A stretch of DNA of 64,000 nt from an uncultured Candidatus Rokubacteria bacterium (GCA_963826115.1 CAWGVS010000003.1:96001-160000); one strand, 5' to 3'; positions 1 to 64,000 are shown, counted from the stretch's first letter. Numbers and translations: made by a program. Notes: generated from the sequence alone by a model not told the origin.

Positions 1-1
1 G

Positions 2-391
2 CTGGCGGCGCGCGCGACCCGGGATCCGCGTGCCCGGATGGCCTGGGACGCGCTGATCGAGGCCGCGGCCAAGCTCGTGGCGGCGCTGAGGGTCACCGCG
101 CCCGGCGCGCGCGAGGTGCTGCTCTCGGGACGCGTGGGCCGCGTGCCGACCGTCGTCGAGGCGCTCGAGCGTCGGCTCGCCGGCGCGCTCCCCGTGCGCC
201 CCCTCGACCGCTTCACCGACCGCGTGAAGGAAGCGGCCCAGGGCGCGGCGCTGCTCGCGGACGGCCTCGCCGGCGGCCAGCATCGGGAGATCGTCGAGGC
301 ACTGCGCCTCCGCGCGAGCGGCGGCTCGGTGCTCGACCATCTCTACGTGGCGGGCGCGGACGAGGTGCGGCGCCGCTTCGGGCTGGCGTGA
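2..391 (+). CDS. DUF1464-family (COG2441-like, ASKHA kinase-related) protein, C-terminal part; 5' end lies outside the window
   Basis: Frame open from the window edge; C-terminal motifs VLLSGR and KEAAQGAALLADGLAGG recalled from DUF1464; stop overlaps the next start (GTGA). Confidence 0.7.
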   Translation: MAARATRDPRARMAWDALIEAAAKLVAALRVTAPGAREVLLSGRVGRVPTVVEALERRLAGALPVRPLDRFTDRVKEAAQGAALLADGLAGGQHREIVEALRLRASGGSVLDHLYVAGADEVRRRFGLA

Positions 392-1509
392 GGGTCCTGA
401 TCGCCGGACTCACGACCCGGGCCATGGCCGAATCCGCGGCGCGCGCCGGCGCCGAGATCGTCACCGTCGATTACTTCGGCGACCTGGACCAGCGACGCCT
501 CTGCGAGACCCACCCCCTGCGCGACCACGGCTTCGGCTACTCGCCGTCGGCGATCCTCGAGGTCGCGCGCAGCCTCGCCTACGACGCCGTCGTCTACTGC
601 GGAGGCCTGGAGAACCATCCCGACGTCGTCGCCGAGCTCGTCCGCGGCCGGGTGCTCCTCGGGAACGCGCCCGAGACGCTCCGCCGGGTGCGCGATCCGC
701 GCGCGATCTTCGCCCGGCTGGCCGGCCGCGGCTTCGCGGTGCCCGCGACCCGCTTCCCGGACGATCCCCTGCCCGTGTCCGGCCGGTGGCTCCTGAAGCC
801 GGCGCGCGGAGGCGGCGGCCAGGGCGTGCGCCCGTGGGGCGGCCGGCCCCCCGCGGCCACGGAGATCCTGCAGGAGGTCGTGGACGGCGTCAGCGGCTCG
901 GCCTCGTTCGTGGCCGACGGGCGACGGAGCATCGTCCTCGGCTGGACCGAGCAGCTCCGTCCGCCGCGAAGCTTCCGGTACGGCGGCAACGTCATGCCGC
1001 TCGAGGCCCGCGAGGCCACGCACGTGGAGGTCCGGGCGATTGCCGACGCGCTCACGGAGGAATACGGGCTCCGCGGTCTGAACGGCGTCGACTTCGTCCT
1101 GCGCGACGACCGGCCGGTCGTGCTCGAGGTAAACCCGCGGTACTGCGCGTCGATGGAGCTGGTCGAGCGCGCCCTCGGGGTATCCGTGTTCGGCCTCCAC
1201 GTGGCCGCCTGCCGGGGTGATCTCCCCGCCCGGGTTGGCGAGGTCACCGGGGCGTGGGGCAAGGCGATCGTCTATGCGCGGCGAACGGTGGCGGCGCCGG
1301 ACACGACGGCCTGGCTCGACCGGGGCGTCCGCGACGTGCCGCACCCCGGCGAGGTCATCCGCGCGGGCCACCCGATCTGCACGGTGCTGGCCACGGCGCC
1401 GACGCCGGCGCTCTGCAAGGCCGCGCTCGCCGAGGACGCCGCCCTGATCGAGGCTGCCTGCTCGCCGATCGACGGCCCCGACGCGGTCGACGGCGCCGAG
1501 GAAGCGTAA
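388..1509 (+). CDS. ATP-grasp domain protein (COG2232-like carboligase, family linked to H4MPT/methanofuran C1 gene clusters)
   Basis: N-terminal RAMAESAARAG..DYFGDLD; LLKPARGGGG; GVDFVL; EVNPRY ATP-grasp motifs. Confidence 0.8.
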   Translation: MRVLIAGLTTRAMAESAARAGAEIVTVDYFGDLDQRRLCETHPLRDHGFGYSPSAILEVARSLAYDAVVYCGGLENHPDVVAELVRGRVLLGNAPETLRRVRDPRAIFARLAGRGFAVPATRFPDDPLPVSGRWLLKPARGGGGQGVRPWGGRPPAATEILQEVVDGVSGSASFVADGRRSIVLGWTEQLRPPRSFRYGGNVMPLEAREATHVEVRAIADALTEEYGLRGLNGVDFVLRDDRPVVLEVNPRYCASMELVERALGVSVFGLHVAACRGDLPARVGEVTGAWGKAIVYARRTVAAPDTTAWLDRGVRDVPHPGEVIRAGHPICTVLATAPTPALCKAALAEDAALIEAACSPIDGPDAVDGAEEA

Positions 1510-1618
1510 CACCCGGGTCGCGGCGACTTGATAGCTGTCCGCCGAGGCGGGCGAGGACTTCGGAGCCCGCGCGTGCCGCTACGTCGCCATCGACGGAAGG
1601 CCTGCAAGACCTGCTGAG

Positions 1619-2491
1619 CTAGGCCTTCACGCCCCTGCCGCTCCGCGGCTTCCACTCCATGACCACGTGACGCTGGACGCCGAGACGCTCGATCCCCATC
1701 TCCACGACGTCGCGCGGGACGAGGTAGCGCGGCGGCCGCGCGCCGTGGCCCACGCCGGCGGGCGTGCCGGTGGAGATCAGGTCGCCGGGCTGGAGCGACA
1801 TGAACCGGCTCACGTAGGCCACCAGCATGCGCACCGGGAAGACCATGTGGCGGGTGTGGCCGTCCTGCCGGCGCACCCCGTTGACGGTCGTCCAGAGGCG
1901 CAGGTCCTGCGGGTCGGGAACCTCGTCGGCCGTGACCAGCCAGGGGCCCACGGGGCCGAAGGAGTCGGCGCTCTTGCCCTTGGTCGTGGTGCCGCCGTGC
2001 TCCATCTGGAACGCGCGCTCCGAGACGTCGTTGACGATGGTGTAGCCGGCCACGTACGAGAGCGCGCGCGCCTCGTCCACGTAGCGCGCCTCGCGGCCGA
2101 TGACCGCGGCCAGCTCCACCTCGTAGTCGAGCTTCGTCGCGTCACGCGGCCGCACGATGGGATCGCTCGGCCCCGAGAGGGCGCTGGGCGCCTTGATGAA
2201 CACCGTGGGCTCGGCGGGAAGCGGGAGTCCCACCTCCTCGGCGTGGTCGGTGTAGTTGAGCCCGATGCACACCATCTTGCCGATCCCGGCCAGCGGGCAG
2301 CCGAGACGCGGTCGGCCCCGCACCGCGGGGAGGCGCGCGACCTTGAGGCCGCGGAGCCGCGCGAGACCGGCGGGGGCGAGGAGCGCGGGCGTGATGTCCC
2401 GCACGGCGCGGGAGACGTCGCGCAGTGTGCCCTCGTCATCGATCAGTCCCGGCTTCTCGTCGCCGGGACGGCCGTACCGGACGAGCTTCAT
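1619..2491 (-). CDS. Fumarylacetoacetate hydrolase family protein
   Basis: CIGLNYTDH, DYEVEL, NDVSER, GDLISTGTPAGVG motifs. Confidence 0.93.
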   Translation of the reverse strand: MKLVRYGRPGDEKPGLIDDEGTLRDVSRAVRDITPALLAPAGLARLRGLKVARLPAVRGRPRLGCPLAGIGKMVCIGLNYTDHAEEVGLPLPAEPTVFIKAPSALSGPSDPIVRPRDATKLDYEVELAAVIGREARYVDEARALSYVAGYTIVNDVSERAFQMEHGGTTTKGKSADSFGPVGPWLVTADEVPDPQDLRLWTTVNGVRRQDGHTRHMVFPVRMLVAYVSRFMSLQPGDLISTGTPAGVGHGARPPRYLVPRDVVEMGIERLGVQRHVVMEWKPRSGRGVKA

Positions 2492-2545
2492 GGAAGGCGA
2501 GCGTAGCGCCCTTGGAGGACGCCCGCAACCGGACCGCGCCGCCGG

Positions 2546-4033
2546 TCAGCGCCGGCGCGCCGCCTCGATGGCCTGGGCGAGCCGCTCCATGCCGCGCCGC
2601 GCGGCGTCGGGACGCACCGCCGCGAAGCCGAGGACGAGGCCGTCCGGCCGGGGCGCCCGCCCCGCGAAGTACGCCGACAGCGGCGCCGCCTCGACCCCTC
2701 GGGCGGCGGCCTCCTCCGAGACGCGGCGGGCGTCCGCGCCGTCGAGGTCCGCGACGGCATGGAGGCCGGTCTGCACGGGCCGGACGCGGAGCGCGCCGCC
2801 GCAGAGTCGCGCCGCCGCCGACACCATGGCCTCGAGCCGCTCGCGGTAGGCGACGCGCATCCGGCGGAGATGCCGGGCGAAGTGGCCGCCGACGATGAAG
2901 TCGGCCAGCACCGCCTGGTCGAGCGTCGGCGGGTGCTGGTCGGCGGCCGCCCGCGCGGCGACCAGCTGCGGCCGGAGGTCCGGGGGCACGATGAGGAAGC
3001 CGAGGCGGAGCGCCGGGAAGAGCGTCTTGCTGAAGCTCCCCACGTAGATCACGCGGCCGTCGGGATCGAGCCCGTGGAGGCACGGGATCGGCCGCGCCCC
3101 GTAGCGGAACTCGCTGTCGTAGTCGTCCTCGATGACCCACGCGCCCGCGTCACGGGCCCATGCGAGGAGGGCGAGCCGCCGCGGCAAGCTCATCGGCACG
3201 CCGAGCGGGTACTGGTGGGACGGCGTCACGTACGCGAGGCGCGCGTCGGCCGCGCGGCGGACGCCGTCGCCGACGTCCAGCCCCTCCGCATCGACGCGCA
3301 CGGGGACGATCCGCGCGCCCGCCGCCCGCAGCGCGCTCCGTGCGCCGGGGTAGCCCGGCTCCTCGATCCAGGCGCGGTCACCCGGATCCAGGAGCAGGCG
3401 GCAGACGAGCTCGAATCCCTGCTGGGCGCCGGCCACCATCACGACCTGGTCGGGCTCGCAGCGCGTCCCCCGGGCGGTCTCCACGTGGCTCGCGATGGCC
3501 TCGCGGAGGACCCCGAGGCCCGCGGGGTCGCCGTAGTCGAGCTGCGCCGCCGTGACCATCCGCAGCCGGCGGCCGGCGAGCCGCTGCCAGAGCGCGACCG
3601 GAAAGAGGTCCACGCCGGGCGTGCCGAGCCGGAAGGGGCGCGGCGGCCCGCCCAGTCGGCGCGCGCCTTCTCGCACGGCCGCCACCGAGGCCCCGCGGCG
3701 GGACAACGCGGGATGCCGGAGCCTCGAGACCCGCCCGGCGCCGGCCCGCGCGACGAGGTCGTCCGGCAGCTCGTGGGCGACGGCCGTGCCGGAGCCCCGT
3801 CGTGCGGTGAGGTACCCCTCGGCCTGGAGCTGCTGCATCGCGAGGAGCGTGGTCGTGCGAGAGACGCCCAGGTCGACGGCAAGCGCGCGCGACGAGGGAA
3901 TCCGCGTTCCTGGGCCGATCACGCCGTCGAGGATCGCGCGCCGGATGCTCGCGTAGATCTGCTGCTGAAGCCCCTCACGGAGCCGGGCGTCGAGGCGGAC
4001 GAGGAGGCTCGGGGCCGCGCGCGGAGTGGCCAT
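2546..4033 (-). CDS. MocR/GabR-family regulator (GntR HTH plus PLP aminotransferase-like domain)
   Basis: N-terminal PSSRALAVDLGVSRTT HTH; TPSHQYPLG, IEDDYDSEF, GSFSK(PLP-Lys)TLFPALRLG; start moved to ATG 4033. Confidence 0.93.
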   Translation of the reverse strand: MATPRAAPSLLVRLDARLREGLQQQIYASIRRAILDGVIGPGTRIPSSRALAVDLGVSRTTTLLAMQQLQAEGYLTARRGSGTAVAHELPDDLVARAGAGRVSRLRHPALSRRGASVAAVREGARRLGGPPRPFRLGTPGVDLFPVALWQRLAGRRLRMVTAAQLDYGDPAGLGVLREAIASHVETARGTRCEPDQVVMVAGAQQGFELVCRLLLDPGDRAWIEEPGYPGARSALRAAGARIVPVRVDAEGLDVGDGVRRAADARLAYVTPSHQYPLGVPMSLPRRLALLAWARDAGAWVIEDDYDSEFRYGARPIPCLHGLDPDGRVIYVGSFSKTLFPALRLGFLIVPPDLRPQLVAARAAADQHPPTLDQAVLADFIVGGHFARHLRRMRVAYRERLEAMVSAAARLCGGALRVRPVQTGLHAVADLDGADARRVSEEAAARGVEAAPLSAYFAGRAPRPDGLVLGFAAVRPDAARRGMERLAQAIEAARRR

Positions 4034-4154
4034 ATCCAGGGTCGTCTCTCCCGATCTACCGATCATACCAGCCCGGCGGAGCGGCCAAGTGGCCGCATGC
4101 CCCGGCGCGAAACTGGATCTCCGCTGGGCGCGCCGGCCGGTCGACAATCGGCGC

Positions 4155-4982
4155 ATGAGCCAGAGCCCGGCCGATGACCTGTTCGCCTTCGCGCGGTTCC
4201 ACGCCCGTCCCGCCCACGAGGCCGCGGTGGCCGACGCGCTGCTCGACGTCGTCGGCCCTACCGGAGAGGAGCCCGGGTGCCTCGGCGTCCACGCGTACCG
4301 GTCTGCCCGCGACCCGCGACTCTTCTACATCCACTCCCGCTGGAGGGACGAGCCGGCGTTCGAGCGGCACGCCGTCCTGCCGCACACGGTCCGCTTCCTG
4401 GAGCGCGTGGGGCTCCTGATCGACCACCCCCTCGACGTCGCGCGCACGCGACGGCTCGACAGGCCGGAGCTGGAATCCGCGCCCGCACTGCGCGGCCGGC
4501 CGGCGCGCGACGGCGCCCGCGACTTCGACTTCCTGGTCGGCCGGTGGCACATCCGCCACGAGCGGCTGCCGGAGCGCCTCCAGGGCTGCACGAAATGGGA
4601 GACGTTCGATGCCACCGGGGAGGCGCACCCGCTGCCCGGCGGCCTCGGCAACACGGACCACTTCCGCACGGACCACTGGCCGGGCTTCGTGGGGATGTCC
4701 GTCCGGCTCTACGACCCCCGAACGCGGCTGTGGAGCATCTACTGGGCCAGCACCCGAACCGGGTCGTTCGAGCCGCCCGTCGTCGGGTCGTTCGCCGACA
4801 GCGTGGGCGTGTTCGAGGGTCGCGACATCCTCGATGGCCGGCCCATCCTCGTCCGCTTCGTCTGGTCGCGTATCACCGCGACCGGGGCACGCTGGGAGCA
4901 GGACTTCTCGCCGGACGAGGGACACACCTGGGAGAAGAACTGGATCATGACCTTCACGCGGGCGGAGCCCGAGGCGTCGTGA
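4155..4982 (+). CDS. Antibiotic-biosynthesis monooxygenase (ABM) domain fused to a DUF1579-like domain
   Basis: EEPGCL..YIHSRW..AFERH (ABM); DFDFLVGRW...RWEQDFSPDEGHTWEKNW (DUF1579-like); divergent from the MocR regulator. Confidence 0.75.
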   Translation: MSQSPADDLFAFARFHARPAHEAAVADALLDVVGPTGEEPGCLGVHAYRSARDPRLFYIHSRWRDEPAFERHAVLPHTVRFLERVGLLIDHPLDVARTRRLDRPELESAPALRGRPARDGARDFDFLVGRWHIRHERLPERLQGCTKWETFDATGEAHPLPGGLGNTDHFRTDHWPGFVGMSVRLYDPRTRLWSIYWASTRTGSFEPPVVGSFADSVGVFEGRDILDGRPILVRFVWSRITATGARWEQDFSPDEGHTWEKNWIMTFTRAEPEAS

Positions 4983-5731
4983 TGCGACCGGCGATCCGCG
5001 TGCTCGAGCTGCGCAACTATCTTCTCCAGCCTGGCCGGACGCACGATTTCCTCCGGTACTTCGAGGAGCACTTCCTGCGGTCCCAGCGGGACGAGGGCAT
5101 GCACGTGCTGGGTCAGTTCGAGCTCGATGGCGAGCCGGACCGCTTCGTCTGGATCCGCGGCTTCGAGGACATGCCGACACGACTCCGCGGGCTGACCGAC
5201 TTCTACGGCGGCGCGTTCTGGCAGGCGCGCCGTGACGCGACGAACGCGATGCTGCTCGACCACGAGAACGTGCACCTGCTCCGGCCGCTCGGGCCCGTCG
5301 ACGCGCTCACCGGCGGCGAGGAACTCGAGGACCGGGCCGCGGCACCCCTCGCGACGACGCCCCCCGAGGCCGGCCTGGTGGTCGTCGACTTCTACCGCGT
5401 CGACCCCGCGGATCTCGGGGAGGCGGTCGCGCTCTTCGAGCGGCGCGGCCGCGCGGCGCTCGACGAACAGGGGCACGCCGTGCTCGCGCACCTCGTCGGC
5501 GAGGCCGCGCCGAACGACTACCCGCGGCTCCGGGTCATCCAGGATCCCGGGCTCGTCGTGGTCGTCTCCGCCTATCGCGACGCGGCGCACTGCGCCGAGG
5601 CGCGGCGCGACTGGGACGCCCGCGGTCCGCGCTCCGACGCTCCGCTGCGGCCGCTGCTGACGGGAGCGCTGACGACGCTTCGCCTGCGGCCGACCGCCCG
5701 GTCACTCATCCGCTACCGGGGCGCCGTCTAG
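4982..5731 (+). CDS. NIPSNAP-family protein (two alpha+beta barrel repeats)
   Basis: VLELRNYLLQPG...FVWIRGFEDM; ATG overlaps the upstream stop (TGATG). Confidence 0.75.
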   Translation: MRPAIRVLELRNYLLQPGRTHDFLRYFEEHFLRSQRDEGMHVLGQFELDGEPDRFVWIRGFEDMPTRLRGLTDFYGGAFWQARRDATNAMLLDHENVHLLRPLGPVDALTGGEELEDRAAAPLATTPPEAGLVVVDFYRVDPADLGEAVALFERRGRAALDEQGHAVLAHLVGEAAPNDYPRLRVIQDPGLVVVVSAYRDAAHCAEARRDWDARGPRSDAPLRPLLTGALTTLRLRPTARSLIRYRGAV

Positions 5732-6747
5732 CGGAGGACGCGAAGCGCACCACCGTCGGGGAGGAAGCCCGAGCCGACCACGAGGCGGCGGCCACCAGAC
5801 TGGTCCGCCTCGAGGTGGCCGGTCACGACGACGCGCTCGCCCGGCTCCGCCGCGTTGCAGTAGAGGCCCTCGAAGCTCACGACCTCGTCAAGCGGGCCCG
5901 GCGGCCCTTCGAGCCACCGCACGTCCGCAACCCGGTACACCGCGGGAAGGAACATCGCCTCGCCGGCATCGATCACACGCGCCTCGACCACCGCGCGCCC
6001 CAGCGGAGCGTAGCGCCGGTCGCCGTAGCCCTCGCGGATCTCCTCGTCGGTCCGGGTCGGGTGGAGCGACACGTAGCGCCCGCGGAAGAGCCGGTAGTGC
6101 CAGCGTCGGGCGTCGAGGTCCAACGTCGCGTCCGGGGCGAGCCCGAAGCGCGCGGCGGTCTCCTCGCGCCACGCGGCCCGCCGCGCGGCGGGCAGTGGCA
6201 CGAGCCCCTCGCCCGCGAGCCCGTCGATCACCGCCCTGAGTCGCCGCGCGTGCTCCGCCCCGTAGATCAGGAGGTCGATGTCGGAGAACGCCGGATCGTG
6301 GAGACCGAGGAGGATCGACCCCGAAATGCCGAGCGCGTCCAGGGGTACGCCGGCCGAGCCGGCCAGGAGCGTCGCGAGGTCGCGGGTCTCGCGCTCGAGC
6401 GCGTCCGCCGGCATCGCCACGATCTCCGCCAGCCGGTGCTCGGGCACGTAGTAGCGGGCCACCGCGTCGCGAGGAACGTGGGAGAACCGGAGGCCCGTGG
6501 CCGGGTCGGTCCACAGGTACCGCGGGTGCGCGGCCTCGAGCCATTCGAGGGTTCGGCGCACGTGGCGGACGTGATAGTAGGGCAACTCCCGCTGGTACGC
6601 GACCTCGCCGCGCGCCCACTTACCGGCGGCGGCCGGCGTGTACTTGAGGTACGCGACGAACCGGTCCGGTGGATGGACGTAGCCCACCACGCAGAAGAGG
6701 AGCCCCTCCGGCGTCTCGACGAAGTCCCGGTCCCTCGGGCGCCGCAT
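5728..6747 (-). CDS. Predicted nucleotidyltransferase (COG1665-like, mostly archaeal family)
   Basis: N-terminal RDRDFVET..LFCVVGYVHP...YLKY; GS(x)nDIDL pol-beta motif; OB-like C-terminus. Confidence 0.7.
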   Translation of the reverse strand: MRRPRDRDFVETPEGLLFCVVGYVHPPDRFVAYLKYTPAAAGKWARGEVAYQRELPYYHVRHVRRTLEWLEAAHPRYLWTDPATGLRFSHVPRDAVARYYVPEHRLAEIVAMPADALERETRDLATLLAGSAGVPLDALGISGSILLGLHDPAFSDIDLLIYGAEHARRLRAVIDGLAGEGLVPLPAARRAAWREETAARFGLAPDATLDLDARRWHYRLFRGRYVSLHPTRTDEEIREGYGDRRYAPLGRAVVEARVIDAGEAMFLPAVYRVADVRWLEGPPGPLDEVVSFEGLYCNAAEPGERVVVTGHLEADQSGGRRLVVGSGFLPDGGALRVLR

Positions 6748-6914
6748 CCTCCGGATGCTACCGCCCGCGCCGAGACACCGCCACGGGTGCGACGCCGCGT
6801 CGCCCGGCGCTCGCGCGATGGCCCGCCCGCCGTTTGCGCTACACTCTGCCCCTGTGCGCGTGATCCCGCCCGCTCGTCGTTTCCGCTTCCATCGCGCGGC
6901 GCTCCAGCGCTCCG

Positions 6915-7838
6915 ATGGCTGAGACGGCCGGGGCGTCCCCCGGCCAGGCGGTCGACGCGGCTCGAGCGGGCCGCACCCGCGGGTTCGCCCTCGCCCTCAG
7001 CGCGACGGTCTTCTGGAGCCTCGCCGGGCTCCTGATCCGCCTCATCGGAGAGGCCACGAGCTGGCACATCATCCTGTACCGCTCGATCGGCGCCGCGATC
7101 ATGGTGGCCACCATGATCGCCGTCGTCCATCGCGGGCGCGTGGCCGAGGCGTTCCGGCACGCGGGCTGGCCCGCGGTCCTGGCGGGCGCATGCTCGAGCG
7201 CGTCGTCGGTGTTCTTCATCCTCGCGCTGGGCCGGATCACGGTGGCGAACGCGACGTTCATGGGCGGCATCACGCCCTTCCTCGCGGCGCTCGGGGCTCA
7301 GATCTTCCTCGGCGAGCGCGTCCCGCGCCGGGCCTGGGGAGCGATGGGCCTGGCGGCCGCGGGCGTCACGTTGATGCTTGGCGGGGGCCTGGCGCTCGGC
7401 CAGCTGTCCGGGAACCTGCTCGCGCTCTGCTCCGCCGTCGCGTTCGCCGGCCACGCGCTGTTCCTGCGCTGGAATCGCCGGAGCGACATGCTGCCGGCCG
7501 TCGTCTACGCGGGGATCCTGGGCATCCTCTTCGGGCTCCTGGCGCTCGGGGCGAGCGGCGTCTCGCCCCGGGTCACGCCCCGGGACCTCGGGCTCGCCCT
7601 CACGATGGGCGTCGTCCAGCTCGGCGGCGGGCTCGTCCTCTACACGCGCGCGTCGCGTTACCTCCCGGCGGCGGAGCTCCAGCTCGTCGCGACGGCCGAG
7701 CTGGTCCTGGCCCCGCTCTGGGTGTGGATCGGCGTCGGCGAGGCGCCGGGCGCGGCGACGCTCGCCGGCGGGACGCTCATCCTCCTCGCCATCCTGATGC
7801 AGGCGCTCGGCGCCCGCGAGCGACTCGCCGCGCGGTGA
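6915..7838 (+). CDS. DMT/EamA-family transporter
   Basis: About 10 hydrophobic segments in two repeats; ELVLAPLWVWIGVGE motif. Confidence 0.88.
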   Translation: MAETAGASPGQAVDAARAGRTRGFALALSATVFWSLAGLLIRLIGEATSWHIILYRSIGAAIMVATMIAVVHRGRVAEAFRHAGWPAVLAGACSSASSVFFILALGRITVANATFMGGITPFLAALGAQIFLGERVPRRAWGAMGLAAAGVTLMLGGGLALGQLSGNLLALCSAVAFAGHALFLRWNRRSDMLPAVVYAGILGILFGLLALGASGVSPRVTPRDLGLALTMGVVQLGGGLVLYTRASRYLPAAELQLVATAELVLAPLWVWIGVGEAPGAATLAGGTLILLAILMQALGARERLAAR

Positions 7839-7842
7839 GTCG

Positions 7843-7868
7843 GGCCCGCGAGCGTCTCCCCGCGGGCC
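7843..7868. terminator. GC-rich hairpin between convergent genes
   Basis: GGCCCGCG (7843-7850) pairs with CGCGGGCC (7861-7868); no U-tract. Confidence 0.4.
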
Positions 7869-7884
7869 GGCTCGCGCGCCGGCG

Positions 7885-9294
7885 TCAGCGAGCCCGCCGC
7901 CGGAACGACCGCGACCGCAGCCTTCGCTGAAAGCGCAGGGTCCGGTCGGTCAGGCTCCCCTTCCGGATCCGCAGGCCCCGGCGGTCGAGCTCGCCCACCG
8001 GCTCGCCCAGCGCGACCTCGAGGCCGGCCGACTTCACCAGTCCGAGCCGCTGACTCGCGTAGACGCTCCGGTGCCCGACCATCAGGAAGGCCGCGCCGGC
8101 GCAGAGGGCCGCATACACGCCGATGGGCCCGGGCAGAAGCTCCATGCCCATCACGGCGGCCGCGATCGGCGTGTTGGTCGCCGCGGCGAGGACGGCGACG
8201 AATCCGAGCGCCGCGAACAGGCCGACGGGCAGGTGCAGGAGGTGCGCGAACACCGCTCCGCTCGTGGAGCCGATGAAGAAGATCGGGGTGACGATCCCGC
8301 CACTCCCTCCAACTCCCAGGGTCAGCGCGGCCGCGCCGATCTTCACGAGCGGGGCGGTCGCGTCGATCTCTGCCGCCTTCCCCATGAGGGCCGCCTCGAT
8401 CGTCGGCGTCCCGAGGCCAGCATAAGCGTCGCCGACCAGCCGGAACAGCACGGTCAGCGCGAAGCCGCCGAGGATCGCGATCCGGTACGGGTGCGCCGCG
8501 GCCAGCGGTCGGAGGCTCCGGTCGAGCATGCGCATCGCCTCGATCAGGAGGAGCGCGACGAGCCCCGCAATCGCGCCGAAGCCGATGGACAGCGCCACGA
8601 GATCGGTTCGGCCCAGCCCGCCCAGGTCCTGGTGGAGCGCGGGCACCGGCGGCGTCACCCCGCTCACGAGGTGCGCGATGATGCCGGCAACCAGGCAGGG
8701 AAACAGCACCGGATACTCGATGCGGCCAAGGTAGAGCACCTCGATCCCGAAGAGCGCGCCCGACACGGGCGTGCCGAACACCGCGGCGAATCCCGCCCCG
8801 ATGCCGCAGATCACCAGGCGGCGGCGGTCCTCGTCCGAGAGACGAAGGCGGTCCGCGAAGAAGCTCGTGATGGCCGCGCCGATCTGCGCGCACGGGCCCT
8901 CCTTGCCGACCGAGCCGCCGAACGCCAGCGTCAGGATCGTGGCGAGGAGCTTGACGGGGGCCACCCGCCAGTCGATGCGTCCCGACTGCTGGTGCACGGC
9001 GGCGATGACGGCCTCGGTCCCGTGGCCCCGGGCGCTCGGCGCGAATCGACGCGTGAGCCAGACGCTGACGGGCAGCGCGAGAACGAGAAAGTCGTGGAAC
9101 CGAAGGCCGCGGGGCGTCAGCCACGTCGCCACCCTCGTCGAGAAGGCCAGCGCCGACAGGAATGCCCGCGTCCCCAGCCCGACGCACACCCCCGCGACGA
9201 CGCCCAGCAGGGCCCACTTGAGAGTGGTGATGGCGAGCGCGGTGTGCTCCGTGTACCAGCGAATCTCCTCGTCGGACGAAGTGGCGGCGGCCAT
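7885..9294 (-). CDS. CLC-family chloride channel/transporter, no CBS domain
   Basis: GHGTE, GGSVGKEGP, FGTPVSGALFGIEV, GGIVTP and C-terminal SVY motifs; start set at ATG 9294. Confidence 0.9.
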   Translation of the reverse strand: MAAATSSDEEIRWYTEHTALAITTLKWALLGVVAGVCVGLGTRAFLSALAFSTRVATWLTPRGLRFHDFLVLALPVSVWLTRRFAPSARGHGTEAVIAAVHQQSGRIDWRVAPVKLLATILTLAFGGSVGKEGPCAQIGAAITSFFADRLRLSDEDRRRLVICGIGAGFAAVFGTPVSGALFGIEVLYLGRIEYPVLFPCLVAGIIAHLVSGVTPPVPALHQDLGGLGRTDLVALSIGFGAIAGLVALLLIEAMRMLDRSLRPLAAAHPYRIAILGGFALTVLFRLVGDAYAGLGTPTIEAALMGKAAEIDATAPLVKIGAAALTLGVGGSGGIVTPIFFIGSTSGAVFAHLLHLPVGLFAALGFVAVLAAATNTPIAAAVMGMELLPGPIGVYAALCAGAAFLMVGHRSVYASQRLGLVKSAGLEVALGEPVGELDRRGLRIRKGSLTDRTLRFQRRLRSRSFRRRAR

Positions 9295-9314
9295 CTCCCG
9301 CAGTGTACGCCCCG

Positions 9315-10199
9315 TCAGGGGGCGCGGCTCCGCGCGAGCGCCGCGGCCCGCTCGCGGAGCGCCGGCGCGCCGAGCCGGGTTGCCCAGTCCCCGAGCTCGC
9401 GGCCAGGACCGCGCCAGCGGAGCCCGTCGACGTCGGCGCCGACCGGCGCATCCAGGCGCAGCGTGGCCAGCGCGCGGAACAACAGGGCGCGAGCCCGCTC
9501 GGCGGCGAGCGTGGCGGCGAGACGCGCCGCGCCGCGCACCGTCACATCCCACGCCGCGGCCTGGTCCGGGATCGCCTCGATGTGCCGGTACCGGGCGAGC
9601 ACCGTCGCCGCCGAGCGGGCGCCCCAGCCCGGCAGCCCGGGATAGCCGTCGGCGGCGTCGCCAACCAGCGCCAGCCAGTCGGGAATCGACGCGGGCGGCA
9701 CGCCGAACTTCCGCTCGACGCCCCCCTCGTCGCGCACCTCGCGCGTCCGCCGGTCCAGCTGGACGACCCGGTCCCCCCGCACGCACTGAGCCAGGTCCTT
9801 GTCCGGCGTGCAGACCACAACCTGCGTGACGCGCGGATCGGCCGCGGCCATCGCGGCGGCCGCGGCAAGCGCGTCGTCGGCCTCGAACTCGACCATCGGC
9901 CAGACCACGACGCCGAGCGCACGGAGCGCGTCCTCCAGCGGCTCGAACTGGGCGCGGAGCACCGGGTCCACTCCCTCGCCGGTCTTGTAGCCCGGCCAGA
10001 GGGCGTTGCGGAAGGACTCGATCACGTGGTCCGTGGCAACCCCGAGGTGTGTCGCGCCGCCCTCGAGCATCCCGAGCACCGACCCGACGACGCCGCGGAC
10101 GCCTCGGAGGCCTTCCGGAGCGGAGCGGTCGAAGGACGCCGCGGGCGAGAGGAAATAGCGGAAGAGCTCGTACGTCCCGTCGACGAGGTGGACGATCAC
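9315..10199 (-). CDS. Stand-alone 5'-3' exonuclease / flap endonuclease (Xni/ExoIX-like)
   Basis: HLVDGT, EADD, DKDLAQ, LVGDAADGYPGLPGWG (H3TH motif); GTG start 10199. Confidence 0.9.
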   Translation of the reverse strand: MIVHLVDGTYELFRYFLSPAASFDRSAPEGLRGVRGVVGSVLGMLEGGATHLGVATDHVIESFRNALWPGYKTGEGVDPVLRAQFEPLEDALRALGVVVWPMVEFEADDALAAAAAMAAADPRVTQVVVCTPDKDLAQCVRGDRVVQLDRRTREVRDEGGVERKFGVPPASIPDWLALVGDAADGYPGLPGWGARSAATVLARYRHIEAIPDQAAAWDVTVRGAARLAATLAAERARALLFRALATLRLDAPVGADVDGLRWRGPGRELGDWATRLGAPALRERAAALARSRAP

Positions 10200-10216
10200 G
10201 GAGCCGGCGTTTACCC

Positions 10217-10663
10217 CTAGGACGCGGACCGCATGAGCTGCAGGGTGCACGAGCGCGGGATCGAGCCGCTCTCCGTCCGGAGCTTCCACCGCTGGCTGCC
10301 CGTCAGCCGCGCCACGCTCTCCTCGATCCGCCCGCGGTACTCCGCCTCGTAGCTGTAGTTGGGCGTGTTCACCTTGGTCGTGAGCACGACGTCACCGTTC
10401 GCCGCCACGGGCCCTTCGCCGCGCTCGAACATCCCGCTGGGTCCCCCGTTCGGATGCTGGATCTCCCGCTCGTAGCGCGCGCGCCCGTCGGCCACGGCCA
10501 TCGTCACCTTCGTCCGCAGCGGGCGGAGCCTCGGCAGGGCCTCGCACTCGATCGTCCCGACGAAGGTCCCGGTCCCGACCTGTGCGACCGACGCGGTGGT
10601 GACAAGCGCCGCGGCAAGGAGGACGACCCCCGCGGCGCGCGACGCACCCGGGCGAGCCGTCAT
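10217..10663 (-). CDS. Hypothetical secreted beta-rich protein
   Basis: Signal-peptide-like N-terminus, two Cys, GC3-rich codons; start overlaps the upstream stop (ATGA). Confidence 0.6.
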   Translation of the reverse strand: MTARPGASRAAGVVLLAAALVTTASVAQVGTGTFVGTIECEALPRLRPLRTKVTMAVADGRARYEREIQHPNGGPSGMFERGEGPVAANGDVVLTTKVNTPNYSYEAEYRGRIEESVARLTGSQRWKLRTESGSIPRSCTLQLMRSAS

Positions 10664-11004
10664 CGAGACCGCCCTGACGGCCCCGCGTGAGGCTTCCCCC
10701 AGTACAGGGGCGCGGCCGGGAAGACGGGCCGGCACCTGATGGCCTCGGTCGGCCCGTCGAGGGTGTCGGCCACCGCCCGCCACACGGCGTAGTGGGGCGT
10801 GGCCCGGTGCGCCTCCAGCGCCTCCGGTCCGGTGTACACCTCGTAGAAGTAGTACACGTTCGCGTCCTGCTCGTCCTGGAGCACGTTGAACCGCAGGCAG
10901 CCGGGTTCGTCCCGCTCCGAGCCGAGCGCGTCGGTCTCGATCGCGTCCAGGAACCGCTGCCGGAGCTCCGGCTTGATCCGCACCTTCACCCAAATCGCGA
11001 GCAT
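10660..11004 (-). CDS. ABM/LsrG-like putative quinol monooxygenase
   Basis: EPGCLRFNVLQ, YEVY, HRATPHY motifs; SD-like AAGGGGG upstream. Confidence 0.85.
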   Translation of the reverse strand: MLAIWVKVRIKPELRQRFLDAIETDALGSERDEPGCLRFNVLQDEQDANVYYFYEVYTGPEALEAHRATPHYAVWRAVADTLDGPTEAIRCRPVFPAAPLYWGKPHAGPSGRSR

Positions 11005-11202
11005 GCGTCCCCCTTCGTGCGATCGAGACCCGGTCGTCCCGGGACCCCGTCAGGTCCGGCAAACGCGGTGATTTTGCACTATTATGCATGGGACGGCTCT
11101 CGCGTTCAGGCGGTGCCCACCGCCATACCGGCGTTGCCAGGCTGAGAGGGGTTCTCACCGGTCGGCGTCCTGGAAACACTCCGAGAGTCAAGGAGGCTCG
11201 TC

Positions 11203-11862
11203 ATGTCGTTGCGGATCAACAGCGAGGCCCCGAACTTCACCGCCGAGACCACCCAGGGCCCGATCCACTTCCACGACTGGATCGGCGCCGGGTGGGCCAT
11301 CCTCTTCTCCCACCCGAAGGACTTCACTCCGGTGTGCACGACCGAGCTCGGCTACATGGCGCGCCTCAAGCCGGAGTTCGACAAGCGGAACACCAAGGTC
11401 ATCGGGCTGAGCGTCGACCCGGTCGCAGACCACCTGCGGTGGTCGAAGGACATCGAGGAGACCGGCGGCTATCCCGTCACCTACCCGATGATCGGGGACC
11501 CCGAGCTCAAGATCGCCAAGACCTACGACATGCTGCCCGCCGAGTCGGGCAGCACCTCGCAGGGCCGCACGGCCGCCGACAACGCCACGGTCCGGTCGGT
11601 GTTCGTCATCGGCCCCGACAAGAAGGTCAAGGCGATGCTGACCTATCCGATGAGCACCGGCCGCAACTTCGACGAGGTGCTGCGGCTCCTCGACTCCTGC
11701 CAGCTGACGGCCAAGCACAAGGTCGCGACGCCGGTGAACTGGCGGCAGGGCGACGACGTCATCATCGTGCCGGCCGTCTCCGACGCGGAGGCCAAGGAGA
11801 AGTTCCCCGGCGGCTGGAAGTCGCCCAAGCCGTACCTCCGCATCGTCCCGCAGCCCCGGTAG
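11203..11862 (+). CDS. 1-Cys peroxiredoxin (Prx6 subfamily)
   Basis: FSHPKDFTPVCTTE active site; YPMSTGRNFDE; SD AAGGAGG. Confidence 0.96.
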   Translation: MSLRINSEAPNFTAETTQGPIHFHDWIGAGWAILFSHPKDFTPVCTTELGYMARLKPEFDKRNTKVIGLSVDPVADHLRWSKDIEETGGYPVTYPMIGDPELKIAKTYDMLPAESGSTSQGRTAADNATVRSVFVIGPDKKVKAMLTYPMSTGRNFDEVLRLLDSCQLTAKHKVATPVNWRQGDDVIIVPAVSDAEAKEKFPGGWKSPKPYLRIVPQPR

Positions 11863-11984
11863 CCGGACGGCCAGGCTGGCCGCCGCGCGGGTGACGGGGC
11901 TCCTGCTCCCGCTCCGCCCGGGCGGCGGGCGGCCGGGTCGAAGGCCGGACGGCCCGGTGCGAGTCCGTCGCGAGAGGCGCGCGC

Positions 11985-13103
11985 TCAGCGCCCCGGCCAG
12001 ACCCAGAGGTCCGGCCACTGGTCGTTCCCCTCGTGGTGCGTGAGGCGCACCGCGTGCTCCCAGGGAGTTCCGACCTCCCACACGAAGATCTCGTAGTCGG
12101 CGCTGTCGTGCTCGTGGCCCTCCGCGGCGGCGCCCCACACGAGCCACCGCCCGTCGCTCGAGAGCTTCGGAAAATACTCGTGGCTGTAGGCGCCCGGGAG
12201 ATCCATGAACACACGGCGATCGGCGCCGTCGGGTGACGCCGCCATGACCCTGGTGCCGCCGTTGCCGCCCGTCTCCATCCAGAGGACGCGCCGGTCGTCG
12301 GGCGCCCACGTCGGCTGGCACGCCTGCTCCCGCGTGAGGATCGAGAGCCGGCGGGTGACGAGATCGAGCACGACCGCTCCCGAGAACTGGCCCTCGAGCC
12401 CGTAAGCGCCGCCAAACCGTCCCCGGAGCCCGAACGCGAGCCGCCCGCCATCGTGCGACAGCTCGAAATCTCCGATCTCGGTGACCCCGTGAAACTCGCG
12501 CTCCCCGTCGAGGACGAGATCCTGCCGACGGGTCTTCAAGTCGAGGCGCCAGAGCTGGAAGCCCTTCTCGAACACCACCGCCGCGCCCCGGTCCGCCCAG
12601 GTCGCGTGGTATCCGCCCCGCGCCAAGACCTCCTCCCCCGTGCCGTCCGTGTTCACCAGCATCACGTCCCACGCCGCCTTCTCACGGAAGCTCACCCCTT
12701 CCCTCTGACTCCGGAGGAAGAGGACGCGTCGCCCATCCGGCGAGAGGCGCGAAAGGAAGTCGACGCGCGGGTCGCGGGTCAGCCGGCGGGACGTCTGCCG
12801 GGTCAGGTCGAGCAGGTACAGCTCGTGGTTGCCGGTCCGATTCGAGGACCAGACGACGAGCCCGTCGAGCCTCCGCCCGAGGACCGCGACCGCCTCGCGC
12901 TCGGGGCCCGTGAGAGCGCGGAGCCGCCGCCGGACGGGCACGAGCGGGGCCGTGGCCCGCATCCACTGACGCGCCGGCCAGCGGGCGGCCGCCGACAGCG
13001 GCCCAGGCAGGAGGTGGGCGACCCGGGCGAGCGCCACGTCAGCGCCGATCACAAGCGCGAGTACCAGGATCGGCACCAGCACGCGGTACCGGCCCTGCTT
13101 CAT
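11985..13103 (-). CDS. TolB-like PD40 beta-propeller protein with N-terminal membrane anchor
   Basis: Repeated SPDG/WAPDD/SSDG blades; SNRTGNHELY; hydrophobic N-terminus. Confidence 0.75.
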   Translation of the reverse strand: MKQGRYRVLVPILVLALVIGADVALARVAHLLPGPLSAAARWPARQWMRATAPLVPVRRRLRALTGPEREAVAVLGRRLDGLVVWSSNRTGNHELYLLDLTRQTSRRLTRDPRVDFLSRLSPDGRRVLFLRSQREGVSFREKAAWDVMLVNTDGTGEEVLARGGYHATWADRGAAVVFEKGFQLWRLDLKTRRQDLVLDGEREFHGVTEIGDFELSHDGGRLAFGLRGRFGGAYGLEGQFSGAVVLDLVTRRLSILTREQACQPTWAPDDRRVLWMETGGNGGTRVMAASPDGADRRVFMDLPGAYSHEYFPKLSSDGRWLVWGAAAEGHEHDSADYEIFVWEVGTPWEHAVRLTHHEGNDQWPDLWVWPGR

Positions 13104-13221
13104 GGCCGACGGGTCCGCAGGCGACGGGGCGCGCACCCCGCCCACAATCCGGGGCACATCCCGGCACCACGGGTCGTCCGCCGCCCCCGCGCCGGAGGAA
13201 GGGCGCGGATGTGGCCCGCGC

Positions 13222-14226
13222 TCAACGCGCCGACGCCGGCCGGCCCGCGCACACGCGCGCCAGGAACAGCTCGAGGAAGCGCGCGGCGTGGACCCTCGTC
13301 GCGACCCGGCAATTCGGCGGAGTCCGCTCGCCGGGTGGCAGCGTCCGGAGGTCGGCCACCGATGCGCCGCGCGTCACGCGCCCCTCGTCCTCCACGTCCA
13401 CGTGGAGCGGCGCGAGATGGACCAGCGAGGGATCGAGCGCCACCCCCACGGCGAGCGGGTCGTGGAGCGCGAACCCCTCCTCGCCCCGCCGGTCGCCGAA
13501 CGTGAACAGGTGGTTCGTGAAGTCGTCGATGAACCGCGCCACGCGCGGGTCCCCGCGGCCGAGGGCCGCGGCCAGCTGCTCGCGTCGAAGCGTGACCTGC
13601 TGCGTCGCGTCCAGCGGAACCAGCTCGAGCGGCAGCCCCGAGCGAAAGACCGCGGCCGCGGCTTCCGGGTCCACGTGGAAGTTGAACTCCGCCGCCGGCG
13701 TCACGTTCCCGGGCACCGCCACCGCGCCACCCATGATGACGATGCGCGCAACCCGGGCCAGGCGGCGCCGGTCCCGCTCGAGGGCGACGGCGAGATTGGT
13801 GAGGGGCCCGAGCGCCACGACCACCAGCTCGCCGGGGAACCGGTCGGCCATCTCGAGGATGAGGTCGGCGGCGTCGACGCTCTCCGCGCGCGCGAGGCGG
13901 CCGGCGGCGGAGACCGGGTAGCGAGGCGCGCCGTCCGCGTCGAGGAGGCGGGTCGCGCCTCCGAGCCCGTCGTCGCCGTGGAATTCCGACGCGGTGACGA
14001 GCGGGCCGCGGAGCGGCGCCGCGGCGCCGCGGGCGACGCGCACCGGCGAGACCGGTGCCCCGACCGCAACGATCCGGTGGACGTTGTCGGTCGTGAAGTC
14101 GACGGGGACGTTGCCCGCCACCGAGGTGATGGCCTCGAGCGACACCTCCGGAGACGCGAAGGCGAGGAGGATCGCGAGCGCGTCGTCGATGCCGGGATCG
14201 GTGTCGATCAGCCAGGGCACGGGCAC
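13222..14226 (-). CDS. Inosine-uridine preferring nucleoside hydrolase
   Basis: DTDPGIDD Asp cluster; GPLTN, AEFN, LHDP motifs. Confidence 0.93.
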   Translation of the reverse strand: MPVPWLIDTDPGIDDALAILLAFASPEVSLEAITSVAGNVPVDFTTDNVHRIVAVGAPVSPVRVARGAAAPLRGPLVTASEFHGDDGLGGATRLLDADGAPRYPVSAAGRLARAESVDAADLILEMADRFPGELVVVALGPLTNLAVALERDRRRLARVARIVIMGGAVAVPGNVTPAAEFNFHVDPEAAAAVFRSGLPLELVPLDATQQVTLRREQLAAALGRGDPRVARFIDDFTNHLFTFGDRRGEEGFALHDPLAVGVALDPSLVHLAPLHVDVEDEGRVTRGASVADLRTLPPGERTPPNCRVATRVHAARFLELFLARVCAGRPASAR

Positions 14227-14256
14227 GGGAACGGCCTCTCGGGTCCGAGCGCGGGT

Positions 14257-15318
14257 CTAGGCGAACACGAACGCCCGGCGCGGGTTGTCCACCAGCAGGG
14301 TCTCGATCGTTCGTTCGTCGACGCCCTTCCGCCGGAGCTGCGGCACGACGCTGACCAGGAGGTGCTGGTAGCCGAAGCCGCCCCACCGCGTGAGGCAGTG
14401 CTTGTAGGCAATGTCGTGGGACATGAGGATCCGGTCCAAATGGCCGTGTTCGATCAGGAAGAGGATCTGGCGGAGGCGCCCCGCGTCGTTCGGCATGTCG
14501 AACGAGGGGTTGTAGGGATAGTAGGATGTCTCCAGTCCGAACAGGTCGTACTCGAGGTGGACGCCGGTCGCCGCGAGCTCGAGCAGCACCGCGGGGTCGG
14601 TGATCGTCCGCTCGATGTGGCACATGATCGTGCGCCGGAGGTCGGCGCCCTCGCGACGGATGACGTCCACGATCTCGAGCGGCAGCCGCTCGTGCCGCCC
14701 CGGGTGGATCATGAGCGGCGCGCCCGTCTCCCGCTGGGCCAGCACCGCCGCCTGCACGACCTTCCGCTCGTTGGCGGTCCACGGCCAGCTGGTCCCGATC
14801 TCGCCGATGAAGCCCGCGCGGACCCCCGTGTCCCCCACGCCGGTGGTGAGCTCGGCCACGATCTCGCGCGCGATCCCGTCCACGGTCTTGGCGTCCATGT
14901 CCGGCGGGTGCGACGCCGCCACGTAGTAGCCCGATCCCATGACGATGTTCAGGCCGGTCGCCCGCGACACGCGCGCCAGCGCGAGGGGATCCCGGGACAA
15001 CCCCCGGTTCGTGGGATCGACGAGGGTCCGGCCGCCGGCCTGGCGGTACAGGAGGAGCTCGTCCTTCGCAACGCTCTCGTCGGTGAGCCGCAGGTTGTCG
15101 AGACTCGAGCTGAAGTTCCGCCGCACCCAGCCGAGGTTGTCCATCTGGACCGGCTGGCGTGCGAGCGCCCGTTCCCGCTCGCCGTCGGGCTCCTTGAACA
15201 TCAGGGTGAAGTCGATGAGGAGATGCTCGTGCGGGAGCGTGATGCCCATGTCCGCGGCGGCGATCGGGCCGAGCACCGTCTGGGCCCGCCCCGCGAGCGG
15301 CGAAGGCGCCATCGTCAT
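14257..15318 (-). CDS. Phosphotriesterase-related protein (PHP/PLL amidohydrolase)
   Basis: TLPHEHL, GSGYY, GEIG, IHPGR, CHIER, SHD metal ligands. Confidence 0.92.
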   Translation of the reverse strand: MTMAPSPLAGRAQTVLGPIAAADMGITLPHEHLLIDFTLMFKEPDGERERALARQPVQMDNLGWVRRNFSSSLDNLRLTDESVAKDELLLYRQAGGRTLVDPTNRGLSRDPLALARVSRATGLNIVMGSGYYVAASHPPDMDAKTVDGIAREIVAELTTGVGDTGVRAGFIGEIGTSWPWTANERKVVQAAVLAQRETGAPLMIHPGRHERLPLEIVDVIRREGADLRRTIMCHIERTITDPAVLLELAATGVHLEYDLFGLETSYYPYNPSFDMPNDAGRLRQILFLIEHGHLDRILMSHDIAYKHCLTRWGGFGYQHLLVSVVPQLRRKGVDERTIETLLVDNPRRAFVFA

Positions 15319-15352
15319 CTCTCCGTCGAGCGGGCCCGTCCCGGGCGGCCGC

Positions 15353-16150
15353 TCAGCCCGAACGGAGGAGATAGGGCAGCCACCGGCCGAGGACCCCGGT
15401 CAGCGTGCCGTCCTGTTTCAGGCTCGCGAGGATGTCGTTCAGCTGGGCGAGAAGCTGCGGGTCGTCCCGCCGGACTCCCCAGGCGAGATTCTCGCGGTTG
15501 AGCGGCTGCCAGATCCCGGCGAGGTCGGCCTCGTTCGCCGACACGAGCCATGCGATCGACGGGGCGTCGTGCACGAACACGTCCACCGTGCGGCGCCGGA
15601 GCGCCAGCGCGCCGTCGCTCGCGCGCGAGAGCGGAACGCGCCGGGCGCTGGGGAAGCTCTGCTGCACGAACACGTCGCCGGTCGTCCCCTCGATGAAACC
15701 CACGCTCGCCGAGGTCTGGAGGAGGGCGTCGCGCGAGGGGTAGCGCGCGGCGTCGTCGACGCGCACCAGAGCCATCAGCCCCGCCTCGAGGTACGGCGTC
15801 GTGAACGCGATCCGGACCGCCCGCGCCTCCGTCACCGACATGCCGGACATGATCACGTCGGTCCGGCCCGCCAGGAGGGCGTCGATCTGCCGATCCCACG
15901 CGACCTCGACGAAGTAGAGCGGCCGCCCCAGGCGCGTCGCCACGAGCCGGGCGAGGTCAGCCTCCACGCCGGCGACCTGGCCGGCCTGCCGGAAGACGAT
16001 GGGCGGGTAGGTCGACGTGACCCCGACGCGCAGCGCATTCGCCGGGACCTCGGCCGGTCCCGGAGCGGGTCGGTAGTAGTCCTCGACGCAGCCGGCCCCA
16101 AGCGTGGCGAACACGAGCAGGTAGGCGAGCCGACGGCGCACGCGCGTCAT
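15353..16150 (-). CDS. Polar amino-acid ABC substrate-binding lipoprotein (SBP family 3), orphan
   Basis: Lipobox GAGC; YPP, GVEADLA, SGMSVTEAR motifs; SD GAGGAG. Confidence 0.85.
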   Translation of the reverse strand: MTRVRRRLAYLLVFATLGAGCVEDYYRPAPGPAEVPANALRVGVTSTYPPIVFRQAGQVAGVEADLARLVATRLGRPLYFVEVAWDRQIDALLAGRTDVIMSGMSVTEARAVRIAFTTPYLEAGLMALVRVDDAARYPSRDALLQTSASVGFIEGTTGDVFVQQSFPSARRVPLSRASDGALALRRRTVDVFVHDAPSIAWLVSANEADLAGIWQPLNRENLAWGVRRDDPQLLAQLNDILASLKQDGTLTGVLGRWLPYLLRSG

Positions 16151-16249
16151 ACGAGGCTCCTCTCCCGGCCGGCACACCGGCGCGATCGAATGTCGAGCAT
16201 CATAGCAGGCCCTCGGGCGTATCATGCGAGTCGCCGCGAACCCGGACCG

Positions 16250-16513
16250 ATGCGACTCGCTCTCGCCGCCCTGCTGCTCCTCCTCCCGCTCGCCAGGGCC
16301 GCGCGAGCCCAGACCGCCCCACAGTGCCGGGAGGCGACGGACCAGGCGCTCGCCGCGTTCAAGTCCGCGCTACCGGAGATGTCCGAGCGCGATCGGGCCG
16401 GAGCGGAGGCGCTCGTCGACGAGCTGGAGCGCCTGATCAAGGACAGCCGGGCCCGGAGCGTGGACGAGTGCGTCATCTGGCAGGAGCTCAACCGGCGCGT
16501 CGTGAGGTCCTAG
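16250..16513 (+). CDS. Small secreted helical protein with two Cys (87 aa)
   Basis: MRLALAALLLLLPLARAARA-Q signal peptide; tail of ORF 14939..16513; good codon usage. Confidence 0.6.
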   Translation: MRLALAALLLLLPLARAARAQTAPQCREATDQALAAFKSALPEMSERDRAGAEALVDELERLIKDSRARSVDECVIWQELNRRVVRS

Positions 16514-16718
16514 CCCGGTCGGCGCCTTGCGGACCCGCGGGCGGGCCCGTACCATGTCGTCGCCGCGACACGGTCGTCCCGAGCGAGGTCATCGCGTCGA
16601 ACCCAGCTCCGGATCGCGCTTCACGGTGCCGCGTTGCCGCAACGAGGCGGCGCCCGGGGACGCGCCCCGCGCCGCGCAGGGCCGGTGCCCGGCCAGTGCC
16701 GGAAGGAGCGCAGGAGCG

Positions 16719-17954
16719 ATGAAGGCGAGCGGAGGGACGGCCGCGTCCGCGACGCTGGTGGAGAGCGCGTACGCGTGGCGGCGGCTCGTGGCCTCGCTGG
16801 CGCTCAGCACCATCGGCGGCGTCGGCCTCTGGTCGGTGGTGGTCGTCCTGCCGGCGGTGCAGGCCGAGTTCGACGTCGCGCGCGGCAGCGCCTCTCTGCC
16901 CTACACCGCCACGATGCTCGGCTTCGCCATGGGCGGGATCCTCATGGGTCGCCTGGCCGACCGCTTCGGGATCGTCGTGCCGCTCGCGATCTCGTCGGTC
17001 GCGCTCGGCCTCGGCTACTTCCTGGCGGCGCAGGCGCCCACCCTGGGCGCGTTCGCGCTCACCCAGGGCCTTCTCATCGGGCTCCTCGGCAGCTCGGTGA
17101 CGTTCGGCCCGCTGGTGGCCGACGTCTCCCATTGGTTCACGCGCCGTCGGGGCATCGCGGTCTCGATCTGCGCCAGCGGCAACTACCTCGCCGGCACCGT
17201 CTGGCCCCCGGTGCTCCAGCACTTCACCACGACCCTGGGGTGGCGGCGGACGATGGTCGGCGTCGGGATCTTCTGCATCTCGAGCATGCTGCCGCTCACC
17301 TTCCTGCTCCGCCGTCGCGCGCCGGTCGGCCACGGCACGGCGTCCCTCGCCGCGACCCCGGCCGCGGGCCGCGCGCCCATCTCCCCGGGCCGCCTGCAGG
17401 CGCTCCTCATGGTCGCGGGGCTCGGCTGCTGCGTCGCCATGTCGATGCCGCAGGTGCACATCGTGGCGTACGCGAACGACCTCGGCTACGGCGTCGCCCA
17501 CGGGGCCCGGATGCTCTCGATGATGCTCGGGCTGGGCGTCGTCAGCCGCCTGGCCTCCGGGTTGATCGTCGACCGCATCGGCGGGGTCCGGGCGCTCCTC
17601 CTGGGATCCGCGCTCCAGTGCCTGACGCTCGCGCTGTTCCTCCCGTTCGACGGCCTCGTCGCCCTCTACGTCGTCTCCGCGCTGTTCGGGCTGTCGCAGG
17701 GCGGGATCGTGCCGAGCTACGCGATCATCGTCCGGGAGTACTTCGCGCCGGAGGAAGCGGGGACGCGGATCGGCACCGTGGTGATGGCGACGATCGTCGG
17801 CATGGCGCTCGGCGGCTGGATGTCGGGCGCGCTGTTCGACCTCACCGGCTCGTACACCTCGGCCTTCGTCAACGGCATCATCTGGAACCTGCTCAACCTC
17901 GCGATCGCGCTCTGGCTCCTCGGCCAGCCGCGACGCATCCCCGCGTTCGCCTAG
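16719..17954 (+). CDS. MFS transporter (monocarboxylate/OFA-like)
   Basis: 12 TM pattern; GRLADRFG and GLIVDRIG motif A; SD AGGAG. Confidence 0.9.
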   Translation: MKASGGTAASATLVESAYAWRRLVASLALSTIGGVGLWSVVVVLPAVQAEFDVARGSASLPYTATMLGFAMGGILMGRLADRFGIVVPLAISSVALGLGYFLAAQAPTLGAFALTQGLLIGLLGSSVTFGPLVADVSHWFTRRRGIAVSICASGNYLAGTVWPPVLQHFTTTLGWRRTMVGVGIFCISSMLPLTFLLRRRAPVGHGTASLAATPAAGRAPISPGRLQALLMVAGLGCCVAMSMPQVHIVAYANDLGYGVAHGARMLSMMLGLGVVSRLASGLIVDRIGGVRALLLGSALQCLTLALFLPFDGLVALYVVSALFGLSQGGIVPSYAIIVREYFAPEEAGTRIGTVVMATIVGMALGGWMSGALFDLTGSYTSAFVNGIIWNLLNLAIALWLLGQPRRIPAFA

Positions 17955-18763
17955 CGCGGCGCGGCGGGATCGAGCGGCGTCACGACGCCGGTCGCGCGCA
18001 TCGCCGCCCGCGCGATGTCGCCGATGCACTGCTCGCCCACGTGGAGGTCGGCCATGCCCTCGCAGAACACCGCGAGGATGAGCCGGCCGCCGGGGCCGCT
18101 CACGAACCCGACGTCGTTGGTCACGCCCTTGAGCCCGCCGGTCTTCGAGCCCCAGCGCACCCCGGGGGCCTCCGGCACGTACCGGCCGATCCGCCGCCCG
18201 TTCTGCTGCCGCTCGAGCATGGTGACCATCGCCGCCGTGCCGGCGGGGCCCGCCGCCCGCCCGTCGAGCAGCATGCGGATCGCCTGCGCGTAGTCCTCGG
18301 GCGTCGCCCAGTTCTCGACCTCGTCCGACTCGGCGGGCTGGCCCCGCATCTCCCGGCCCAGCGTGGAGCCCGTCATGCCGAGCGAGCGGATCGTCTCGTT
18401 GACGGCCGCCATCCCCACGCGGCGGATGAGGAGGTTCGTCGCCGAGTTGTCGCTGATGCTCATCGTGAGGTAGACGAGGTCCTCGACGGACGGGGCGAGC
18501 CCGGTGTGGAGGTGGAGCAGCACCCCGCTCCCCGCCGCCCGGTCGGCGTCGGTCAGGCGATGCGGCTCGTCCAGCGCGAGCGCCCCTCGCTCGACGCGGC
18601 GGTACACCTCGACCATCAACGGGATCTTCACCACGCTCGCCGCCCGGAAGCGGCGCCGCCCGTGACGCGACCACCGCTGGCCGGTCGGGCCCTCGAGGGC
18701 GACGCCGACGGTCCCGAACGCCTCGGCGCGGACGACGGCCTCCTCCACCTCGCTCCAGTCCAT
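17951..18763 (-). CDS. Class A beta-lactamase-related serine hydrolase, no signal peptide
   Basis: ASVVK (SxxK), SDN, SKTG motifs; SD AGGAGAG. Confidence 0.85.
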   Translation of the reverse strand: MDWSEVEEAVVRAEAFGTVGVALEGPTGQRWSRHGRRRFRAASVVKIPLMVEVYRRVERGALALDEPHRLTDADRAAGSGVLLHLHTGLAPSVEDLVYLTMSISDNSATNLLIRRVGMAAVNETIRSLGMTGSTLGREMRGQPAESDEVENWATPEDYAQAIRMLLDGRAAGPAGTAAMVTMLERQQNGRRIGRYVPEAPGVRWGSKTGGLKGVTNDVGFVSGPGGRLILAVFCEGMADLHVGEQCIGDIARAAMRATGVVTPLDPAAPR

Positions 18764-18780
18764 GTCGGCCCTCTCCTGGC

Positions 18781-20361
18781 TCAGGGAATCGCGTGGCCCG
18801 CGAGCACGCCCGTGCAACGCTCGTCGTCGACGGCCACCTGGCCGTTGACCACGACGAACGGAATACCGGACGGGTAGCGACGCGGGTCGTCATAGGTCGC
18901 GTTGTCGATGACGCGGTCGGCGTCGAAGACGACGAGGTCGGCGAAGTACCCCGGCGCGACGCGGCCCCGCCGGGGCAGACCGAACCGCCGGGCGGGCGCG
19001 TCGGTCATCCGCTGCACCATCGCCTCGAGGCCGAGCCCGCCGAACTCCCGGCGCAGCCGCCCGAGGAAGCGCGGGAACGCGCCGAAGGAGCGCGGATGCG
19101 GAAAGCCGCCGGCCGGCGTCATGTCGCTGCACACCATGTAGTCCGGCCGGGCGAGCAGCGTCATGCAGTCCTGGCTCACCTGCCGCCACACTGCCGGGCT
19201 CCGCGGCGGGGCGCCCAGGTGGCCCACGTTGAGCTCCTCCTCCAGCAGGAGCCGGCACAGGGTCTCTCCCATCCCCAGGCCCTCGCGCCCGGCGACGTCC
19301 GCGAGGCTCATGCCCTCGAGGTGCCGGTTCCGGGGCAGATACGAGAGCACCACGTCGCTCATGGGGAGGGCGTCCTGGCGGTCGAGGTGGGCGGCGATCC
19401 GCCGGCGCTCGGCCGGATCGCGGAGCCGCGCCAGGATCGCGTCGGGCCCGCCCTCCTGGGCGTCGCTCGGCAGGAAGCTGACCGGGATCGAGCTCCCCGC
19501 GGGGTACGGGTAGACGTCGAAGCTCACGTCCGCGCCCGCGGCGCGGGCCGGGTCGATGCGCTCCATGATCCGGCCGATCTGCCCGGCCGTCGCCGGCCCC
19601 GTCCGGTAGTGCGCGAAGTGGAGGCGCACGCCCGTCCGCCGCGCGACCTCGAGCGCCTCCGCCACCCCGTGGCCGCCGTGGGCGCGCTCCAGGTTGGCGC
19701 TCCGAGGCTCGCACATGTACACGCCACCGGCCTCACGGACGATCCGGCACAGCTCGACCAGCTCCTCCGTGTCGGCCCACGGCCCGGGGTAGTACTTCGA
19801 GCCGGTCGACAGGCCCACCGCGCCTTGCTCGAGCCCCTCGCGAACGAGCGCGCGCGCCCGCCGGAGGGCGTCGCCGGCGAGCGGCGCGTCCCGGAATCCC
19901 AGGACCTCGAGGCGTACCGTGCCCTGCGGCACGAGGTAGACCGTGTTGACGGCGACGCGCCGGTGATAGTGCCGGCGGAAGGCCGACACGGACCCCATGT
20001 CGAGATCGTCCGGCGGGTCACCCAGGAGGCCGCCCAGCCACCGGCGGAACAGTCGGTAGTTCCCCGGGGAGAGCGGCGCGTACGACATCCCGTCGATGCC
20101 GAGGAAGAGCGTCGTGATGCCCTGGCGCACGCCCATGGCATTCTGGGGATCGACGAGGAGCGCGCCCTCGGCGTGAGTGTGCGTGTCGATGAACCCCGGC
20201 GCGACGACGAGACCGCTCGCGTCGATGACGCGGCCGGCCTCGGCCCGGGACAGGTCGCCGACGGCGGTGACGGTCTCGCCGGTCAAGCCGACGTCGGCCC
20301 GGTACCCGACGGCCCCGGAGCCGTCGACGACCGTCCCGCCGCGGACCACGAGGTCGAACAT
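18781..20361 (-). CDS. N-acyl-D-amino-acid deacylase (D-aminoacylase family)
   Basis: PGFIDTHTH, FDVYPY, HPRSFGAFPR, ADLVVFD motifs. Confidence 0.9.
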   Translation of the reverse strand: MFDLVVRGGTVVDGSGAVGYRADVGLTGETVTAVGDLSRAEAGRVIDASGLVVAPGFIDTHTHAEGALLVDPQNAMGVRQGITTLFLGIDGMSYAPLSPGNYRLFRRWLGGLLGDPPDDLDMGSVSAFRRHYHRRVAVNTVYLVPQGTVRLEVLGFRDAPLAGDALRRARALVREGLEQGAVGLSTGSKYYPGPWADTEELVELCRIVREAGGVYMCEPRSANLERAHGGHGVAEALEVARRTGVRLHFAHYRTGPATAGQIGRIMERIDPARAAGADVSFDVYPYPAGSSIPVSFLPSDAQEGGPDAILARLRDPAERRRIAAHLDRQDALPMSDVVLSYLPRNRHLEGMSLADVAGREGLGMGETLCRLLLEEELNVGHLGAPPRSPAVWRQVSQDCMTLLARPDYMVCSDMTPAGGFPHPRSFGAFPRFLGRLRREFGGLGLEAMVQRMTDAPARRFGLPRRGRVAPGYFADLVVFDADRVIDNATYDDPRRYPSGIPFVVVNGQVAVDDERCTGVLAGHAIP

Positions 20362-20377
20362 GGATCAGCGATCCATC

Positions 20378-20917
20378 CTAGGCCAGCGCGTGGCGCGCGA
20401 CGGGGCCGCTCAGCGTCTCGCCGCCCGCCGACACGTACAGCTCGCGCTCGCTCACGGACAGACTCCACGTCACGCGCCGCTCGAGGCGGGCGGCCAGGGC
20501 GGCGACGAGCCCCCGGTCGACCGCGTACAGCTCGAGCTCCGCCGCGCGGTGGATGCGCTCCCCCGCGAGACGGCCGAGCCACGGCGCCGGGTCCCGGTGC
20601 GTGTACACGGCGACGCGGTCCACGGCCTTCGAGGCCCGGTGGAGGCGCGCCGCCTCGGGCGCGCCGACCTCGATCCACGCGCGGAGCTGGCCGGTGAGGT
20701 CACGCACGCGGATCGCCGGCTCGTCCGGCTCGAAGAGCCCGCGCGAGAACTCGATGCCCTCGGTGAACTCGAGGGCGTAGGCGAGGACGCGCGTCACGAG
20801 GTACTCCTCGGTCTCCGACGGGTGCCGGGCGACCCGGAGCGCCAGGGACTCGTAGACCTCGCGGTCCGCGTCCGCGAGCTCGACGTCGAAGGTGTGGATC
20901 GTCGCGGTGAGCGCCAC
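20378..20917 (-). CDS. yaeQ: YaeQ family protein
   Basis: MALTATI..ARHPSET...WIEVGAP signature. Confidence 0.92.
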   Translation of the reverse strand: MALTATIHTFDVELADADREVYESLALRVARHPSETEEYLVTRVLAYALEFTEGIEFSRGLFEPDEPAIRVRDLTGQLRAWIEVGAPEAARLHRASKAVDRVAVYTHRDPAPWLGRLAGERIHRAAELELYAVDRGLVAALAARLERRVTWSLSVSERELYVSAGGETLSGPVARHALA

Positions 20918-20927
20918 CGGGGCGTCC

Positions 20928-21623
20928 CTAGCCCGTCCGCCGCCAGACCATCGCGTAGCTGATCGGCATGCCGGCGTAGGCCTGCCACTTCGGCTTCTTC
21001 GCGAGCCACGCCGCGTCGACCACGGCCTCGTCCATCTCCCCGAGCGTCCAGCCCGACGCGAGCGCGGCCGTCGCGTGGTCGCTGAAGAGGTGCACGTAGC
21101 TCCGGATGGTGACCGTCTCCCCCGGCGCCCGATCGAAGTGCGTCGGCGTGCCGGCCATCAGGAAGTACGGGTGGAACCCCACGATGACGAACACGCCCCC
21201 GGGCGCGGTGACGCGCGCCCCCTCCCGGTAGAGCGACGCGACGTCCGGGAGGTGCTCGTCGGCGAGCGACTGGATGCACAGGTCGTACGCCCGGTCGGGG
21301 AGCCCGGTGCGCGTGACGTCACCCTGGTGCAGCGCGCGGTAGATCCCCTTCCCGCGCGCGACCGCGAGCATCTCCGGCGTGAGGTCGATCCCGTCGACGG
21401 GGGCTGCGCATCGCGACCGGAGCCAGACGCCGATCCGGCCCGTGCCGCACGCGAGGTCGAGCACCGCCCGGGCGTGGGACCAGTCGACCGTCCTGAGCCC
21501 GTCGAGGAGGCGCAGGTCCATCTCGGCCTGCACGGTCGCCTCGTAGGTGCGGACCCACGCCCCGTAGCCCTCCCGCACGTCCACGATCGGATAGCGCCGC
21601 TTGTCGTAGACCGAGTGGTCCAC
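20928..21623 (-). CDS. Class I SAM-dependent methyltransferase
   Basis: VLDLACGTG, GIDLTPEML; GTG start 21623 with SD AGGAGA. Confidence 0.87.
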   Translation of the reverse strand: MDHSVYDKRRYPIVDVREGYGAWVRTYEATVQAEMDLRLLDGLRTVDWSHARAVLDLACGTGRIGVWLRSRCAAPVDGIDLTPEMLAVARGKGIYRALHQGDVTRTGLPDRAYDLCIQSLADEHLPDVASLYREGARVTAPGGVFVIVGFHPYFLMAGTPTHFDRAPGETVTIRSYVHLFSDHATAALASGWTLGEMDEAVVDAAWLAKKPKWQAYAGMPISYAMVWRRTG

Positions 21624-21822
21624 CCTGACTCTCCTTTCCCAGCCAGCCTCGCGGGCCGGCGACCGCTCCATCGTGTCACACCCGGCCGCCGCAATCCGTC
21701 GCGGACGACCGCTGCATAACGTCTCCGGCCCACGATCCCGCCCGAAACCCGGCTTCCTGCCGGTCGAACGCGCCCCTCCGGCGGCGGCCAGCCTGGTACG
21801 AACGTTGCTAGAAATCACCCTC

Positions 21823-22845
21823 ATGCGATGGACCCTGAGCGGCATCCTGCTCGCGGCCGGGCTCCTCCTGGCCGTGCCGGTGGCCGCGGACGACCCGATC
21901 GATGGGGAGCAGGCGCCCGTCGGCCTCACATCCGACGCCGTAGGCGACCTTCGCCTAGAGATCGACCGGCTCCGCGCCCGGCTCGAGCGGCTCGAGACCG
22001 GCCAGTCCGCGCTGCCGCGGGCGCTCCACGCCTTCGAGCTGCCGGCCAGTCTGCGGTTCGCCGGCGAGCCCGTGCCCCTTGGACGGTGGGACGTCGGGGA
22101 GCGCCTCGAGCGGGAGTTCCTCCTCTCGCTCGGGAATCCCGCCCAGGTGGTCCTGTGGCTGAAGCGCAGCGCCCGGTACTTCCCGTACATCGAGCGCGAG
22201 CTAGCGCGCGCGAACCTCCCGGACGACCTGAAGTACGTCGCGGTGATCGAGAGCGCGCTCCTGCCGAGCGCCTACTCCCACGCGAGCGCGCTCGGCATCT
22301 GGCAGTTCATCGCCACGACGGCCAAGCGCTACGGGCTCTCGGTGACGTCGGGCTGGGACGAGCGACGGAACCCGGAGCGCTCCACCGCCGCCGCGCTCGC
22401 GCTCCTCCGCGAGCTGCGCCAGCGGTTCCCGGACTGGCCGCTCGCGCTCGCTGCGTACAACTCCGGCGAGGGCCGCATCGACCAGGCCATGCGGCACCAG
22501 GGTGTGTCGAGCTACTACCAGCTCTCCCTGTCCGACGAGACGGAGCGCTACGTCTTCCGGGCGCTCGCCGCGAAGCTGATCCTCTCCGAGCCGGAGCGCT
22601 ACGGGTTCGAGGTCCCACACGAGGCCCGGTACCGGCCCTACGACGCCGACGTCGTGGCGGTCGAGCTCCGCGAGCGCGTGGCGGTGGCCGATCTCGCGCG
22701 GCGCGCGGGCTCCTTCTACCGCGAGTTGAAAGCTCTCAACCCGGAGATCGTCGAGGACTGGCTCGGCAAGGGCCGCTACGCGCTGCGCGTCCCGAAGGGC
22801 CAGGGCCCGACGCTCCGCGCGGCGCTCGGAGGCGCCACCCGCTAG
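21823..22845 (+). CDS. Lytic transglycosylase (MltD-like SLT domain)
   Basis: Signal peptide; IES catalytic Glu, GIWQF, LAAYNSG, ETERYV motifs. Confidence 0.9.
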   Translation: MRWTLSGILLAAGLLLAVPVAADDPIDGEQAPVGLTSDAVGDLRLEIDRLRARLERLETGQSALPRALHAFELPASLRFAGEPVPLGRWDVGERLEREFLLSLGNPAQVVLWLKRSARYFPYIERELARANLPDDLKYVAVIESALLPSAYSHASALGIWQFIATTAKRYGLSVTSGWDERRNPERSTAAALALLRELRQRFPDWPLALAAYNSGEGRIDQAMRHQGVSSYYQLSLSDETERYVFRALAAKLILSEPERYGFEVPHEARYRPYDADVVAVELRERVAVADLARRAGSFYRELKALNPEIVEDWLGKGRYALRVPKGQGPTLRAALGGATR

Positions 22846-22857
22846 ACGGGCAGCCGC

Positions 22858-22903
22858 TTGACACGGTCTGGACGCCGGTGCTACCTGTCTAGACAACTAG
22901 ACA
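22858..22903 (+). promoter_or_regulatory. Sigma70-type -35 plus GntR/HutC-type operator
   Basis: TTGACA 22858-22863; perfect palindrome TGTCTAGACA 22886-22895 and a second CTAGACA 22897-22903 directly before the ATG. Confidence 0.7.
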
Positions 22904-22904
22904 G

Positions 22905-23666
22905 ATGGACGACACCGGCACGGCGGTTCTCGTAGACGCGCGGCTCGGGGGACGGATCCCCCGCTATCTCCAGATCGCCCGCGCGCTCCGGCGCCGCCTG
23001 GCTGGCGCCGCGGCGGGCCCGGTGGCGCGACTCCCCTCGGAGTTCGCCCTGGCGGCCGAGTTCGGGGTCAGCCGCGAGACGCTCCGCCAGGCGCTGTCGC
23101 TCCTCCGGGACGAGGGCCTCATCTACTCGCTGGTCGGCCGGGGGACCTTCGCCAGTCCCGGCCATCGCCCGGTCGGTATCCGCATCACCCAGCCGATCAA
23201 CGAGCCCTACGTCGCGGGACGCCCCAGCGTCCTCCGGGTCCTCGAGGAGGGCTGGGTGAAGGCGCCGGCGGAGGTGAGCCGCGCCATGGCGGTGCCGGCG
23301 CGGACCCCGGTCTACTGCTACCGCTCGCTGCGCACGATCCGCGGGCGTCCCTTCCGCTACGGGCGCGTCTACCTGCCCCGGGAGATCGCCGAGCGTCTGG
23401 ATCTCACCCGCCCGCCCGAGCTCACGATCTCGGAGCGGGTCGAGCACGAGGCGTCCGTCCGGCTCCTCCGCGCGCAGCAGGCGGTGCTGGCAGTGGCAGC
23501 GCCGGCCGAGGTCGCGAAGCAGTTCGGCCTGGCGGCCGGGGCCCCGCTCCTGATGTTCCGGCGGACCTACTACCAGGACACCGGGGGCCCGGCGGAGTTC
23601 GTGCTCGAGTACCAGGACTCGATACGGTTCCCGTATGAAGAGACCTTCGTCCGGACGCCGCGCTGA
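22905..23666 (+). CDS. GntR-family regulator, HutC/UTRA subfamily
   Basis: LPSEFALAAEFGVSRETLRQAL..GRGTF HTH; UTRA-like C-terminal domain. Confidence 0.92.
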   Translation: MDDTGTAVLVDARLGGRIPRYLQIARALRRRLAGAAAGPVARLPSEFALAAEFGVSRETLRQALSLLRDEGLIYSLVGRGTFASPGHRPVGIRITQPINEPYVAGRPSVLRVLEEGWVKAPAEVSRAMAVPARTPVYCYRSLRTIRGRPFRYGRVYLPREIAERLDLTRPPELTISERVEHEASVRLLRAQQAVLAVAAPAEVAKQFGLAAGAPLLMFRRTYYQDTGGPAEFVLEYQDSIRFPYEETFVRTPR

Positions 23667-23784
23667 GCGGGCCCCAAGGGGCTCGACGGATGCCGAGACA
23701 CAGGACCGCCGGAGCGAGGCGCGGGTCGAGCCGTCGCGCGCTCCGGCGCCATGGACCGATTGCTCTACTAGACGGGAGGCTCCC

Positions 23785-25381
23785 ATGAAGCGACAGATCT
23801 CGCGAGGCATGCTCGGGCTGCCTCGCCCTCGCGTGCGCGCTGGCGGTGGCCAACAGCTCGACCGCGCAGGAGCCGCGCCGCGGCGGCACGCTGACGGTGA
23901 TCACGCCGTCGGACGTCTCCACGTTCGACCCTCATCCGGCGGTCGGCTTCTCCGTCCGGGTGTTCGCGAACATCTACGAGCCGCTCTTCCGGAAGGACGA
24001 GAAGGGCGTGCTCACCGGACACCTCGCCCAGTCCTGGCGCTTCCTCGATCCGACGAAGCTCCAGATCACGCTGCGGAAGGGCGTGAAGTTCCACAGCGGC
24101 AACGAGCTGACCGCCGAGGACGTCAAGTTCACGTACGAGCGGCAGCTGAACCCCGCCGACCTCGCGCGCGACGCGGCGGTCATCAAGATGCTCAAGACGC
24201 CGATCCAGGTGGTGGACCGGTACACGCTGATCCTGGAGACGCGCGAGCCGAACGCCGCGATGGTGGACACCCTGGCCCAGTCGCTGGCGACCCTGATCCC
24301 CGACTCCGCCGAGATCAAGAAGTGGGGGAAGGACTACGGGCTCCACCCGTCCGGGACCGGCCCCTTCAAGTTCGTCGAGTGGGTGCGCGGGCAGCACATC
24401 AAGCTCGCCCGGAACGCCGACTACTGGAACGGCCCGCCCTACGTCGACTTCCTCGTGTTCAAGGTGGTGCCCGAGGAGGCGACGCGGGTGCTGGCGCTGG
24501 AGAGCGGCGAGGCGGACGTGCTCTACGAGACGCCCCCGAGCGCGATCGCGGGGCTGAAGAAGAACCCGAAGCTCAAGGTGAACCGGGTCCCCACGTACCG
24601 GGACGTCAACGTGCACTGGAACGCCCTGAAGGCGCCGACCGACGACGCGCGGCTCCGGCGCGCGCTCTCCCAGGCGATCGACGTGAAGAGCATCGTCGAG
24701 GAGGTCATCACCGCCGACATCGGCCAGGTCGCGACCGGGATCTTCAACCCGAGCGTCTTCGGAGCGTGCGACGTCGGCTTCCCCGTCTACAACCAGGCGC
24801 GGGCGAAGCAGGGCCTGGCCGAGCTGGGCTACAAGCCCGGCAAGGACGGGATCCTCGAGAAGGACGGGAAGCCGCTCACGCTCACGCTCGTCGTGAACCC
24901 GCAGCGCGACCCCCGGAACGGCGAGGTGGCCGAGGCGATCCAGGCCCAGCTCCGGGCGGTCGGGGTCGACATGAAGGTGAACGCGAACGAGTTCGCCACC
25001 TACATGAAGATCCTGCAGAGCCCCGAAGGCGACTACAACATGATCTTCCACGGGTACGGCGTGGCGACGGCCGACGCCGACCTGAAGGCGACCTTCTTCC
25101 TCGGCACGAACCTGCCGCCCGCCGGGCAGAACAGCCCGCGCTTCACGAGCCCCGAGCTCGACGGCCTGATCCTCGGCGCCCAGCGCGAGTCGAACAAGGA
25201 CAAGCGCAAGGACCTCTACTGCAAGATGGGCCAGCTCTACCGGGACCAGGCGCTCGGCGTGCCGCTCTACGCCTCGTTCCGCAACACGACCACGCAGGCC
25301 AACGTCCACGGCATGGTGCTCCACCCGGACGAGTGGTACACGCAGACCTACACGCGCGCGTGGCTCGGGCCGAAGCCGTAG
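23785..25381 (+). CDS. Peptide/nickel ABC substrate-binding protein (family 5), with a +1 frameshift near 23815-23817 in the signal peptide
   Basis: SD GGGAGG + ATG 23785 (MKRQISRGML); the frame+1 continuation CLALACALAVANSSTA-QEPRRGGTL; LRKGVKFH, GTGPFKF motifs. Confidence 0.88.
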
Positions 25382-25390
25382 GAGGGCGGC

Positions 25391-26335
25391 ATGGGCGGCG
25401 GGGGCGCCGCAGGCCTGGCCGGGTACGTCGTCAAGCGGCTCTTGGCCATGCTGCTGCTGCTGGCGGGGGTCACCTTCATCGTCTTCGGGATGATGTACCT
25501 CGCGCCGGGCGACGTGACGACCATGATCGCGGCGAGCAGCCCGTCGCCCGAGCAGGTCGCGGCGATCCGCCGGGACTTCGGGCTCGACCAGCCGCCCTGG
25601 ACCCAGTACGGCATGTTCCTCGGCCGCCTCACCCGGGGTGACCTGGGCGATTCGTGGATCGACCGTCGCCCGGTCATGCCCCAGGTGCTGGGCGCGTTCG
25701 GCTACACCCTTCGCCTCGCCGCCGCGGCGCTGGTGCTGTCGATCGTCCTTGGCACGGTGGGGGGCGTCTGGTCCGCCCTCCGGCACCGCTCCCTGGCCGA
25801 CGAGTCGATCCTGACCGTGACGCTCCTCGGCATCTCCGTGCCGGTGTTCGTGACCGGGCTCCTGCTCATCTACACCTTCGCGTTCCGGCTCGGCTGGTTC
25901 CCGACGTCGGGCGCGGGCTCGTGGCGCCACCTGGTGCTGCCGGCCTGCACCCTGGCGAGCTTCCTGATCGCCTACAACGTGCGCATGACGCGCGCGTGCA
26001 TGCTCGAGGTCCTCGGCCAGGACTACGTCCGCACCGCGCGAGCCAAGGGCGTGCGGGAGCTCTGGGTGCTGGGGCGCCACGCGCTCCGGAACGCGCTGAT
26101 CCCCATGGTGACCGTCCTCGGGCTCCAGGTCGGCCTGCTCCTCGGCGGCTCGGTGATCACCGAGACCGTGTTCGCCTACCCCGGCGTGGGGCAGCTGATC
26201 GTCTCGGCGATCTCCGCGCGCGATACGCCCCTCGTCCAGGCGTGCGTGCTGGTGACGGCCAGCGGGTTCATCCTGGTGAACCTCCTGGTCGACGTGAGCT
26301 ACGTCCTGATCGATCCCCGGATCCGGCTGTCGTGA
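25391..26335 (+). CDS. Peptide ABC permease (DppB/OppB-like)
   Basis: GDLGDS, DYVRTARAKG, HALRNAL, DPRIR motifs. Confidence 0.93.
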   Translation: MGGGGAAGLAGYVVKRLLAMLLLLAGVTFIVFGMMYLAPGDVTTMIAASSPSPEQVAAIRRDFGLDQPPWTQYGMFLGRLTRGDLGDSWIDRRPVMPQVLGAFGYTLRLAAAALVLSIVLGTVGGVWSALRHRSLADESILTVTLLGISVPVFVTGLLLIYTFAFRLGWFPTSGAGSWRHLVLPACTLASFLIAYNVRMTRACMLEVLGQDYVRTARAKGVRELWVLGRHALRNALIPMVTVLGLQVGLLLGGSVITETVFAYPGVGQLIVSAISARDTPLVQACVLVTASGFILVNLLVDVSYVLIDPRIRLS

Positions 26336-26369
26336 GCCCTCGAGCGACCCGACCGGCCGGCGTTCGCGG

Positions 26370-27227
26370 ATGAGCGGGACGGGGGGCACCGGCCCTCGCC
26401 GGGCCTGGCGCGCGCTGCGGCAACCGCGGGCGGCCGCCGGCGCCCTCATGCTGAGCGCGCTCCTGGTCGGCGCCCTCGGCGCGGGCTGGCTCGCGCCCCA
26501 CGATCCGGCCCGCGCGGACCTGAAGCTCCGGCTCCAGCCTCCGAGCCGCGAGTACCCGCTCGGCACCGACTGGATCGGCCGCTGCCTCTTGAGCCGCCTG
26601 CTCTACGGCCTCCGCCTCACGCTCGCGGTCGGCGTGGCGACGGTCGCGGCCGGCGTGGCGGCCGGCCTGACGCTCGGCCTCGTGGCCGGCTTCTACGGCG
26701 GCCTCCCGGAGGCGATCATCATGCGGGGCACGGACCTCCTCCTAGCGTTCCCGTACTTCCTCCTCACGATCGTCTTCGTCGCCGTCCTCGGCCCGAGTCT
26801 CCTGAACGCGATGATCGCCATCGCCGCGTGGACGGCGCCTCACTACGTCCGGCTCGTCCGGTCCGTCGTGCTCACGGTGAAGACGCGGGAGTTCGTGGAG
26901 GCGGCGCGGGCGCTCGGGCGCCCCGAGCTCGGGATCCTCACGCGCCACATTCTCCCGGCCTGCGTGCCGGTCCTCGTCGTGCAGGCGGCCATCTTCTGCG
27001 CCCAGAACATGCTGATGGGCGCGAGCTTGAGCTTCCTCGGACTCGGCGCCCAACCCCCGTCGCCGGAGCTCGGCGCGATGCTGGGCGCCGGCCGCCAGTA
27101 CCTCCGGGCGGCGCCCCAGGTGGTCGCCGTCCCTGCCGCGGGCATCTTCCTCGGCGTCCTCGCGTTCAACTTCCTGGGGGACGTCCTCCGGGATCACCTC
27201 GACCCGACTGCCGGGCGGACCGCGTGA
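26370..27227 (+). CDS. Peptide ABC permease (DppC/OppC-like)
   Basis: PLGTDWIGRCLLSRLLYG; EFVEAARALG EAA loop; LSFLGLG. Confidence 0.93.
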   Translation: MSGTGGTGPRRAWRALRQPRAAAGALMLSALLVGALGAGWLAPHDPARADLKLRLQPPSREYPLGTDWIGRCLLSRLLYGLRLTLAVGVATVAAGVAAGLTLGLVAGFYGGLPEAIIMRGTDLLLAFPYFLLTIVFVAVLGPSLLNAMIAIAAWTAPHYVRLVRSVVLTVKTREFVEAARALGRPELGILTRHILPACVPVLVVQAAIFCAQNMLMGASLSFLGLGAQPPSPELGAMLGAGRQYLRAAPQVVAVPAAGIFLGVLAFNFLGDVLRDHLDPTAGRTA

Positions 27228-27294
27228 GCGGGCCCGCTTCGCCCAAACCGGGCCGCCGAGCCGACGGCCCGCTGACCGACCGACAGGAGCTTCA

Positions 27295-27966
27295 ATGGCC
27301 AGACTGCCGACCATCTACACGGCGCGCTCCGACGTCGACGCCGCCAATCTCGCTCGCGTGGAGAACTGGTACGCCGGGCGCCACGCCCCGGACCTGATCC
27401 GCGCGGGGTTCTACACGGCCCAGGTCTACTACTCGGATCTCGGGTCGCCCCGGATCTGCAACCTCTACGAGATTCCCGGACCCGAGCTCTTCCTCACCCA
27501 GGCGTACCGGGACGTGGCGGTCCACGACGCCGACGGACCGGCGGTGATCGCGCTCCTCACGAGCCGCTCCAACACGATCTACGAGCAGATGCTGACGGCG
27601 AGCGTCGCCCACGGCGAAGCCGACCGCGTGGCCGCACCCGCCCTGTCCACGTGCCGGTTCGACGTGCCGGCGGCGGACGATGAGGCGCTCCTCGACTGGT
27701 ACGGCGCGGAGGAGTATCCGCGGCTCCGGCGCCAGTCCGGCTTCCACGCGGGCCGGCTCTGCCGGCGGGGACCGCCCCACCCCACCGCATCCTCGCGAGA
27801 TCCCCGATGGTTCGCGATCAACGAGTGGGACGGCGTGCGATCGGCGATGGCGGACGGCTCGGCCGACGACGCGGCCGCGCGCCACCGGACCCGGTTCCTC
27901 GCCCTGACGGGCTTCGCCTACAACGTGGCCCACCGCACCTTCCGCCTCGCGCGGCCGCAGGGCTGA
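27295..27966 (+). CDS. Two-domain EthD/DUF4286-like dimeric alpha+beta barrel protein
   Basis: Duplicated motif ENWYAGRHAPDL / LDWYGAEEYPRL; SD AGGAG. Confidence 0.6.
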   Translation: MARLPTIYTARSDVDAANLARVENWYAGRHAPDLIRAGFYTAQVYYSDLGSPRICNLYEIPGPELFLTQAYRDVAVHDADGPAVIALLTSRSNTIYEQMLTASVAHGEADRVAAPALSTCRFDVPAADDEALLDWYGAEEYPRLRRQSGFHAGRLCRRGPPHPTASSRDPRWFAINEWDGVRSAMADGSADDAAARHRTRFLALTGFAYNVAHRTFRLARPQG

Positions 27967-27976
27967 GGGCGCCTCG

Positions 27977-28777
27977 ATGGACACGCGGTGCCCCCTGGGC
28001 GTCAACGGCGGCGAGTTCCCCCACTGGTCGGTGACGCAGATCCTGGACCTCGCGGTGCGGCTCGGGGTGGCGTTCGTCGAGCTGTCGGCGCGCCGCGTGA
28101 TCGGGGCGGGGCCGGCGGCGGTCGCGGCGGAGGCGCGGCATCGCGGCCTCGGCATCCACATCGGCGCGATGGTCTCGGAGCTGCCCGACGCGTTCGTGGT
28201 CGCGCACGCCGTCGGCGCGCCCCTGATCGTGGCGGTCGACGACGCCATCGAGCGCGCCGACCTGAGCCGGCGCGAGAGCCTCGACGCCTTCCGGCAGCTC
28301 GTCGTCGAGCTCCTGGACCGCCCGGAGCACGGCGGGATCCGGCTCGCGCTGGAGAACGCGATCGTCAAGATCACGCGCCACCCGGAGGACCTTCAGGCGG
28401 TGGTGGCCCTGGTGGGCCACCCACGCTTCGGGCTCAACTTCGACGCGGACAACTTCTACAACGCCGGCATCGAGCCCTTCCCCTACGCCTACGAGCTCCT
28501 CCGCGAGCACGTCTTCCAGGTCCACGTGAAGGACTCGGGGCGGTACGTCGCCGAGGTGCACGGCGACTGGCGGCGCGTGCTGCACCGGGCCGGGGGCAAC
28601 GTGGTGTGCCTGCCCGTGGGGACGGGCGCCGTGAACTGGACGGGGCTCATCGCGCGCTTCCAGCGGGACGGCTACCGGGGGCCCGTGTCCCTCGAGCCGC
28701 ACCTCCTGCCCCACGAGATGGCGCCGGCCATGGAGGCCGACGCCGCGTTCCTGCGACGCGCGGGCTGGGTCCGCTGA
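27977..28777 (+). CDS. Sugar-phosphate isomerase/epimerase (xylose-isomerase-like TIM barrel)
   Basis: LEN, FDADN, HVKD, GTGAVNW, SLE metal-ligand pattern. Confidence 0.85.
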   Translation: MDTRCPLGVNGGEFPHWSVTQILDLAVRLGVAFVELSARRVIGAGPAAVAAEARHRGLGIHIGAMVSELPDAFVVAHAVGAPLIVAVDDAIERADLSRRESLDAFRQLVVELLDRPEHGGIRLALENAIVKITRHPEDLQAVVALVGHPRFGLNFDADNFYNAGIEPFPYAYELLREHVFQVHVKDSGRYVAEVHGDWRRVLHRAGGNVVCLPVGTGAVNWTGLIARFQRDGYRGPVSLEPHLLPHEMAPAMEADAAFLRRAGWVR

Positions 28778-28806
28778 GGGCCGCCCGCCCCGAGAGAGGC
28801 CAGACG

Positions 28807-29802
28807 ATGAAGAGCCGGATGCGGCTGGGCATGACGCTGCCGATCGGCGTCGGCGCGCTGGGTGACGGGAAGCCGGTGCCCTGGACCGCCTTGCGGGAGA
28901 TCGCGAAGCGCGGCGAGGAGGTCGGCTTCGACACGATCATGGCGCCGGACCACCTGCTCTTCCGCCGGTCGCCGCCGGGCGACGTGATGATGGTCGACAT
29001 GCCCGAGGGCAAGAGCCGGGGCATCTGGGAGGTGTGGTCCGTCCTGAGCGCGGTGGCCGAGGCGACCCGGCGCGTTCACCTCGGTACCCTCGTCGCCTGC
29101 ACGGGCTTCCGCAACCCCGCGCTGCTCGCGAAGATGGCCGACACGCTGGACGAGATCAGCGGGGGCCGCGTGTTGCTCGGCCTCGGGGCCGGCTGGCACA
29201 CGCCCGAGTACGAGGCCTTCGGCTATCCCTCCGATCACCGGGTGGGCCGCTTCGAGGAGGCGCTCCAGATCATTGTCCCGCTCCTCCGGCAGGGGCGGGT
29301 CGACTTCCAGGGCCAGTACTACCAGGCCCGGCAGTGCGAGCTCCTCCCGCGCGGGCCGCGCCCGAGCGGGTTGCCCATCTTCATCGGCGCCCAGGGACCG
29401 CGGATGATGCGGCTGGTGGCCCGCTACGCCGACAGCTTCGACGCGGACTACCAGACCGGGCCGCCGCCGGTCGTCGAGCGGCTCGGCCGCCTGGAGACCG
29501 CCTGCCGCGACGTCGGGCGCGATCCGGCGACGATCGGCCGCATGGCGGCCACGAGAGTGGCGCTGGCCGGCCCGGGAAGCGCGTCCGGCTTCCAGGTCGG
29601 CCCGGCGAAGGACGGCATCGCCCAGTTCGACCTCGCCGGCGTGCGGTTCCCGGCGCGCCTCGGCTCCGTCGAAGAGGTGGCCGCCCACCTCCGGGCATTC
29701 GAGGCGGTCGGCGTCGAGCACCTCACGGTCAACGTCGTCGACCCTCCCGGCGTGCGCGGCATCGAGCGCTTCGCGGCCGTGATCGAGGCGCTCCGCCGGT
29801 AG
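28807..29802 (+). CDS. LLM-class flavin/F420-dependent oxidoreductase
   Basis: PDHL, RNPALLAKMADTLDEISGGR..LGLGAGW motifs; start ATG 28807. Confidence 0.92.
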   Translation: MKSRMRLGMTLPIGVGALGDGKPVPWTALREIAKRGEEVGFDTIMAPDHLLFRRSPPGDVMMVDMPEGKSRGIWEVWSVLSAVAEATRRVHLGTLVACTGFRNPALLAKMADTLDEISGGRVLLGLGAGWHTPEYEAFGYPSDHRVGRFEEALQIIVPLLRQGRVDFQGQYYQARQCELLPRGPRPSGLPIFIGAQGPRMMRLVARYADSFDADYQTGPPPVVERLGRLETACRDVGRDPATIGRMAATRVALAGPGSASGFQVGPAKDGIAQFDLAGVRFPARLGSVEEVAAHLRAFEAVGVEHLTVNVVDPPGVRGIERFAAVIEALRR

Positions 29803-29805
29803 GCT

Positions 29806-29830
29806 CGCGCCCGCCGGGCCGGCGGGCGCG
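29806..29830. terminator. Perfect inverted repeat between convergent genes, probable bidirectional terminator
   Basis: CGCGCCCGCCGG-G-CCGGCGGGCGCG. Confidence 0.6.
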
Positions 29831-29839
29831 TCACCCCGC

Positions 29840-31300
29840 CTAGGCGCGCTCGGCCGAGAGCGAGGCGACGTAGCGGACGGCGCCGACCCGCTCGACGACC
29901 GCGCGCGAGACGAGCTCGACGTCGCCGAGCCGGCAGCGCGCCTCGTGCCGCGCGGGCGGAGCGACCGCGGGCGGCGGCCCGGCCGCGCCTCGAAGCGCCT
30001 CGGTCAGGGCCCGGCCGTCGAGCGGTGCGTCGGTCGTCACGCCAAGGAGCCGGAGGACGGTCGGCGCGACGTCGACGTTGCCCGAGGGCGTCCCGGAGAC
30101 GAGCCCCTCCCGGAAGCTCGGGCCGCTCCCGACCAGCGTGCAGCGGAGCTCCTGCGGGCTGCCGGAGCCGTGCGTGCCGAGGCCGGGCGCGCCCTCGCTG
30201 CTGTCCGCCGAGCCGGCGGCGCCCCCGGCCGGCACCGAATCCCACCGGAAGGACAGGACGATGTCGGGTGCCCGGGGCCCCGCGAGACCGACCGCCTCGG
30301 CCGGAAGCAGCCCCAGCGCGGCGCCCGCCGCGCGCCCGGCGACCAGCGCGCCCGCCCACGACTGGGCGACCAGCCAACGCGTGAAGCGCTCGAGGGCGCG
30401 CGAATCCCCGTCGCGCACGTAGAAGAGCGCGGCGCCCCCGTTCGCGGCGACGGTCACGCCGCCGGGCCGGTCGCCCGGCGGGAAGCCCGCGTCCCGCACG
30501 ACGTCCTCGAGCTGGATGCGGCGGGCGATCGTCGAGTAGCCGTGGTCGGACACCACCAGCACGTCGGGCGCAACGCCTCGCGCAGCGAGCTCCCCGAGGA
30601 TCCGGCCGAGCTCCGCGTCGGCGGCGTTGAGCGCCTCGACGGCGGGCCCTGAGCCGACGCCCGCCGCGTGCTGCGAGGTGTCCGGCTCGGGGAACCAGAT
30701 GAGCGCGGCGTCGGGATCGACCTCGGGCACGAGGTAGCCGCGGAAGACGTCGCCGGCCCGGCGGATCCGGCCGAGCTCGGGGGACCGCTTCGGCGGCCAC
30801 GGGCCGAAACGCGCCACCACGCTCGCGTGGTGCCCGCCGGGCAGCGTGAACTCGGGGTGGAGGATCGCCCCGCCGACCCGGTCGGCCCGCGGGTGCTGGA
30901 CGTACGCGTTGCCGCTCGTCCCGCCCACGACGGTCCCGAAGGTGAGCCCGTGCGGGGCCAGCAGCTCGCCGAGCGTCGGCGCGAGGAGTGCGTGGCCCGT
31001 CGCCTCGGCGACCCGGCGGAGCTCGGGCTCGAGCGCCGGGATCGCCTGGTGCGCGTCCCACTCGGGAATCACCAGCGTGTTGCCGGCGAGTCCGTGGCCG
31101 CCGGGATGCCGCCCGGTCACCATGCTGGCCGCGTTCACCCGCGTGACCGTCGGAAAGACGGCATGGTGGCGGGTGAACGTGACACCGTCCCGCGCGAGGC
31201 GGTGGATGGTGGGCGTCAGCTCGGGACCGATCTGGGACGGCTGGAGTCCGTCGAAGGCGGCGACGAGGACGCGGAGCCGGGGCCGGCGAGTCTGAGTCAT
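29840..31300 (-). CDS. Alkaline-phosphatase superfamily (nucleotide pyrophosphatase/phosphodiesterase or phosphonoacetate-hydrolase-like) protein
   Basis: FDGL, FPTVTRVNAASMVTG (Thr nucleophile), EPDTSQH, SDHG, GTHG; TATAAT at 31319-31324 on the minus strand. Confidence 0.88.
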   Translation of the reverse strand: MTQTRRPRLRVLVAAFDGLQPSQIGPELTPTIHRLARDGVTFTRHHAVFPTVTRVNAASMVTGRHPGGHGLAGNTLVIPEWDAHQAIPALEPELRRVAEATGHALLAPTLGELLAPHGLTFGTVVGGTSGNAYVQHPRADRVGGAILHPEFTLPGGHHASVVARFGPWPPKRSPELGRIRRAGDVFRGYLVPEVDPDAALIWFPEPDTSQHAAGVGSGPAVEALNAADAELGRILGELAARGVAPDVLVVSDHGYSTIARRIQLEDVVRDAGFPPGDRPGGVTVAANGGAALFYVRDGDSRALERFTRWLVAQSWAGALVAGRAAGAALGLLPAEAVGLAGPRAPDIVLSFRWDSVPAGGAAGSADSSEGAPGLGTHGSGSPQELRCTLVGSGPSFREGLVSGTPSGNVDVAPTVLRLLGVTTDAPLDGRALTEALRGAAGPPPAVAPPARHEARCRLGDVELVSRAVVERVGAVRYVASLSAERA

Positions 31301-31394
31301 GGCGGTCGGGCACCGCGATTATACGTAGCCTCGAGGCGATCCCGCGCGCGCATGGCGCCAGCATCCACCCCGGGCGAGACGGCGCCGCGGACGG

Positions 31395-31880
31395 CTAGAA
31401 GGGCTTTGTCACCATCAGCACGATCACGAGCCCGATCACCAGGAGCTCCCAGGCGTGCGCCGCGGCCACCACGGGATCGGCAAAAGCCGCCGCGAGGGCC
31501 GCCGTGACGCGGCCCTGGGCGCGCGCATCCTGGAGGGCCCGGTCGAACAGGCGCCCGCGCGGCAGGAACACCCCGACGATCAGCGGCACGAGGGTCAGGT
31601 ACAGGACCAGCGACGCGAGGAGCCAGTTCACGGTCCCGCCCTGGAGAACGCCGAGGATCGGCCAGCCCCGGAGCCACGCCGTCAGGAGGCCGAGGACGAG
31701 CACGACGACGGAGGGCACCCGCACCATGCGCTCGAAGCGCCCGGCGAGCGCCACCAGCGCGGTGACGGCGCCAATGTCGGAGGCTCGGGCGGCCTGGCGG
31801 AGCGTCATGCCGCGGCCGACCACTCCGATCGCCAGCCAGAACCCGGCGAGGACGTGGAGCAGGTTCAGGAGCGTCGCCAG
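31395..31880 (-). CDS. DUF2269-family membrane protein, probable CTG start
   Basis: The frame extends upstream as (L)ATLLNLLHVLAGFW; SD GGAGGG 8 nt before CTG 31880; C-terminal LMVTKPF signature. Confidence 0.75.
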   Translation of the reverse strand: MATLLNLLHVLAGFWLAIGVVGRGMTLRQAARASDIGAVTALVALAGRFERMVRVPSVVVLVLGLLTAWLRGWPILGVLQGGTVNWLLASLVLYLTLVPLIVGVFLPRGRLFDRALQDARAQGRVTAALAAAFADPVVAAAHAWELLVIGLVIVLMVTKPF

Positions 31881-31905
31881 CGCGCCGTCCCTCCGGGCAT
31901 GCCGC

Positions 31906-32886
31906 TCACCTGATGATCTTGTCCGCCTGGAAGAGCACCGACTGCGGGATCGTCACGCCGAGCTTCTGCGCGGTCTGCAGGTTGACCACCAGCTCGAACT
32001 TCATCGGCTGCTCGACCGGCAGGCTCGCCGGCTTCGCGCCCCTCAGGACGCGGTCCACATAGCGGGCACCGTCCCGGCCCTCGGTCCCGTAGCCGGGTCC
32101 GTAGGACATCATGCAGCCGTTCTCCGCGTAGTCCGAGCGCGCGCAGATCGACGGCAGCCGGCTCTCGACCGCCAGCTCGGCGATCCGCTTCTGGTTGGAG
32201 TTGGCCAGCGGGTTGAGCGTCACCCACAGCGCGGTGTTCCGCGCCTCGACCGCCTCCTTGAACGCCGTCTCGTAGCCGTCGGCGCTGCTCACCTCCATCG
32301 AGTACAGCTGGAGGCCGAGCTCCCGCGCGCGGAGCTGACTTTCCTGCCACTGGGGCACGGAGCCCGGCGCCTTCGGGTCCCAGAGCACCGCCACCCGGGC
32401 GAGCCCCGGCAGCGTCTCCCTGAGGAGCTCGAGGCGCTTCCCGGTCAGGACGGCCGCGATGTTCGTGATCCCCGTGATGTTCCCGCCCGGCCGCGACAGG
32501 CTCTCCACCAGCCCGGCGGTCACCGGATCCGTCACGCCCATGAACACGATGGGGATCGTCGTGGTGGCGTTCCGGGCGGCGATGGCCGCGTTGGTCGTCA
32601 CCGCGACGAGCACGTCCGGCTTCTGCGAGACCAGCTCGGTCGCGAGCTCGGGTAGCCGTTCGAACCCGCCGGTTTGATGGCGGTACTCCACGACGAGGTT
32701 CTGCCCCTCGACGTAGCCGAGCTCCCGCAGCCCTTGCCGGAAGGCCTCGAGCCGCGGCGCGTCGGCGGCCGCGGAGACCGCCGCGAGGTACCCCACGCGC
32801 CAGACCTTCCTCGGCTGGGCGGCCGCGGGAACGACGAGAGCCAGCAGGAGCGCGGACGCGCAGGCCAGGCGCAGCCGTCTACTCAT
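31906..32886 (-). CDS. ABC substrate-binding protein, COG2984 (ABC_sub_bind) type
   Basis: LRELGYVEGQN, SLSRPGGNITG, LPVEQPMKFELVVNL motifs; signal peptide. Confidence 0.92.
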   Translation of the reverse strand: MSRRLRLACASALLLALVVPAAAQPRKVWRVGYLAAVSAAADAPRLEAFRQGLRELGYVEGQNLVVEYRHQTGGFERLPELATELVSQKPDVLVAVTTNAAIAARNATTTIPIVFMGVTDPVTAGLVESLSRPGGNITGITNIAAVLTGKRLELLRETLPGLARVAVLWDPKAPGSVPQWQESQLRARELGLQLYSMEVSSADGYETAFKEAVEARNTALWVTLNPLANSNQKRIAELAVESRLPSICARSDYAENGCMMSYGPGYGTEGRDGARYVDRVLRGAKPASLPVEQPMKFELVVNLQTAQKLGVTIPQSVLFQADKIIR

Positions 32887-33028
32887 GGATGTCTCCCGCG
32901 AACGCCCGGTCTCGACCACCGCGGGCCGACGGACCGCGCGGCCCGGGCCACGACGCCCTCCGAGCCGCGAACGGGGTCACCACTTGATCGTACTTGTCCG
33001 GCGGTCCGTTGCGCCAGTCCCGCGACGC

Positions 33029-33214
33029 TCAGAACCGGACGGAGCAGCGGACGGAGACGGGCGGCGGACTGGCCGCCGCCGTGTGCCCGCCGCAGCGCTC
33101 CGGGGTCATCGACGCGCAGCCGCCCAGCCACAGCGCCACGATGACCGCGCCCAGCGTCGCGAGCGCGTCACGCCGGGGACGGGAGGGCCCGACACCCGAT
33201 GCCGTCCTGCGCAC
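33029..33214 (-). CDS. Small putative lipoprotein (61 aa)
   Basis: Arg-rich N-terminus, hydrophobic core, lipobox LGGC; TATACT 7 nt upstream of GTG 33214. Confidence 0.45.
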   Translation of the reverse strand: MRRTASGVGPSRPRRDALATLGAVIVALWLGGCASMTPERCGGHTAAASPPPVSVRCSVRF

Positions 33215-33362
33215 GAACCCGAGTATACTCGCTCGTCCCCTGACACGACATGCGCGCCGCGATGGGCTCGACCGGTAGGATGTGGATGGGAGTGATGTGG
33301 CTTGATGAGCCTCGCCTGCACACCGTGACGGCGCCGATGACCCGCGCGCGAGCGGCACACGC

Positions 33363-35171
33363 ATGACCACGGCCGAGACGCCGGGGCCGGCCACGCCGAC
33401 CGCCCGAGAGTTCGCCCGCATCCTGCGCTGGGTGGTCGGCCTCACCTGGACCACGAGCCCCACGCTCGTCCTCACCGTGCTCGGGCTGGCGCTCGCGCGC
33501 AGCACCGTGGCGGCCGGCCTCGCACTGAGCGCCCGCGGCCTCATCAACGCCGTCGTGGCGGAGAGCCATCGGAGCCCGGGACACCTGGCGCCGGTCCTCC
33601 CGTGGCTCCTCGCCGCGCTGGGCTTCGGCTTCATCGAGGTGCTGGCGCCGCTCGGCAGCACCCGGGTGATCCAGCGCCTGACCGACGCCATCCAGCTCCG
33701 GGTCAACGTGGACATTCTGCGTCACGCGTCCCGCCTGGACGCCGCCGACACCCAGGGCCCGAGCGGGCGCCATCTGCTCGAGCACGCGCGGGACGCCGCC
33801 GCGCACAAGCTCGGACAGCTGGTGAACGAGCTCCTCACGATCGTGTCGGACGGCTCGCAGACCGTCCTGCTCGCCGCCGTGCTCGTTCACATCGAGCCGG
33901 CGACGCTCGTCGTCGTCGTTCCCGGCGCGGCTGCGTATCTGTACGCGGAGTGGCGGATGACGCGCATCGCGCACGAGGCCGCCCCGATCCGTCTGCTCCG
34001 CCAGCGATGGGGCCGCTACCTCTCGGACCTCCTGACCAACGCCCGCTCCGCCGGCCACGTGCGGCTGCTCGGCCTGGCGCCGACCCTCATCGACCGCTTC
34101 CTGGGGCTCATGCGGGAGCTCGAGGAATCGGAGCAGGCCCGCCGGCGCCATCAGTTCGGGACCGGCGCGGCGTTCGGCCTCGCGACCACGCTCCTCCTCA
34201 CCGGCGTCCTGGCCTTCGTCGCGAGCCGGGTGATCGCCGGCCGGCTCACGGTCGGCGACGTCGCGGTGTTCGCGGCGGCGAGCCCCCGGCTGCGGCAGAC
34301 GGTGCACCGTCTCGTCGGGGCCGTGACCCGTTCGATGGAGGCCCTCCTGGCGGCCGATGCCATCCTCAGGTTCCTGGCGATTCCCGCGCCGCCGGTCCGA
34401 TCCGCGGCGGCGTGGTCCGCCTCGGCGAGCCCCGGCGTGGAGATCGAGGACGTCTGGTTCACCTATCCGGGCGCGACGGCGCCCGCGCTGGCGGGCGTGA
34501 GCCTGAGCGTCCCGCCGGGCGAGATGGTCGCCCTGGCCGGAGACAACGGCGCGGGCAAGACGACCCTCATGAAGCTGCTCGCCGGCCTCTACACGCCGCA
34601 GAAGGGCCGCATCCTCCTCGACGGGCGGGACCTTCGGGAGTGGCCGTTCGAGGCCCTGCGCGAGCGGCTCGTCCTGGTGTCGCCGGACAGCCCGCGGTTC
34701 GAGGCGACCGCGCGCGACAACGTCGCGTTCGGGCACTGGCCGGCGCTCGCCGACGCCCCGGAGACCGTCGAGCGCCTGGCCGCGGAGGCCGGCGTGCACC
34801 AGCGCCTGCGCGACCTGCCTCGCGGCTACGAGACGACGCTCGGCCCCGCGTTCGGCGAGCGGGACCTCTCCTCCGGCGAGTGGCAGCAGGTGGTCCTGGC
34901 GCGCGCGCTGACCCGTCCGGCCTCGCTCTGGCTCCTCGACGAGCCGACGGCGCACGTCGACCAGCGCTCGGAGCGCAACCAGCTCGACCGCCTCCGGGCT
35001 CTCGCGGCGGGCCGGACGATCCTCGTCGCGTCGCATCGGCCGGCGGTGCTCGCCCTCGCCTCGCGGATCGTGGTCCTCGAGCGCGGCCGGGTCGTCGAGT
35101 CGGGCGAGCGGGACGAGCTCCTCGTCCGCGGCGGGCGCTACGCCCGCCTGGTGGGGGCGCAGGGTTCGTGA
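33363..35171 (+). CDS. ABC exporter, fused permease/ATPase
   Basis: N-terminal TM domain; GDNGAGKT, LSSGEWQ, LLDEPT, SHR motifs. Confidence 0.9.
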   Translation: MTTAETPGPATPTAREFARILRWVVGLTWTTSPTLVLTVLGLALARSTVAAGLALSARGLINAVVAESHRSPGHLAPVLPWLLAALGFGFIEVLAPLGSTRVIQRLTDAIQLRVNVDILRHASRLDAADTQGPSGRHLLEHARDAAAHKLGQLVNELLTIVSDGSQTVLLAAVLVHIEPATLVVVVPGAAAYLYAEWRMTRIAHEAAPIRLLRQRWGRYLSDLLTNARSAGHVRLLGLAPTLIDRFLGLMRELEESEQARRRHQFGTGAAFGLATTLLLTGVLAFVASRVIAGRLTVGDVAVFAAASPRLRQTVHRLVGAVTRSMEALLAADAILRFLAIPAPPVRSAAAWSASASPGVEIEDVWFTYPGATAPALAGVSLSVPPGEMVALAGDNGAGKTTLMKLLAGLYTPQKGRILLDGRDLREWPFEALRERLVLVSPDSPRFEATARDNVAFGHWPALADAPETVERLAAEAGVHQRLRDLPRGYETTLGPAFGERDLSSGEWQQVVLARALTRPASLWLLDEPTAHVDQRSERNQLDRLRALAAGRTILVASHRPAVLALASRIVVLERGRVVESGERDELLVRGGRYARLVGAQGS

Positions 35172-35424
35172 TCGGGCGCGGGCGCCCGCGGGCGGGTCAG
35201 CCGCGGGAGACGGCCGCGTCCGACGTCAACCGACGCACCAGCTCCCCCGCCGACGCCCGATCCCGGTAGGCGACCCGGCCGAGACGCGCCTCGTAGCGCG
35301 GAATCCGCGCGGCGAGCGCCGTGCAGCGCCCCCGGAGCGCGGCCACACGCGGTCTGTGACGACGTAGAATCGCTCCGTCGACCGGGCTGGCCCGGGCGCC
35401 GCTCATCCTCGAGGGAGGGCTCGA

Positions 35425-36180
35425 ATGTCGCAGCCGAGAGTGGCCATCGTCACGGGCGCGGGCCAGGGCATCGGCGCCGGCGTCGCGAGGAGCTTCGCCG
35501 CCGCCGGCTACCGGGTGTCGCTGATGTCGCCCTCGGAGCGCAGCGTGAACCTGGCCCGCGAGCTGGGCGGCATCGGGCGCCAGGGCTCGGTCCTGGACCC
35601 CGGAGACCTCGCGGCGCTCGTCGATGGCACGCGGGCCGCCTTCGGGCGGATCGACGCGGTGGTGAACAACATGGGCCACGGCAGCGGCACGCCCCCCAGC
35701 GTCACCACGAGCACCGTGTTCGACCCGGACGGCTTTACGGATCCCCTCGCCTTCCCCGACGACACGTGGCACGAGGCGCTCGACATGTACGTGCTGACCG
35801 CGGTGCGCATGGCCCGGGCGGTGACGCCGCTCATGGTGGCCCAGGGCGGCGGCGCGATCGTCAACATCTCCTCGATGAACGCGACCGAGCCGCGGCCGGG
35901 CTACTCGCAGATGAGCGTCCTGCGCGCGTCGCTCCACGGGTTCACGAAGCTCTTCGCCGACAAGTACGCGCGCCACAACGTCCGCATGAACAACGTCATG
36001 CCCGGCTACTGCGAGAACGTGACGATGTCGGACGGCGCCCTCCGCAGCATCCCGATGGGCCGGACTGCCCGCTTCGACGAGATCGGCCAGGCGTGCGTGT
36101 TCCTGGCGTCCGAGGCGTCCAGCTACGTGACCGGGCAGAACCTCCTCGTCGACGGCGGCGTCAACCGGGCCGTGCGCTGA
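35425..36180 (+). CDS. SDR-family oxidoreductase
   Basis: TGAGQGIG, NISS, VTGQNLLVDGG; atypical catalytic motif (SxxxR instead of YxxxK); SD GGAGGG. Confidence 0.88.
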   Translation: MSQPRVAIVTGAGQGIGAGVARSFAAAGYRVSLMSPSERSVNLARELGGIGRQGSVLDPGDLAALVDGTRAAFGRIDAVVNNMGHGSGTPPSVTTSTVFDPDGFTDPLAFPDDTWHEALDMYVLTAVRMARAVTPLMVAQGGGAIVNISSMNATEPRPGYSQMSVLRASLHGFTKLFADKYARHNVRMNNVMPGYCENVTMSDGALRSIPMGRTARFDEIGQACVFLASEASSYVTGQNLLVDGGVNRAVR

Positions 36181-36181
36181 C

Positions 36182-37249
36182 ATGACCGCGCGGCTCCGCG
36201 TCGGCGTCCTGGGATTGAGCCACGACCACGTCTGGAGCAACCTCGCCGCCCTCGCCGCCGGCGATCTCGGCCGCCTGGTGGCCGCGGCCGACCCGGCCCC
36301 GAGGCTCCGGGACCGCCTCGCGCGGGAGCACGGCGGCGTGGAGCCCCACGACTCGTACGAGGCCCTCCTCGACCGTCAGGACCTGGACGCGGTGCTCGTC
36401 TTCGCCGACAACCGCGGATCCGCAGAGCTCGGCGTGCGGGCGCTCGCGCGCGGGCTGCCCGTGATGGTCGAGAAGCCGATGGCCGCGGATCTCGCGGGCG
36501 CGGAGGCCCTCCTGGCCACCGCGCGCGCGACGGGGCTCCCACTCATGGTCAACTGGCCGAGCGCCTGGCGGCCCGCCATCCGCCACGGGCTCGACCTCGC
36601 GCGGTCGGGGCGCGTCGGCGACCCGGTCCAGCTGAGCCACCGCGGCGGTCACGCCGGGCCACGGGAGTTCGGCTGCTCGCCGGAGTTCTCCGCGTGGCTC
36701 TACGACCCGGCGCGGAACGGCGGCGGCGCCCTCGTCGACTACTGTGGCTACGGCGCGGTCCTCGCGCGCGTCCTCCTGGGGCAGCCCTCCGCCGTGACCG
36801 CGGTCAGTGCCCGCCTTCGGAAGCCGGACCTGCCCGCCGAGGATTCCGCCGTGGTGGTCCTCCGCTACCCCCGGGCGCTCGCGCTTCTCGAGGCGAGCTG
36901 GAACCAGATCGGCGCTCAGCCGGCCTTCGGCATGATCGTCTACGGCGACGCGGGGACGCTGATCGTCCACCAGCCCCGGCCGACCCGCGACGGCCAGACG
37001 GTCGGGCCCGGGCGGATCGAGCTCGTGTCGGCCGGCGGGAGCGAGACCATCGAGCCGCCGGCGCTTCCGGCCACGGGGCGCGACGGCCCGACCTACTTCC
37101 TGACCTGCCTCCGCGAGGGTCGCCGGGTCGAGGGTTTGTGCGCACCCGACGTGGGGCGCGACGTCCAGGAAGTGCTGGAGGCCGCACTTCAGGCGAGCGC
37201 CACGGGGCGGGTCGTGCCCTTGCCACTCGGCCTGTCCGGCCGGCCATGA
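36182..37249 (+). CDS. Gfo/Idh/MocA-family oxidoreductase
   Basis: LRVGVLGLSHDH, VEKP, GGGALVDYCGY motifs. Confidence 0.9.
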   Translation: MTARLRVGVLGLSHDHVWSNLAALAAGDLGRLVAAADPAPRLRDRLAREHGGVEPHDSYEALLDRQDLDAVLVFADNRGSAELGVRALARGLPVMVEKPMAADLAGAEALLATARATGLPLMVNWPSAWRPAIRHGLDLARSGRVGDPVQLSHRGGHAGPREFGCSPEFSAWLYDPARNGGGALVDYCGYGAVLARVLLGQPSAVTAVSARLRKPDLPAEDSAVVVLRYPRALALLEASWNQIGAQPAFGMIVYGDAGTLIVHQPRPTRDGQTVGPGRIELVSAGGSETIEPPALPATGRDGPTYFLTCLREGRRVEGLCAPDVGRDVQEVLEAALQASATGRVVPLPLGLSGRP

Positions 37250-37483
37250 CGTCTCGCCGCCATCGAGGGCGTCACCGCCGTCAGCCGCTCGAGGCCGCGC
37301 GTGCGTAGCGAATCACGCCGGGGTTGCGTGCCGCCGCGCCCGGTTGCCATCGCACCCTAGCCCCAACTTCGTCCGCTCGGTCGCCCTCATGCGGGTACGA
37401 TAGCTGGAGCGATTCGTGCCACTGGCGAAGACGCACTGTTGGCGCGAAGCGGTCCGGCGGATGCTCCGGAAGGAGAAGACATC

Positions 37484-38146
37484 GTGCGACGACATGGCAT
37501 GATCTTCGTCATCGGCGCGGTCATGGTCTTCGGGACGGTCGGTGTGGCGCTCGCGCAAGGGGGTGGCAACCCGACGCTGGACCCGGTCTCGGGCGCCAAT
37601 CTCTTCCGGACGAAAGGGTGCGTCGCCTGCCACGCGATCAATGGCGCTGGCGGCACGCGGGGCCCCGATCTCGGGCGACTCCCGAGTCCCGGATCGTTCT
37701 ATGCTTTCGCCGCAAGGATGTGGAACCATCTTCCGCCCATGTCCCAGCAGATCTGGGCTTCGGAGACCAACCGACCCTATCTCACCGCCAACGAGATGAG
37801 CGACCTCGTGGCGTTTCTCGAGACATCCGGTGTTCCCGGTCCACCCGGCGCCGTCGACCTGGGAACGCGGCTGCTCCGCGCGCCCGGCGACGCCCAGCGC
37901 GGCCGACAGTTGCTCGCGGACAAGGGGTGTCTCGTCTGCCACTCGCTCTCGGTCGACGACGGCCGCCGGACAGCCGGAGGCAGCCTCGACCGGCCGGTCG
38001 GCTTTGACACCCCTTGGATTGTGGTGTCGACGATGTGGAACCACACGTTTCTGATGGAGCTCGAGGCGAGGAAGCAGGGTCGCGCGTGGCCGCGGCTGAG
38101 CGCCGACGAGATGGCGGACGTGGCGGCGTTTCTGACTCATCGGTAG
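37484..38146 (+). CDS. Periplasmic di-heme c-type cytochrome with two internal repeats
   Basis: Signal peptide; KGCVACH and KGCLVCH; each repeat has MWNH and EMxDxxAFL; SD AGGAGA before GTG. Confidence 0.85.
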   Translation: MRRHGMIFVIGAVMVFGTVGVALAQGGGNPTLDPVSGANLFRTKGCVACHAINGAGGTRGPDLGRLPSPGSFYAFAARMWNHLPPMSQQIWASETNRPYLTANEMSDLVAFLETSGVPGPPGAVDLGTRLLRAPGDAQRGRQLLADKGCLVCHSLSVDDGRRTAGGSLDRPVGFDTPWIVVSTMWNHTFLMELEARKQGRAWPRLSADEMADVAAFLTHR

Positions 38147-38318
38147 CCGGCAGCGGCTCATGCCGCTCGGCGCAGCCCATCGAGTCGCCTTTCCGCACGC
38201 GCACACGATTGCGCCGGGTGCGCGCCACGATGGCCGACCCTGACAGGAGCCCGATCACCCGGCCGAGGGTGACGGCGGATTCTCCAGCTCGTCGCCTTCG
38301 ATCGAGAGACCCGTCGTC

Positions 38319-39380
38319 GTGAAGCGCCCTCCCCGATTCGTGAGCCTCTATCGTTATGTGGCGTCGCGGAGCTTGGGCCATCAGATCCGTCTCATAGGGG
38401 TGGTCGCGCTTGCCACCGGGGTGGCGCTGATCCCCATCGAGATGCAGAGGCGCATCGTCAACGAGGCCATCGGCGGCGGCAACCTCACGGCCCTTGCCCG
38501 CTACGGGGTCCTCTTCGTGCTCGGCGCGTTGGCCGCGACCGGGCTGAAGTTCGCCATCAACCTCTACGAAGCCCTCATCGCCGAGCGGGTGCTGCGCGAT
38601 TTCCGCGCCATGCTGTACGAGCGCATCCTCGGCCTGCCCGTCTCGCAGCTACGCCACATGCCCCCCGCGCAACTCGTGTCGATCGTGCTCGCCGAGGCCG
38701 ATGAGCTGGGCGGCTTCTTCGGGCAGGCGTTCTCCGTTCCCCTCGTGTCCGGCTGCATGCTGATCGCGCTGACCGCGTACCTGGCCAGCCTGAATCCCTG
38801 GACGCTCGGCCTCCTGGCCTTGCACCCGATCGAGATCTGGGTGATTCCTCGGCTCCAGGGGCGCGTGAATCGCCTCTCCCGGAGTCGGGTCGCTCTCGGC
38901 CGTCACCTGGCCGCACACCTCGAGCGCTCGGTCCGTCGCCGCGCAAGGGCGGCGGCCGGTCCGATCGATCCATCCACCGACGTCCTCCGCTTTCGCCAAC
39001 GCCTCGATCGGATGCTCGCGATCCGGGTGCGCGCTGCCGCCTTCAAGTACGGCATCAAGTGGGTCGGCAACGGCGTGGCCAAGCTGGGGCCCTTCCTCCT
39101 CTTCATGGGGGGAGGGTGGCTGATCATCTCCCACTCGGCCGCGTTCGATCTCGGCCGGCTCGTCGCCGCGCTGGCGGCCTTCGACCGCCTCAACGACCCC
39201 TGGCAGGACCTGCTGGACTACTATTCGGCCAAGGAGATCGCCACGACCCGATACGCCCAGATCCTCGACACGCTGACGCCGAAGGACCTCGCAGGATCGC
39301 CTGGTCCCGCCACGGTCCCGGACTCGGCGGCGGTACCGTCTGAGCCCGGCCCGCACTCTCGCCAGCCCGCTGACTCCTGA
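38319..39380 (+). CDS. ABC transporter transmembrane domain only (no NBD)
   Basis: PIEMQRRIVNEAI, type-1 exporter TM helices, LGRLVAAL; ends in a low-complexity tail with no Walker A. Confidence 0.65.
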   Translation: MKRPPRFVSLYRYVASRSLGHQIRLIGVVALATGVALIPIEMQRRIVNEAIGGGNLTALARYGVLFVLGALAATGLKFAINLYEALIAERVLRDFRAMLYERILGLPVSQLRHMPPAQLVSIVLAEADELGGFFGQAFSVPLVSGCMLIALTAYLASLNPWTLGLLALHPIEIWVIPRLQGRVNRLSRSRVALGRHLAAHLERSVRRRARAAAGPIDPSTDVLRFRQRLDRMLAIRVRAAAFKYGIKWVGNGVAKLGPFLLFMGGGWLIISHSAAFDLGRLVAALAAFDRLNDPWQDLLDYYSAKEIATTRYAQILDTLTPKDLAGSPGPATVPDSAAVPSEPGPHSRQPADS

Positions 39381-39460
39381 CCCGGGGGAAATAGACCCCA
39401 CGCACTACCCGATCGCGCCCTTTGAGCAGGGCGGACACACTGGGAAAGCGACGCAATCGC

Positions 39461-40324
39461 CTAGTACGCCGTCGACGACGAGGGCTTCCCTGCCTTCCGG
39501 TCGCCGTACGTCAAGGATGCCCACGGCGGTCGGCGGGCCCGTTCTGATTCCACCACGACCAGATAGCGCCCCGACCACGGAGTCGGCGTGCGATCCTTGC
39601 GCAGGACCCACAACGGCACGCCACGCTCGAGCGCCGCTTCGTAGTCGGCGTCCAGCACCCCGTGCTTGTCGAGCACCTGGTTCAGCGATGCAGACACGCG
39701 AATGCATCCCTTCGATGCAGGTAACCCGAGTCGCGGCTCGAGGACATCAGGATCCGTTGAATGCAGCTGCAAACGCATCGGGCTCAGTCCACCGTCACCC
39801 CAGGTCCGCTCGCCGATCACCCAGCCGAAATCGAACACGCGCATGCCCTTGACACCGTAGCCACGAATCCCAAGATCGTTCCACGTGCCCTCCGCGCGGA
39901 AGTCCGAATGTGCGACGCTGTGCTCGAACACGCCCAGCGGCGTGAGGAAGTGGTCATAGGCGCCGGGACGCCCGGTTGAAACCAACGAAGCCCCGATGAA
40001 GTGCCGTTTGCCCTCCCCGTCGTCCCAATACAGAAGCGCCACCTGCACCTGTGGATTGCGGTCGACCACCAGAATGTATTGAGCCCGGGTCAGATCCACG
40101 CTCGCGTTCGCGAGCGCGGCCTCCATCAAGGCCGCGTACCGGGCGTGTTCCCCCTTCGGTGGCTTCACCTGTGGTCTGACTTCTCGCGAAAAGACGGACG
40201 CCAGGTCGATCCCTGAACGCAGTCGGCGAGGCGCCGTGCCCGGCCCATCCGCCCTTTGCTGTGCGACGGCTTGGGCGCTCAAGGCCAGAACCGTCCCGAG
40301 GACGGCCAGCCACACCCTATTCAC
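39461..40324 (-). CDS. L,D-transpeptidase (YkuD-like) family protein
   Basis: Signal peptide from GTG 40324; VSTGRPG, TPLGVF, H...SKGCIR catalytic motif. Confidence 0.82.
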   Translation of the reverse strand: MNRVWLAVLGTVLALSAQAVAQQRADGPGTAPRRLRSGIDLASVFSREVRPQVKPPKGEHARYAALMEAALANASVDLTRAQYILVVDRNPQVQVALLYWDDGEGKRHFIGASLVSTGRPGAYDHFLTPLGVFEHSVAHSDFRAEGTWNDLGIRGYGVKGMRVFDFGWVIGERTWGDGGLSPMRLQLHSTDPDVLEPRLGLPASKGCIRVSASLNQVLDKHGVLDADYEAALERGVPLWVLRKDRTPTPWSGRYLVVVESERARRPPWASLTYGDRKAGKPSSSTAY

Positions 40325-40410
40325 GCGTCCGGATGCGCGGCGACCTGTGCTACGCCACCGGGCCAGCCGGCGCACGCGTTCCCCGGCTATGCCCTCCTGG
40401 CTGGAAGCAC

Positions 40411-42996
40411 TCACGAGTACGCCGAGACTCCCGGCTTGCCCGCAAGCGGTCCGGAGCTCCTGCCGAGCAGCCTGCCCATTAATCGACGCTTGACCACCTC
40501 GACGAGGACGAGATACGCGATGGTGACCCCGCCCAGAAACACGAAGTACGCGCCCGGGAGCGGCACGAAGCCCAGCGGCCCCGCGAGCGGCGTGAAGGGC
40601 AGCATCACGCCGGTCAGCACCACGAGAATCGTGGTCGTCGCCAGCGGGAGGCTCGGGCGACTGCGCAAGGGGTTGCCCACCGTCCGGATGACGAAGAGGA
40701 CGAGCGTCTGCGTCGCCAGCGACTCGACGAACCACCCCGTATGGAACACCGCTTCCGAGGCGCGGAAGACCCACAGCAGGACGCCGAACGTGAGGAAGTC
40801 GTAAATGGAGCTGATCGGCCCGATCACCATCATGAACCGCCGTATGACCCCGATGTCCCACCGCTGCGGCGTCCGGATGAACGCGTCATCGACGTTGTCC
40901 GTGGGGATCGTGATCTGGGCAAGATCGTAGAGGAGGTTGTTGAGCAGGATCTGGGTCGGCAGCATCGGGAGGAACGGGAGGAAGAGGAACGCGCCCGCCA
41001 TGCTGAACATGTTGCCGAAGTTCGAGCTGGTCCCCATCAGCAGGTACTTCATCACGTTGCCGAAGGCGCGGCGACCCTCGAGGATGCCGGCGTGGAGGAC
41101 GCCCAGGTCGCGCTCGAGCAGGATGATGTCGGCCGCGTCCTTGGCGACGTCGACGGCGGTCGCCACGGACACGCCGACGTCCGCCGTGTGGATGGAGGGG
41201 GCGTCGTTGATCCCGTCGCCCAGGAAGCCAACGACGTGGTTGCGGTTCTTCAGCGCGAGGATGATCCGAGTCTTCTGAGCGGGAGAGACGCGCGCGAAGA
41301 CCGTCGTGTGCTCAGCCACCGCCGCGAGCGCGCTGTCGGTCATGCGCTCGATCTCGTCGCCGACGAGAACTCGAGCGCTGTCGAGGCCAACCTGACCGCA
41401 GATGTGCTGGGCGACAAGCTCACTGTCACCGGTGAGAATCTTCACCCCGACGCCGTCCCGGCGAAGCGCGCGAATCGCCTCGGCGACACCTTCCATCGGC
41501 GGATCGAAGAAGCTCACGAAACCAGCAAGGACGAGATCGATCTCGTCACGGGCCGAATACACCGCCTGGATGGGCGCCACCACGTAGGCGACGGCCAGGA
41601 CTCGAGATCCCTGAGCGCTCAGCTCGCGGTACGTCGCTTCGCAGCGTGCCCGCACCGCCTCATCGAGCGGGACCCGGCGACCGTCGACCTCGTACGCCGT
41701 GCAGCAGGCGACCACCCCTTCCGGAGCTCCCTTCGTGATCAGCAGGCGTCCGCCACTGTCTTCGACGACGACCGAGAGCCGCCGGCGCTCGAAGTCGAAC
41801 GGGATCTCATCGATCTTCCGGTACCCATCGCTGGCGACCCCGCCACGCTTGAGAATTCCCGCGTCCAGCGGACTCTTGATGCCCGCTTGGTGGGAGCTGT
41901 TGACGTAGGCCAGGGCGAACGGTCGCTCCGATACCTGGCCGAGCGGGTCGAGGCACCGGTCAAGCGCCATGTCGCCGCTCGTCAGGGTGCCCGTCTTGTC
42001 GCTGCAGAGGATGTCCATGCTGCCGAAGTTCTCGATCGCCTCGAGATGCCGGACGATCACCTTCTGGCGCGCCATGTGCGCGGCTCCGCGCGAGAGAGTC
42101 ACGGCGCTGATCATGGGCAGGAACTCCGGCGTCAGGCCCACCGCAAGCGCCACCGCGAAGAGCAGCGACTCGAGAAACGCGTGATGCAGCAGCGCGCTGG
42201 TGAACAGAACGAAGAGCACCAGGAACAGCACCGTGCGCGTGATGAGGAGCGCAAATTGCCGCGTGCCCCGCTCGAACTCGGTCTCGGGCGGCCGCGTGGA
42301 CAGGCGGGCGGCAATGTCGCCAAACGCGGTCGCCCGCCCCGTCGCGACGACGAGCGCCGTCGCCGTCCCGCTCACGACCGACGTGCCGAGGAAGACGACG
42401 TTGCGGGCCTCCGCCGCCTGGCGCGGCGCGACCTCGAGGTCCTCCGATCCCTTCTCCGCCGGCATCGACTCGCCCGTCAGGGCCGCCTGCTGGACGTGGA
42501 GGTTCCGTGTCTCGAGGAGGCGCGCGTCGGCCGGCACGCGATCTCCGGCCGCCATGCGGACGATGTCGCCCGGGACGAGGTCGCGTCGTCGGATCTCGCC
42601 CCAGCTTCCATCACGGAGGGCGGTCGCCGTCGGCGCGACGACGTCGCGCAGCCGCTCCGCGACACGATGGGAACGATAGGTCTGAACGAAGTTGAGCACC
42701 ACGCTGAGCGCCACCATGAGGACGATGATGGAGGCGTTGACCGGTTCGCCGAGGATCGCGGAGGCAGCGCTCGCGATCAGCAGGGTGACGACCAAGGGAT
42801 TCGCAAGGAGCCGGAGGACTTGGACAAGACCCGCCGTGCGGGGCGCTCGCGCGGGCTCGTTCGGGCCAACCTCCCCGAGCCTCCGGCGCGCTTCGTCCGT
42901 GGTCAAGCCTCCGGACGAGGCCTGGAGCGCGGCGAAGAGCACATCCACAGGCTCGTGGAGCGCCGTCCCGACGAAACGGCTCTCCGGCATCGTCAT
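40411..42996 (-). CDS. mgtA: Magnesium-translocating P-type ATPase
   Basis: TGES, AVGLTPEFLP, DKTGTLT, GDGINDAP; SSNFGNMFS, NNLLYD and FHTGWFVES are typical of the P3B class. Confidence 0.95.
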   Translation of the reverse strand: MTMPESRFVGTALHEPVDVLFAALQASSGGLTTDEARRRLGEVGPNEPARAPRTAGLVQVLRLLANPLVVTLLIASAASAILGEPVNASIIVLMVALSVVLNFVQTYRSHRVAERLRDVVAPTATALRDGSWGEIRRRDLVPGDIVRMAAGDRVPADARLLETRNLHVQQAALTGESMPAEKGSEDLEVAPRQAAEARNVVFLGTSVVSGTATALVVATGRATAFGDIAARLSTRPPETEFERGTRQFALLITRTVLFLVLFVLFTSALLHHAFLESLLFAVALAVGLTPEFLPMISAVTLSRGAAHMARQKVIVRHLEAIENFGSMDILCSDKTGTLTSGDMALDRCLDPLGQVSERPFALAYVNSSHQAGIKSPLDAGILKRGGVASDGYRKIDEIPFDFERRRLSVVVEDSGGRLLITKGAPEGVVACCTAYEVDGRRVPLDEAVRARCEATYRELSAQGSRVLAVAYVVAPIQAVYSARDEIDLVLAGFVSFFDPPMEGVAEAIRALRRDGVGVKILTGDSELVAQHICGQVGLDSARVLVGDEIERMTDSALAAVAEHTTVFARVSPAQKTRIILALKNRNHVVGFLGDGINDAPSIHTADVGVSVATAVDVAKDAADIILLERDLGVLHAGILEGRRAFGNVMKYLLMGTSSNFGNMFSMAGAFLFLPFLPMLPTQILLNNLLYDLAQITIPTDNVDDAFIRTPQRWDIGVIRRFMMVIGPISSIYDFLTFGVLLWVFRASEAVFHTGWFVESLATQTLVLFVIRTVGNPLRSRPSLPLATTTILVVLTGVMLPFTPLAGPLGFVPLPGAYFVFLGGVTIAYLVLVEVVKRRLMGRLLGRSSGPLAGKPGVSAYS

Positions 42997-43366
42997 CCCT
43001 GTGAAGTCACGTGATGCATTTCTGCCTCGTGTGGCCCGGTGTCGCGAACAGCGTCAGTGGCCGCTCACGATCGGGATGCCCTCACCGCGAAAGACGCCAG
43101 GGTTGTCCGCTCCCTCTACCACGAGGAAGGCAAGGCCGCGTTCCAGGCGTGACTGTGCATGGGCCACGAGGATGTGGCGGTCCGGCAGCTCCAGCTTGAG
43201 CTCGACAATCGGATCATGGCGCTGTTCTCCTGGGCCGCGTCCGTGGAGCCCCGTCGGTCGGCCCGTGGGGACGGTGCAGCCGGCATGCCAGTCGCTGACC
43301 GCCCGGCCGTTGATGATCCTCGCGGAGGTGCCGCGCTCGGACACCAGGGCCTGACCCAGGCGCGCC

Positions 43367-43630
43367 TCACTGGGGCACCGGAAGGTCACCCCGGCAGGTG
43401 GCCATGCGCGGATAGAGTCGAGGGGCAGCGGCGGTGAGGAGCGCACAGGTACCAAGCAGAGCGGCGGCGTCGAGCCAGAGCCCTGAAATAGGCGTGCCGG
43501 AAGGCAGCATCAGCGCTCGGAGAGCGTCGACCTGATACGTGAGGGGGTTCGCCCGGGACACGAGCCGCAGCCAGCGGGGTATCAGCGCCAAGGGGCAGAC
43601 GGCGCTGCTCGCGAACAAGGTGGGCGTCAT
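43367..43630 (-). pseudogene. C-terminal remnant of an ABC-2 (DrrB-like) permease
   Basis: FASSAVCPLALIPRWL..NPLTYQVDALRALM matches the ABC-2 C-terminus; N-terminal part absent. Confidence 0.6.
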
Positions 43631-43653
43631 GTGGCGCGCAGGTCAAGAATCGG

Positions 43654-43669
43654 TGGCACCACGGTTGCT
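43654..43669 (+). promoter_or_regulatory. Sigma54 -24/-12 promoter
   Basis: TGGCAC-CACGG-TTGCT, immediately upstream of the DUF3300 gene. Confidence 0.8.
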
Positions 43670-43683
43670 TGTCACGATGTGAG

Positions 43684-44982
43684 ATGGCTTCCCCGAGCCG
43701 GATCATCAGCCTCGGGCTCACCGTGGTCCTGGTCGCCTCGGCCGGTCAGGCACAGTCCCCCCAGACAAGCCCACCGGCTCAAGGGCCGGCCGTCTTCACG
43801 CCAGACCAACTGGACCAGTTGCTGGCCCCAATCGCGCTCCATCCGGATCCCCTGGTTGGCCAGATCCTCATGGCCGCCACCTATCCGCTCGAGGTGGTCC
43901 AGGCGACCCGCTGGCTCCAGGACCCGAATCACGCGGCGCTGACCGGGTCGGCGCTGGCGGCGGCCCTCGACCTCCGGCCGTGGGATCCTAGCGTCAAGGC
44001 GCTCGTGTCCTTTCCCCAGATCCTTCGCATGATGGATGGAGCGCTCGAGTGGACGGAAGCAGTCGGCGACGCATTCCTGTCCGATCAGGTGGCCGTCATG
44101 GACGCGATCCAGCGGCTGCGCCTGCGCGCGCAGTCGGCCGGGACCCTGGTCACCACCCCGCAGCAGATGGTGCTGACACAGGACCAGGCGATCGGCATCA
44201 TCCCGGCCGATCCTCAGGTTGTCTACGTGCCGATGTACAACCCTGCTGCGGTGTATGGGACGTGGGTGTACGCGCCGAGTCCCTACTTCGGCTATCCCGT
44301 TGTCGCCCCCGTCGGGGTCGTCGGCGGCGTGGGCTTCGGCGTCGGCATCGTCGTCGTGCCGTACTTTTGGGGCTGGCATCACTGGGACTGGCCTCACCAC
44401 CGTCTTCACGTCGATCATGACCGGTTTGTTCACATCAGCGGTCACCGGCCCCCCCCCGGCGGCGTCTGGGTACACGACCCGGTCCACCGTCACGGGATCC
44501 CTTATCGCGATCCGGGAACGCGCGCGCGCTTTGTGCCTCCCCCTCACGGCGACGTGCGCGGCTACGGGACGGGCCTCCCGCCGGGGAGACCGGGCCCCGG
44601 CGCCAAGAGCGGGAGCGCGCCGCCGCGCGCTGCCGCTCCTCCGGGAAGCCCGGCCCCGCCCCGCGGGAACCCCGCCCCCGGCGGTGCCGGGAGCGCCCCC
44701 GTGGCGCGACCAACCACTCGTCTGACTCTGCCGCCACAGACCCCGACGACACGCCCCGCGCCACCTGCCGTCGGCGGAGCGCTCCGCCCGCTCGCCCCCG
44801 CCTTCGAATCCTTCGGACGGGGCGTCGATGTTCGCACGCAGACCGAGCGGGGCCAGTCGAGCCGCCGGTCCATCGCCCCATCGGTGCCGAAGGCTCCAGC
44901 CAAACCGCCATCAAGCGGGACGCGCTCCGGAGGAGTCCCCTCCGGGACCCCCAAGTCCGGGGGCAGTCAACCTCGCCGGTGA
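43684..44982 (+). CDS. DUF3300-domain protein with a Pro/Gly-rich tail
   Basis: LDQLLAPIALHPDPL..ATYPLEVVQA, WDPSVKAL, VMDAIQRLR, VYVPMYNP motifs. Confidence 0.9.
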   Translation: MASPSRIISLGLTVVLVASAGQAQSPQTSPPAQGPAVFTPDQLDQLLAPIALHPDPLVGQILMAATYPLEVVQATRWLQDPNHAALTGSALAAALDLRPWDPSVKALVSFPQILRMMDGALEWTEAVGDAFLSDQVAVMDAIQRLRLRAQSAGTLVTTPQQMVLTQDQAIGIIPADPQVVYVPMYNPAAVYGTWVYAPSPYFGYPVVAPVGVVGGVGFGVGIVVVPYFWGWHHWDWPHHRLHVDHDRFVHISGHRPPPGGVWVHDPVHRHGIPYRDPGTRARFVPPPHGDVRGYGTGLPPGRPGPGAKSGSAPPRAAAPPGSPAPPRGNPAPGGAGSAPVARPTTRLTLPPQTPTTRPAPPAVGGALRPLAPAFESFGRGVDVRTQTERGQSSRRSIAPSVPKAPAKPPSSGTRSGGVPSGTPKSGGSQPRR

Positions 44983-44995
44983 GGGTCACACGACG

Positions 44996-45940
44996 ATGAG
45001 ACGCACGGGCCAGTCACGAACGATCCGACCAGGCTGGCCGGTGCTGATCGCAGCACTCCTCTTGGTGGCCGCGAGTCCGCCGGGATGGACGGCGGGCGAG
45101 CCGCCGGCGACGTTCGCCTCGGCGCAGCAGGCCGTGGACGCGCTCGTGACCGCCACCAGGACTACCCGGCTGGCCGACCTGCGCCAGATCCTGGGCACGG
45201 CGGGGCGGGCTCTCATCTGGTCCGGAGATCGGGTTGCCGATCGCGTAGGGCGGGACAAGTTCATCGTGGCCTACGATCACGGCCATCGACTCGAGATGAC
45301 CGGATCGACCCGGGCAGTCCTGATCGTCGGCCCCGACCAGTGGCCCTTTCCCATCCCCTTGGTCCACGACGCGACGGGCTGGCACTTCGACACACCCGCC
45401 GGTGTCCAGGAGATCCTCAATCGACGCGTCGGGCGGAACGAGCTCAACGTCATCGAGGTCTGCCGGGCCTTCGTCGTGGCGCAGCGCGAGTATGCCGCGC
45501 GAAACCCGTTGGGAAGCGACCTCGCGGAGTTCGCCCAGAACCTCCTCAGCACGCCGGGGACCCGCGACGGCCTCTACTGGCCCGCCGAGCCGGGCGAGCA
45601 GGACAGCCCGCTCGGACCTCTGGTTGCGAGCGCCCGGGCCGAGGGCTACCAGCGCACGCCGGTCGCTCAGCCCATCCCCTACCACGGCTACTACTATCGG
45701 ATGCTCACGCGCCAGGGAGCCAACGCCCCCGGAGGCGCGCGCGACTACATCGTGGACGGCCACATGCGGGGAGGCTTCGCGCTGGTGGCGTTCCCCGCGA
45801 AGTACGGCAACTCCGGCGTCATGACGTTCCTGGTCAACCAGACCGGCATCGTCTACCAGAAGAACCTCGGTCCGGACACGGCGACCATTGGGCTCCAGCT
45901 CGCGGCGTTCGACCCCGATGCCACGTGGACGACGCCCTGA
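44996..45940 (+). CDS. DUF2950-family protein
   Basis: WPFPIPL, RRVGRNEL, DGLYW, PYHGYYY, YGNSGVMTF motifs; usual partner of DUF3300. Confidence 0.9.
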   Translation: MRRTGQSRTIRPGWPVLIAALLLVAASPPGWTAGEPPATFASAQQAVDALVTATRTTRLADLRQILGTAGRALIWSGDRVADRVGRDKFIVAYDHGHRLEMTGSTRAVLIVGPDQWPFPIPLVHDATGWHFDTPAGVQEILNRRVGRNELNVIEVCRAFVVAQREYAARNPLGSDLAEFAQNLLSTPGTRDGLYWPAEPGEQDSPLGPLVASARAEGYQRTPVAQPIPYHGYYYRMLTRQGANAPGGARDYIVDGHMRGGFALVAFPAKYGNSGVMTFLVNQTGIVYQKNLGPDTATIGLQLAAFDPDATWTTP

Positions 45941-46115
45941 CGCGATAGGTCGCGACTCCTGGTGAGCTTGCCTCCCCTTGTGAAGACTCGCTCTCCGCCA
46001 TCGAGGGTTCCCGGTCGACTGGACGCCTTCCGATACACAGGGAACCACGATCAGGATCCCGGCCTACTACCCCTCCGGCACCGACACAACGGCCATTGCA
46101 CACGCGCGACTACCC

Positions 46116-48482
46116 TCACGCATGCGGCCATGTCCAGTTCCGCACCTCCGGCCGGTCCTCCCCGTGCTCGGCGATGTACGCCTTGTGCTCGCTCCGACGA
46201 TCGCGCATCGCCTGCCTGACGTGCGGGGCGCGGGAGAGCAGCCCGGGGACGCGATCGATCACGTCCATCACGAGGTGGTAGCGGTCCAGATCGTTCAGCA
46301 CGACCATGTCGAAGGGCGTGGTGGTCGTGCCCTCCTCCTTGTAGCCGCGCACGTGGAGATTCCCGTGATTGGTCCGCCGGTACGTCAGCCGGTGGATGAG
46401 CCAGGGATACCCGTGGTAGGCGAAGACGATCGGCCGATCCGTGGTGAACAGCGCGTCGAACTCGGCGGTCGACAACCCGTGGGGATGCTCCTCGCTCGGC
46501 TGAAGGCGCATGAGGTCCACGACGTTGACGACCCGCACGCGCACCTCGGGCAGATGCTCGCGAAGCAGCGCCGCCGCCGCGAGGGTTTCGAGCGTCGGCA
46601 CGTCACCGGCGCACGCGAGGACCACGTGTGGATCCACGCCGCCGTCGGTGCTCGCCCACTCCCAGGTCCCGATGCCGGCGGCGCAGTGTGCCATCGCCGT
46701 CTCCATGTCGAGGTACTGAAGAGCGGGCTGCTTGCCCGCAACGATCACATTGACGTAGCCGCGGCTCCGTAAGCAGTGGTCCGCGACCGACAACAGCGTG
46801 TTGGCGTCCGGGGGCAGATAGACGCGAATCACCTCGGCTTTCTTGTTGACCACGTGGTCGATGAACCCGGGGTCCTGATGCGAGAACCCGTTGTGGTCCT
46901 GGCGCCAGACGTGCGAGGTCAGCAGATAGTTCAGCGACGCAATCGGAGGACGCCAAGGGATCTGGCGCGTCACCTTCAGCCACTTGGCGTGCTGGTTGAA
47001 CATCGAATCCACGACGTGGATGAACGCCTCGTAGCTCGAGAACAGTCCATGGCGCCCGGTGAGCAGGTAGCCCTCGAGCCATCCCTGGCAGGTGTGCTCG
47101 CTCAAAATCTCCATCACCCGCCCTTCGGCACCGAGGTGCTCGTCCTCCGGCCGCCGCTCGGCCATCCAGGCGCGGTCGGTTACCTCGAACAAGGCATCGA
47201 GGCGGTTCGACGCGGTCTCATCGGGGCCGAACACCCGGAAGTTGCGCCGGTCCCGGTTGAGCGTCATCACGTCACGCAGGAATCGACCGAGGGGCCGGGT
47301 GGCCTCCGCGACCACGACCCCCGGCCGGGGGACCTCCACCGCATGCTGGCGGAAGTCCGGTAGCTGGAGCTCCTCGAGCAGCAGTCCCCCATTGGCGTGC
47401 GGGTTCGCGCCCATGCGGCGGGCACCCGTCGGGGCGAGCTGGGCGAGCTCGCGGCGAAGCCGGCCCGATTCGTCGAACAGCTCTCCCGGCCGATAGCTCC
47501 GCATCCACATCTCGAGCTGTCGCAGGTGATCGGGGTGATCCGCCAGGCCAGCGAGCGGCACCTGGTGCGAGCGCCACGAACCCTCGGTCTTCTTGCCGTC
47601 CACTTCCTTCGGGCCGGTCCAACCCTTGGGGGTCACGAGGACGAGCGCCGGCCAACGAGGCCGGGTCGCCGGCCCGCCAGCGCGCGCGCGCCGCTGGATC
47701 GACCGAATCTCCCCGACGACGGCATCGAGGGTCGCCGCCATGGCCTCGTGCATCGAAGCTGGCTCGTCCCCCTCCACGACGTAGGGGCGGTGTCCGTAAC
47801 CGGTGAGGAGGCTCTCCAGCTCGGCCCGGCCGATCCGGGCCAGAACGGTCGGGTTCGCGATCTTGTATCCGTTCAGGTGGAGGATAGGCAGGACGGCACC
47901 GTCCGTCACCGGGTTGAGGAACTTGTTCGAGTGCCATGCCGTGGCGAGCGGCCCGGTCTCCGCCTCTCCGTCGCCAATCACGCACGCGACCAGGAGGTCG
48001 GGGTTGTCGAACGCGGCGCCATAGGCATGGGCGAGCGAATAGCCGAGCTCACCGCCCTCGTGGATCGAGCCGGGCGTTTCGGGCGCGACGTGACTGGGAA
48101 TCCCGCCCGGAAAGGAGAATTGCCGGAACAGACGCCGCATCCCGGCCTCGTCCCGGGAGACGTCCGGATAGCGCTCGCTGTACGTGCCCTCGAGGTACGT
48201 GTTCGCCACCATGCCCGGCCCGCCATGGCCCGGACCGCACACGTAGATGACGTCGAGGTCGCGCGCTCGGATCAGGCGGTTCAGATGCGCGTAGATGAAG
48301 TTCAGACCCGGAGTCGTCCCCCAGTGGCCGAGAAGTCGCGGCTTGACGTGGGCGATCTCGAGCGGCTTCCGGAGCAGCGGGTTGTCGAGAAGATAGATCT
48401 GCCCGACGGACAGGTAGTTCGCCGCCCGCCAGTAGGCGTCGATCAGGGCCAGCTCCCCTGTGGACAACACACCAGCAGCCAT
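46116..48482 (-). CDS. xfp: Xylulose-5-P/fructose-6-P phosphoketolase
   Basis: [34 protein letters not shown] (ThDP), [12 protein letters not shown]; SD AGGAGGA. Confidence 0.97.
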
Positions 48483-48808
48483 CAGTCCTCCTGTTTGTCG
48501 TGGCGGGCCGGGCCAATCACCGCGTCAGCCACTGAAGTCCGGGGGGTCGTTCGAGGCCTTGATTCGCGTGGAAGACGCCGGGACGACCGGGCGATACGGG
48601 AACATGCCACGAACGCCACTGCGCGTCGAGCATTTCGGCGTCAGCGGCCACATCCTCTCCTCACGCCGCTCGCCCATCGTGCAGCTCACATCCTCCATCA
48701 TCTCGCTCTTCCGATCCATTCGATCCGGCGACAGCGAGCCACTGCCCCGCGCCCCACGCCGTCCACCGCTTCGCGTCCGGTGCAACGGTGAGGCGATCCC
48801 GCCCCAGG

Positions 48809-48826
48809 TGTCGCATCAGTGGGACA
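48809..48826. promoter_or_regulatory. Candidate enhancer (UAS) for a sigma54 activator
   Basis: TGTCGCA-TCAG-TGGGACA (TGT-N12-ACA, one mismatch from a perfect palindrome), about 85 bp upstream of the sigma54 site. Confidence 0.5.
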
Positions 48827-48910
48827 GTCTGCCCGAGGAGCGCCAGGGCCCACGCTTTGCGGGGCCGCCAACGACCGGAGCCATGTCGCCATCGTCCGGC
48901 TCCTCGAGGC

Positions 48911-48926
48911 CGGCATCACCGTTGCA
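48911..48926 (+). promoter_or_regulatory. Sigma54 -24/-12 promoter
   Basis: CGGCAT-CACCG-TTGCA upstream of the usp-osmC pair. Confidence 0.72.
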
Positions 48927-49006
48927 CACCACACCAGGAAGAGGTTCCGAAGTCATACCGGATGCCGGCCGAGGCGGGCCGCTGAGGCCGTGCACACGAG
49001 GGATCC

Positions 49007-49954
49007 ATGACGACGATCAATCGAATCCTCTACGCGACGGATCTTTCCGCCACCTCGGAGGCGGCCTGGAGCGAGGCACGGCGACTCGGGCGCCTGTTCG
49101 ACGCCGAGATTGTGATCCTGCACGTGGTCACGCCGCCGGTCGTCTTCCCCGTCGAGGGATACTTCCCACCGGACCTTTACCAGGAATACCTTCGAAGCGC
49201 ACAACACGACGCGGAAAGAGGACTGGATCGCTTGCTCGGCAGCGTGGCGGGCTCGGGCCTCAAGGTCCGCCTCCGCCTCGAAGAGGGACCGCCGGCTCCA
49301 CGGATCCTCGACATCGCAAGCCAAGAGGCCGCCGACATTCTCGTGGTCGGCACGCACAGCCGCACGGGTCTCCGACGGGCCATGCTCGGGAGCATCGCCG
49401 ACCGGATGGTCCGCCAAGCGAGGTGCCCGGTCTTGACGGCCCGGCCTCAACCGGATGCTGCGCCTCCTGTCCAGATTCGTCGGATCTGCTACGCCACCGA
49501 CTTCTCCCCGACCGCCCGCGCCGCCTGGTCGTGGGTGGTCGCGATCGCCGGTGCCGCGAACGCCGAGGTCGACCTCGTTCACGTCACGTTCGAGCCGGTG
49601 GCCGACCGTCACATGCCCGCGGAGATGACCGGGCGCATGGCCCGGTTCCTCCGCGAGCAGGGCCACATGGAAGTCGAGCGGTTCCTGCAGCGGTCCACGC
49701 TGCCACGTGAGCGGATCCACGTGCACCTGTCCCCCGGAGTCCCGGGGGAGCAGATCGTCCATCGCGCTCTGGAGCGAGCCGCCGATCTCATCATCATGGG
49801 TACCCACGGCTGGTCCGGGGTCGTTCGCTGGGTGCTCGGTTCAGTCGCTCACTACGTGATCCAGACCGCGCCGTGCCCGGTGCTCACCATCGCGCCGGCC
49901 GGGGCACCGGGGGAATCGGGCGCAGGGACAGCGGCGGCGGGGATCACGCGATGA
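49007..49954 (+). CDS. Universal stress protein, tandem USP domains
   Basis: ILYATDLS / ICYATDFS; GTHSRTG...GSIA and GTHG...GSVA..APCPVL. Confidence 0.95.
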   Translation: MTTINRILYATDLSATSEAAWSEARRLGRLFDAEIVILHVVTPPVVFPVEGYFPPDLYQEYLRSAQHDAERGLDRLLGSVAGSGLKVRLRLEEGPPAPRILDIASQEAADILVVGTHSRTGLRRAMLGSIADRMVRQARCPVLTARPQPDAAPPVQIRRICYATDFSPTARAAWSWVVAIAGAANAEVDLVHVTFEPVADRHMPAEMTGRMARFLREQGHMEVERFLQRSTLPRERIHVHLSPGVPGEQIVHRALERAADLIIMGTHGWSGVVRWVLGSVAHYVIQTAPCPVLTIAPAGAPGESGAGTAAAGITR

Positions 49955-50379
49955 AGCCCATGCCCCATCACTACACGGTCCGGATCGCCGGGGGCCCGAG
50001 CGGTCCCGCGCTCGCCATGGCTGACGGTCTGCCCGACCTCGGAAGCGCACCGCCCCCCGAGTTCGGTGGCCCCGGCGGCGCGTGGAGCCCGGAGCACCTC
50101 CTGTTGGCTGCCGTGGAAGCGTGCTTCCTGTTCACCCTGCGAGCCGTCGCGCGGGCCTCGCACGTCGAGTTCGAGACGTGCGAGGTGACCGCCGAAGGGA
50201 CCGTCGACCGCACGGACGGTGTGACGCGCTTCACGGACATCCTCCTGCGGCCGCGTCTCAGGCTCGCGACCGGGACGGATCCGGACCGGGCACGGCGGGC
50301 CATGGAAAAGGCCGAGAAGGCGTGTCTCGTCTCGGCTTCGCTCGTGACGCCGGTCCGGCTCGAGGCTGAGCTCGCCTAG
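49951..50379 (+). CDS. OsmC/Ohr-family protein
   Basis: PPEFGG..WSPEHLL..AC and KAEKACLVSASL; ATGA overlap with usp. Confidence 0.9.
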   Translation: MKPMPHHYTVRIAGGPSGPALAMADGLPDLGSAPPPEFGGPGGAWSPEHLLLAAVEACFLFTLRAVARASHVEFETCEVTAEGTVDRTDGVTRFTDILLRPRLRLATGTDPDRARRAMEKAEKACLVSASLVTPVRLEAELA

Positions 50380-50433
50380 CGCTGACCAGCCTTCTGTCCC
50401 CTCGCCCGTCTCGCGCCGCCAACGCCCGTCGCG

Positions 50434-51195
50434 TCACTCCAGAACCGCCAGAAGCCCCATCACACCCATCCCCAGCGTCATGAGGCCGATCTGCAGGAGC
50501 GCCCCGCGGCCGGTCCGGTCGTGCTGGAGCTCCGGGATCAAATCGGCGGCCGCAATGTATACGAAGCCCCCGGCCGTGATCGGGACCAGCAGCCCCGTCA
50601 CCGCCGCCCCAAAGACCGCGCCCAGCAGCAGCGCGGCGACGGCTCCCAGGATGGCCGCGCTGGCCGACCCGAGGTTCAAAAGCACCGCCCGTCGCACGCT
50701 GAGTCCGCTGTGAATGAGGATGCCGAAGTCGCCGAGCTCCTGCGGGATCTCGTGGAAGAGCACGGCGACAGTCGTCGCCAGGCCGAGAGCTGGGCTCACG
50801 AGATAGCTCCCCGCGATCAGGACGCCGTCGATGAAGTTGTGGATCGCGTCCCCAAGAACGTTCACGGCAGCCAGCTCCGGGCGCGCGATCGACTCCGGAT
50901 GATGGTACCGGTGGAGCAGGCCGTGCTCGTGCCGCAGCAGCTTCTCGACCGCGAAGAACAGCAGCATCCCGCCCAGAATCAGGAGCGATGGCCGCAGCGT
51001 GGCCGCGTCCTGCTTGAGGGACTGTGGGATGAGGTGGATGAACGCATCGCCGAGCAGCGCGCCCACCGCGAAGCTCACGAGGAAGGCGGCGAGACGGCGC
51101 GTACGCGCTTCGTCAAGGGACAGGGTCACGAGACCCACCAGGGAGACCAGGCTGACGACTCCCACACTCACCAGACTCAAGATGGCGTTGGTCAT
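50434..51195 (-). CDS. ZIP-family metal transporter
   Basis: HNFIDG, HEIPQELGDF motifs; His-rich loop HEHGLLHRYHH. Confidence 0.93.
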   Translation of the reverse strand: MTNAILSLVSVGVVSLVSLVGLVTLSLDEARTRRLAAFLVSFAVGALLGDAFIHLIPQSLKQDAATLRPSLLILGGMLLFFAVEKLLRHEHGLLHRYHHPESIARPELAAVNVLGDAIHNFIDGVLIAGSYLVSPALGLATTVAVLFHEIPQELGDFGILIHSGLSVRRAVLLNLGSASAAILGAVAALLLGAVFGAAVTGLLVPITAGGFVYIAAADLIPELQHDRTGRGALLQIGLMTLGMGVMGLLAVLE

Positions 51196-51373
51196 CGCAT
51201 GCCGCAGTGAAACGGCCCCTGCGAACACGCCGCCGTCCCAGCATGCGCCTCGGGGACGATGGCCGACCGCGCCGGGCTCGTCACCGCCCCCGCCGAGCTG
51301 GGCCGAGCTTTCGGTCGGGGCGCCGGTCTCGTCGCGGCCTGCGCATCCATCCCCCCGAGGCTCTCGAGTCCAT

Positions 51374-52324
51374 TCAGCTGGCCCGTCGTCCCGTCCGACT
51401 CGGCGGCCCTAGTTCGCCCTTCGCGCCAGAATCCCCCTCCCTGGGCGTGTCGGGTGCCAGCCCAAAGAGCCTGCCCGCAGTCCGGGCTCGGTGCTGCGGC
51501 TTGGCTAGCTCCCGGACACGCCCGTCCTCGATCAACAGGATGCGGTCGGCCTCCTGAGCGAGGCGGTCGTCATGAGTGATCATGATGAACGCGACTCCGT
51601 GCTCGCGGCTCATCTCCCGCATCAGGGCGAAGACCTCTTCACCGGCGCGGCTGTCCAGGTTCCCGGTCGGCTCGTCGGCCAGGATGATCTTCGGGGCGTT
51701 TGCCAGCGCCCGCACGATGGCACAGCGCTGGTTCTGGCCACCGCTCATCTCGCCGGGTCGCTTGTGCAGCTCCCCCTCGAGCCCGACCCGGCGCAGGAGT
51801 CCCACGACACGCGCCCGCTGAGCGTCGGTGACGCCTCCGCATCGGATGATGATGGGCATCAGGGCGTTCTCCAGGCAGCTGAACTCGTCGAGCAGGTAAT
51901 GGAACTGGAACACGAATCCGATCTCGTCGCTCCGGAAGTCGGCCAACCCATCGTCGTCGAGCCCACCGATGTCCACGCCGTTGATCACGACCGAACCGCC
52001 CGTGGGCGTGTCCAGGGCTCCGAGGAGGTTGAGAAGCGTCGTCTTCCCACTGCCCGACTGGCCGACGATCGCCACGAATTCGCCTGATCGGATCTCGAGG
52101 TCGACGCCGTGCAGAACCGGCACCGGCACCTTGCCACCATAGGTCTTCCGAAGATCGCGCGTCTCCACCACGACCGGCCCGGCAACCCGCGACTCGTCAT
52201 CACCGGGGTCAGAAGACCCGGCGGGATCGACCTCCGAGGGCGCCGGGCTGTCGGCGTCGGCGGGTCGTCGGCCTTGGGGCCCCGGGCCGGGACCGAGCGG
52301 GCGGCCTTGATCCGATGGCTTCAT
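51374..52324 (-). CDS. ABC ATP-binding protein (LolD/MacB-like)
   Basis: GQSGSGKT, MSGGQNQR, LADEPTGNLD motifs. Confidence 0.92.
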   Translation of the reverse strand: MKPSDQGRPLGPGPGPQGRRPADADSPAPSEVDPAGSSDPGDDESRVAGPVVVETRDLRKTYGGKVPVPVLHGVDLEIRSGEFVAIVGQSGSGKTTLLNLLGALDTPTGGSVVINGVDIGGLDDDGLADFRSDEIGFVFQFHYLLDEFSCLENALMPIIIRCGGVTDAQRARVVGLLRRVGLEGELHKRPGEMSGGQNQRCAIVRALANAPKIILADEPTGNLDSRAGEEVFALMREMSREHGVAFIMITHDDRLAQEADRILLIEDGRVRELAKPQHRARTAGRLFGLAPDTPREGDSGAKGELGPPSRTGRRAS

Positions 52325-53586
52325 CGCATCACGTCCACCGGGTTCAGCCGCGCGGCTCGGCGGGAGGGCAGATAGGCCGCCAGCACCGTCGCGACGATCG
52401 CCGCGCCCACGGCCAGGCCGATGTAGGCGGGCAGGATCGCCACCGGGAAGAACTGCTCGGGCAGCTGCCCCGGCCGATACGGGGGCTGTTCGATCCGCCC
52501 GAGGAGGAAGACGATCAGCGTGCCGACGACCGCCCCGATCGCACTTCCCGCGAAGGCGATCCCCAGGCCCTCGAGTACGAAGATGCGCAGGATCTGGCGC
52601 CGCCGAGCGCCGATCGCCTTCAGGATGCCGATCTGCTTGGACTTCTGCAGCACCGAGACGATGAGCACGGACGCGATGGCGAACGACGAGGCGACCAGGC
52701 TGAAGATCGAGATGAGATACGCGGTCGCGCTCTGCATCCGGAGCCGGTCCAGGAAGACCGGAAACTCGCGCGACCAGGACTTTGCCTCGTACGGCACGAG
52801 TCCCATGATCTGGTCCGCGATCTCGTCTGCGCTGTAGATGTCGCGCAGCTTCACGTACACGATGTTGACGGCGGTCCCCAGTCCGAACAGGCTCTGGGCC
52901 GTGCGCAGGGTGATATAGGCGTCGCCGCGACCCTGGCCGCGACTGTAGATGCCCACGATGGTGAACGTCTCGGACGCCCCGGTGTTCGACAGGAGCCGGA
53001 TGCGCTCGCCCATCACCAGGTTCAGGTCCTTCGCGAGCTCCGTGTCCACGACGATCTCGTCGCTTGCGAGATCCCGGAATCGGCCCATCACCATGTACTT
53101 CGTGATCGGAGTGACCTCGTCCTGGAGCACCGGATCCGCCCCGACGACACCGACCCCGACGGCGTGACTGCCCTTGGACGCGAATCCCTGCTGCCGGACG
53201 ACGGGGTTCACGAGGGCCACACCGGGCAGGGCCCGGATCGTCTCGGTCACGCGCGGCCAGTCGTCGATGTCCTTCTGCTGGGGCGCTAGCTGGTCAATGC
53301 GGCTCGAGCTCGGTCCCGGTGGGGCGCCTGGAACCTCGGCCAGCGGGGTCGGCTTGGGATCCTCGACGCGGATGGTCACGTGCGGAATGGCCTCGGTCAG
53401 GAGGGCGGTCAGCTTCCGGTGGAGGCCGAAGATCAGCGCCGTGACGAAGATCACGATGATCACTGCGGCGGCGACCGCGCTGATCGTCAGCCACGTCTGG
53501 CCGCCGCCCGATCGAAGGTGACGGGCGGCCACCAGGAGCTCGAAGCGAAGCCCCGGCCGGCGCGCCGCGGGCCGCTCCCCGCTCAC
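52321..53586 (-). CDS. ABC permease (LolC/E, FtsX/MacB-like)
   Basis: QIGILKAIGA, YLPSRRAARLNPVD motifs; GTG start overlaps the upstream stop. Confidence 0.9.
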   Translation of the reverse strand: MSGERPAARRPGLRFELLVAARHLRSGGGQTWLTISAVAAAVIIVIFVTALIFGLHRKLTALLTEAIPHVTIRVEDPKPTPLAEVPGAPPGPSSSRIDQLAPQQKDIDDWPRVTETIRALPGVALVNPVVRQQGFASKGSHAVGVGVVGADPVLQDEVTPITKYMVMGRFRDLASDEIVVDTELAKDLNLVMGERIRLLSNTGASETFTIVGIYSRGQGRGDAYITLRTAQSLFGLGTAVNIVYVKLRDIYSADEIADQIMGLVPYEAKSWSREFPVFLDRLRMQSATAYLISIFSLVASSFAIASVLIVSVLQKSKQIGILKAIGARRRQILRIFVLEGLGIAFAGSAIGAVVGTLIVFLLGRIEQPPYRPGQLPEQFFPVAILPAYIGLAVGAAIVATVLAAYLPSRRAARLNPVDVMR

Positions 53587-54995
53587 CGCCCCCCTCGCTC
53601 GCTCGAGGAACGGATTCGGACGCGGTCCCCAGGATGGATCGCCACGGGGTTCGTGATCACGCGGTCGTCGAGGCCGAGTCCGCCCACTACGGGAACGCCG
53701 TCCTTCGTAGGCGGTCGCGTCTGGACCATCTTCTCGACCGCGCGAGAGTTCTGCACCACCAGCACGACGGTCCGGTCCCCGACCCGACGTAGCGCCACCG
53801 CCGGCACCAGAATTCGTTGCGCGGCCGGGTTGGTCACGATGTTGACGTTGACCGTCTGCCCGGGACGCAGCCACCCCGGTGGCTTGTTCGGCACGACGGT
53901 CACCATGATCGTCCCGCGCGTCTGATCGACAGCGGCGGCGATCTCGGAAACGGATCCCGCGAACGTGGATCCGAGGAACGTGCCAGAGGAGATGACCGCG
54001 GACTGGCCGACCGCAAGATCAGCGAGATTGGTCTCGTCGACGTCCACGTGGATCTCCAGCTCGTTGCTGACCAGCCGCAGGACGCCCTGGGCTCCCACCG
54101 TCTGGCCCACCTCGGCATTGATCGCCGTCACCACCCCGCCGAAGGGCGCGAGCACGACCGCCTCCTGCGCCTGGCGACGAGCCACCGCCAGGGCTCGCTC
54201 GGATTCCCGCACGCGCTCCCGGGCGATCGCGACGTCTTCCGGTCGAGCGCCGACCTCCAGCGTCCGCAGCCGAGCCTCCTGGACTCCGACGTTGGCCTCG
54301 GCGGCGGCCACTCCTCCGCGGAACGCGCGCACGACGGTCTCGGCGACGGCAACCGCCTGCCGCTGGGCAGCGACCTGCTGCTCCACCACGCGGGAGCGGG
54401 TCAGAGCTTCGTCGTGCTCGGCCCTGGCGACGAGCCCGCGCTCGAGCAGCCGCTCGGCCCGCTCCAGCTGACGGGCAGCCAGCTCCCGCTCAGCCTGGTG
54501 CTGAGCGAGCTGAGCCTGCGCCTGAACGACGGTCTGTTCGGCCTGGGCCAGCGACGACTGCTGCTGAGCGAGTTGGGCGCGGGCCTGCTGGACCTGCGCC
54601 GTCGCGGCCTCGAGCTCGGACGGCAGCGCGCCGCGCGCCACCTGAACCAGCGTGGCCTGAGCGGTCGTCAGGGCCGCCTCCGCCTGCGCAACCCGGGCCT
54701 CGGCAACGTCGCTCTTGATGAGCGCCAGCCTCTGACCCGCCGAGACCCGTTCCCCTTCCTGAACGTAGAGCCGCTCCACGACTCCGGCCGCCTGGGCCCC
54801 CGCGAGCGTCTCGGTGACCCCGCGGACCCGTCCGCTGCTGGCGATCGATTCGATGATGCTGGCGGGCACCGGCCGAGCGACGGACACGTCCTTGGCCCGC
54901 TGCCCCCACCAGATCCCGGCTCCGACCGTCAGGACTCCCAGCAGGACCAGGGACATGATCCAGGAGCCCCTGAGTCTAGGCACAGTCCTCTCCAT
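53583..54995 (-). CDS. Efflux periplasmic adaptor (MacA/HlyD-like) with a long coiled coil
   Basis: N-terminal TM; lipoyl halves VQEGERVSAGQ and APFGGVV; LRPGQTV motif. Confidence 0.9.
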   Translation of the reverse strand: MERTVPRLRGSWIMSLVLLGVLTVGAGIWWGQRAKDVSVARPVPASIIESIASSGRVRGVTETLAGAQAAGVVERLYVQEGERVSAGQRLALIKSDVAEARVAQAEAALTTAQATLVQVARGALPSELEAATAQVQQARAQLAQQQSSLAQAEQTVVQAQAQLAQHQAERELAARQLERAERLLERGLVARAEHDEALTRSRVVEQQVAAQRQAVAVAETVVRAFRGGVAAAEANVGVQEARLRTLEVGARPEDVAIARERVRESERALAVARRQAQEAVVLAPFGGVVTAINAEVGQTVGAQGVLRLVSNELEIHVDVDETNLADLAVGQSAVISSGTFLGSTFAGSVSEIAAAVDQTRGTIMVTVVPNKPPGWLRPGQTVNVNIVTNPAAQRILVPAVALRRVGDRTVVLVVQNSRAVEKMVQTRPPTKDGVPVVGGLGLDDRVITNPVAIHPGDRVRIRSSSERGGR

Positions 54996-55009
54996 TCGCG
55001 CGGTCAGGT

Positions 55010-55025
55010 TGCAATGGCTCTGCCA
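55010..55025 (-). promoter_or_regulatory. Sigma54 -24/-12 promoter
   Basis: Minus strand TGGCAG-AGCCA-TTGCA, just upstream of the adaptor gene. Confidence 0.75.
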
Positions 55026-55249
55026 GGAGGTAACCTGGCGTCTCCACTGCGGAACACTCCCCCAGTCGTCACGTGAGCCGGGGGTCCCGGCTACCCACCC
55101 GAGGCACGATCGCCCCAGCCCTGGGCCGGGCGCCTCGCCAGGACCAGATCCAAAGCAGTGGGCAGCCTAGATGGATGATGGAAGGCGCCGATACCGTTCG
55201 GCTTCTCGCGAGTTCCGGCCAAGGACACCGCCAGCGCGAGCGATCGAGT

Positions 55250-55738
55250 CTAGTTGGGTGTCGTCTGGCCTGGACCTCCGCCAAGACGCCGGAGGAGTTG
55301 ATCCAGGAAGCCGCGCTGTCCCTGGATGATCCGGTCCCGGGCCTCGTCAATCAGAAACCAAGCGGCGCGGTCAACCTCGGGGAACTCCTGGACGTGGCCC
55401 GAGCGGGGTGGCCACTCGATCGCGAACGTGTTGCTCCTGATCGCCGCCGGGTCACAGTCCCCCTCGACCGCCCAGGCGTGGATGATCTTCCCGCCGGGTT
55501 GCCTGATCGGCATCAGGGATAGGAAGGCACCCGATATCTCGGCGCCCGTCTCCTCGAGAAGCTCCCGCCGCGCTGCGCCGAGAGGCTCCTCGTCGGGCCG
55601 GACCTCGCCCTTGGGAATGGACCAGGCCCCCAGGTCCCTCGACTGCCAGAAGGGTCCTCCCGGGTGCACCAGGAACACCTCCCAAGCCGCGGGTCCACGC
55701 CGGTAGACCAGAACGCCCGCGCTACGCTTTCTCGGCAC
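55250..55738 (-). CDS. NUDIX hydrolase (COG4119-like)
   Basis: LVHPGGPFW, WSIPKGE..ARRELLEETG Nudix box, FPEVDRA. Confidence 0.92.
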   Translation of the reverse strand: MPRKRSAGVLVYRRGPAAWEVFLVHPGGPFWQSRDLGAWSIPKGEVRPDEEPLGAARRELLEETGAEISGAFLSLMPIRQPGGKIIHAWAVEGDCDPAAIRSNTFAIEWPPRSGHVQEFPEVDRAAWFLIDEARDRIIQGQRGFLDQLLRRLGGGPGQTTPN

Positions 55739-55794
55739 TATTCGAGGACATCGAGGCAGTCGTGGTCGACGAGATCGGTGTCGTGGGTCGCTTC

Positions 55795-56022
55795 CTAAAC
55801 AGGCTCCCGCCCCAGGTCCTCCTCGACATCCCCCTGCGAACGCCGACAGTGGTCACACCGCGTTCGGAGCCACAGGTTCCCGTCCGCATCCTCAGGGCCG
55901 CGGCTCTCCGCATGGATCAAGCCGCCACACGGGCAGGCTTCGGGGTACTCCTCGAGACATTCGGGGCATTGGGCATCTCCGACGTGGTGAACGACTTCTT
56001 CCTCGACCGCAAAGAACTGCAT
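55795..56022 (-). CDS. Small acidic Cys/His-rich putative zinc-binding protein (75 aa)
   Basis: SD GGAGGG + ATG 56022; HH, CPEC, CPCGGLIH, CDHC. Confidence 0.65.
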   Translation of the reverse strand: MQFFAVEEEVVHHVGDAQCPECLEEYPEACPCGGLIHAESRGPEDADGNLWLRTRCDHCRRSQGDVEEDLGREPV

Positions 56023-56102
56023 GGGGACCCCTCCATCCTCATGGGTTTCGCAACCGCGGTGCCGACAGGTGCGTTCGGCCAACCCTGGCTCCAGATCCGG
56101 CG

Positions 56103-57011
56103 TCACCCGGACTGGCTGCCCCGCTGAATCAGCTTCCCTGGAAGCAGGGACGAGCATGCCATCACATGCGTGATCGCGTCACGATCATACTCGTCGTTCG
56201 AGCGGTAGGTGGCGAAGTAGCGCTGCAGCGCACGAACCCGCTCAAGGTGGGCCCCCACCGCCTGCAATCCGACCGACACCCCGTGGTTCGTGAACGCGAA
56301 CCGCACGTCGCGCAGGCCGGGCTCGCGACAGAAGTACCCGGGTGGATCCACCCACATCCGGTCGAGGGTCGCGAGCGAACGCTCGCGCAGCACCCGCGCC
56401 CAGGTCGCGCCGGGAAAGAAGTGCGACATCCACAGGATCATCCCCAGGCCGAGGTCCTGAGTGACGTCAAGATCCCCATACAGCCGCTGAACCAGCCCCT
56501 GCATGTCTCGGATCTCTCCGGCGAGCTCCGCCTCATCCAGCAGCCGGTAAACCACGTAGCCGTGGAACGGATCCAGTGCTCCATAGCCGAATCCTGGATA
56601 AGGAGCGCTGAGATCCTCGCGCATCTTCCAGATCACGCCGACCCCGGGCCGAACGAAGGCAGGATGGATCTGGCGGACCAGCGCGATGGCCTGCTGGCGA
56701 TACGCGGGCCGCTTCTCGGCGAGCACGTGAAGCGCGAACAGCCACATGGCGAGATAGTGGAAGTACTGTCCATCTCGATCGGGCGCCTCCCCGATCCGAA
56801 TGCCGCGCGGCCGTCCGAGCACCCGGCCCACGTCCGCCACCACTCCCTCCGCCGCATCCACGTACCGATCGTCGAGCATTTCCGAGGCGAGCGACACGAG
56901 CAACACGACGCCGAACGCATCGGTCCAGAGGTACCGGGGCCCGTTCGGCCAGATGCGCTCGCGGCGCATCCACTCGAGCCTGCGCAGCGTCTCCTCGGCC
57001 TCCGGCCGCAT
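56103..57011 (-). CDS. Conserved hypothetical protein (RYLWTDAF family; possible alpha/alpha-barrel glycosidase-like fold)
   Basis: GPRYLWTDAFGV, DRDGQYFHYL..W, WKM..DLS, AFTNHG motifs. Confidence 0.65.
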   Translation of the reverse strand: MRPEAEETLRRLEWMRRERIWPNGPRYLWTDAFGVVLLVSLASEMLDDRYVDAAEGVVADVGRVLGRPRGIRIGEAPDRDGQYFHYLAMWLFALHVLAEKRPAYRQQAIALVRQIHPAFVRPGVGVIWKMREDLSAPYPGFGYGALDPFHGYVVYRLLDEAELAGEIRDMQGLVQRLYGDLDVTQDLGLGMILWMSHFFPGATWARVLRERSLATLDRMWVDPPGYFCREPGLRDVRFAFTNHGVSVGLQAVGAHLERVRALQRYFATYRSNDEYDRDAITHVMACSSLLPGKLIQRGSQSG

Positions 57012-57260
57012 CAGACCGACCCGCCTCCGGACCGCCGACGCGGTGACACGGTTTCCCTCTGGAAAGGCAGCGCGCCCCGAACAGCCGCCAGCACGCGAGC
57101 GACGCCGGAACGGGTCGCCTGCTCCCGCGCGAAGCCGACGAACGGCAGGTCGTGTCTCGTGACGCGCGCGATCCGCGCCTGCAACGAGAGCAACCGCGAC
57201 GGCGCCCGGAGCCCTGCCACTCGAGCCCACCGCGGCATCAGGGGGCCTCGGACAGCGGCC

Positions 57261-59267
57261 TCAGGCCGCGCCGGTGCTGAACGGGTGCAACGCCGGGAGC
57301 ATCCGCGTCTCGGCGGCGGTGATGGGCCGCACCGCTTGCGTCTCATCGAACCAGATGTACTCGTCGAACTGGTACGGCAGTGAGGCGTGGAAGTAGTGGC
57401 TCTGGAGCTCCGTGTCCGGCCGGTAGACGACGCCGACGGCGCGCTCGAGTCGAGAGGACGCCAACTCCGCGCGCACCTCCTCGCGCGCCGGAGCGCGGAG
57501 ATGCAGCCGGAAGGCCTTGACGCCCGAGTCGTGACACAGGCGCTCGTAGCTCTCGGGATGGGCGGGCCGCAGCTTCATGATCCGCATCGGCCCATCCCAA
57601 TCATGCGCGGCGGCAACTGTCCCGTGATCGGTGCCGAACCCGACCAGGGAGACCGCGTCGCCGAATCGTTCCCGGCACAGCTGTCCGAGATTCAGCTCGC
57701 CGCGCGCGCTCATCTCGGTCGCCCGCGCGTCACCGAGATGCGAGTTGTGCGCCCACACGACGGCTTTCGAGGATGGCCCGTGGAACGCGAGCAGGCGCTC
57801 GAGCGTGTCGAACATGTGCCGGTCGCGCTGATTCCAGGACTCGGCCGCTCCGTAGTACATCGACCGGTAGTAGCGCTCGGCGTCAGCGACGAGGCGCGCA
57901 TTCTGCACGGCGTCGAGGAACCGCTCGCCGTCCCGTTCCGCATAGTCGAGCTCCCGGCTGAGCATGTCGCGCAACATCGCCACCGCCTCCTTCTCGCAGA
58001 CGCGGTAGCGCCCGCTGATGGCGGCACGCCCATAGGCTTGCGGATCGGCCTGCCAGGGCGTCAAGCAAGAGTACCGCTCGCGGGCAAGGCGGGCGGCCGG
58101 CGGATCCACCCGCTCCAGGTACTCGAGCACGGAGCGAATCGACGCGAACAGACTGTACAGATCCAGGCCGTAGAAACCGGCCTGCCGCGTCGGCTCGTGG
58201 GCCTCGGCGTTGAAGACCCGCAGCCACTCGACGAAGCCCCACGTCTCGTGGTTCCGCCACATCCAGGTCGGAAACCGCGCAAACACCGACTCCTCGGGAC
58301 GGTGCCCATCCGGAAGCGCCTCGACGTAGCGATTGACGCGGCGCGCATCCGGCCAGTCGGCCTCGACCGCGACGATCCGGAACCCGCGGGTGCGGATGAG
58401 CTCCTGGGTGATGCGAGCGCGCATTCGGTAGAACTCGGAAGTGCCGTGCGTCGCTTCACCGATCAGGACCAGTCGCGATTCGCCGAGCCGCTCGAGCAGC
58501 GCGCCGAGATCCTGGCCATCGATCGATGCGAGCGGCTCGGCGACTTCACGCAGGAGGTGAACCAAGGTGCCTGGACGGCTCAGGGTCTGCGCGGGACGCC
58601 CGTTCCACTCGGTCGGCTCTGCCGTCCAGCCCTGCGTCCCAATCAGCGGCACGAAGCGCACGTCGCCGAGCTCTTCCTCGCGCAGCCGGCCATCCGCTTC
58701 CCGGGTCACCCGGAGCAGGCGTTGAACGCTTCGGCCCTCCCCTACCGGAATCACGAGACGCCCGCCGGGTGCCAGCTGGTCCAGCAGCGCCTCGGGGACT
58801 TTCGGGCCACCTGCCGCGACGACGATCGCGTCGTATGGGGCATGCTCGGGCCAGCCGAGCGTGCCGTCACCATGCAGCACGAGGACGTTCGAGAATCCAA
58901 GCCGGGCAAGACGTTCGGTCGCGACGCGGGCCAGCTCCTCGTGCCGCTCGACCGTATAGACCTCGCGAGCGATCCGGCCGAGAATCGCCGCCGCGTAACC
59001 AGAGCCCGTCCCCACCTCCAGCACGCGATCCCCGGGGCGAAGGGCCGCCGCCGCGGTCATGAGCGCGACGATGTAGGGCTGCGAGATCGTTTGCCCCCGC
59101 TCGATCGGCAGGGGCGCATCCGCATACGCGAACTCCTCGAGCTTCGGCGGTAGGAACGCCTCCCGCGGGACATTCCGCATCGCCTCGAGCACGGCCGGGT
59201 CACGGACGCCTCGAGCGGCGATGTGGGCACGAACCATGCGCACTCGTTCGTCGACCAGGTTCATCAT
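57261..59267 (-). CDS. pcm: Protein-L-isoaspartate O-methyltransferase fused to an erythromycin-esterase (Ere/TIKI superfamily) domain
   Basis: GQTISQPY, VLEVGTGSGY, VRFVPL (PCMT); GEATHGTSEFY, EADWPD, WAHNSH, ERAVGV (Ere). Confidence 0.92.
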   Translation of the reverse strand: MMNLVDERVRMVRAHIAARGVRDPAVLEAMRNVPREAFLPPKLEEFAYADAPLPIERGQTISQPYIVALMTAAAALRPGDRVLEVGTGSGYAAAILGRIAREVYTVERHEELARVATERLARLGFSNVLVLHGDGTLGWPEHAPYDAIVVAAGGPKVPEALLDQLAPGGRLVIPVGEGRSVQRLLRVTREADGRLREEELGDVRFVPLIGTQGWTAEPTEWNGRPAQTLSRPGTLVHLLREVAEPLASIDGQDLGALLERLGESRLVLIGEATHGTSEFYRMRARITQELIRTRGFRIVAVEADWPDARRVNRYVEALPDGHRPEESVFARFPTWMWRNHETWGFVEWLRVFNAEAHEPTRQAGFYGLDLYSLFASIRSVLEYLERVDPPAARLARERYSCLTPWQADPQAYGRAAISGRYRVCEKEAVAMLRDMLSRELDYAERDGERFLDAVQNARLVADAERYYRSMYYGAAESWNQRDRHMFDTLERLLAFHGPSSKAVVWAHNSHLGDARATEMSARGELNLGQLCRERFGDAVSLVGFGTDHGTVAAAHDWDGPMRIMKLRPAHPESYERLCHDSGVKAFRLHLRAPAREEVRAELASSRLERAVGVVYRPDTELQSHYFHASLPYQFDEYIWFDETQAVRPITAAETRMLPALHPFSTGAA

Positions 59268-59330
59268 TTCACTCCGCCTCGGGAGCCCGGCCAAGGAACG
59301 CCGGCCATCCGGTCGGCGTCCCGGGGACGC

Positions 59331-59750
59331 TCATTCCTCGGACACCAGGTCCTGGACCGCCCGCAGCACGTCGATGTAGCTGACGATTCCGACCACTTCA
59401 CGCGTGTCTGGCTGAACCACGGGGATCGCGCCCACCTTGTTCTCGATCATCAGGTCGATCACCTCGCCCAGGTCGGTCTCCGGCTCGACCGAGATGACGT
59501 CGGAGCTCATCGCCTCGACGACCGGCGCGGCGAGCGCCCGCCGGAGGGCGTCCGCTCCCTCCGTCGTCAGCAGGCGCCCCACGTCCAGGGCGGCGAGATC
59601 GCGGTCGCTCAGCATGCCAAGCAGGATTCCACCTCGCGCGACGGGCACGTGGCGAATGTCAGCCTCGCGCATGACGTCCCACACCTCCGCCAGAGTCGCC
59701 TGCGGAGTCATGGTGATCGGATTCCGCGTCATCACCTCATGGGCTTTCAT
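59331..59750 (-). CDS. CBS-domain pair protein
   Basis: VMTRNP..IRHVPV..SDRD and MSSDV..GAIPVV..GIVS. Confidence 0.92.
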   Translation of the reverse strand: MKAHEVMTRNPITMTPQATLAEVWDVMREADIRHVPVARGGILLGMLSDRDLAALDVGRLLTTEGADALRRALAAPVVEAMSSDVISVEPETDLGEVIDLMIENKVGAIPVVQPDTREVVGIVSYIDVLRAVQDLVSEE

Positions 59751-59772
59751 CGGATCGATCCCTCCCGCCCTT

Positions 59773-60711
59773 CTAGCCGGGCGAAGTGATCACCTGAGGA
59801 TAGAGTCGGTCGACGTCTTCGCGGCGGCAGAGCGCGGTTCCTGGATTCATCACGGCCGCCGCGCCGGCGGCGACTCCGAAACGCACGGCCTCGCTCAGGG
59901 CACGCCCCCGGGCGAGGGAGAGCACGATGCCCGCCACCAAGCTGTCGCCGGCCCCCACGCTGCTCTTCACCTGGACGGCCGGAGAGGCCAATCGCTCCCG
60001 CTCCGAGGCGGTCACCCACAGAGCACCCCCGGCTCCGAGCGAAAGGACCAGGATCTCGCACCAGCCACGCTTGACGGCCGTGGCCGCGAGACTCGCCAGC
60101 TGCGACTCGTCGCCTCCCTGCTCCCCCGTCAGCGCCCGGAACTCCCGAAGGCTCGGCTTCAGGAGATAGACGCCCTCCTCGACGGCGCGGGCGAGCGGCG
60201 CTCCCGAGGTGTCCAGCACCACCCGGCTTCCGATCTCCCGGCCCACCGCTGCCAGGCGCGCGTAGAAGTCGACCGGGACCCCGGGCGGCAAGCTGCCGCT
60301 CGCCACCAGAAAGTCCGGCGGCGGGCGCAGCTGACGCACCCAGTCCAGGAAGACCGGCCACTCCCGGTCGCCGAGGGCCGCGCCCGGCATGCAGAAGCGG
60401 AACTGGCGGCCGCTCACCTCCTCCAGGACGTTCAGATTCTCGCGCGTCCAGCCGTCCACCGGCATCGGCGCGTGCGGCACGCCTTCTCCGTCGAGCAATC
60501 GCTTCAGCAGCTCGCCGGCCGGCCCCGCCGCGGGGAAGCAGGCCAGCGCGTCTCCGCCGAGCTTCCGGATCGCTCGCGCGACGTTGATCCCCCCGCCTCC
60601 CGGCTCGAATGTCGGGGCTCGGCACCGGAGCTTCTGCTCGGGCAGGACGTAGGGAACGCTGGTGCTCTCGTCGACCGCTGGGTTCATCGTGAGCGTGACG
60701 ATCGAGCGCAT
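59773..60711 (-). CDS. pfkB: PfkB-family hexose kinase (phosphofructokinase-2-like)
   Basis: TLTMNPAVD, PGGGGINVAR, SGSLPPG, VGAGDS motifs; SD GGAGGG. Confidence 0.9.
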   Translation of the reverse strand: MRSIVTLTMNPAVDESTSVPYVLPEQKLRCRAPTFEPGGGGINVARAIRKLGGDALACFPAAGPAGELLKRLLDGEGVPHAPMPVDGWTRENLNVLEEVSGRQFRFCMPGAALGDREWPVFLDWVRQLRPPPDFLVASGSLPPGVPVDFYARLAAVGREIGSRVVLDTSGAPLARAVEEGVYLLKPSLREFRALTGEQGGDESQLASLAATAVKRGWCEILVLSLGAGGALWVTASERERLASPAVQVKSSVGAGDSLVAGIVLSLARGRALSEAVRFGVAAGAAAVMNPGTALCRREDVDRLYPQVITSPG

Positions 60712-60737
60712 CGGTGGCCCCTCCGACGAGAGGCGCA

Positions 60738-61757
60738 TCACTCGATTGCGCGCTCGAGCTCGGGCGCGTATCGCCCATCGCGCGCCGCGCTGTTGCAGCG
60801 TGCCCGGTGATGGAGGGCTCGTTGCCCGGCGGCCACGAGGGCCGGCTTCCCGTGCCATCGCCGCATGGCGTCATCCTGCAAGGCCCGCCCGTAGGAAAAG
60901 CTCAGTGCCCACGGATGAGGGCCACCCTTGGCATTGATGGCATTCAGGTGAGCGGTCGCGAGAACGGCCGTCTGTCCTCCCGATAGGAACACGATCCCGG
61001 GCACGGCAGCGGGGACGGCGCGCCTGAGACAGCGAATCGTCGACGTCGCGACCTCTTCCACGTCGGCCTGGCGAGGGCAGCTCTTGCCGGCGAGCACCAT
61101 GCTCGCCTTCAGGAGCATCGCCTCCGGAACGACGCGCTGATGACGGAGGGCCGAGAAGACCGCGTGCAGCGTGGCCTCGGTGACCTCGAAGCACCGCGCG
61201 ATGGTGTGATCCCCATCCATCAGGACCTCGGGTTCGACGATCGGGACGAGGCCGGCGTCCTGGCACGCCGCCGCGTAGCGAGCGAGCGCGTGCGCATTCG
61301 CCTCGATGCAGCGTGCGCTGGGGATGCCCGGTCCGATGGCGATCACTGCCCGCCACTTCGCGAAGCGCGCGCCGAGAGCCTTGTACTCGCCGAGCCGATC
61401 GCGAAGCCCGTCGAGCCCCTCGGTGACTACCTCGCCGGCCGCGCCGGCCAGCGGTCTCGTGCCCGTGTCCACCTTGATGCCGGGCAGGGTCCCCCGCCGT
61501 GTGAGGAGCTCGGGGAAAGGCGTGCCGTCATCGGCCTTCTGCCGAATGGTCTCGTCGAACAGGATGACGCCGCTGATGAAGTCGGAAATGTCTCGGGTCG
61601 TGAAGAGCAGCTGCCGATAGAGACGGCGATTCTCCTCGCTGTTCTCGATGCCGAGGGCCGCGAAGCGCTTGGCGATCGTGGGATGGCTCTCGTCGGCAGC
61701 CAGGATCCCCCTTCCCGGGGCAACCAGTGCTCGCGCAATCGATTCCAGGGCGTCCAT
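60738..61757 (-). CDS. Class I fructose-bisphosphate aldolase (eukaryote-like glycolytic family)
   Basis: GILAADES, GIKVD, FAKWR, PIVEPEV, LLK (Schiff-base Lys), FLSGGQ, FSYGRALQ. Confidence 0.95.
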   Translation of the reverse strand: MDALESIARALVAPGRGILAADESHPTIAKRFAALGIENSEENRRLYRQLLFTTRDISDFISGVILFDETIRQKADDGTPFPELLTRRGTLPGIKVDTGTRPLAGAAGEVVTEGLDGLRDRLGEYKALGARFAKWRAVIAIGPGIPSARCIEANAHALARYAAACQDAGLVPIVEPEVLMDGDHTIARCFEVTEATLHAVFSALRHQRVVPEAMLLKASMVLAGKSCPRQADVEEVATSTIRCLRRAVPAAVPGIVFLSGGQTAVLATAHLNAINAKGGPHPWALSFSYGRALQDDAMRRWHGKPALVAAGQRALHHRARCNSAARDGRYAPELERAIE

Positions 61758-61786
61758 GTCCGTTTCCTCGCCCGCTCCCGGCCCGT

Positions 61787-62440
61787 TCAGCCCCCGAGCA
61801 CGAGCCCGTTCGTGACGCTCGAGACCCCGGGCGACGCCCACGCCACACGCTCGGCTTCCTGCCTCTCGGCCCACGACCGCACGTTGCCCCGCAAGGTGAC
61901 GGCACTACCTTCGATCTCCACGGTGACGCGACGGGCGTCAACCTCGGCGCTGCGCCGGAACGCGTCTTCGATTCTCGTCTTGATGGTCTCGGACGTGGGT
62001 CGCGGCCTGACCGTCACATGATTCCGGATGCCCAGCACGCCGGTGAGCCGTCGCACGGCGTCTTCGGCCGCAGTCCGCTGGTGCCCCCACTCGACGGCTC
62101 CCTCCAGGGTGATCCAGCCTTTGCTCACGACAACCTTGATGCGGTCGGGCGGGATGGAGCTGTTCCACTCGAGAAGCTGGACCGCCGCGCGCGCGAGGTC
62201 CACATCCGAGCGCCGGCTCCCGCCGGGCAGGTGCACCTCGATCTCGCTCGCCATCCCCTTCACGCCGGCCACCCGCAGCGCGGCTCGCTCGGCCTCGATC
62301 TTCTCGTGGAAGTTCTGAACCTCGCCGCTCAGGGTCACGACGCCATCCGTCACCGCCACGCCGATCCCCGCGGACTTGATGCCGGGCTCCCATTCCAGCT
62401 CGTCCACCACTTGATCCTTCAGGAGCACGTCCGTCTTCAT
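61787..62440 (-). CDS. Triple BON-domain protein (OsmY-like)
   Basis: Three BON repeats (DGVVTLSG, GWITLEG, AVTLRG..AWASPGVSSVTN); SD GAGGAGAGG. Confidence 0.92.
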   Translation of the reverse strand: MKTDVLLKDQVVDELEWEPGIKSAGIGVAVTDGVVTLSGEVQNFHEKIEAERAALRVAGVKGMASEIEVHLPGGSRRSDVDLARAAVQLLEWNSSIPPDRIKVVVSKGWITLEGAVEWGHQRTAAEDAVRRLTGVLGIRNHVTVRPRPTSETIKTRIEDAFRRSAEVDARRVTVEIEGSAVTLRGNVRSWAERQEAERVAWASPGVSSVTNGLVLGG

Positions 62441-62568
62441 GGCGCCTCTCCTCTCCGGCAGGCCTCAATTTCCCCCCGGCTGGGGCACCTTGCCGCGAGC
62501 CTGGGCCCCGCCAACTGGTCGGAGGACGGCCACGAGCACCACCGCGGCCGGCACGACGCGTGGCAGCG

Positions 62569-63540
62569 TCAGGGCCCACCCCTCGATTCGACCTCCACCA
62601 AGCTCCGCTTCCCTTCAGCCCACTCGGGATGGAGACCCAGCCGTCCGAGCGTGCTGAGCGCCCGATCCGGGTCCCCCCAGTCGCTCCACGAGACTCCCCG
62701 AACCGGCAGTACTGCGAGATTGCCCGGCCCGGTGCTCAGCACGTCGTCCGAGAAGTTCGTCGAGGGGAGCGTCGCGTAGAGCGATCGCATGGCTTCGCGC
62801 TCGCCGAGGGTCGCATGGCGGAGCCACGCCGCCGTGAACGCGCTGAAGAGATCGGGCACGGACTCCCGAATCAGGCCGAGCAGCGCAGGCACCCGACCCA
62901 CGAGGACAAAGCTGTTCCAGAGACAACCGCGCTCGAAGAGCATTTCGGCGACCGCCGCCGTGGGCTTCTCCCAGAATCGCCGGACCCGGTACACCGGATA
63001 CGCGGGCCGCTCGATGAGCGGATCCCCGACCTCGATCCAGCCGTACTGCACCTCCGGACTATCCGCGCGAATCCCCAGCAGGATCACGAGGTCGGGACGA
63101 GCCTCGACCGCGGCGAAGGCCGCTTCCACGTGGGCCATGAAGCGCGCGTCGTCCGAGACGTGGTGATCCGAGGGGAATAGGGCCACCGCGTCCGACGATC
63201 CTCCGTCCGCGACGCGCAGGAGCCCGTAGAGGATCGCGGGAGCAGTGCCCCGGCCCTCGGGCTGAAGGGCCAACAACGGACCCGGCGCCCCCTCGGCGAG
63301 AAGCGGCGCATAGAAGCGCTCGTGGGAGCGGGTCAGGACCAGGCACGTCCGATCCGGTCTCACGGCCCGCGCCACACGCGCTCGCGTCCCGTCCAGCAGC
63401 GTCACGCCGTCCATGAGCGCGCAGAACTGCTTCGGCCGCTCGTCGCCCGCAATCCGTCGCGTCAGCGGCCGGAGCCGCATCCCCTCCCCTCCGGCCAGGA
63501 TGATCGCCGATCGGCCTGCTCGCCCCGTCGGGAAGTCCAT
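62569..63540 (-). CDS. Sugar-phosphate nucleotidyltransferase (mannose-1-P guanylyltransferase-like, no isomerase domain)
   Basis: ILAGGEGMRLRPL..PKQF, GTAPA, PSDH, YGWI, FWEKP, WSDWG motifs; alternative start 63561. Confidence 0.85.
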   Translation of the reverse strand: MDFPTGRAGRSAIILAGGEGMRLRPLTRRIAGDERPKQFCALMDGVTLLDGTRARVARAVRPDRTCLVLTRSHERFYAPLLAEGAPGPLLALQPEGRGTAPAILYGLLRVADGGSSDAVALFPSDHHVSDDARFMAHVEAAFAAVEARPDLVILLGIRADSPEVQYGWIEVGDPLIERPAYPVYRVRRFWEKPTAAVAEMLFERGCLWNSFVLVGRVPALLGLIRESVPDLFSAFTAAWLRHATLGEREAMRSLYATLPSTNFSDDVLSTGPGNLAVLPVRGVSWSDWGDPDRALSTLGRLGLHPEWAEGKRSLVEVESRGGP

Positions 63541-63607
63541 CCCCCTGCCCTGGATCGACATCTCATCCGCTCGGCCGACTTGAAGGAGGCCCATGTGCGT
63601 AATGCGT

Positions 63608-63623
63608 AGCAACGGCGCTGCCA
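63608..63623 (-). promoter_or_regulatory. Sigma54 -24/-12 promoter
   Basis: Minus strand TGGCAG-CGCCG-TTGCT, heading the long leftward gene run. Confidence 0.72.
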
Positions 63624-63785
63624 CTCTCGACATCTGCCATGGGCGGGCGCATCCCCGCCCGGAGGTGGCCGGCAGGCCCATCGGGGTCGCTTGCGCCGAA
63701 CGACGATGCGGACTGCCCGCCCCACACGGGGCAGCGATGGGACACCGCCCGGACCACCGCGCCCATGTCCGATGCATGGCGGCGG

Positions 63786-63801
63786 TGGCACTCGGGTTGC
63801 A
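63786..63801 (+). promoter_or_regulatory. Sigma54 -24/-12 promoter
   Basis: TGGCAC-TCGGG-TTGCA (perfect consensus) upstream of the usp start. Confidence 0.82.
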
Positions 63802-63862
63802 CCTCGACGCGGTGGTGCCGCGCCGGCAAGCGTGGAAAGCGAGCGCCAGTAGGGGGAAGACG

Positions 63863-64000
63863 ATGGGGTTGAAAGATCTGCTGGTGCACGTGGACAACGA
63901 CCCGGCATGCGGCTCGCGCGTGGACGTCGCGGTCGCCTTGGCCGCGAAACATGGAGCTCATCTCACGGGCCTGCATGCCATGGGACGCCCTCCCCAACTG
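63863..64000 (+). CDS. Universal stress protein, N-terminal part (runs off the window; not in the ORF track)
   Basis: Manual translation MGLKDLLVHVDNDPACGSRVDVAVALAAKHGAHLTGLHAM; SD-like AGGGGGA. Confidence 0.85.
   Translation, partial: MGLKDLLVHVDNDPACGSRVDVAVALAAKHGAHLTGLHAMGRPPQL

Follow-up and report, generated by a model that had tools for sequence, protein, structure and literature searches.

Within the 64-kb stretch of DNA analysed here (the window), the right-hand 26 kb form a variable island of lower GC that carries genes for maintenance and survival; its host is an uncultured, high-GC bacterium. We put at roughly 60% the probability that this survival island is read from at least six sigma-54 promoters that are activated jointly on oxygen or energy limitation. 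At a sigma-54 promoter, transcription begins only after an AAA+ enhancer-binding protein, sitting upstream, has remodelled the closed complex. If at least six of its transcription units start at such -24/-12 promoters, the island would thus be expected to be off during growth, and one or a few activators encoded beyond the window would turn its units on together. Oxygen or energy limitation (growth arrest) would be the most likely trigger, because related genes lie under FNR/FixK-type sites in Proteobacteria, under DosR in mycobacteria and under NmpR in Myxococcus; by this analogy, low oxygen or growth arrest makes a plausible signal. The boxes, where they lie, how well they are conserved and the change of promoter type between phyla are observed here; that sigma-54 is used, that the units are co-regulated, which signal they answer and through which activator are all inferred, and a single regulon under one activator is unproven.

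An exact search of the whole window for YGGCANNNNNNTTGCW (YGGCA-N6-TTGCW) returned five matches, at 43654(+), 48911(+), 55010(-), 63608(-) and 63786(+), reproducing every position and strand given in a first-pass annotation of this DNA, vs a mean of 0.20 and a maximum of one in dinucleotide-preserving shuffles (n=100), none of which reached five. When the rule was relaxed to 9 or more of the 11 consensus positions, with GG and GC required and their spacing fixed, seven matches were found right of 38 kb, the additional ones being 56049(-), a good box, and 43275(-), a weak one, and two were found left of it: 21794(+), well placed upstream of a gene for an SLT transglycosylase that is not part of the island, and 4734(-), probably a chance match. 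The earlier statement that the left 37 kb holds no box is thus true of the exact pattern but not of the relaxed one, and the boxes are concentrated in the right-hand block, whose enrichment the annotation had proposed to verify (seven of nine relaxed matches within the right-hand 26 kb). All five exact matches are, as had been claimed, intergenic and face the head of a gene or operon (sequence and Pfam). Likewise, all six boxes named P1-P6 below are intergenic and on the strand of the downstream gene, with ~14-80 nt between box end and start codon. They score 9-11 of 11, with the GG and GC dinucleotides ten bases apart within TGGCAC-N5-TTGCW, and their motif is non-palindromic. A sigma-70-like consensus was matched only twice in 44-64 kb, both times within the DUF3300 gene and never between genes. 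As far as sequence goes, the boxes behave as genuine -24/-12 promoters, a reading supported by their number, placement, orientation and conservation.

P1 (43654..43669, +, TGGCACCACGGTTGCT, 11/11 consensus) faces DUF3300 (43684-44982, +; PF11737, 1.4e-69; signal peptide) and DUF2950 (ORF 44828-45940, +; PF11453, 3.9e-106; true start uncertain). With 15 nt between the box and the ATG (43684), a transcript from P1 would be nearly leaderless. P2 (48911..48926, +, CGGCATCACCGTTGCA) precedes a tandem USP gene (49007-49954, +; ATG 49007 with a GAGGGA Shine-Dalgarno; Pfam Usp in two stretches, 8.9e-59) and an OsmC-like peroxiredoxin gene (ORF 49873-50379, +; Pfam OsmC, 4e-20). P3 (55010..55025, -, TGGCAGAGCCATTGCA) faces a MacAB-type exporter whose HlyD adaptor (53583-54995), MacB/FtsX permease (52321-53874) and ABC ATPase (51374-52324; all on the minus strand, Pfam) are followed by a ZIP transporter gene (50434-51228, Pfam). 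When P3 is counted from the ATG at 54995, P1 and P3 both stand 15-16 nt from a start codon and would need near-leaderless mRNAs, which is unusual. P4 (56049..56064, -, CGGCACCGCGGTTGCG), absent from the first-pass annotation, is intergenic and lies 23 nt before the ATG (GGAGGGG Shine-Dalgarno) of a small Cys-rich ORF, Zn-ribbon-like by its translation (55795-56025, -), which is followed by a NUDIX hydrolase gene (55250-55738, -; Pfam, 3.4e-14).

P5 (63608..63623, -, TGGCAGCGCCGTTGCT) faces a minus-strand run (56103..63531) that comprises, by Pfam, an NTP-transferase (62569-63531, the first gene), a 3xBON protein (61787-62440), a class I FBA (60738-61874), a PfkB-type kinase (59773-60858), a CBS pair (59331-59750) and a PCMT/EreA-like fusion (57261-59294, also by NCBIfam), and that ends with a 375-aa protein (56103-57230) with relatives in 30 of the 80 loci compared and no name in Pfam, NCBIfam or Atlas. 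The box at 63608 does face the leftward run as described earlier, but that run of nine genes has an internal box, since P4 precedes the Zn-ribbon ORF and the NUDIX gene. P6 (63786..63801, +, TGGCACTCGGGTTGCA, 11/11 consensus) faces a second USP gene that runs past the end of the window (63863..64000, +; ATG 63863 after GGGGGAAG), whose L001 orthologue matches Usp at 2.8e-16. A possible seventh box, the weak one (43275..43290, -, TGGCATGCCGGCTGCA), lies ~280 nt upstream of an Mg-type P-type ATPase gene (40411-42996, -; TIGR01524, 909.9 bits), under an ORF (43054-43455) for which Pfam, NCBIfam and the loci gave neither family nor relatives. The upstream scan found no good box for this ATPase, for ZIP or for phosphoketolase (46116..48482, -; Pfam XFP domains), an island member whose best upstream site reaches only 8/11 and was rejected. 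No tRNA was found in the window, and thus no tRNA-linked island border was seen; no Rfam family reached its gathering score.

Judged by family, the island products would act as nucleotide-binding stress proteins (USP, CBS) and in protein repair (PCMT fused to an EreA-like hydrolase), nucleotide clean-up (NUDIX), peroxide defence (OsmC), the envelope (BON, DUF3300/DUF2950) and transport (MacAB-type exporter, ZIP, Mg-type ATPase). PfkB, class I aldolase and phosphoketolase are predicted to serve sugar-phosphate catabolism able to yield ATP without respiration.

Among the loci, the closest relatives are MAG contigs, and one carries the label Candidatus Rokubacteria; two close ones, L001 (22 kb) and L003, have a fusion protein 91% identical. 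The first-pass annotation held that its reading would fall if the motif were not conserved in orthologous loci. It is conserved in all five boxes that the loci cover (P2-P6; P1 lies outside all of them), at 16/16 positions in four and 15/16 in one. That one is P2, which in L003 reads CGGCATCCCCGTTGCA, the change falling in the spacer; the blastn match between window and L003 begins at 48905, and the DNA upstream is not alignable. P3 is unchanged in L003, which says little because the surrounding region is 86% identical overall, and P4 is 16/16 identical there, with a 12-nt insertion just downstream. The divergent pair P5/P6 is 16/16 identical in L001 for both boxes vs 45-60% for the surrounding non-coding DNA (41/92 and 37/77 adjoining P5, and 37/62). 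Gene content varies, ZIP being missing from L003 and FBA from L001.

Across phyla, the promoter type is swapped around one conserved gene. In the 350 nt upstream of the fusion gene (77 of the 80 loci hold upstream DNA), a same-strand box of at least 10/11 occurs in six loci vs 0.26 expected (L002, L004, L010, L036, L042 and L079), and one of at least 9/11 in 16 loci vs 2.8 expected, the largest count in 200 shuffles being eight; on the opposite strand, the numbers are one and four loci, respectively. These sigma-54-like boxes before the PCMT/erythromycin-esterase-like gene are found in Myxococcota, Nitrospira and Planctomycetia loci. Ahead of the fusion gene, 18 of the 77 loci carry the FNR/FixK box TTGA-N6-TCAA (0.41 expected), and the labels of all 18 read alpha-, beta- or gamma-proteobacteria or just 'proteobacterium'; in the window, 38-64 kb holds none and the left 38 kb one. 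FNR-type boxes in Proteobacteria vs -24/-12 boxes in several other phyla, before the same gene, are a clear example of one regulator replacing another around a module that is itself conserved. In other parts of the loci, boxes stand before genes for Hsp20, USP, BON, DUF2267, ribosome hibernation factor, DksA-like proteins and, in L014, L022 and L036, hemerythrin. Over whole loci, boxes of at least 10/11 number 58 vs 29 expected, so that about half of them are noise.

Sequences conserved upstream of the boxes are candidate activator sites. A dyad (TGTCGCATCAGTGGGACA, 48809..48826) lies ~85 nt upstream of P2, and its TGTC-N10-GACA form is retained in L003 as TGTCGCGGCGGTGGGACA despite differing flanks. 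Between P5 and P6, a block (CCCGCCCCACACGGGGCAGCGATGGGACACC, 63716..63746) that might be a site shared by the two is 28/31 identical to L001 within a region otherwise 45-60% identical, and CCCATGTCC (63762..63770), 16 nt upstream of P6, is 9/9 identical. The conserved elements of P2 and of P5/P6 are not alike. K-mer enrichment upstream of the boxes (nine input regions, one of them the orthologue of another, against a mostly coding background) picked out the words GGGGCA(G) and GGGACA, and GCCCCAC words also recur; GCCCCACNCNG is not enriched across the whole window (three vs 2.6 expected). Dyad enumeration, k-mer enrichment and pattern scans found no upstream element common to all six promoters, and with recurring words but no common architecture the activator site is only a candidate. 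No enhancer-binding protein gene was found in the window (tblastn with the L005 activator, GAFTGA scan, Pfam), nor an activator gene beside the boxes of the 22-kb L001 (GAFTGA scan, tblastn). Over the 80 loci and the window, the GAFTGA scan returned one gene, and tblastn located activators in three of the 80 loci: two in L005, one in L014 and a partial one in L009.

Could the boxes not be promoters at all, arising by chance in GC-rich DNA or serving another DNA-binding protein? The case for promoters is drawn from sequence, about half of the high-scoring boxes across loci are expected by chance, and two boxes are unusually near start codons. Nevertheless, the excess over shuffles (five vs 0.2, with 0/100 reaching five), the uniform intergenic position, the orientation shared with the gene downstream (a symmetric operator could do without it), the lack of a palindrome, the two 16/16 identical boxes amid 45-60% identical DNA and the strand-specific enrichment at the 10/11 threshold (six loci on the fusion gene's strand vs one on the opposite) make this very unlikely. 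We consider it possible, if still improbable, that the boxes are true sigma-54 promoters serving separate, unrelated circuits, with a different activator and signal for each (for example envelope stress, osmotic or metal stress, damage to RNA, carbon source), and that they cluster through heavy use of sigma-54 in this lineage and the gathering of accessory genes on an island rather than through one dormancy regulon. RtcR-rtcBA and AcoR-acoABC are known sigma-54 operons, and the rtcB-archease and acetoin-type dehydrogenase gene sets classically have dedicated activators elsewhere. L001 has sigma-54-like boxes before an rtcB-archease operon and before an acetoin-type E1/E2 dehydrogenase and AMP-ligase operon, both adjoining the island and outside the window, which argues for several regulators, as do the well-placed box of the SLT transglycosylase gene, the differing elements of P2 and P5/P6 and the absence of a motif common to all promoters. 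Dedicated activators usually adjoin their targets, however, and neither the window nor L001 has an activator gene beside any box, including an RtcR- or AcoR-like gene beside the two L001 operons. Joint activation of the survival island is further favoured over separate circuits by the common maintenance and repair theme of the genes, by the same families being boxed together in several phyla and by the GGGGCA/GGGACA and GCCCCAC words that recur upstream of several boxes.

DosR of mycobacteria is a NarL-type response regulator that acts at ordinary promoters recognised through palindromic boxes with GGGAC/GTCCC half-sites, and sigma-54 is, to our knowledge, absent from mycobacteria. The likeness of the island to the DosR toolkit, noted before, is real as an overlap of Pfam families (USPs, PfkB kinase, CBS protein, EreA-like fusion, P-type ATPase), and DosR regulon members beyond Rv2030c, Rv2626c and Rv2623 also match island families. 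These three belong to the DosR regulon and, in BCG, the Rv2030c orthologue is described as a phosphoribosyltransferase fused to an erythromycin-esterase homologue (PMC7387457). The likeness does not extend to the N-terminus of the fusion, which here is PCMT rather than phosphoribosyltransferase, and no domain of a DosR-type (NarL/GerE) regulator or of DosS/DosT kinases was detected by Pfam among the 53 window ORFs. A loose DosR-type pattern, GGGAC-N3-7-GTCC, was rejected as a candidate site (nine in the window vs 9.6 expected, none of the nine in promoter regions).

The idea of a sigma-54 hypoxia regulon has already been described in M. xanthus, so that the suggestion in the first-pass annotation of a possibly undescribed regulon in this lineage is not quite right: in a 2025 report, NmpRSTU shows that a sigma-54, NtrC-like activator, NmpR, can run a hypoxia regulon whose targets include CBS-domain protein, USP, P-type ATPase and hemerythrin genes (PMC11841059). 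The likeness is at family level only, namely the CBS, USP and P-type ATPase families of the window and the boxed hemerythrins of the loci. The differences are that nmp genes are not in view here, that the phylum label is another, and that the island set has more members and revolves around repair and glycolysis, as against cbb3 oxidase and heme synthesis for NmpR. The NmpR site, sought as paired GCGCA-N5-TGCGC within ~100 bp upstream of a sigma-54 site, was rejected (at up to two mismatches, 12 in the window vs 8.65 expected, with none upstream of boxes; 267 vs 260 in the loci). Literature searches returned no paper joining Rokubacteria and sigma-54, and nothing relevant on sigma-54 with Hsp20, USP and enhancer-binding protein; the 77-locus comparison carries the M. 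xanthus precedent beyond Myxococcota.

In B. diazoefficiens under microoxia, genes annotated as PCMT, CBS, USP, PfkB-type kinase and phosphoketolase go up and the PCMT gene bll4651 is marked as a FixK2 target (PMC6515984), the match to window genes being at the level of annotation; the low-oxygen lxa locus of B. cenocepacia has an FNR-like motif (PMC3721108). Same-annotation genes are thus low-oxygen induced, and proteobacterial relatives of the fusion gene have TTGA-N6-TCAA, but the island has -24/-12 boxes that would need an ATP-driven activator, not a CRP/FNR-type recruiter.

How uncultured soil bacteria enter growth arrest and survive it is a largely unknown field. Sigma-54 promoters are all-or-none switches, and a repair and survival island wired to them would provide a clean set of dormancy-entry markers for metatranscriptomes of lineages that resist culture. 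A broader proposition, which we hold to be doubtful, is that the toolkit known from DosR, FNR, FixK2 and Anr is a sigma-54 regulon in at least four non-proteobacterial lineages (by record labels Rokubacteria; Myxococcota together with Binatia-like 'delta' MAGs; Planctomycetia; Nitrospira), with a single distal activator of non-NmpR specificity and at least six units here, and a globin-fold one-component activator in Binatia-like loci. If true, the latter would give globin-coupled sensors an output class that has not been described for them; our literature search found nothing relevant linking such sensors with sigma-54.

This activator, met in passing in L014 (7362-8936), outside the window, is a one-component protein with a putative globin-fold sensor in place of a receiver domain, and a testable candidate for a direct sensor. 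The whole-protein model was poor (pLDDT 63.6) and its fold search returned only AAA+ activators. Residues 34-203 modelled separately reached pLDDT 92, with cytoglobin, the AfGcHK sensor globin (TM 0.63-0.69), a Geobacter globin-coupled sensor, BpeGReg and DosC as top Foldseek matches in the PDB (E-values from 6e-3 upward); Pfam Protoglobin scored E 0.0046, below the Pfam cut-off. The model points to a globin fold. A single PDB chain aligned by sequence (7o0i_B, 'anti-anti-sigma factor'; E 0.2), with an Asp opposite its His102, taken by position as the proximal (F8) histidine, and this column is not conserved among 29 homologues; of the other conserved residues, H39 and H164 are invariant and H135 and C121 nearly so.

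We scanned the window with the strict sigma-54 (-24/-12) pattern YGGCA-N6-TTGCW and found five matches in 64 kb, against a mean of 0.20 and a maximum of 1 in dinucleotide-preserving shuffles. These are the five boxes reported by the first-pass annotation, all of which were recovered, and its description of them as intergenic and facing gene heads also holds: by sequence reading, Pfam and NCBIfam, each is intergenic and co-oriented with the following gene. P1 (43654, +) faces a DUF3300 gene and then a DUF2950 gene, P2 (48911, +) a tandem USP gene and then OsmC, and P3 (55010, -) a HlyD/MacB-FtsX/ABC-ATPase exporter. P5 (63608, -) faces genes for an NTP-transferase, a 3xBON protein, a class I aldolase, a PfkB kinase, a CBS pair, the PCMT/erythromycin-esterase-like (EreA-like) fusion (57261-59294, -) and a 375-aa protein, and P6 (63786, +) faces a gene truncated by the window end, whose orthologue in the related locus L001 is a USP. 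A sixth predicted box, P4 (56049, -; CGGCACCGCGGTTGCG), lies in the 77-nt gap ahead of a small Zn-ribbon-like ORF and a NUDIX gene; the nine-gene run previously drawn from 63608 is thus headed by P5, as proposed, but is split by this internal box. A relaxed scan, which fixed the distance between GG and GC and accepted any site matching 9 or more of the 11 consensus positions, gave seven sites right of 38 kb and two left of it. Among them are a weak site at 43275 (-), ~280 nt ahead of the gene for a Mg-type P-type ATPase, and, outside the island of stress-survival and repair genes, a left-hand site at 21794 (+; TGGTACGAACGTTGCT), which is 14 nt from the start codon of an SLT transglycosylase gene with a signal peptide, and a site at 4734 (-) that is probably due to chance. 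The intergenic regions of the island yielded no sigma-70-like promoter.

The search of other genomes with the fusion protein as query confirmed 592 of 600 candidate stretches, the best 80 of which were kept as loci. Two are close relatives of the window, L001 (a MAG labelled Candidatus Rokubacteria) and L003 (a bacterial MAG), with a fusion protein 91% identical and DNA 78-90% identical. In the divergent P5/P6 region, each box is identical to L001 over 16/16 positions, as compared with 41/92 in the remaining intergenic DNA and 37/77 and 37/62 in the two leaders; a 31-nt block between the boxes (63716-63746, 28/31) and CCCATGTCC at 63762-63770 (9/9) are also conserved. P3 and P4 are each 16/16 identical in L003, and P2 is 15/16 identical, with the change within the spacer and the DNA similarity starting exactly at the box. 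All five boxes covered by L001 or L003 are therefore kept at their orthologous loci; P1 is covered by no locus.

From sequence and comparison, P1-P6 are well supported as sigma-54 promoters. The simplest reading would be that the island stays silent until activated: sigma-54 holoenzyme would wait on the six promoters until these are opened by one AAA+ activator or a small number of them, whose genes lie elsewhere, most likely upon oxygen or energy limitation. The single regulon, the hypoxia signal and the activator are what we infer beyond the promoters themselves. If the boxes are sigma-54 promoters, near-leaderless mRNAs are implied where they lie 15-16 nt from the ATG. Such a distance, counted from the C of TTGC to the start codon, is seen at the SLT gene (21794-21823, +), DUF3300 (43665-43686, +) and HlyD (54993-55014, -). 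In related loci, several boxes are 7-14 nt away from a predicted start.

No activator gene was found in the window: a GAFTGA scan and tblastn with a locus-derived activator were both negative in these 64 kb, and the 22-kb L001 locus has none either. The lack of an activator gene beside any of these boxes fits distal master control. Several regulators are nevertheless a serious possibility, because L001 carries sigma-54-like boxes before archease-rtcB (12297-14257) and before an E1alpha/E1beta/E2 dehydrogenase plus AMP-ligase operon (14966-19905), and rtcB-archease and E1/E2 dehydrogenase gene sets elsewhere have dedicated activators. The DNA upstream of the boxes holds no architecture common to all six promoters. 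Across nine regions of the window, L001 and L003, two words are enriched ahead of the boxes, GGGGCA(G) in 6-8 regions and GGGACA in 6, counts that are tentative since coding DNA makes up most of the background and the nine regions include an orthologous pair. The element GCCCCACNCNG occurs three times in the window (2.6 expected), two of the three upstream of boxes; both L001 copies are upstream of boxes, and the copy in locus L007 lies 35 nt before one. L003 also retains a TGTC-N10-GACA dyad that lies upstream of P2.

Oxygen limitation is suggested as the trigger by known low-oxygen systems, of which the closest is M. xanthus NmpRSTU. In this system (PMC11841059), a globin-coupled kinase that depends on heme signals to NmpR, an NtrC-like activator that binds GCGCA-N5-TGCGC and activates sigma-54 promoters. 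Besides a CBS protein, for which a rise under hypoxia was shown, its targets include a USP, hemN-hemerythrin, and a P-type ATPase together with cbb3 oxidase. A hypoxia regulon of the sigma-54/NtrC type that includes USP and CBS genes is thus already known, and the earlier suggestion of a possibly undescribed regulon is not quite accurate; what is new relative to NmpR is the uncultured lineage, a gene set that is larger and centred on repair, and an activator site that differs. Matches to the NmpR site show no enrichment in the window (12 against 8.65 expected), and none stands upstream of a window box, so that a regulator of the Nmp kind would need another DNA specificity. In L076, a Myxococcales MAG, four perfect NmpR-type sites occur at 1005-1038, 4334-4348 and 6334-6348, two of them followed after 60-75 nt by weak sigma-54-like boxes (4409+, 6424+) and situated a few kb from the fusion gene.

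Similar genes are controlled by other regulators elsewhere. In Bradyrhizobium diazoefficiens, the PCMT-annotated bll4651, which is marked as a FixK2 target, is up at 0.5% oxygen, and so are the CBS gene blr4646, USP bll4644, PfkB-type kinase blr4659 and phosphoketolase bll2518 (PMC6515984), all likened to the window genes by annotation. The low-oxygen-activated lxa locus of Burkholderia cenocepacia is described as comprising 50 genes, USP genes among them, and as having the motif TGA-N6-TCA, which resembles FNR/Anr sites (PMC3721108). The M. bovis BCG Rv2030c orthologue, a DosR regulon member, is given as a phosphoribosyltransferase fused to an erythromycin-esterase homologue (PMC7387457), whereas the window fusion has PCMT in place of the phosphoribosyltransferase. 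The DosR-like toolkit seen by the first-pass annotation is real in gene content at the family level, but the DNA site that defines DosR control, scanned as a loose pattern, occurs at chance level. Membership in the DosR, FNR/FixK or NmpR regulon fails in the window on each regulon's defining site, and no FNR box (TTGA-N6-TCAA) occurs at 38-64 kb.

We then asked which boxes accompany the fusion gene in other phyla, using 350 nt of upstream DNA in the 77 of the 80 loci that have it and 200 Markov shuffles. A same-strand box of at least 10/11 was present in 6/77 loci (0.26 expected) and one of at least 9/11 in 16/77 (2.8 expected, largest shuffle 8), as compared with one and four loci, respectively, on the opposite strand. 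By record label, the six best-box loci (L002, L004, L010, L036, L042, L079) are two Myxococcota, two 'delta proteobacterium' MAGs, a Nitrospira and a Planctomycetia. An FNR/FixK box was found in 18/77 loci (0.41 expected), all labelled alpha-, beta-, gamma-proteobacteria or plain 'proteobacterium'; only 2/77 carry both kinds, with a weak (9/11) sigma-54-like box in each. Over whole loci and the window, FNR boxes number 87 (13 expected). Sigma-54-like boxes of at least 10/11 number 58 across the best 80 of the 592 confirmed loci, against about 29 in mononucleotide shuffles, so about half of the unfiltered matches are noise. Their placement is non-random: they also precede Hsp20 (L008, L014, L018, L026), USP (L014), BON and DUF2267 (L026, L009), ribosome hibernation factor (L001, 608-1024; L055), hemerythrin (L014, L022, L036) and DksA-like (L009, L013) genes.

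In L014, a 524-aa activator (7362-8936, +) adjoins hsp20 (9032-9502, box at 9549), about 1 kb from the fusion gene. It combines a Sigma54_activat domain (1.6e-61) and a GAFSGA loop with an HTH of the Fis type. Counting homologues in L005 (32-1201, -) and L009 (21432-21983, -, partial), it occurs in 3 of the best 80 of 592 loci. At E <= 1e-3, 334 homologues of its N-terminal domain are known; the few that carry names belong to Binatus, Binataceae and Acidoferrales, and none has a precomputed Pfam domain for this part. Pfam Protoglobin matched below cut-off (E 0.0046), and a single PDB chain, 7o0i_B ('anti-anti-sigma factor'), gave a match with E 0.2. The structural model (pLDDT 92) predicts a globin fold: in the PDB it most resembles globins and the sensor domains of globin-coupled sensors, AfGcHK among them (TM 0.63-0.69), at modest E-values (6e-3 upward). 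In the weak alignment to 7o0i_B, an Asp stands opposite His102, which its position suggests is the proximal histidine, and this column shows no conservation; the domain thus seems to lack a canonical proximal histidine, heme binding is doubtful, and it may be a non-heme sensor globin. A literature search returned no description of a globin-coupled sensor fused to a sigma-54 activator. This activator would be linked to the window promoters by analogy only. L008, L009, L010, L011, L014 and L018 ('delta proteobacterium'/Binatia-like) have two elements in common, TTGGCA[ACG]CA and GCGATTGGCTACATC, placed some 60-130 nt ahead of the TGGCGCG-N4-TTGCT boxes that precede Hsp20 and DksA-like genes; both are candidate sites for a local activator.

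The window has 71% G+C, dropping at roughly 38 kb from about 0.73-0.75 to 0.66-0.70; third-position G+C drops too, making the right-hand block compositionally distinct. Whole genes also differ: L001 is without the aldolase, and L003 is without ZIP and has an additional Met-rich secreted ORF between phosphoketolase and usp. From its sequence, 38000-64000 looks like a flexible island, with no tRNA or integrase seen at its edge. The similarity of an 87-aa ORF (43367-43630, -) to DrrB/ABC-2 permeases is confined to their C-terminal quarter (TIGR01247, positions 165-222 out of 236); by this match, the ORF is a gene remnant abutting P1. The 375-aa protein (56103-57230, -) is without a Pfam, NCBIfam or Atlas name; with relatives in 30 of the best 80 of 592 confirmed loci retrieved with the fusion protein, it is, on this count, a conserved unnamed neighbour of the fusion gene. 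Finally, a GntR/UTRA regulator gene (22893-23666) has a palindrome at its head, TGTCTAGACAACTAGACA (22886-22903), which is probably the operator of that regulator itself.
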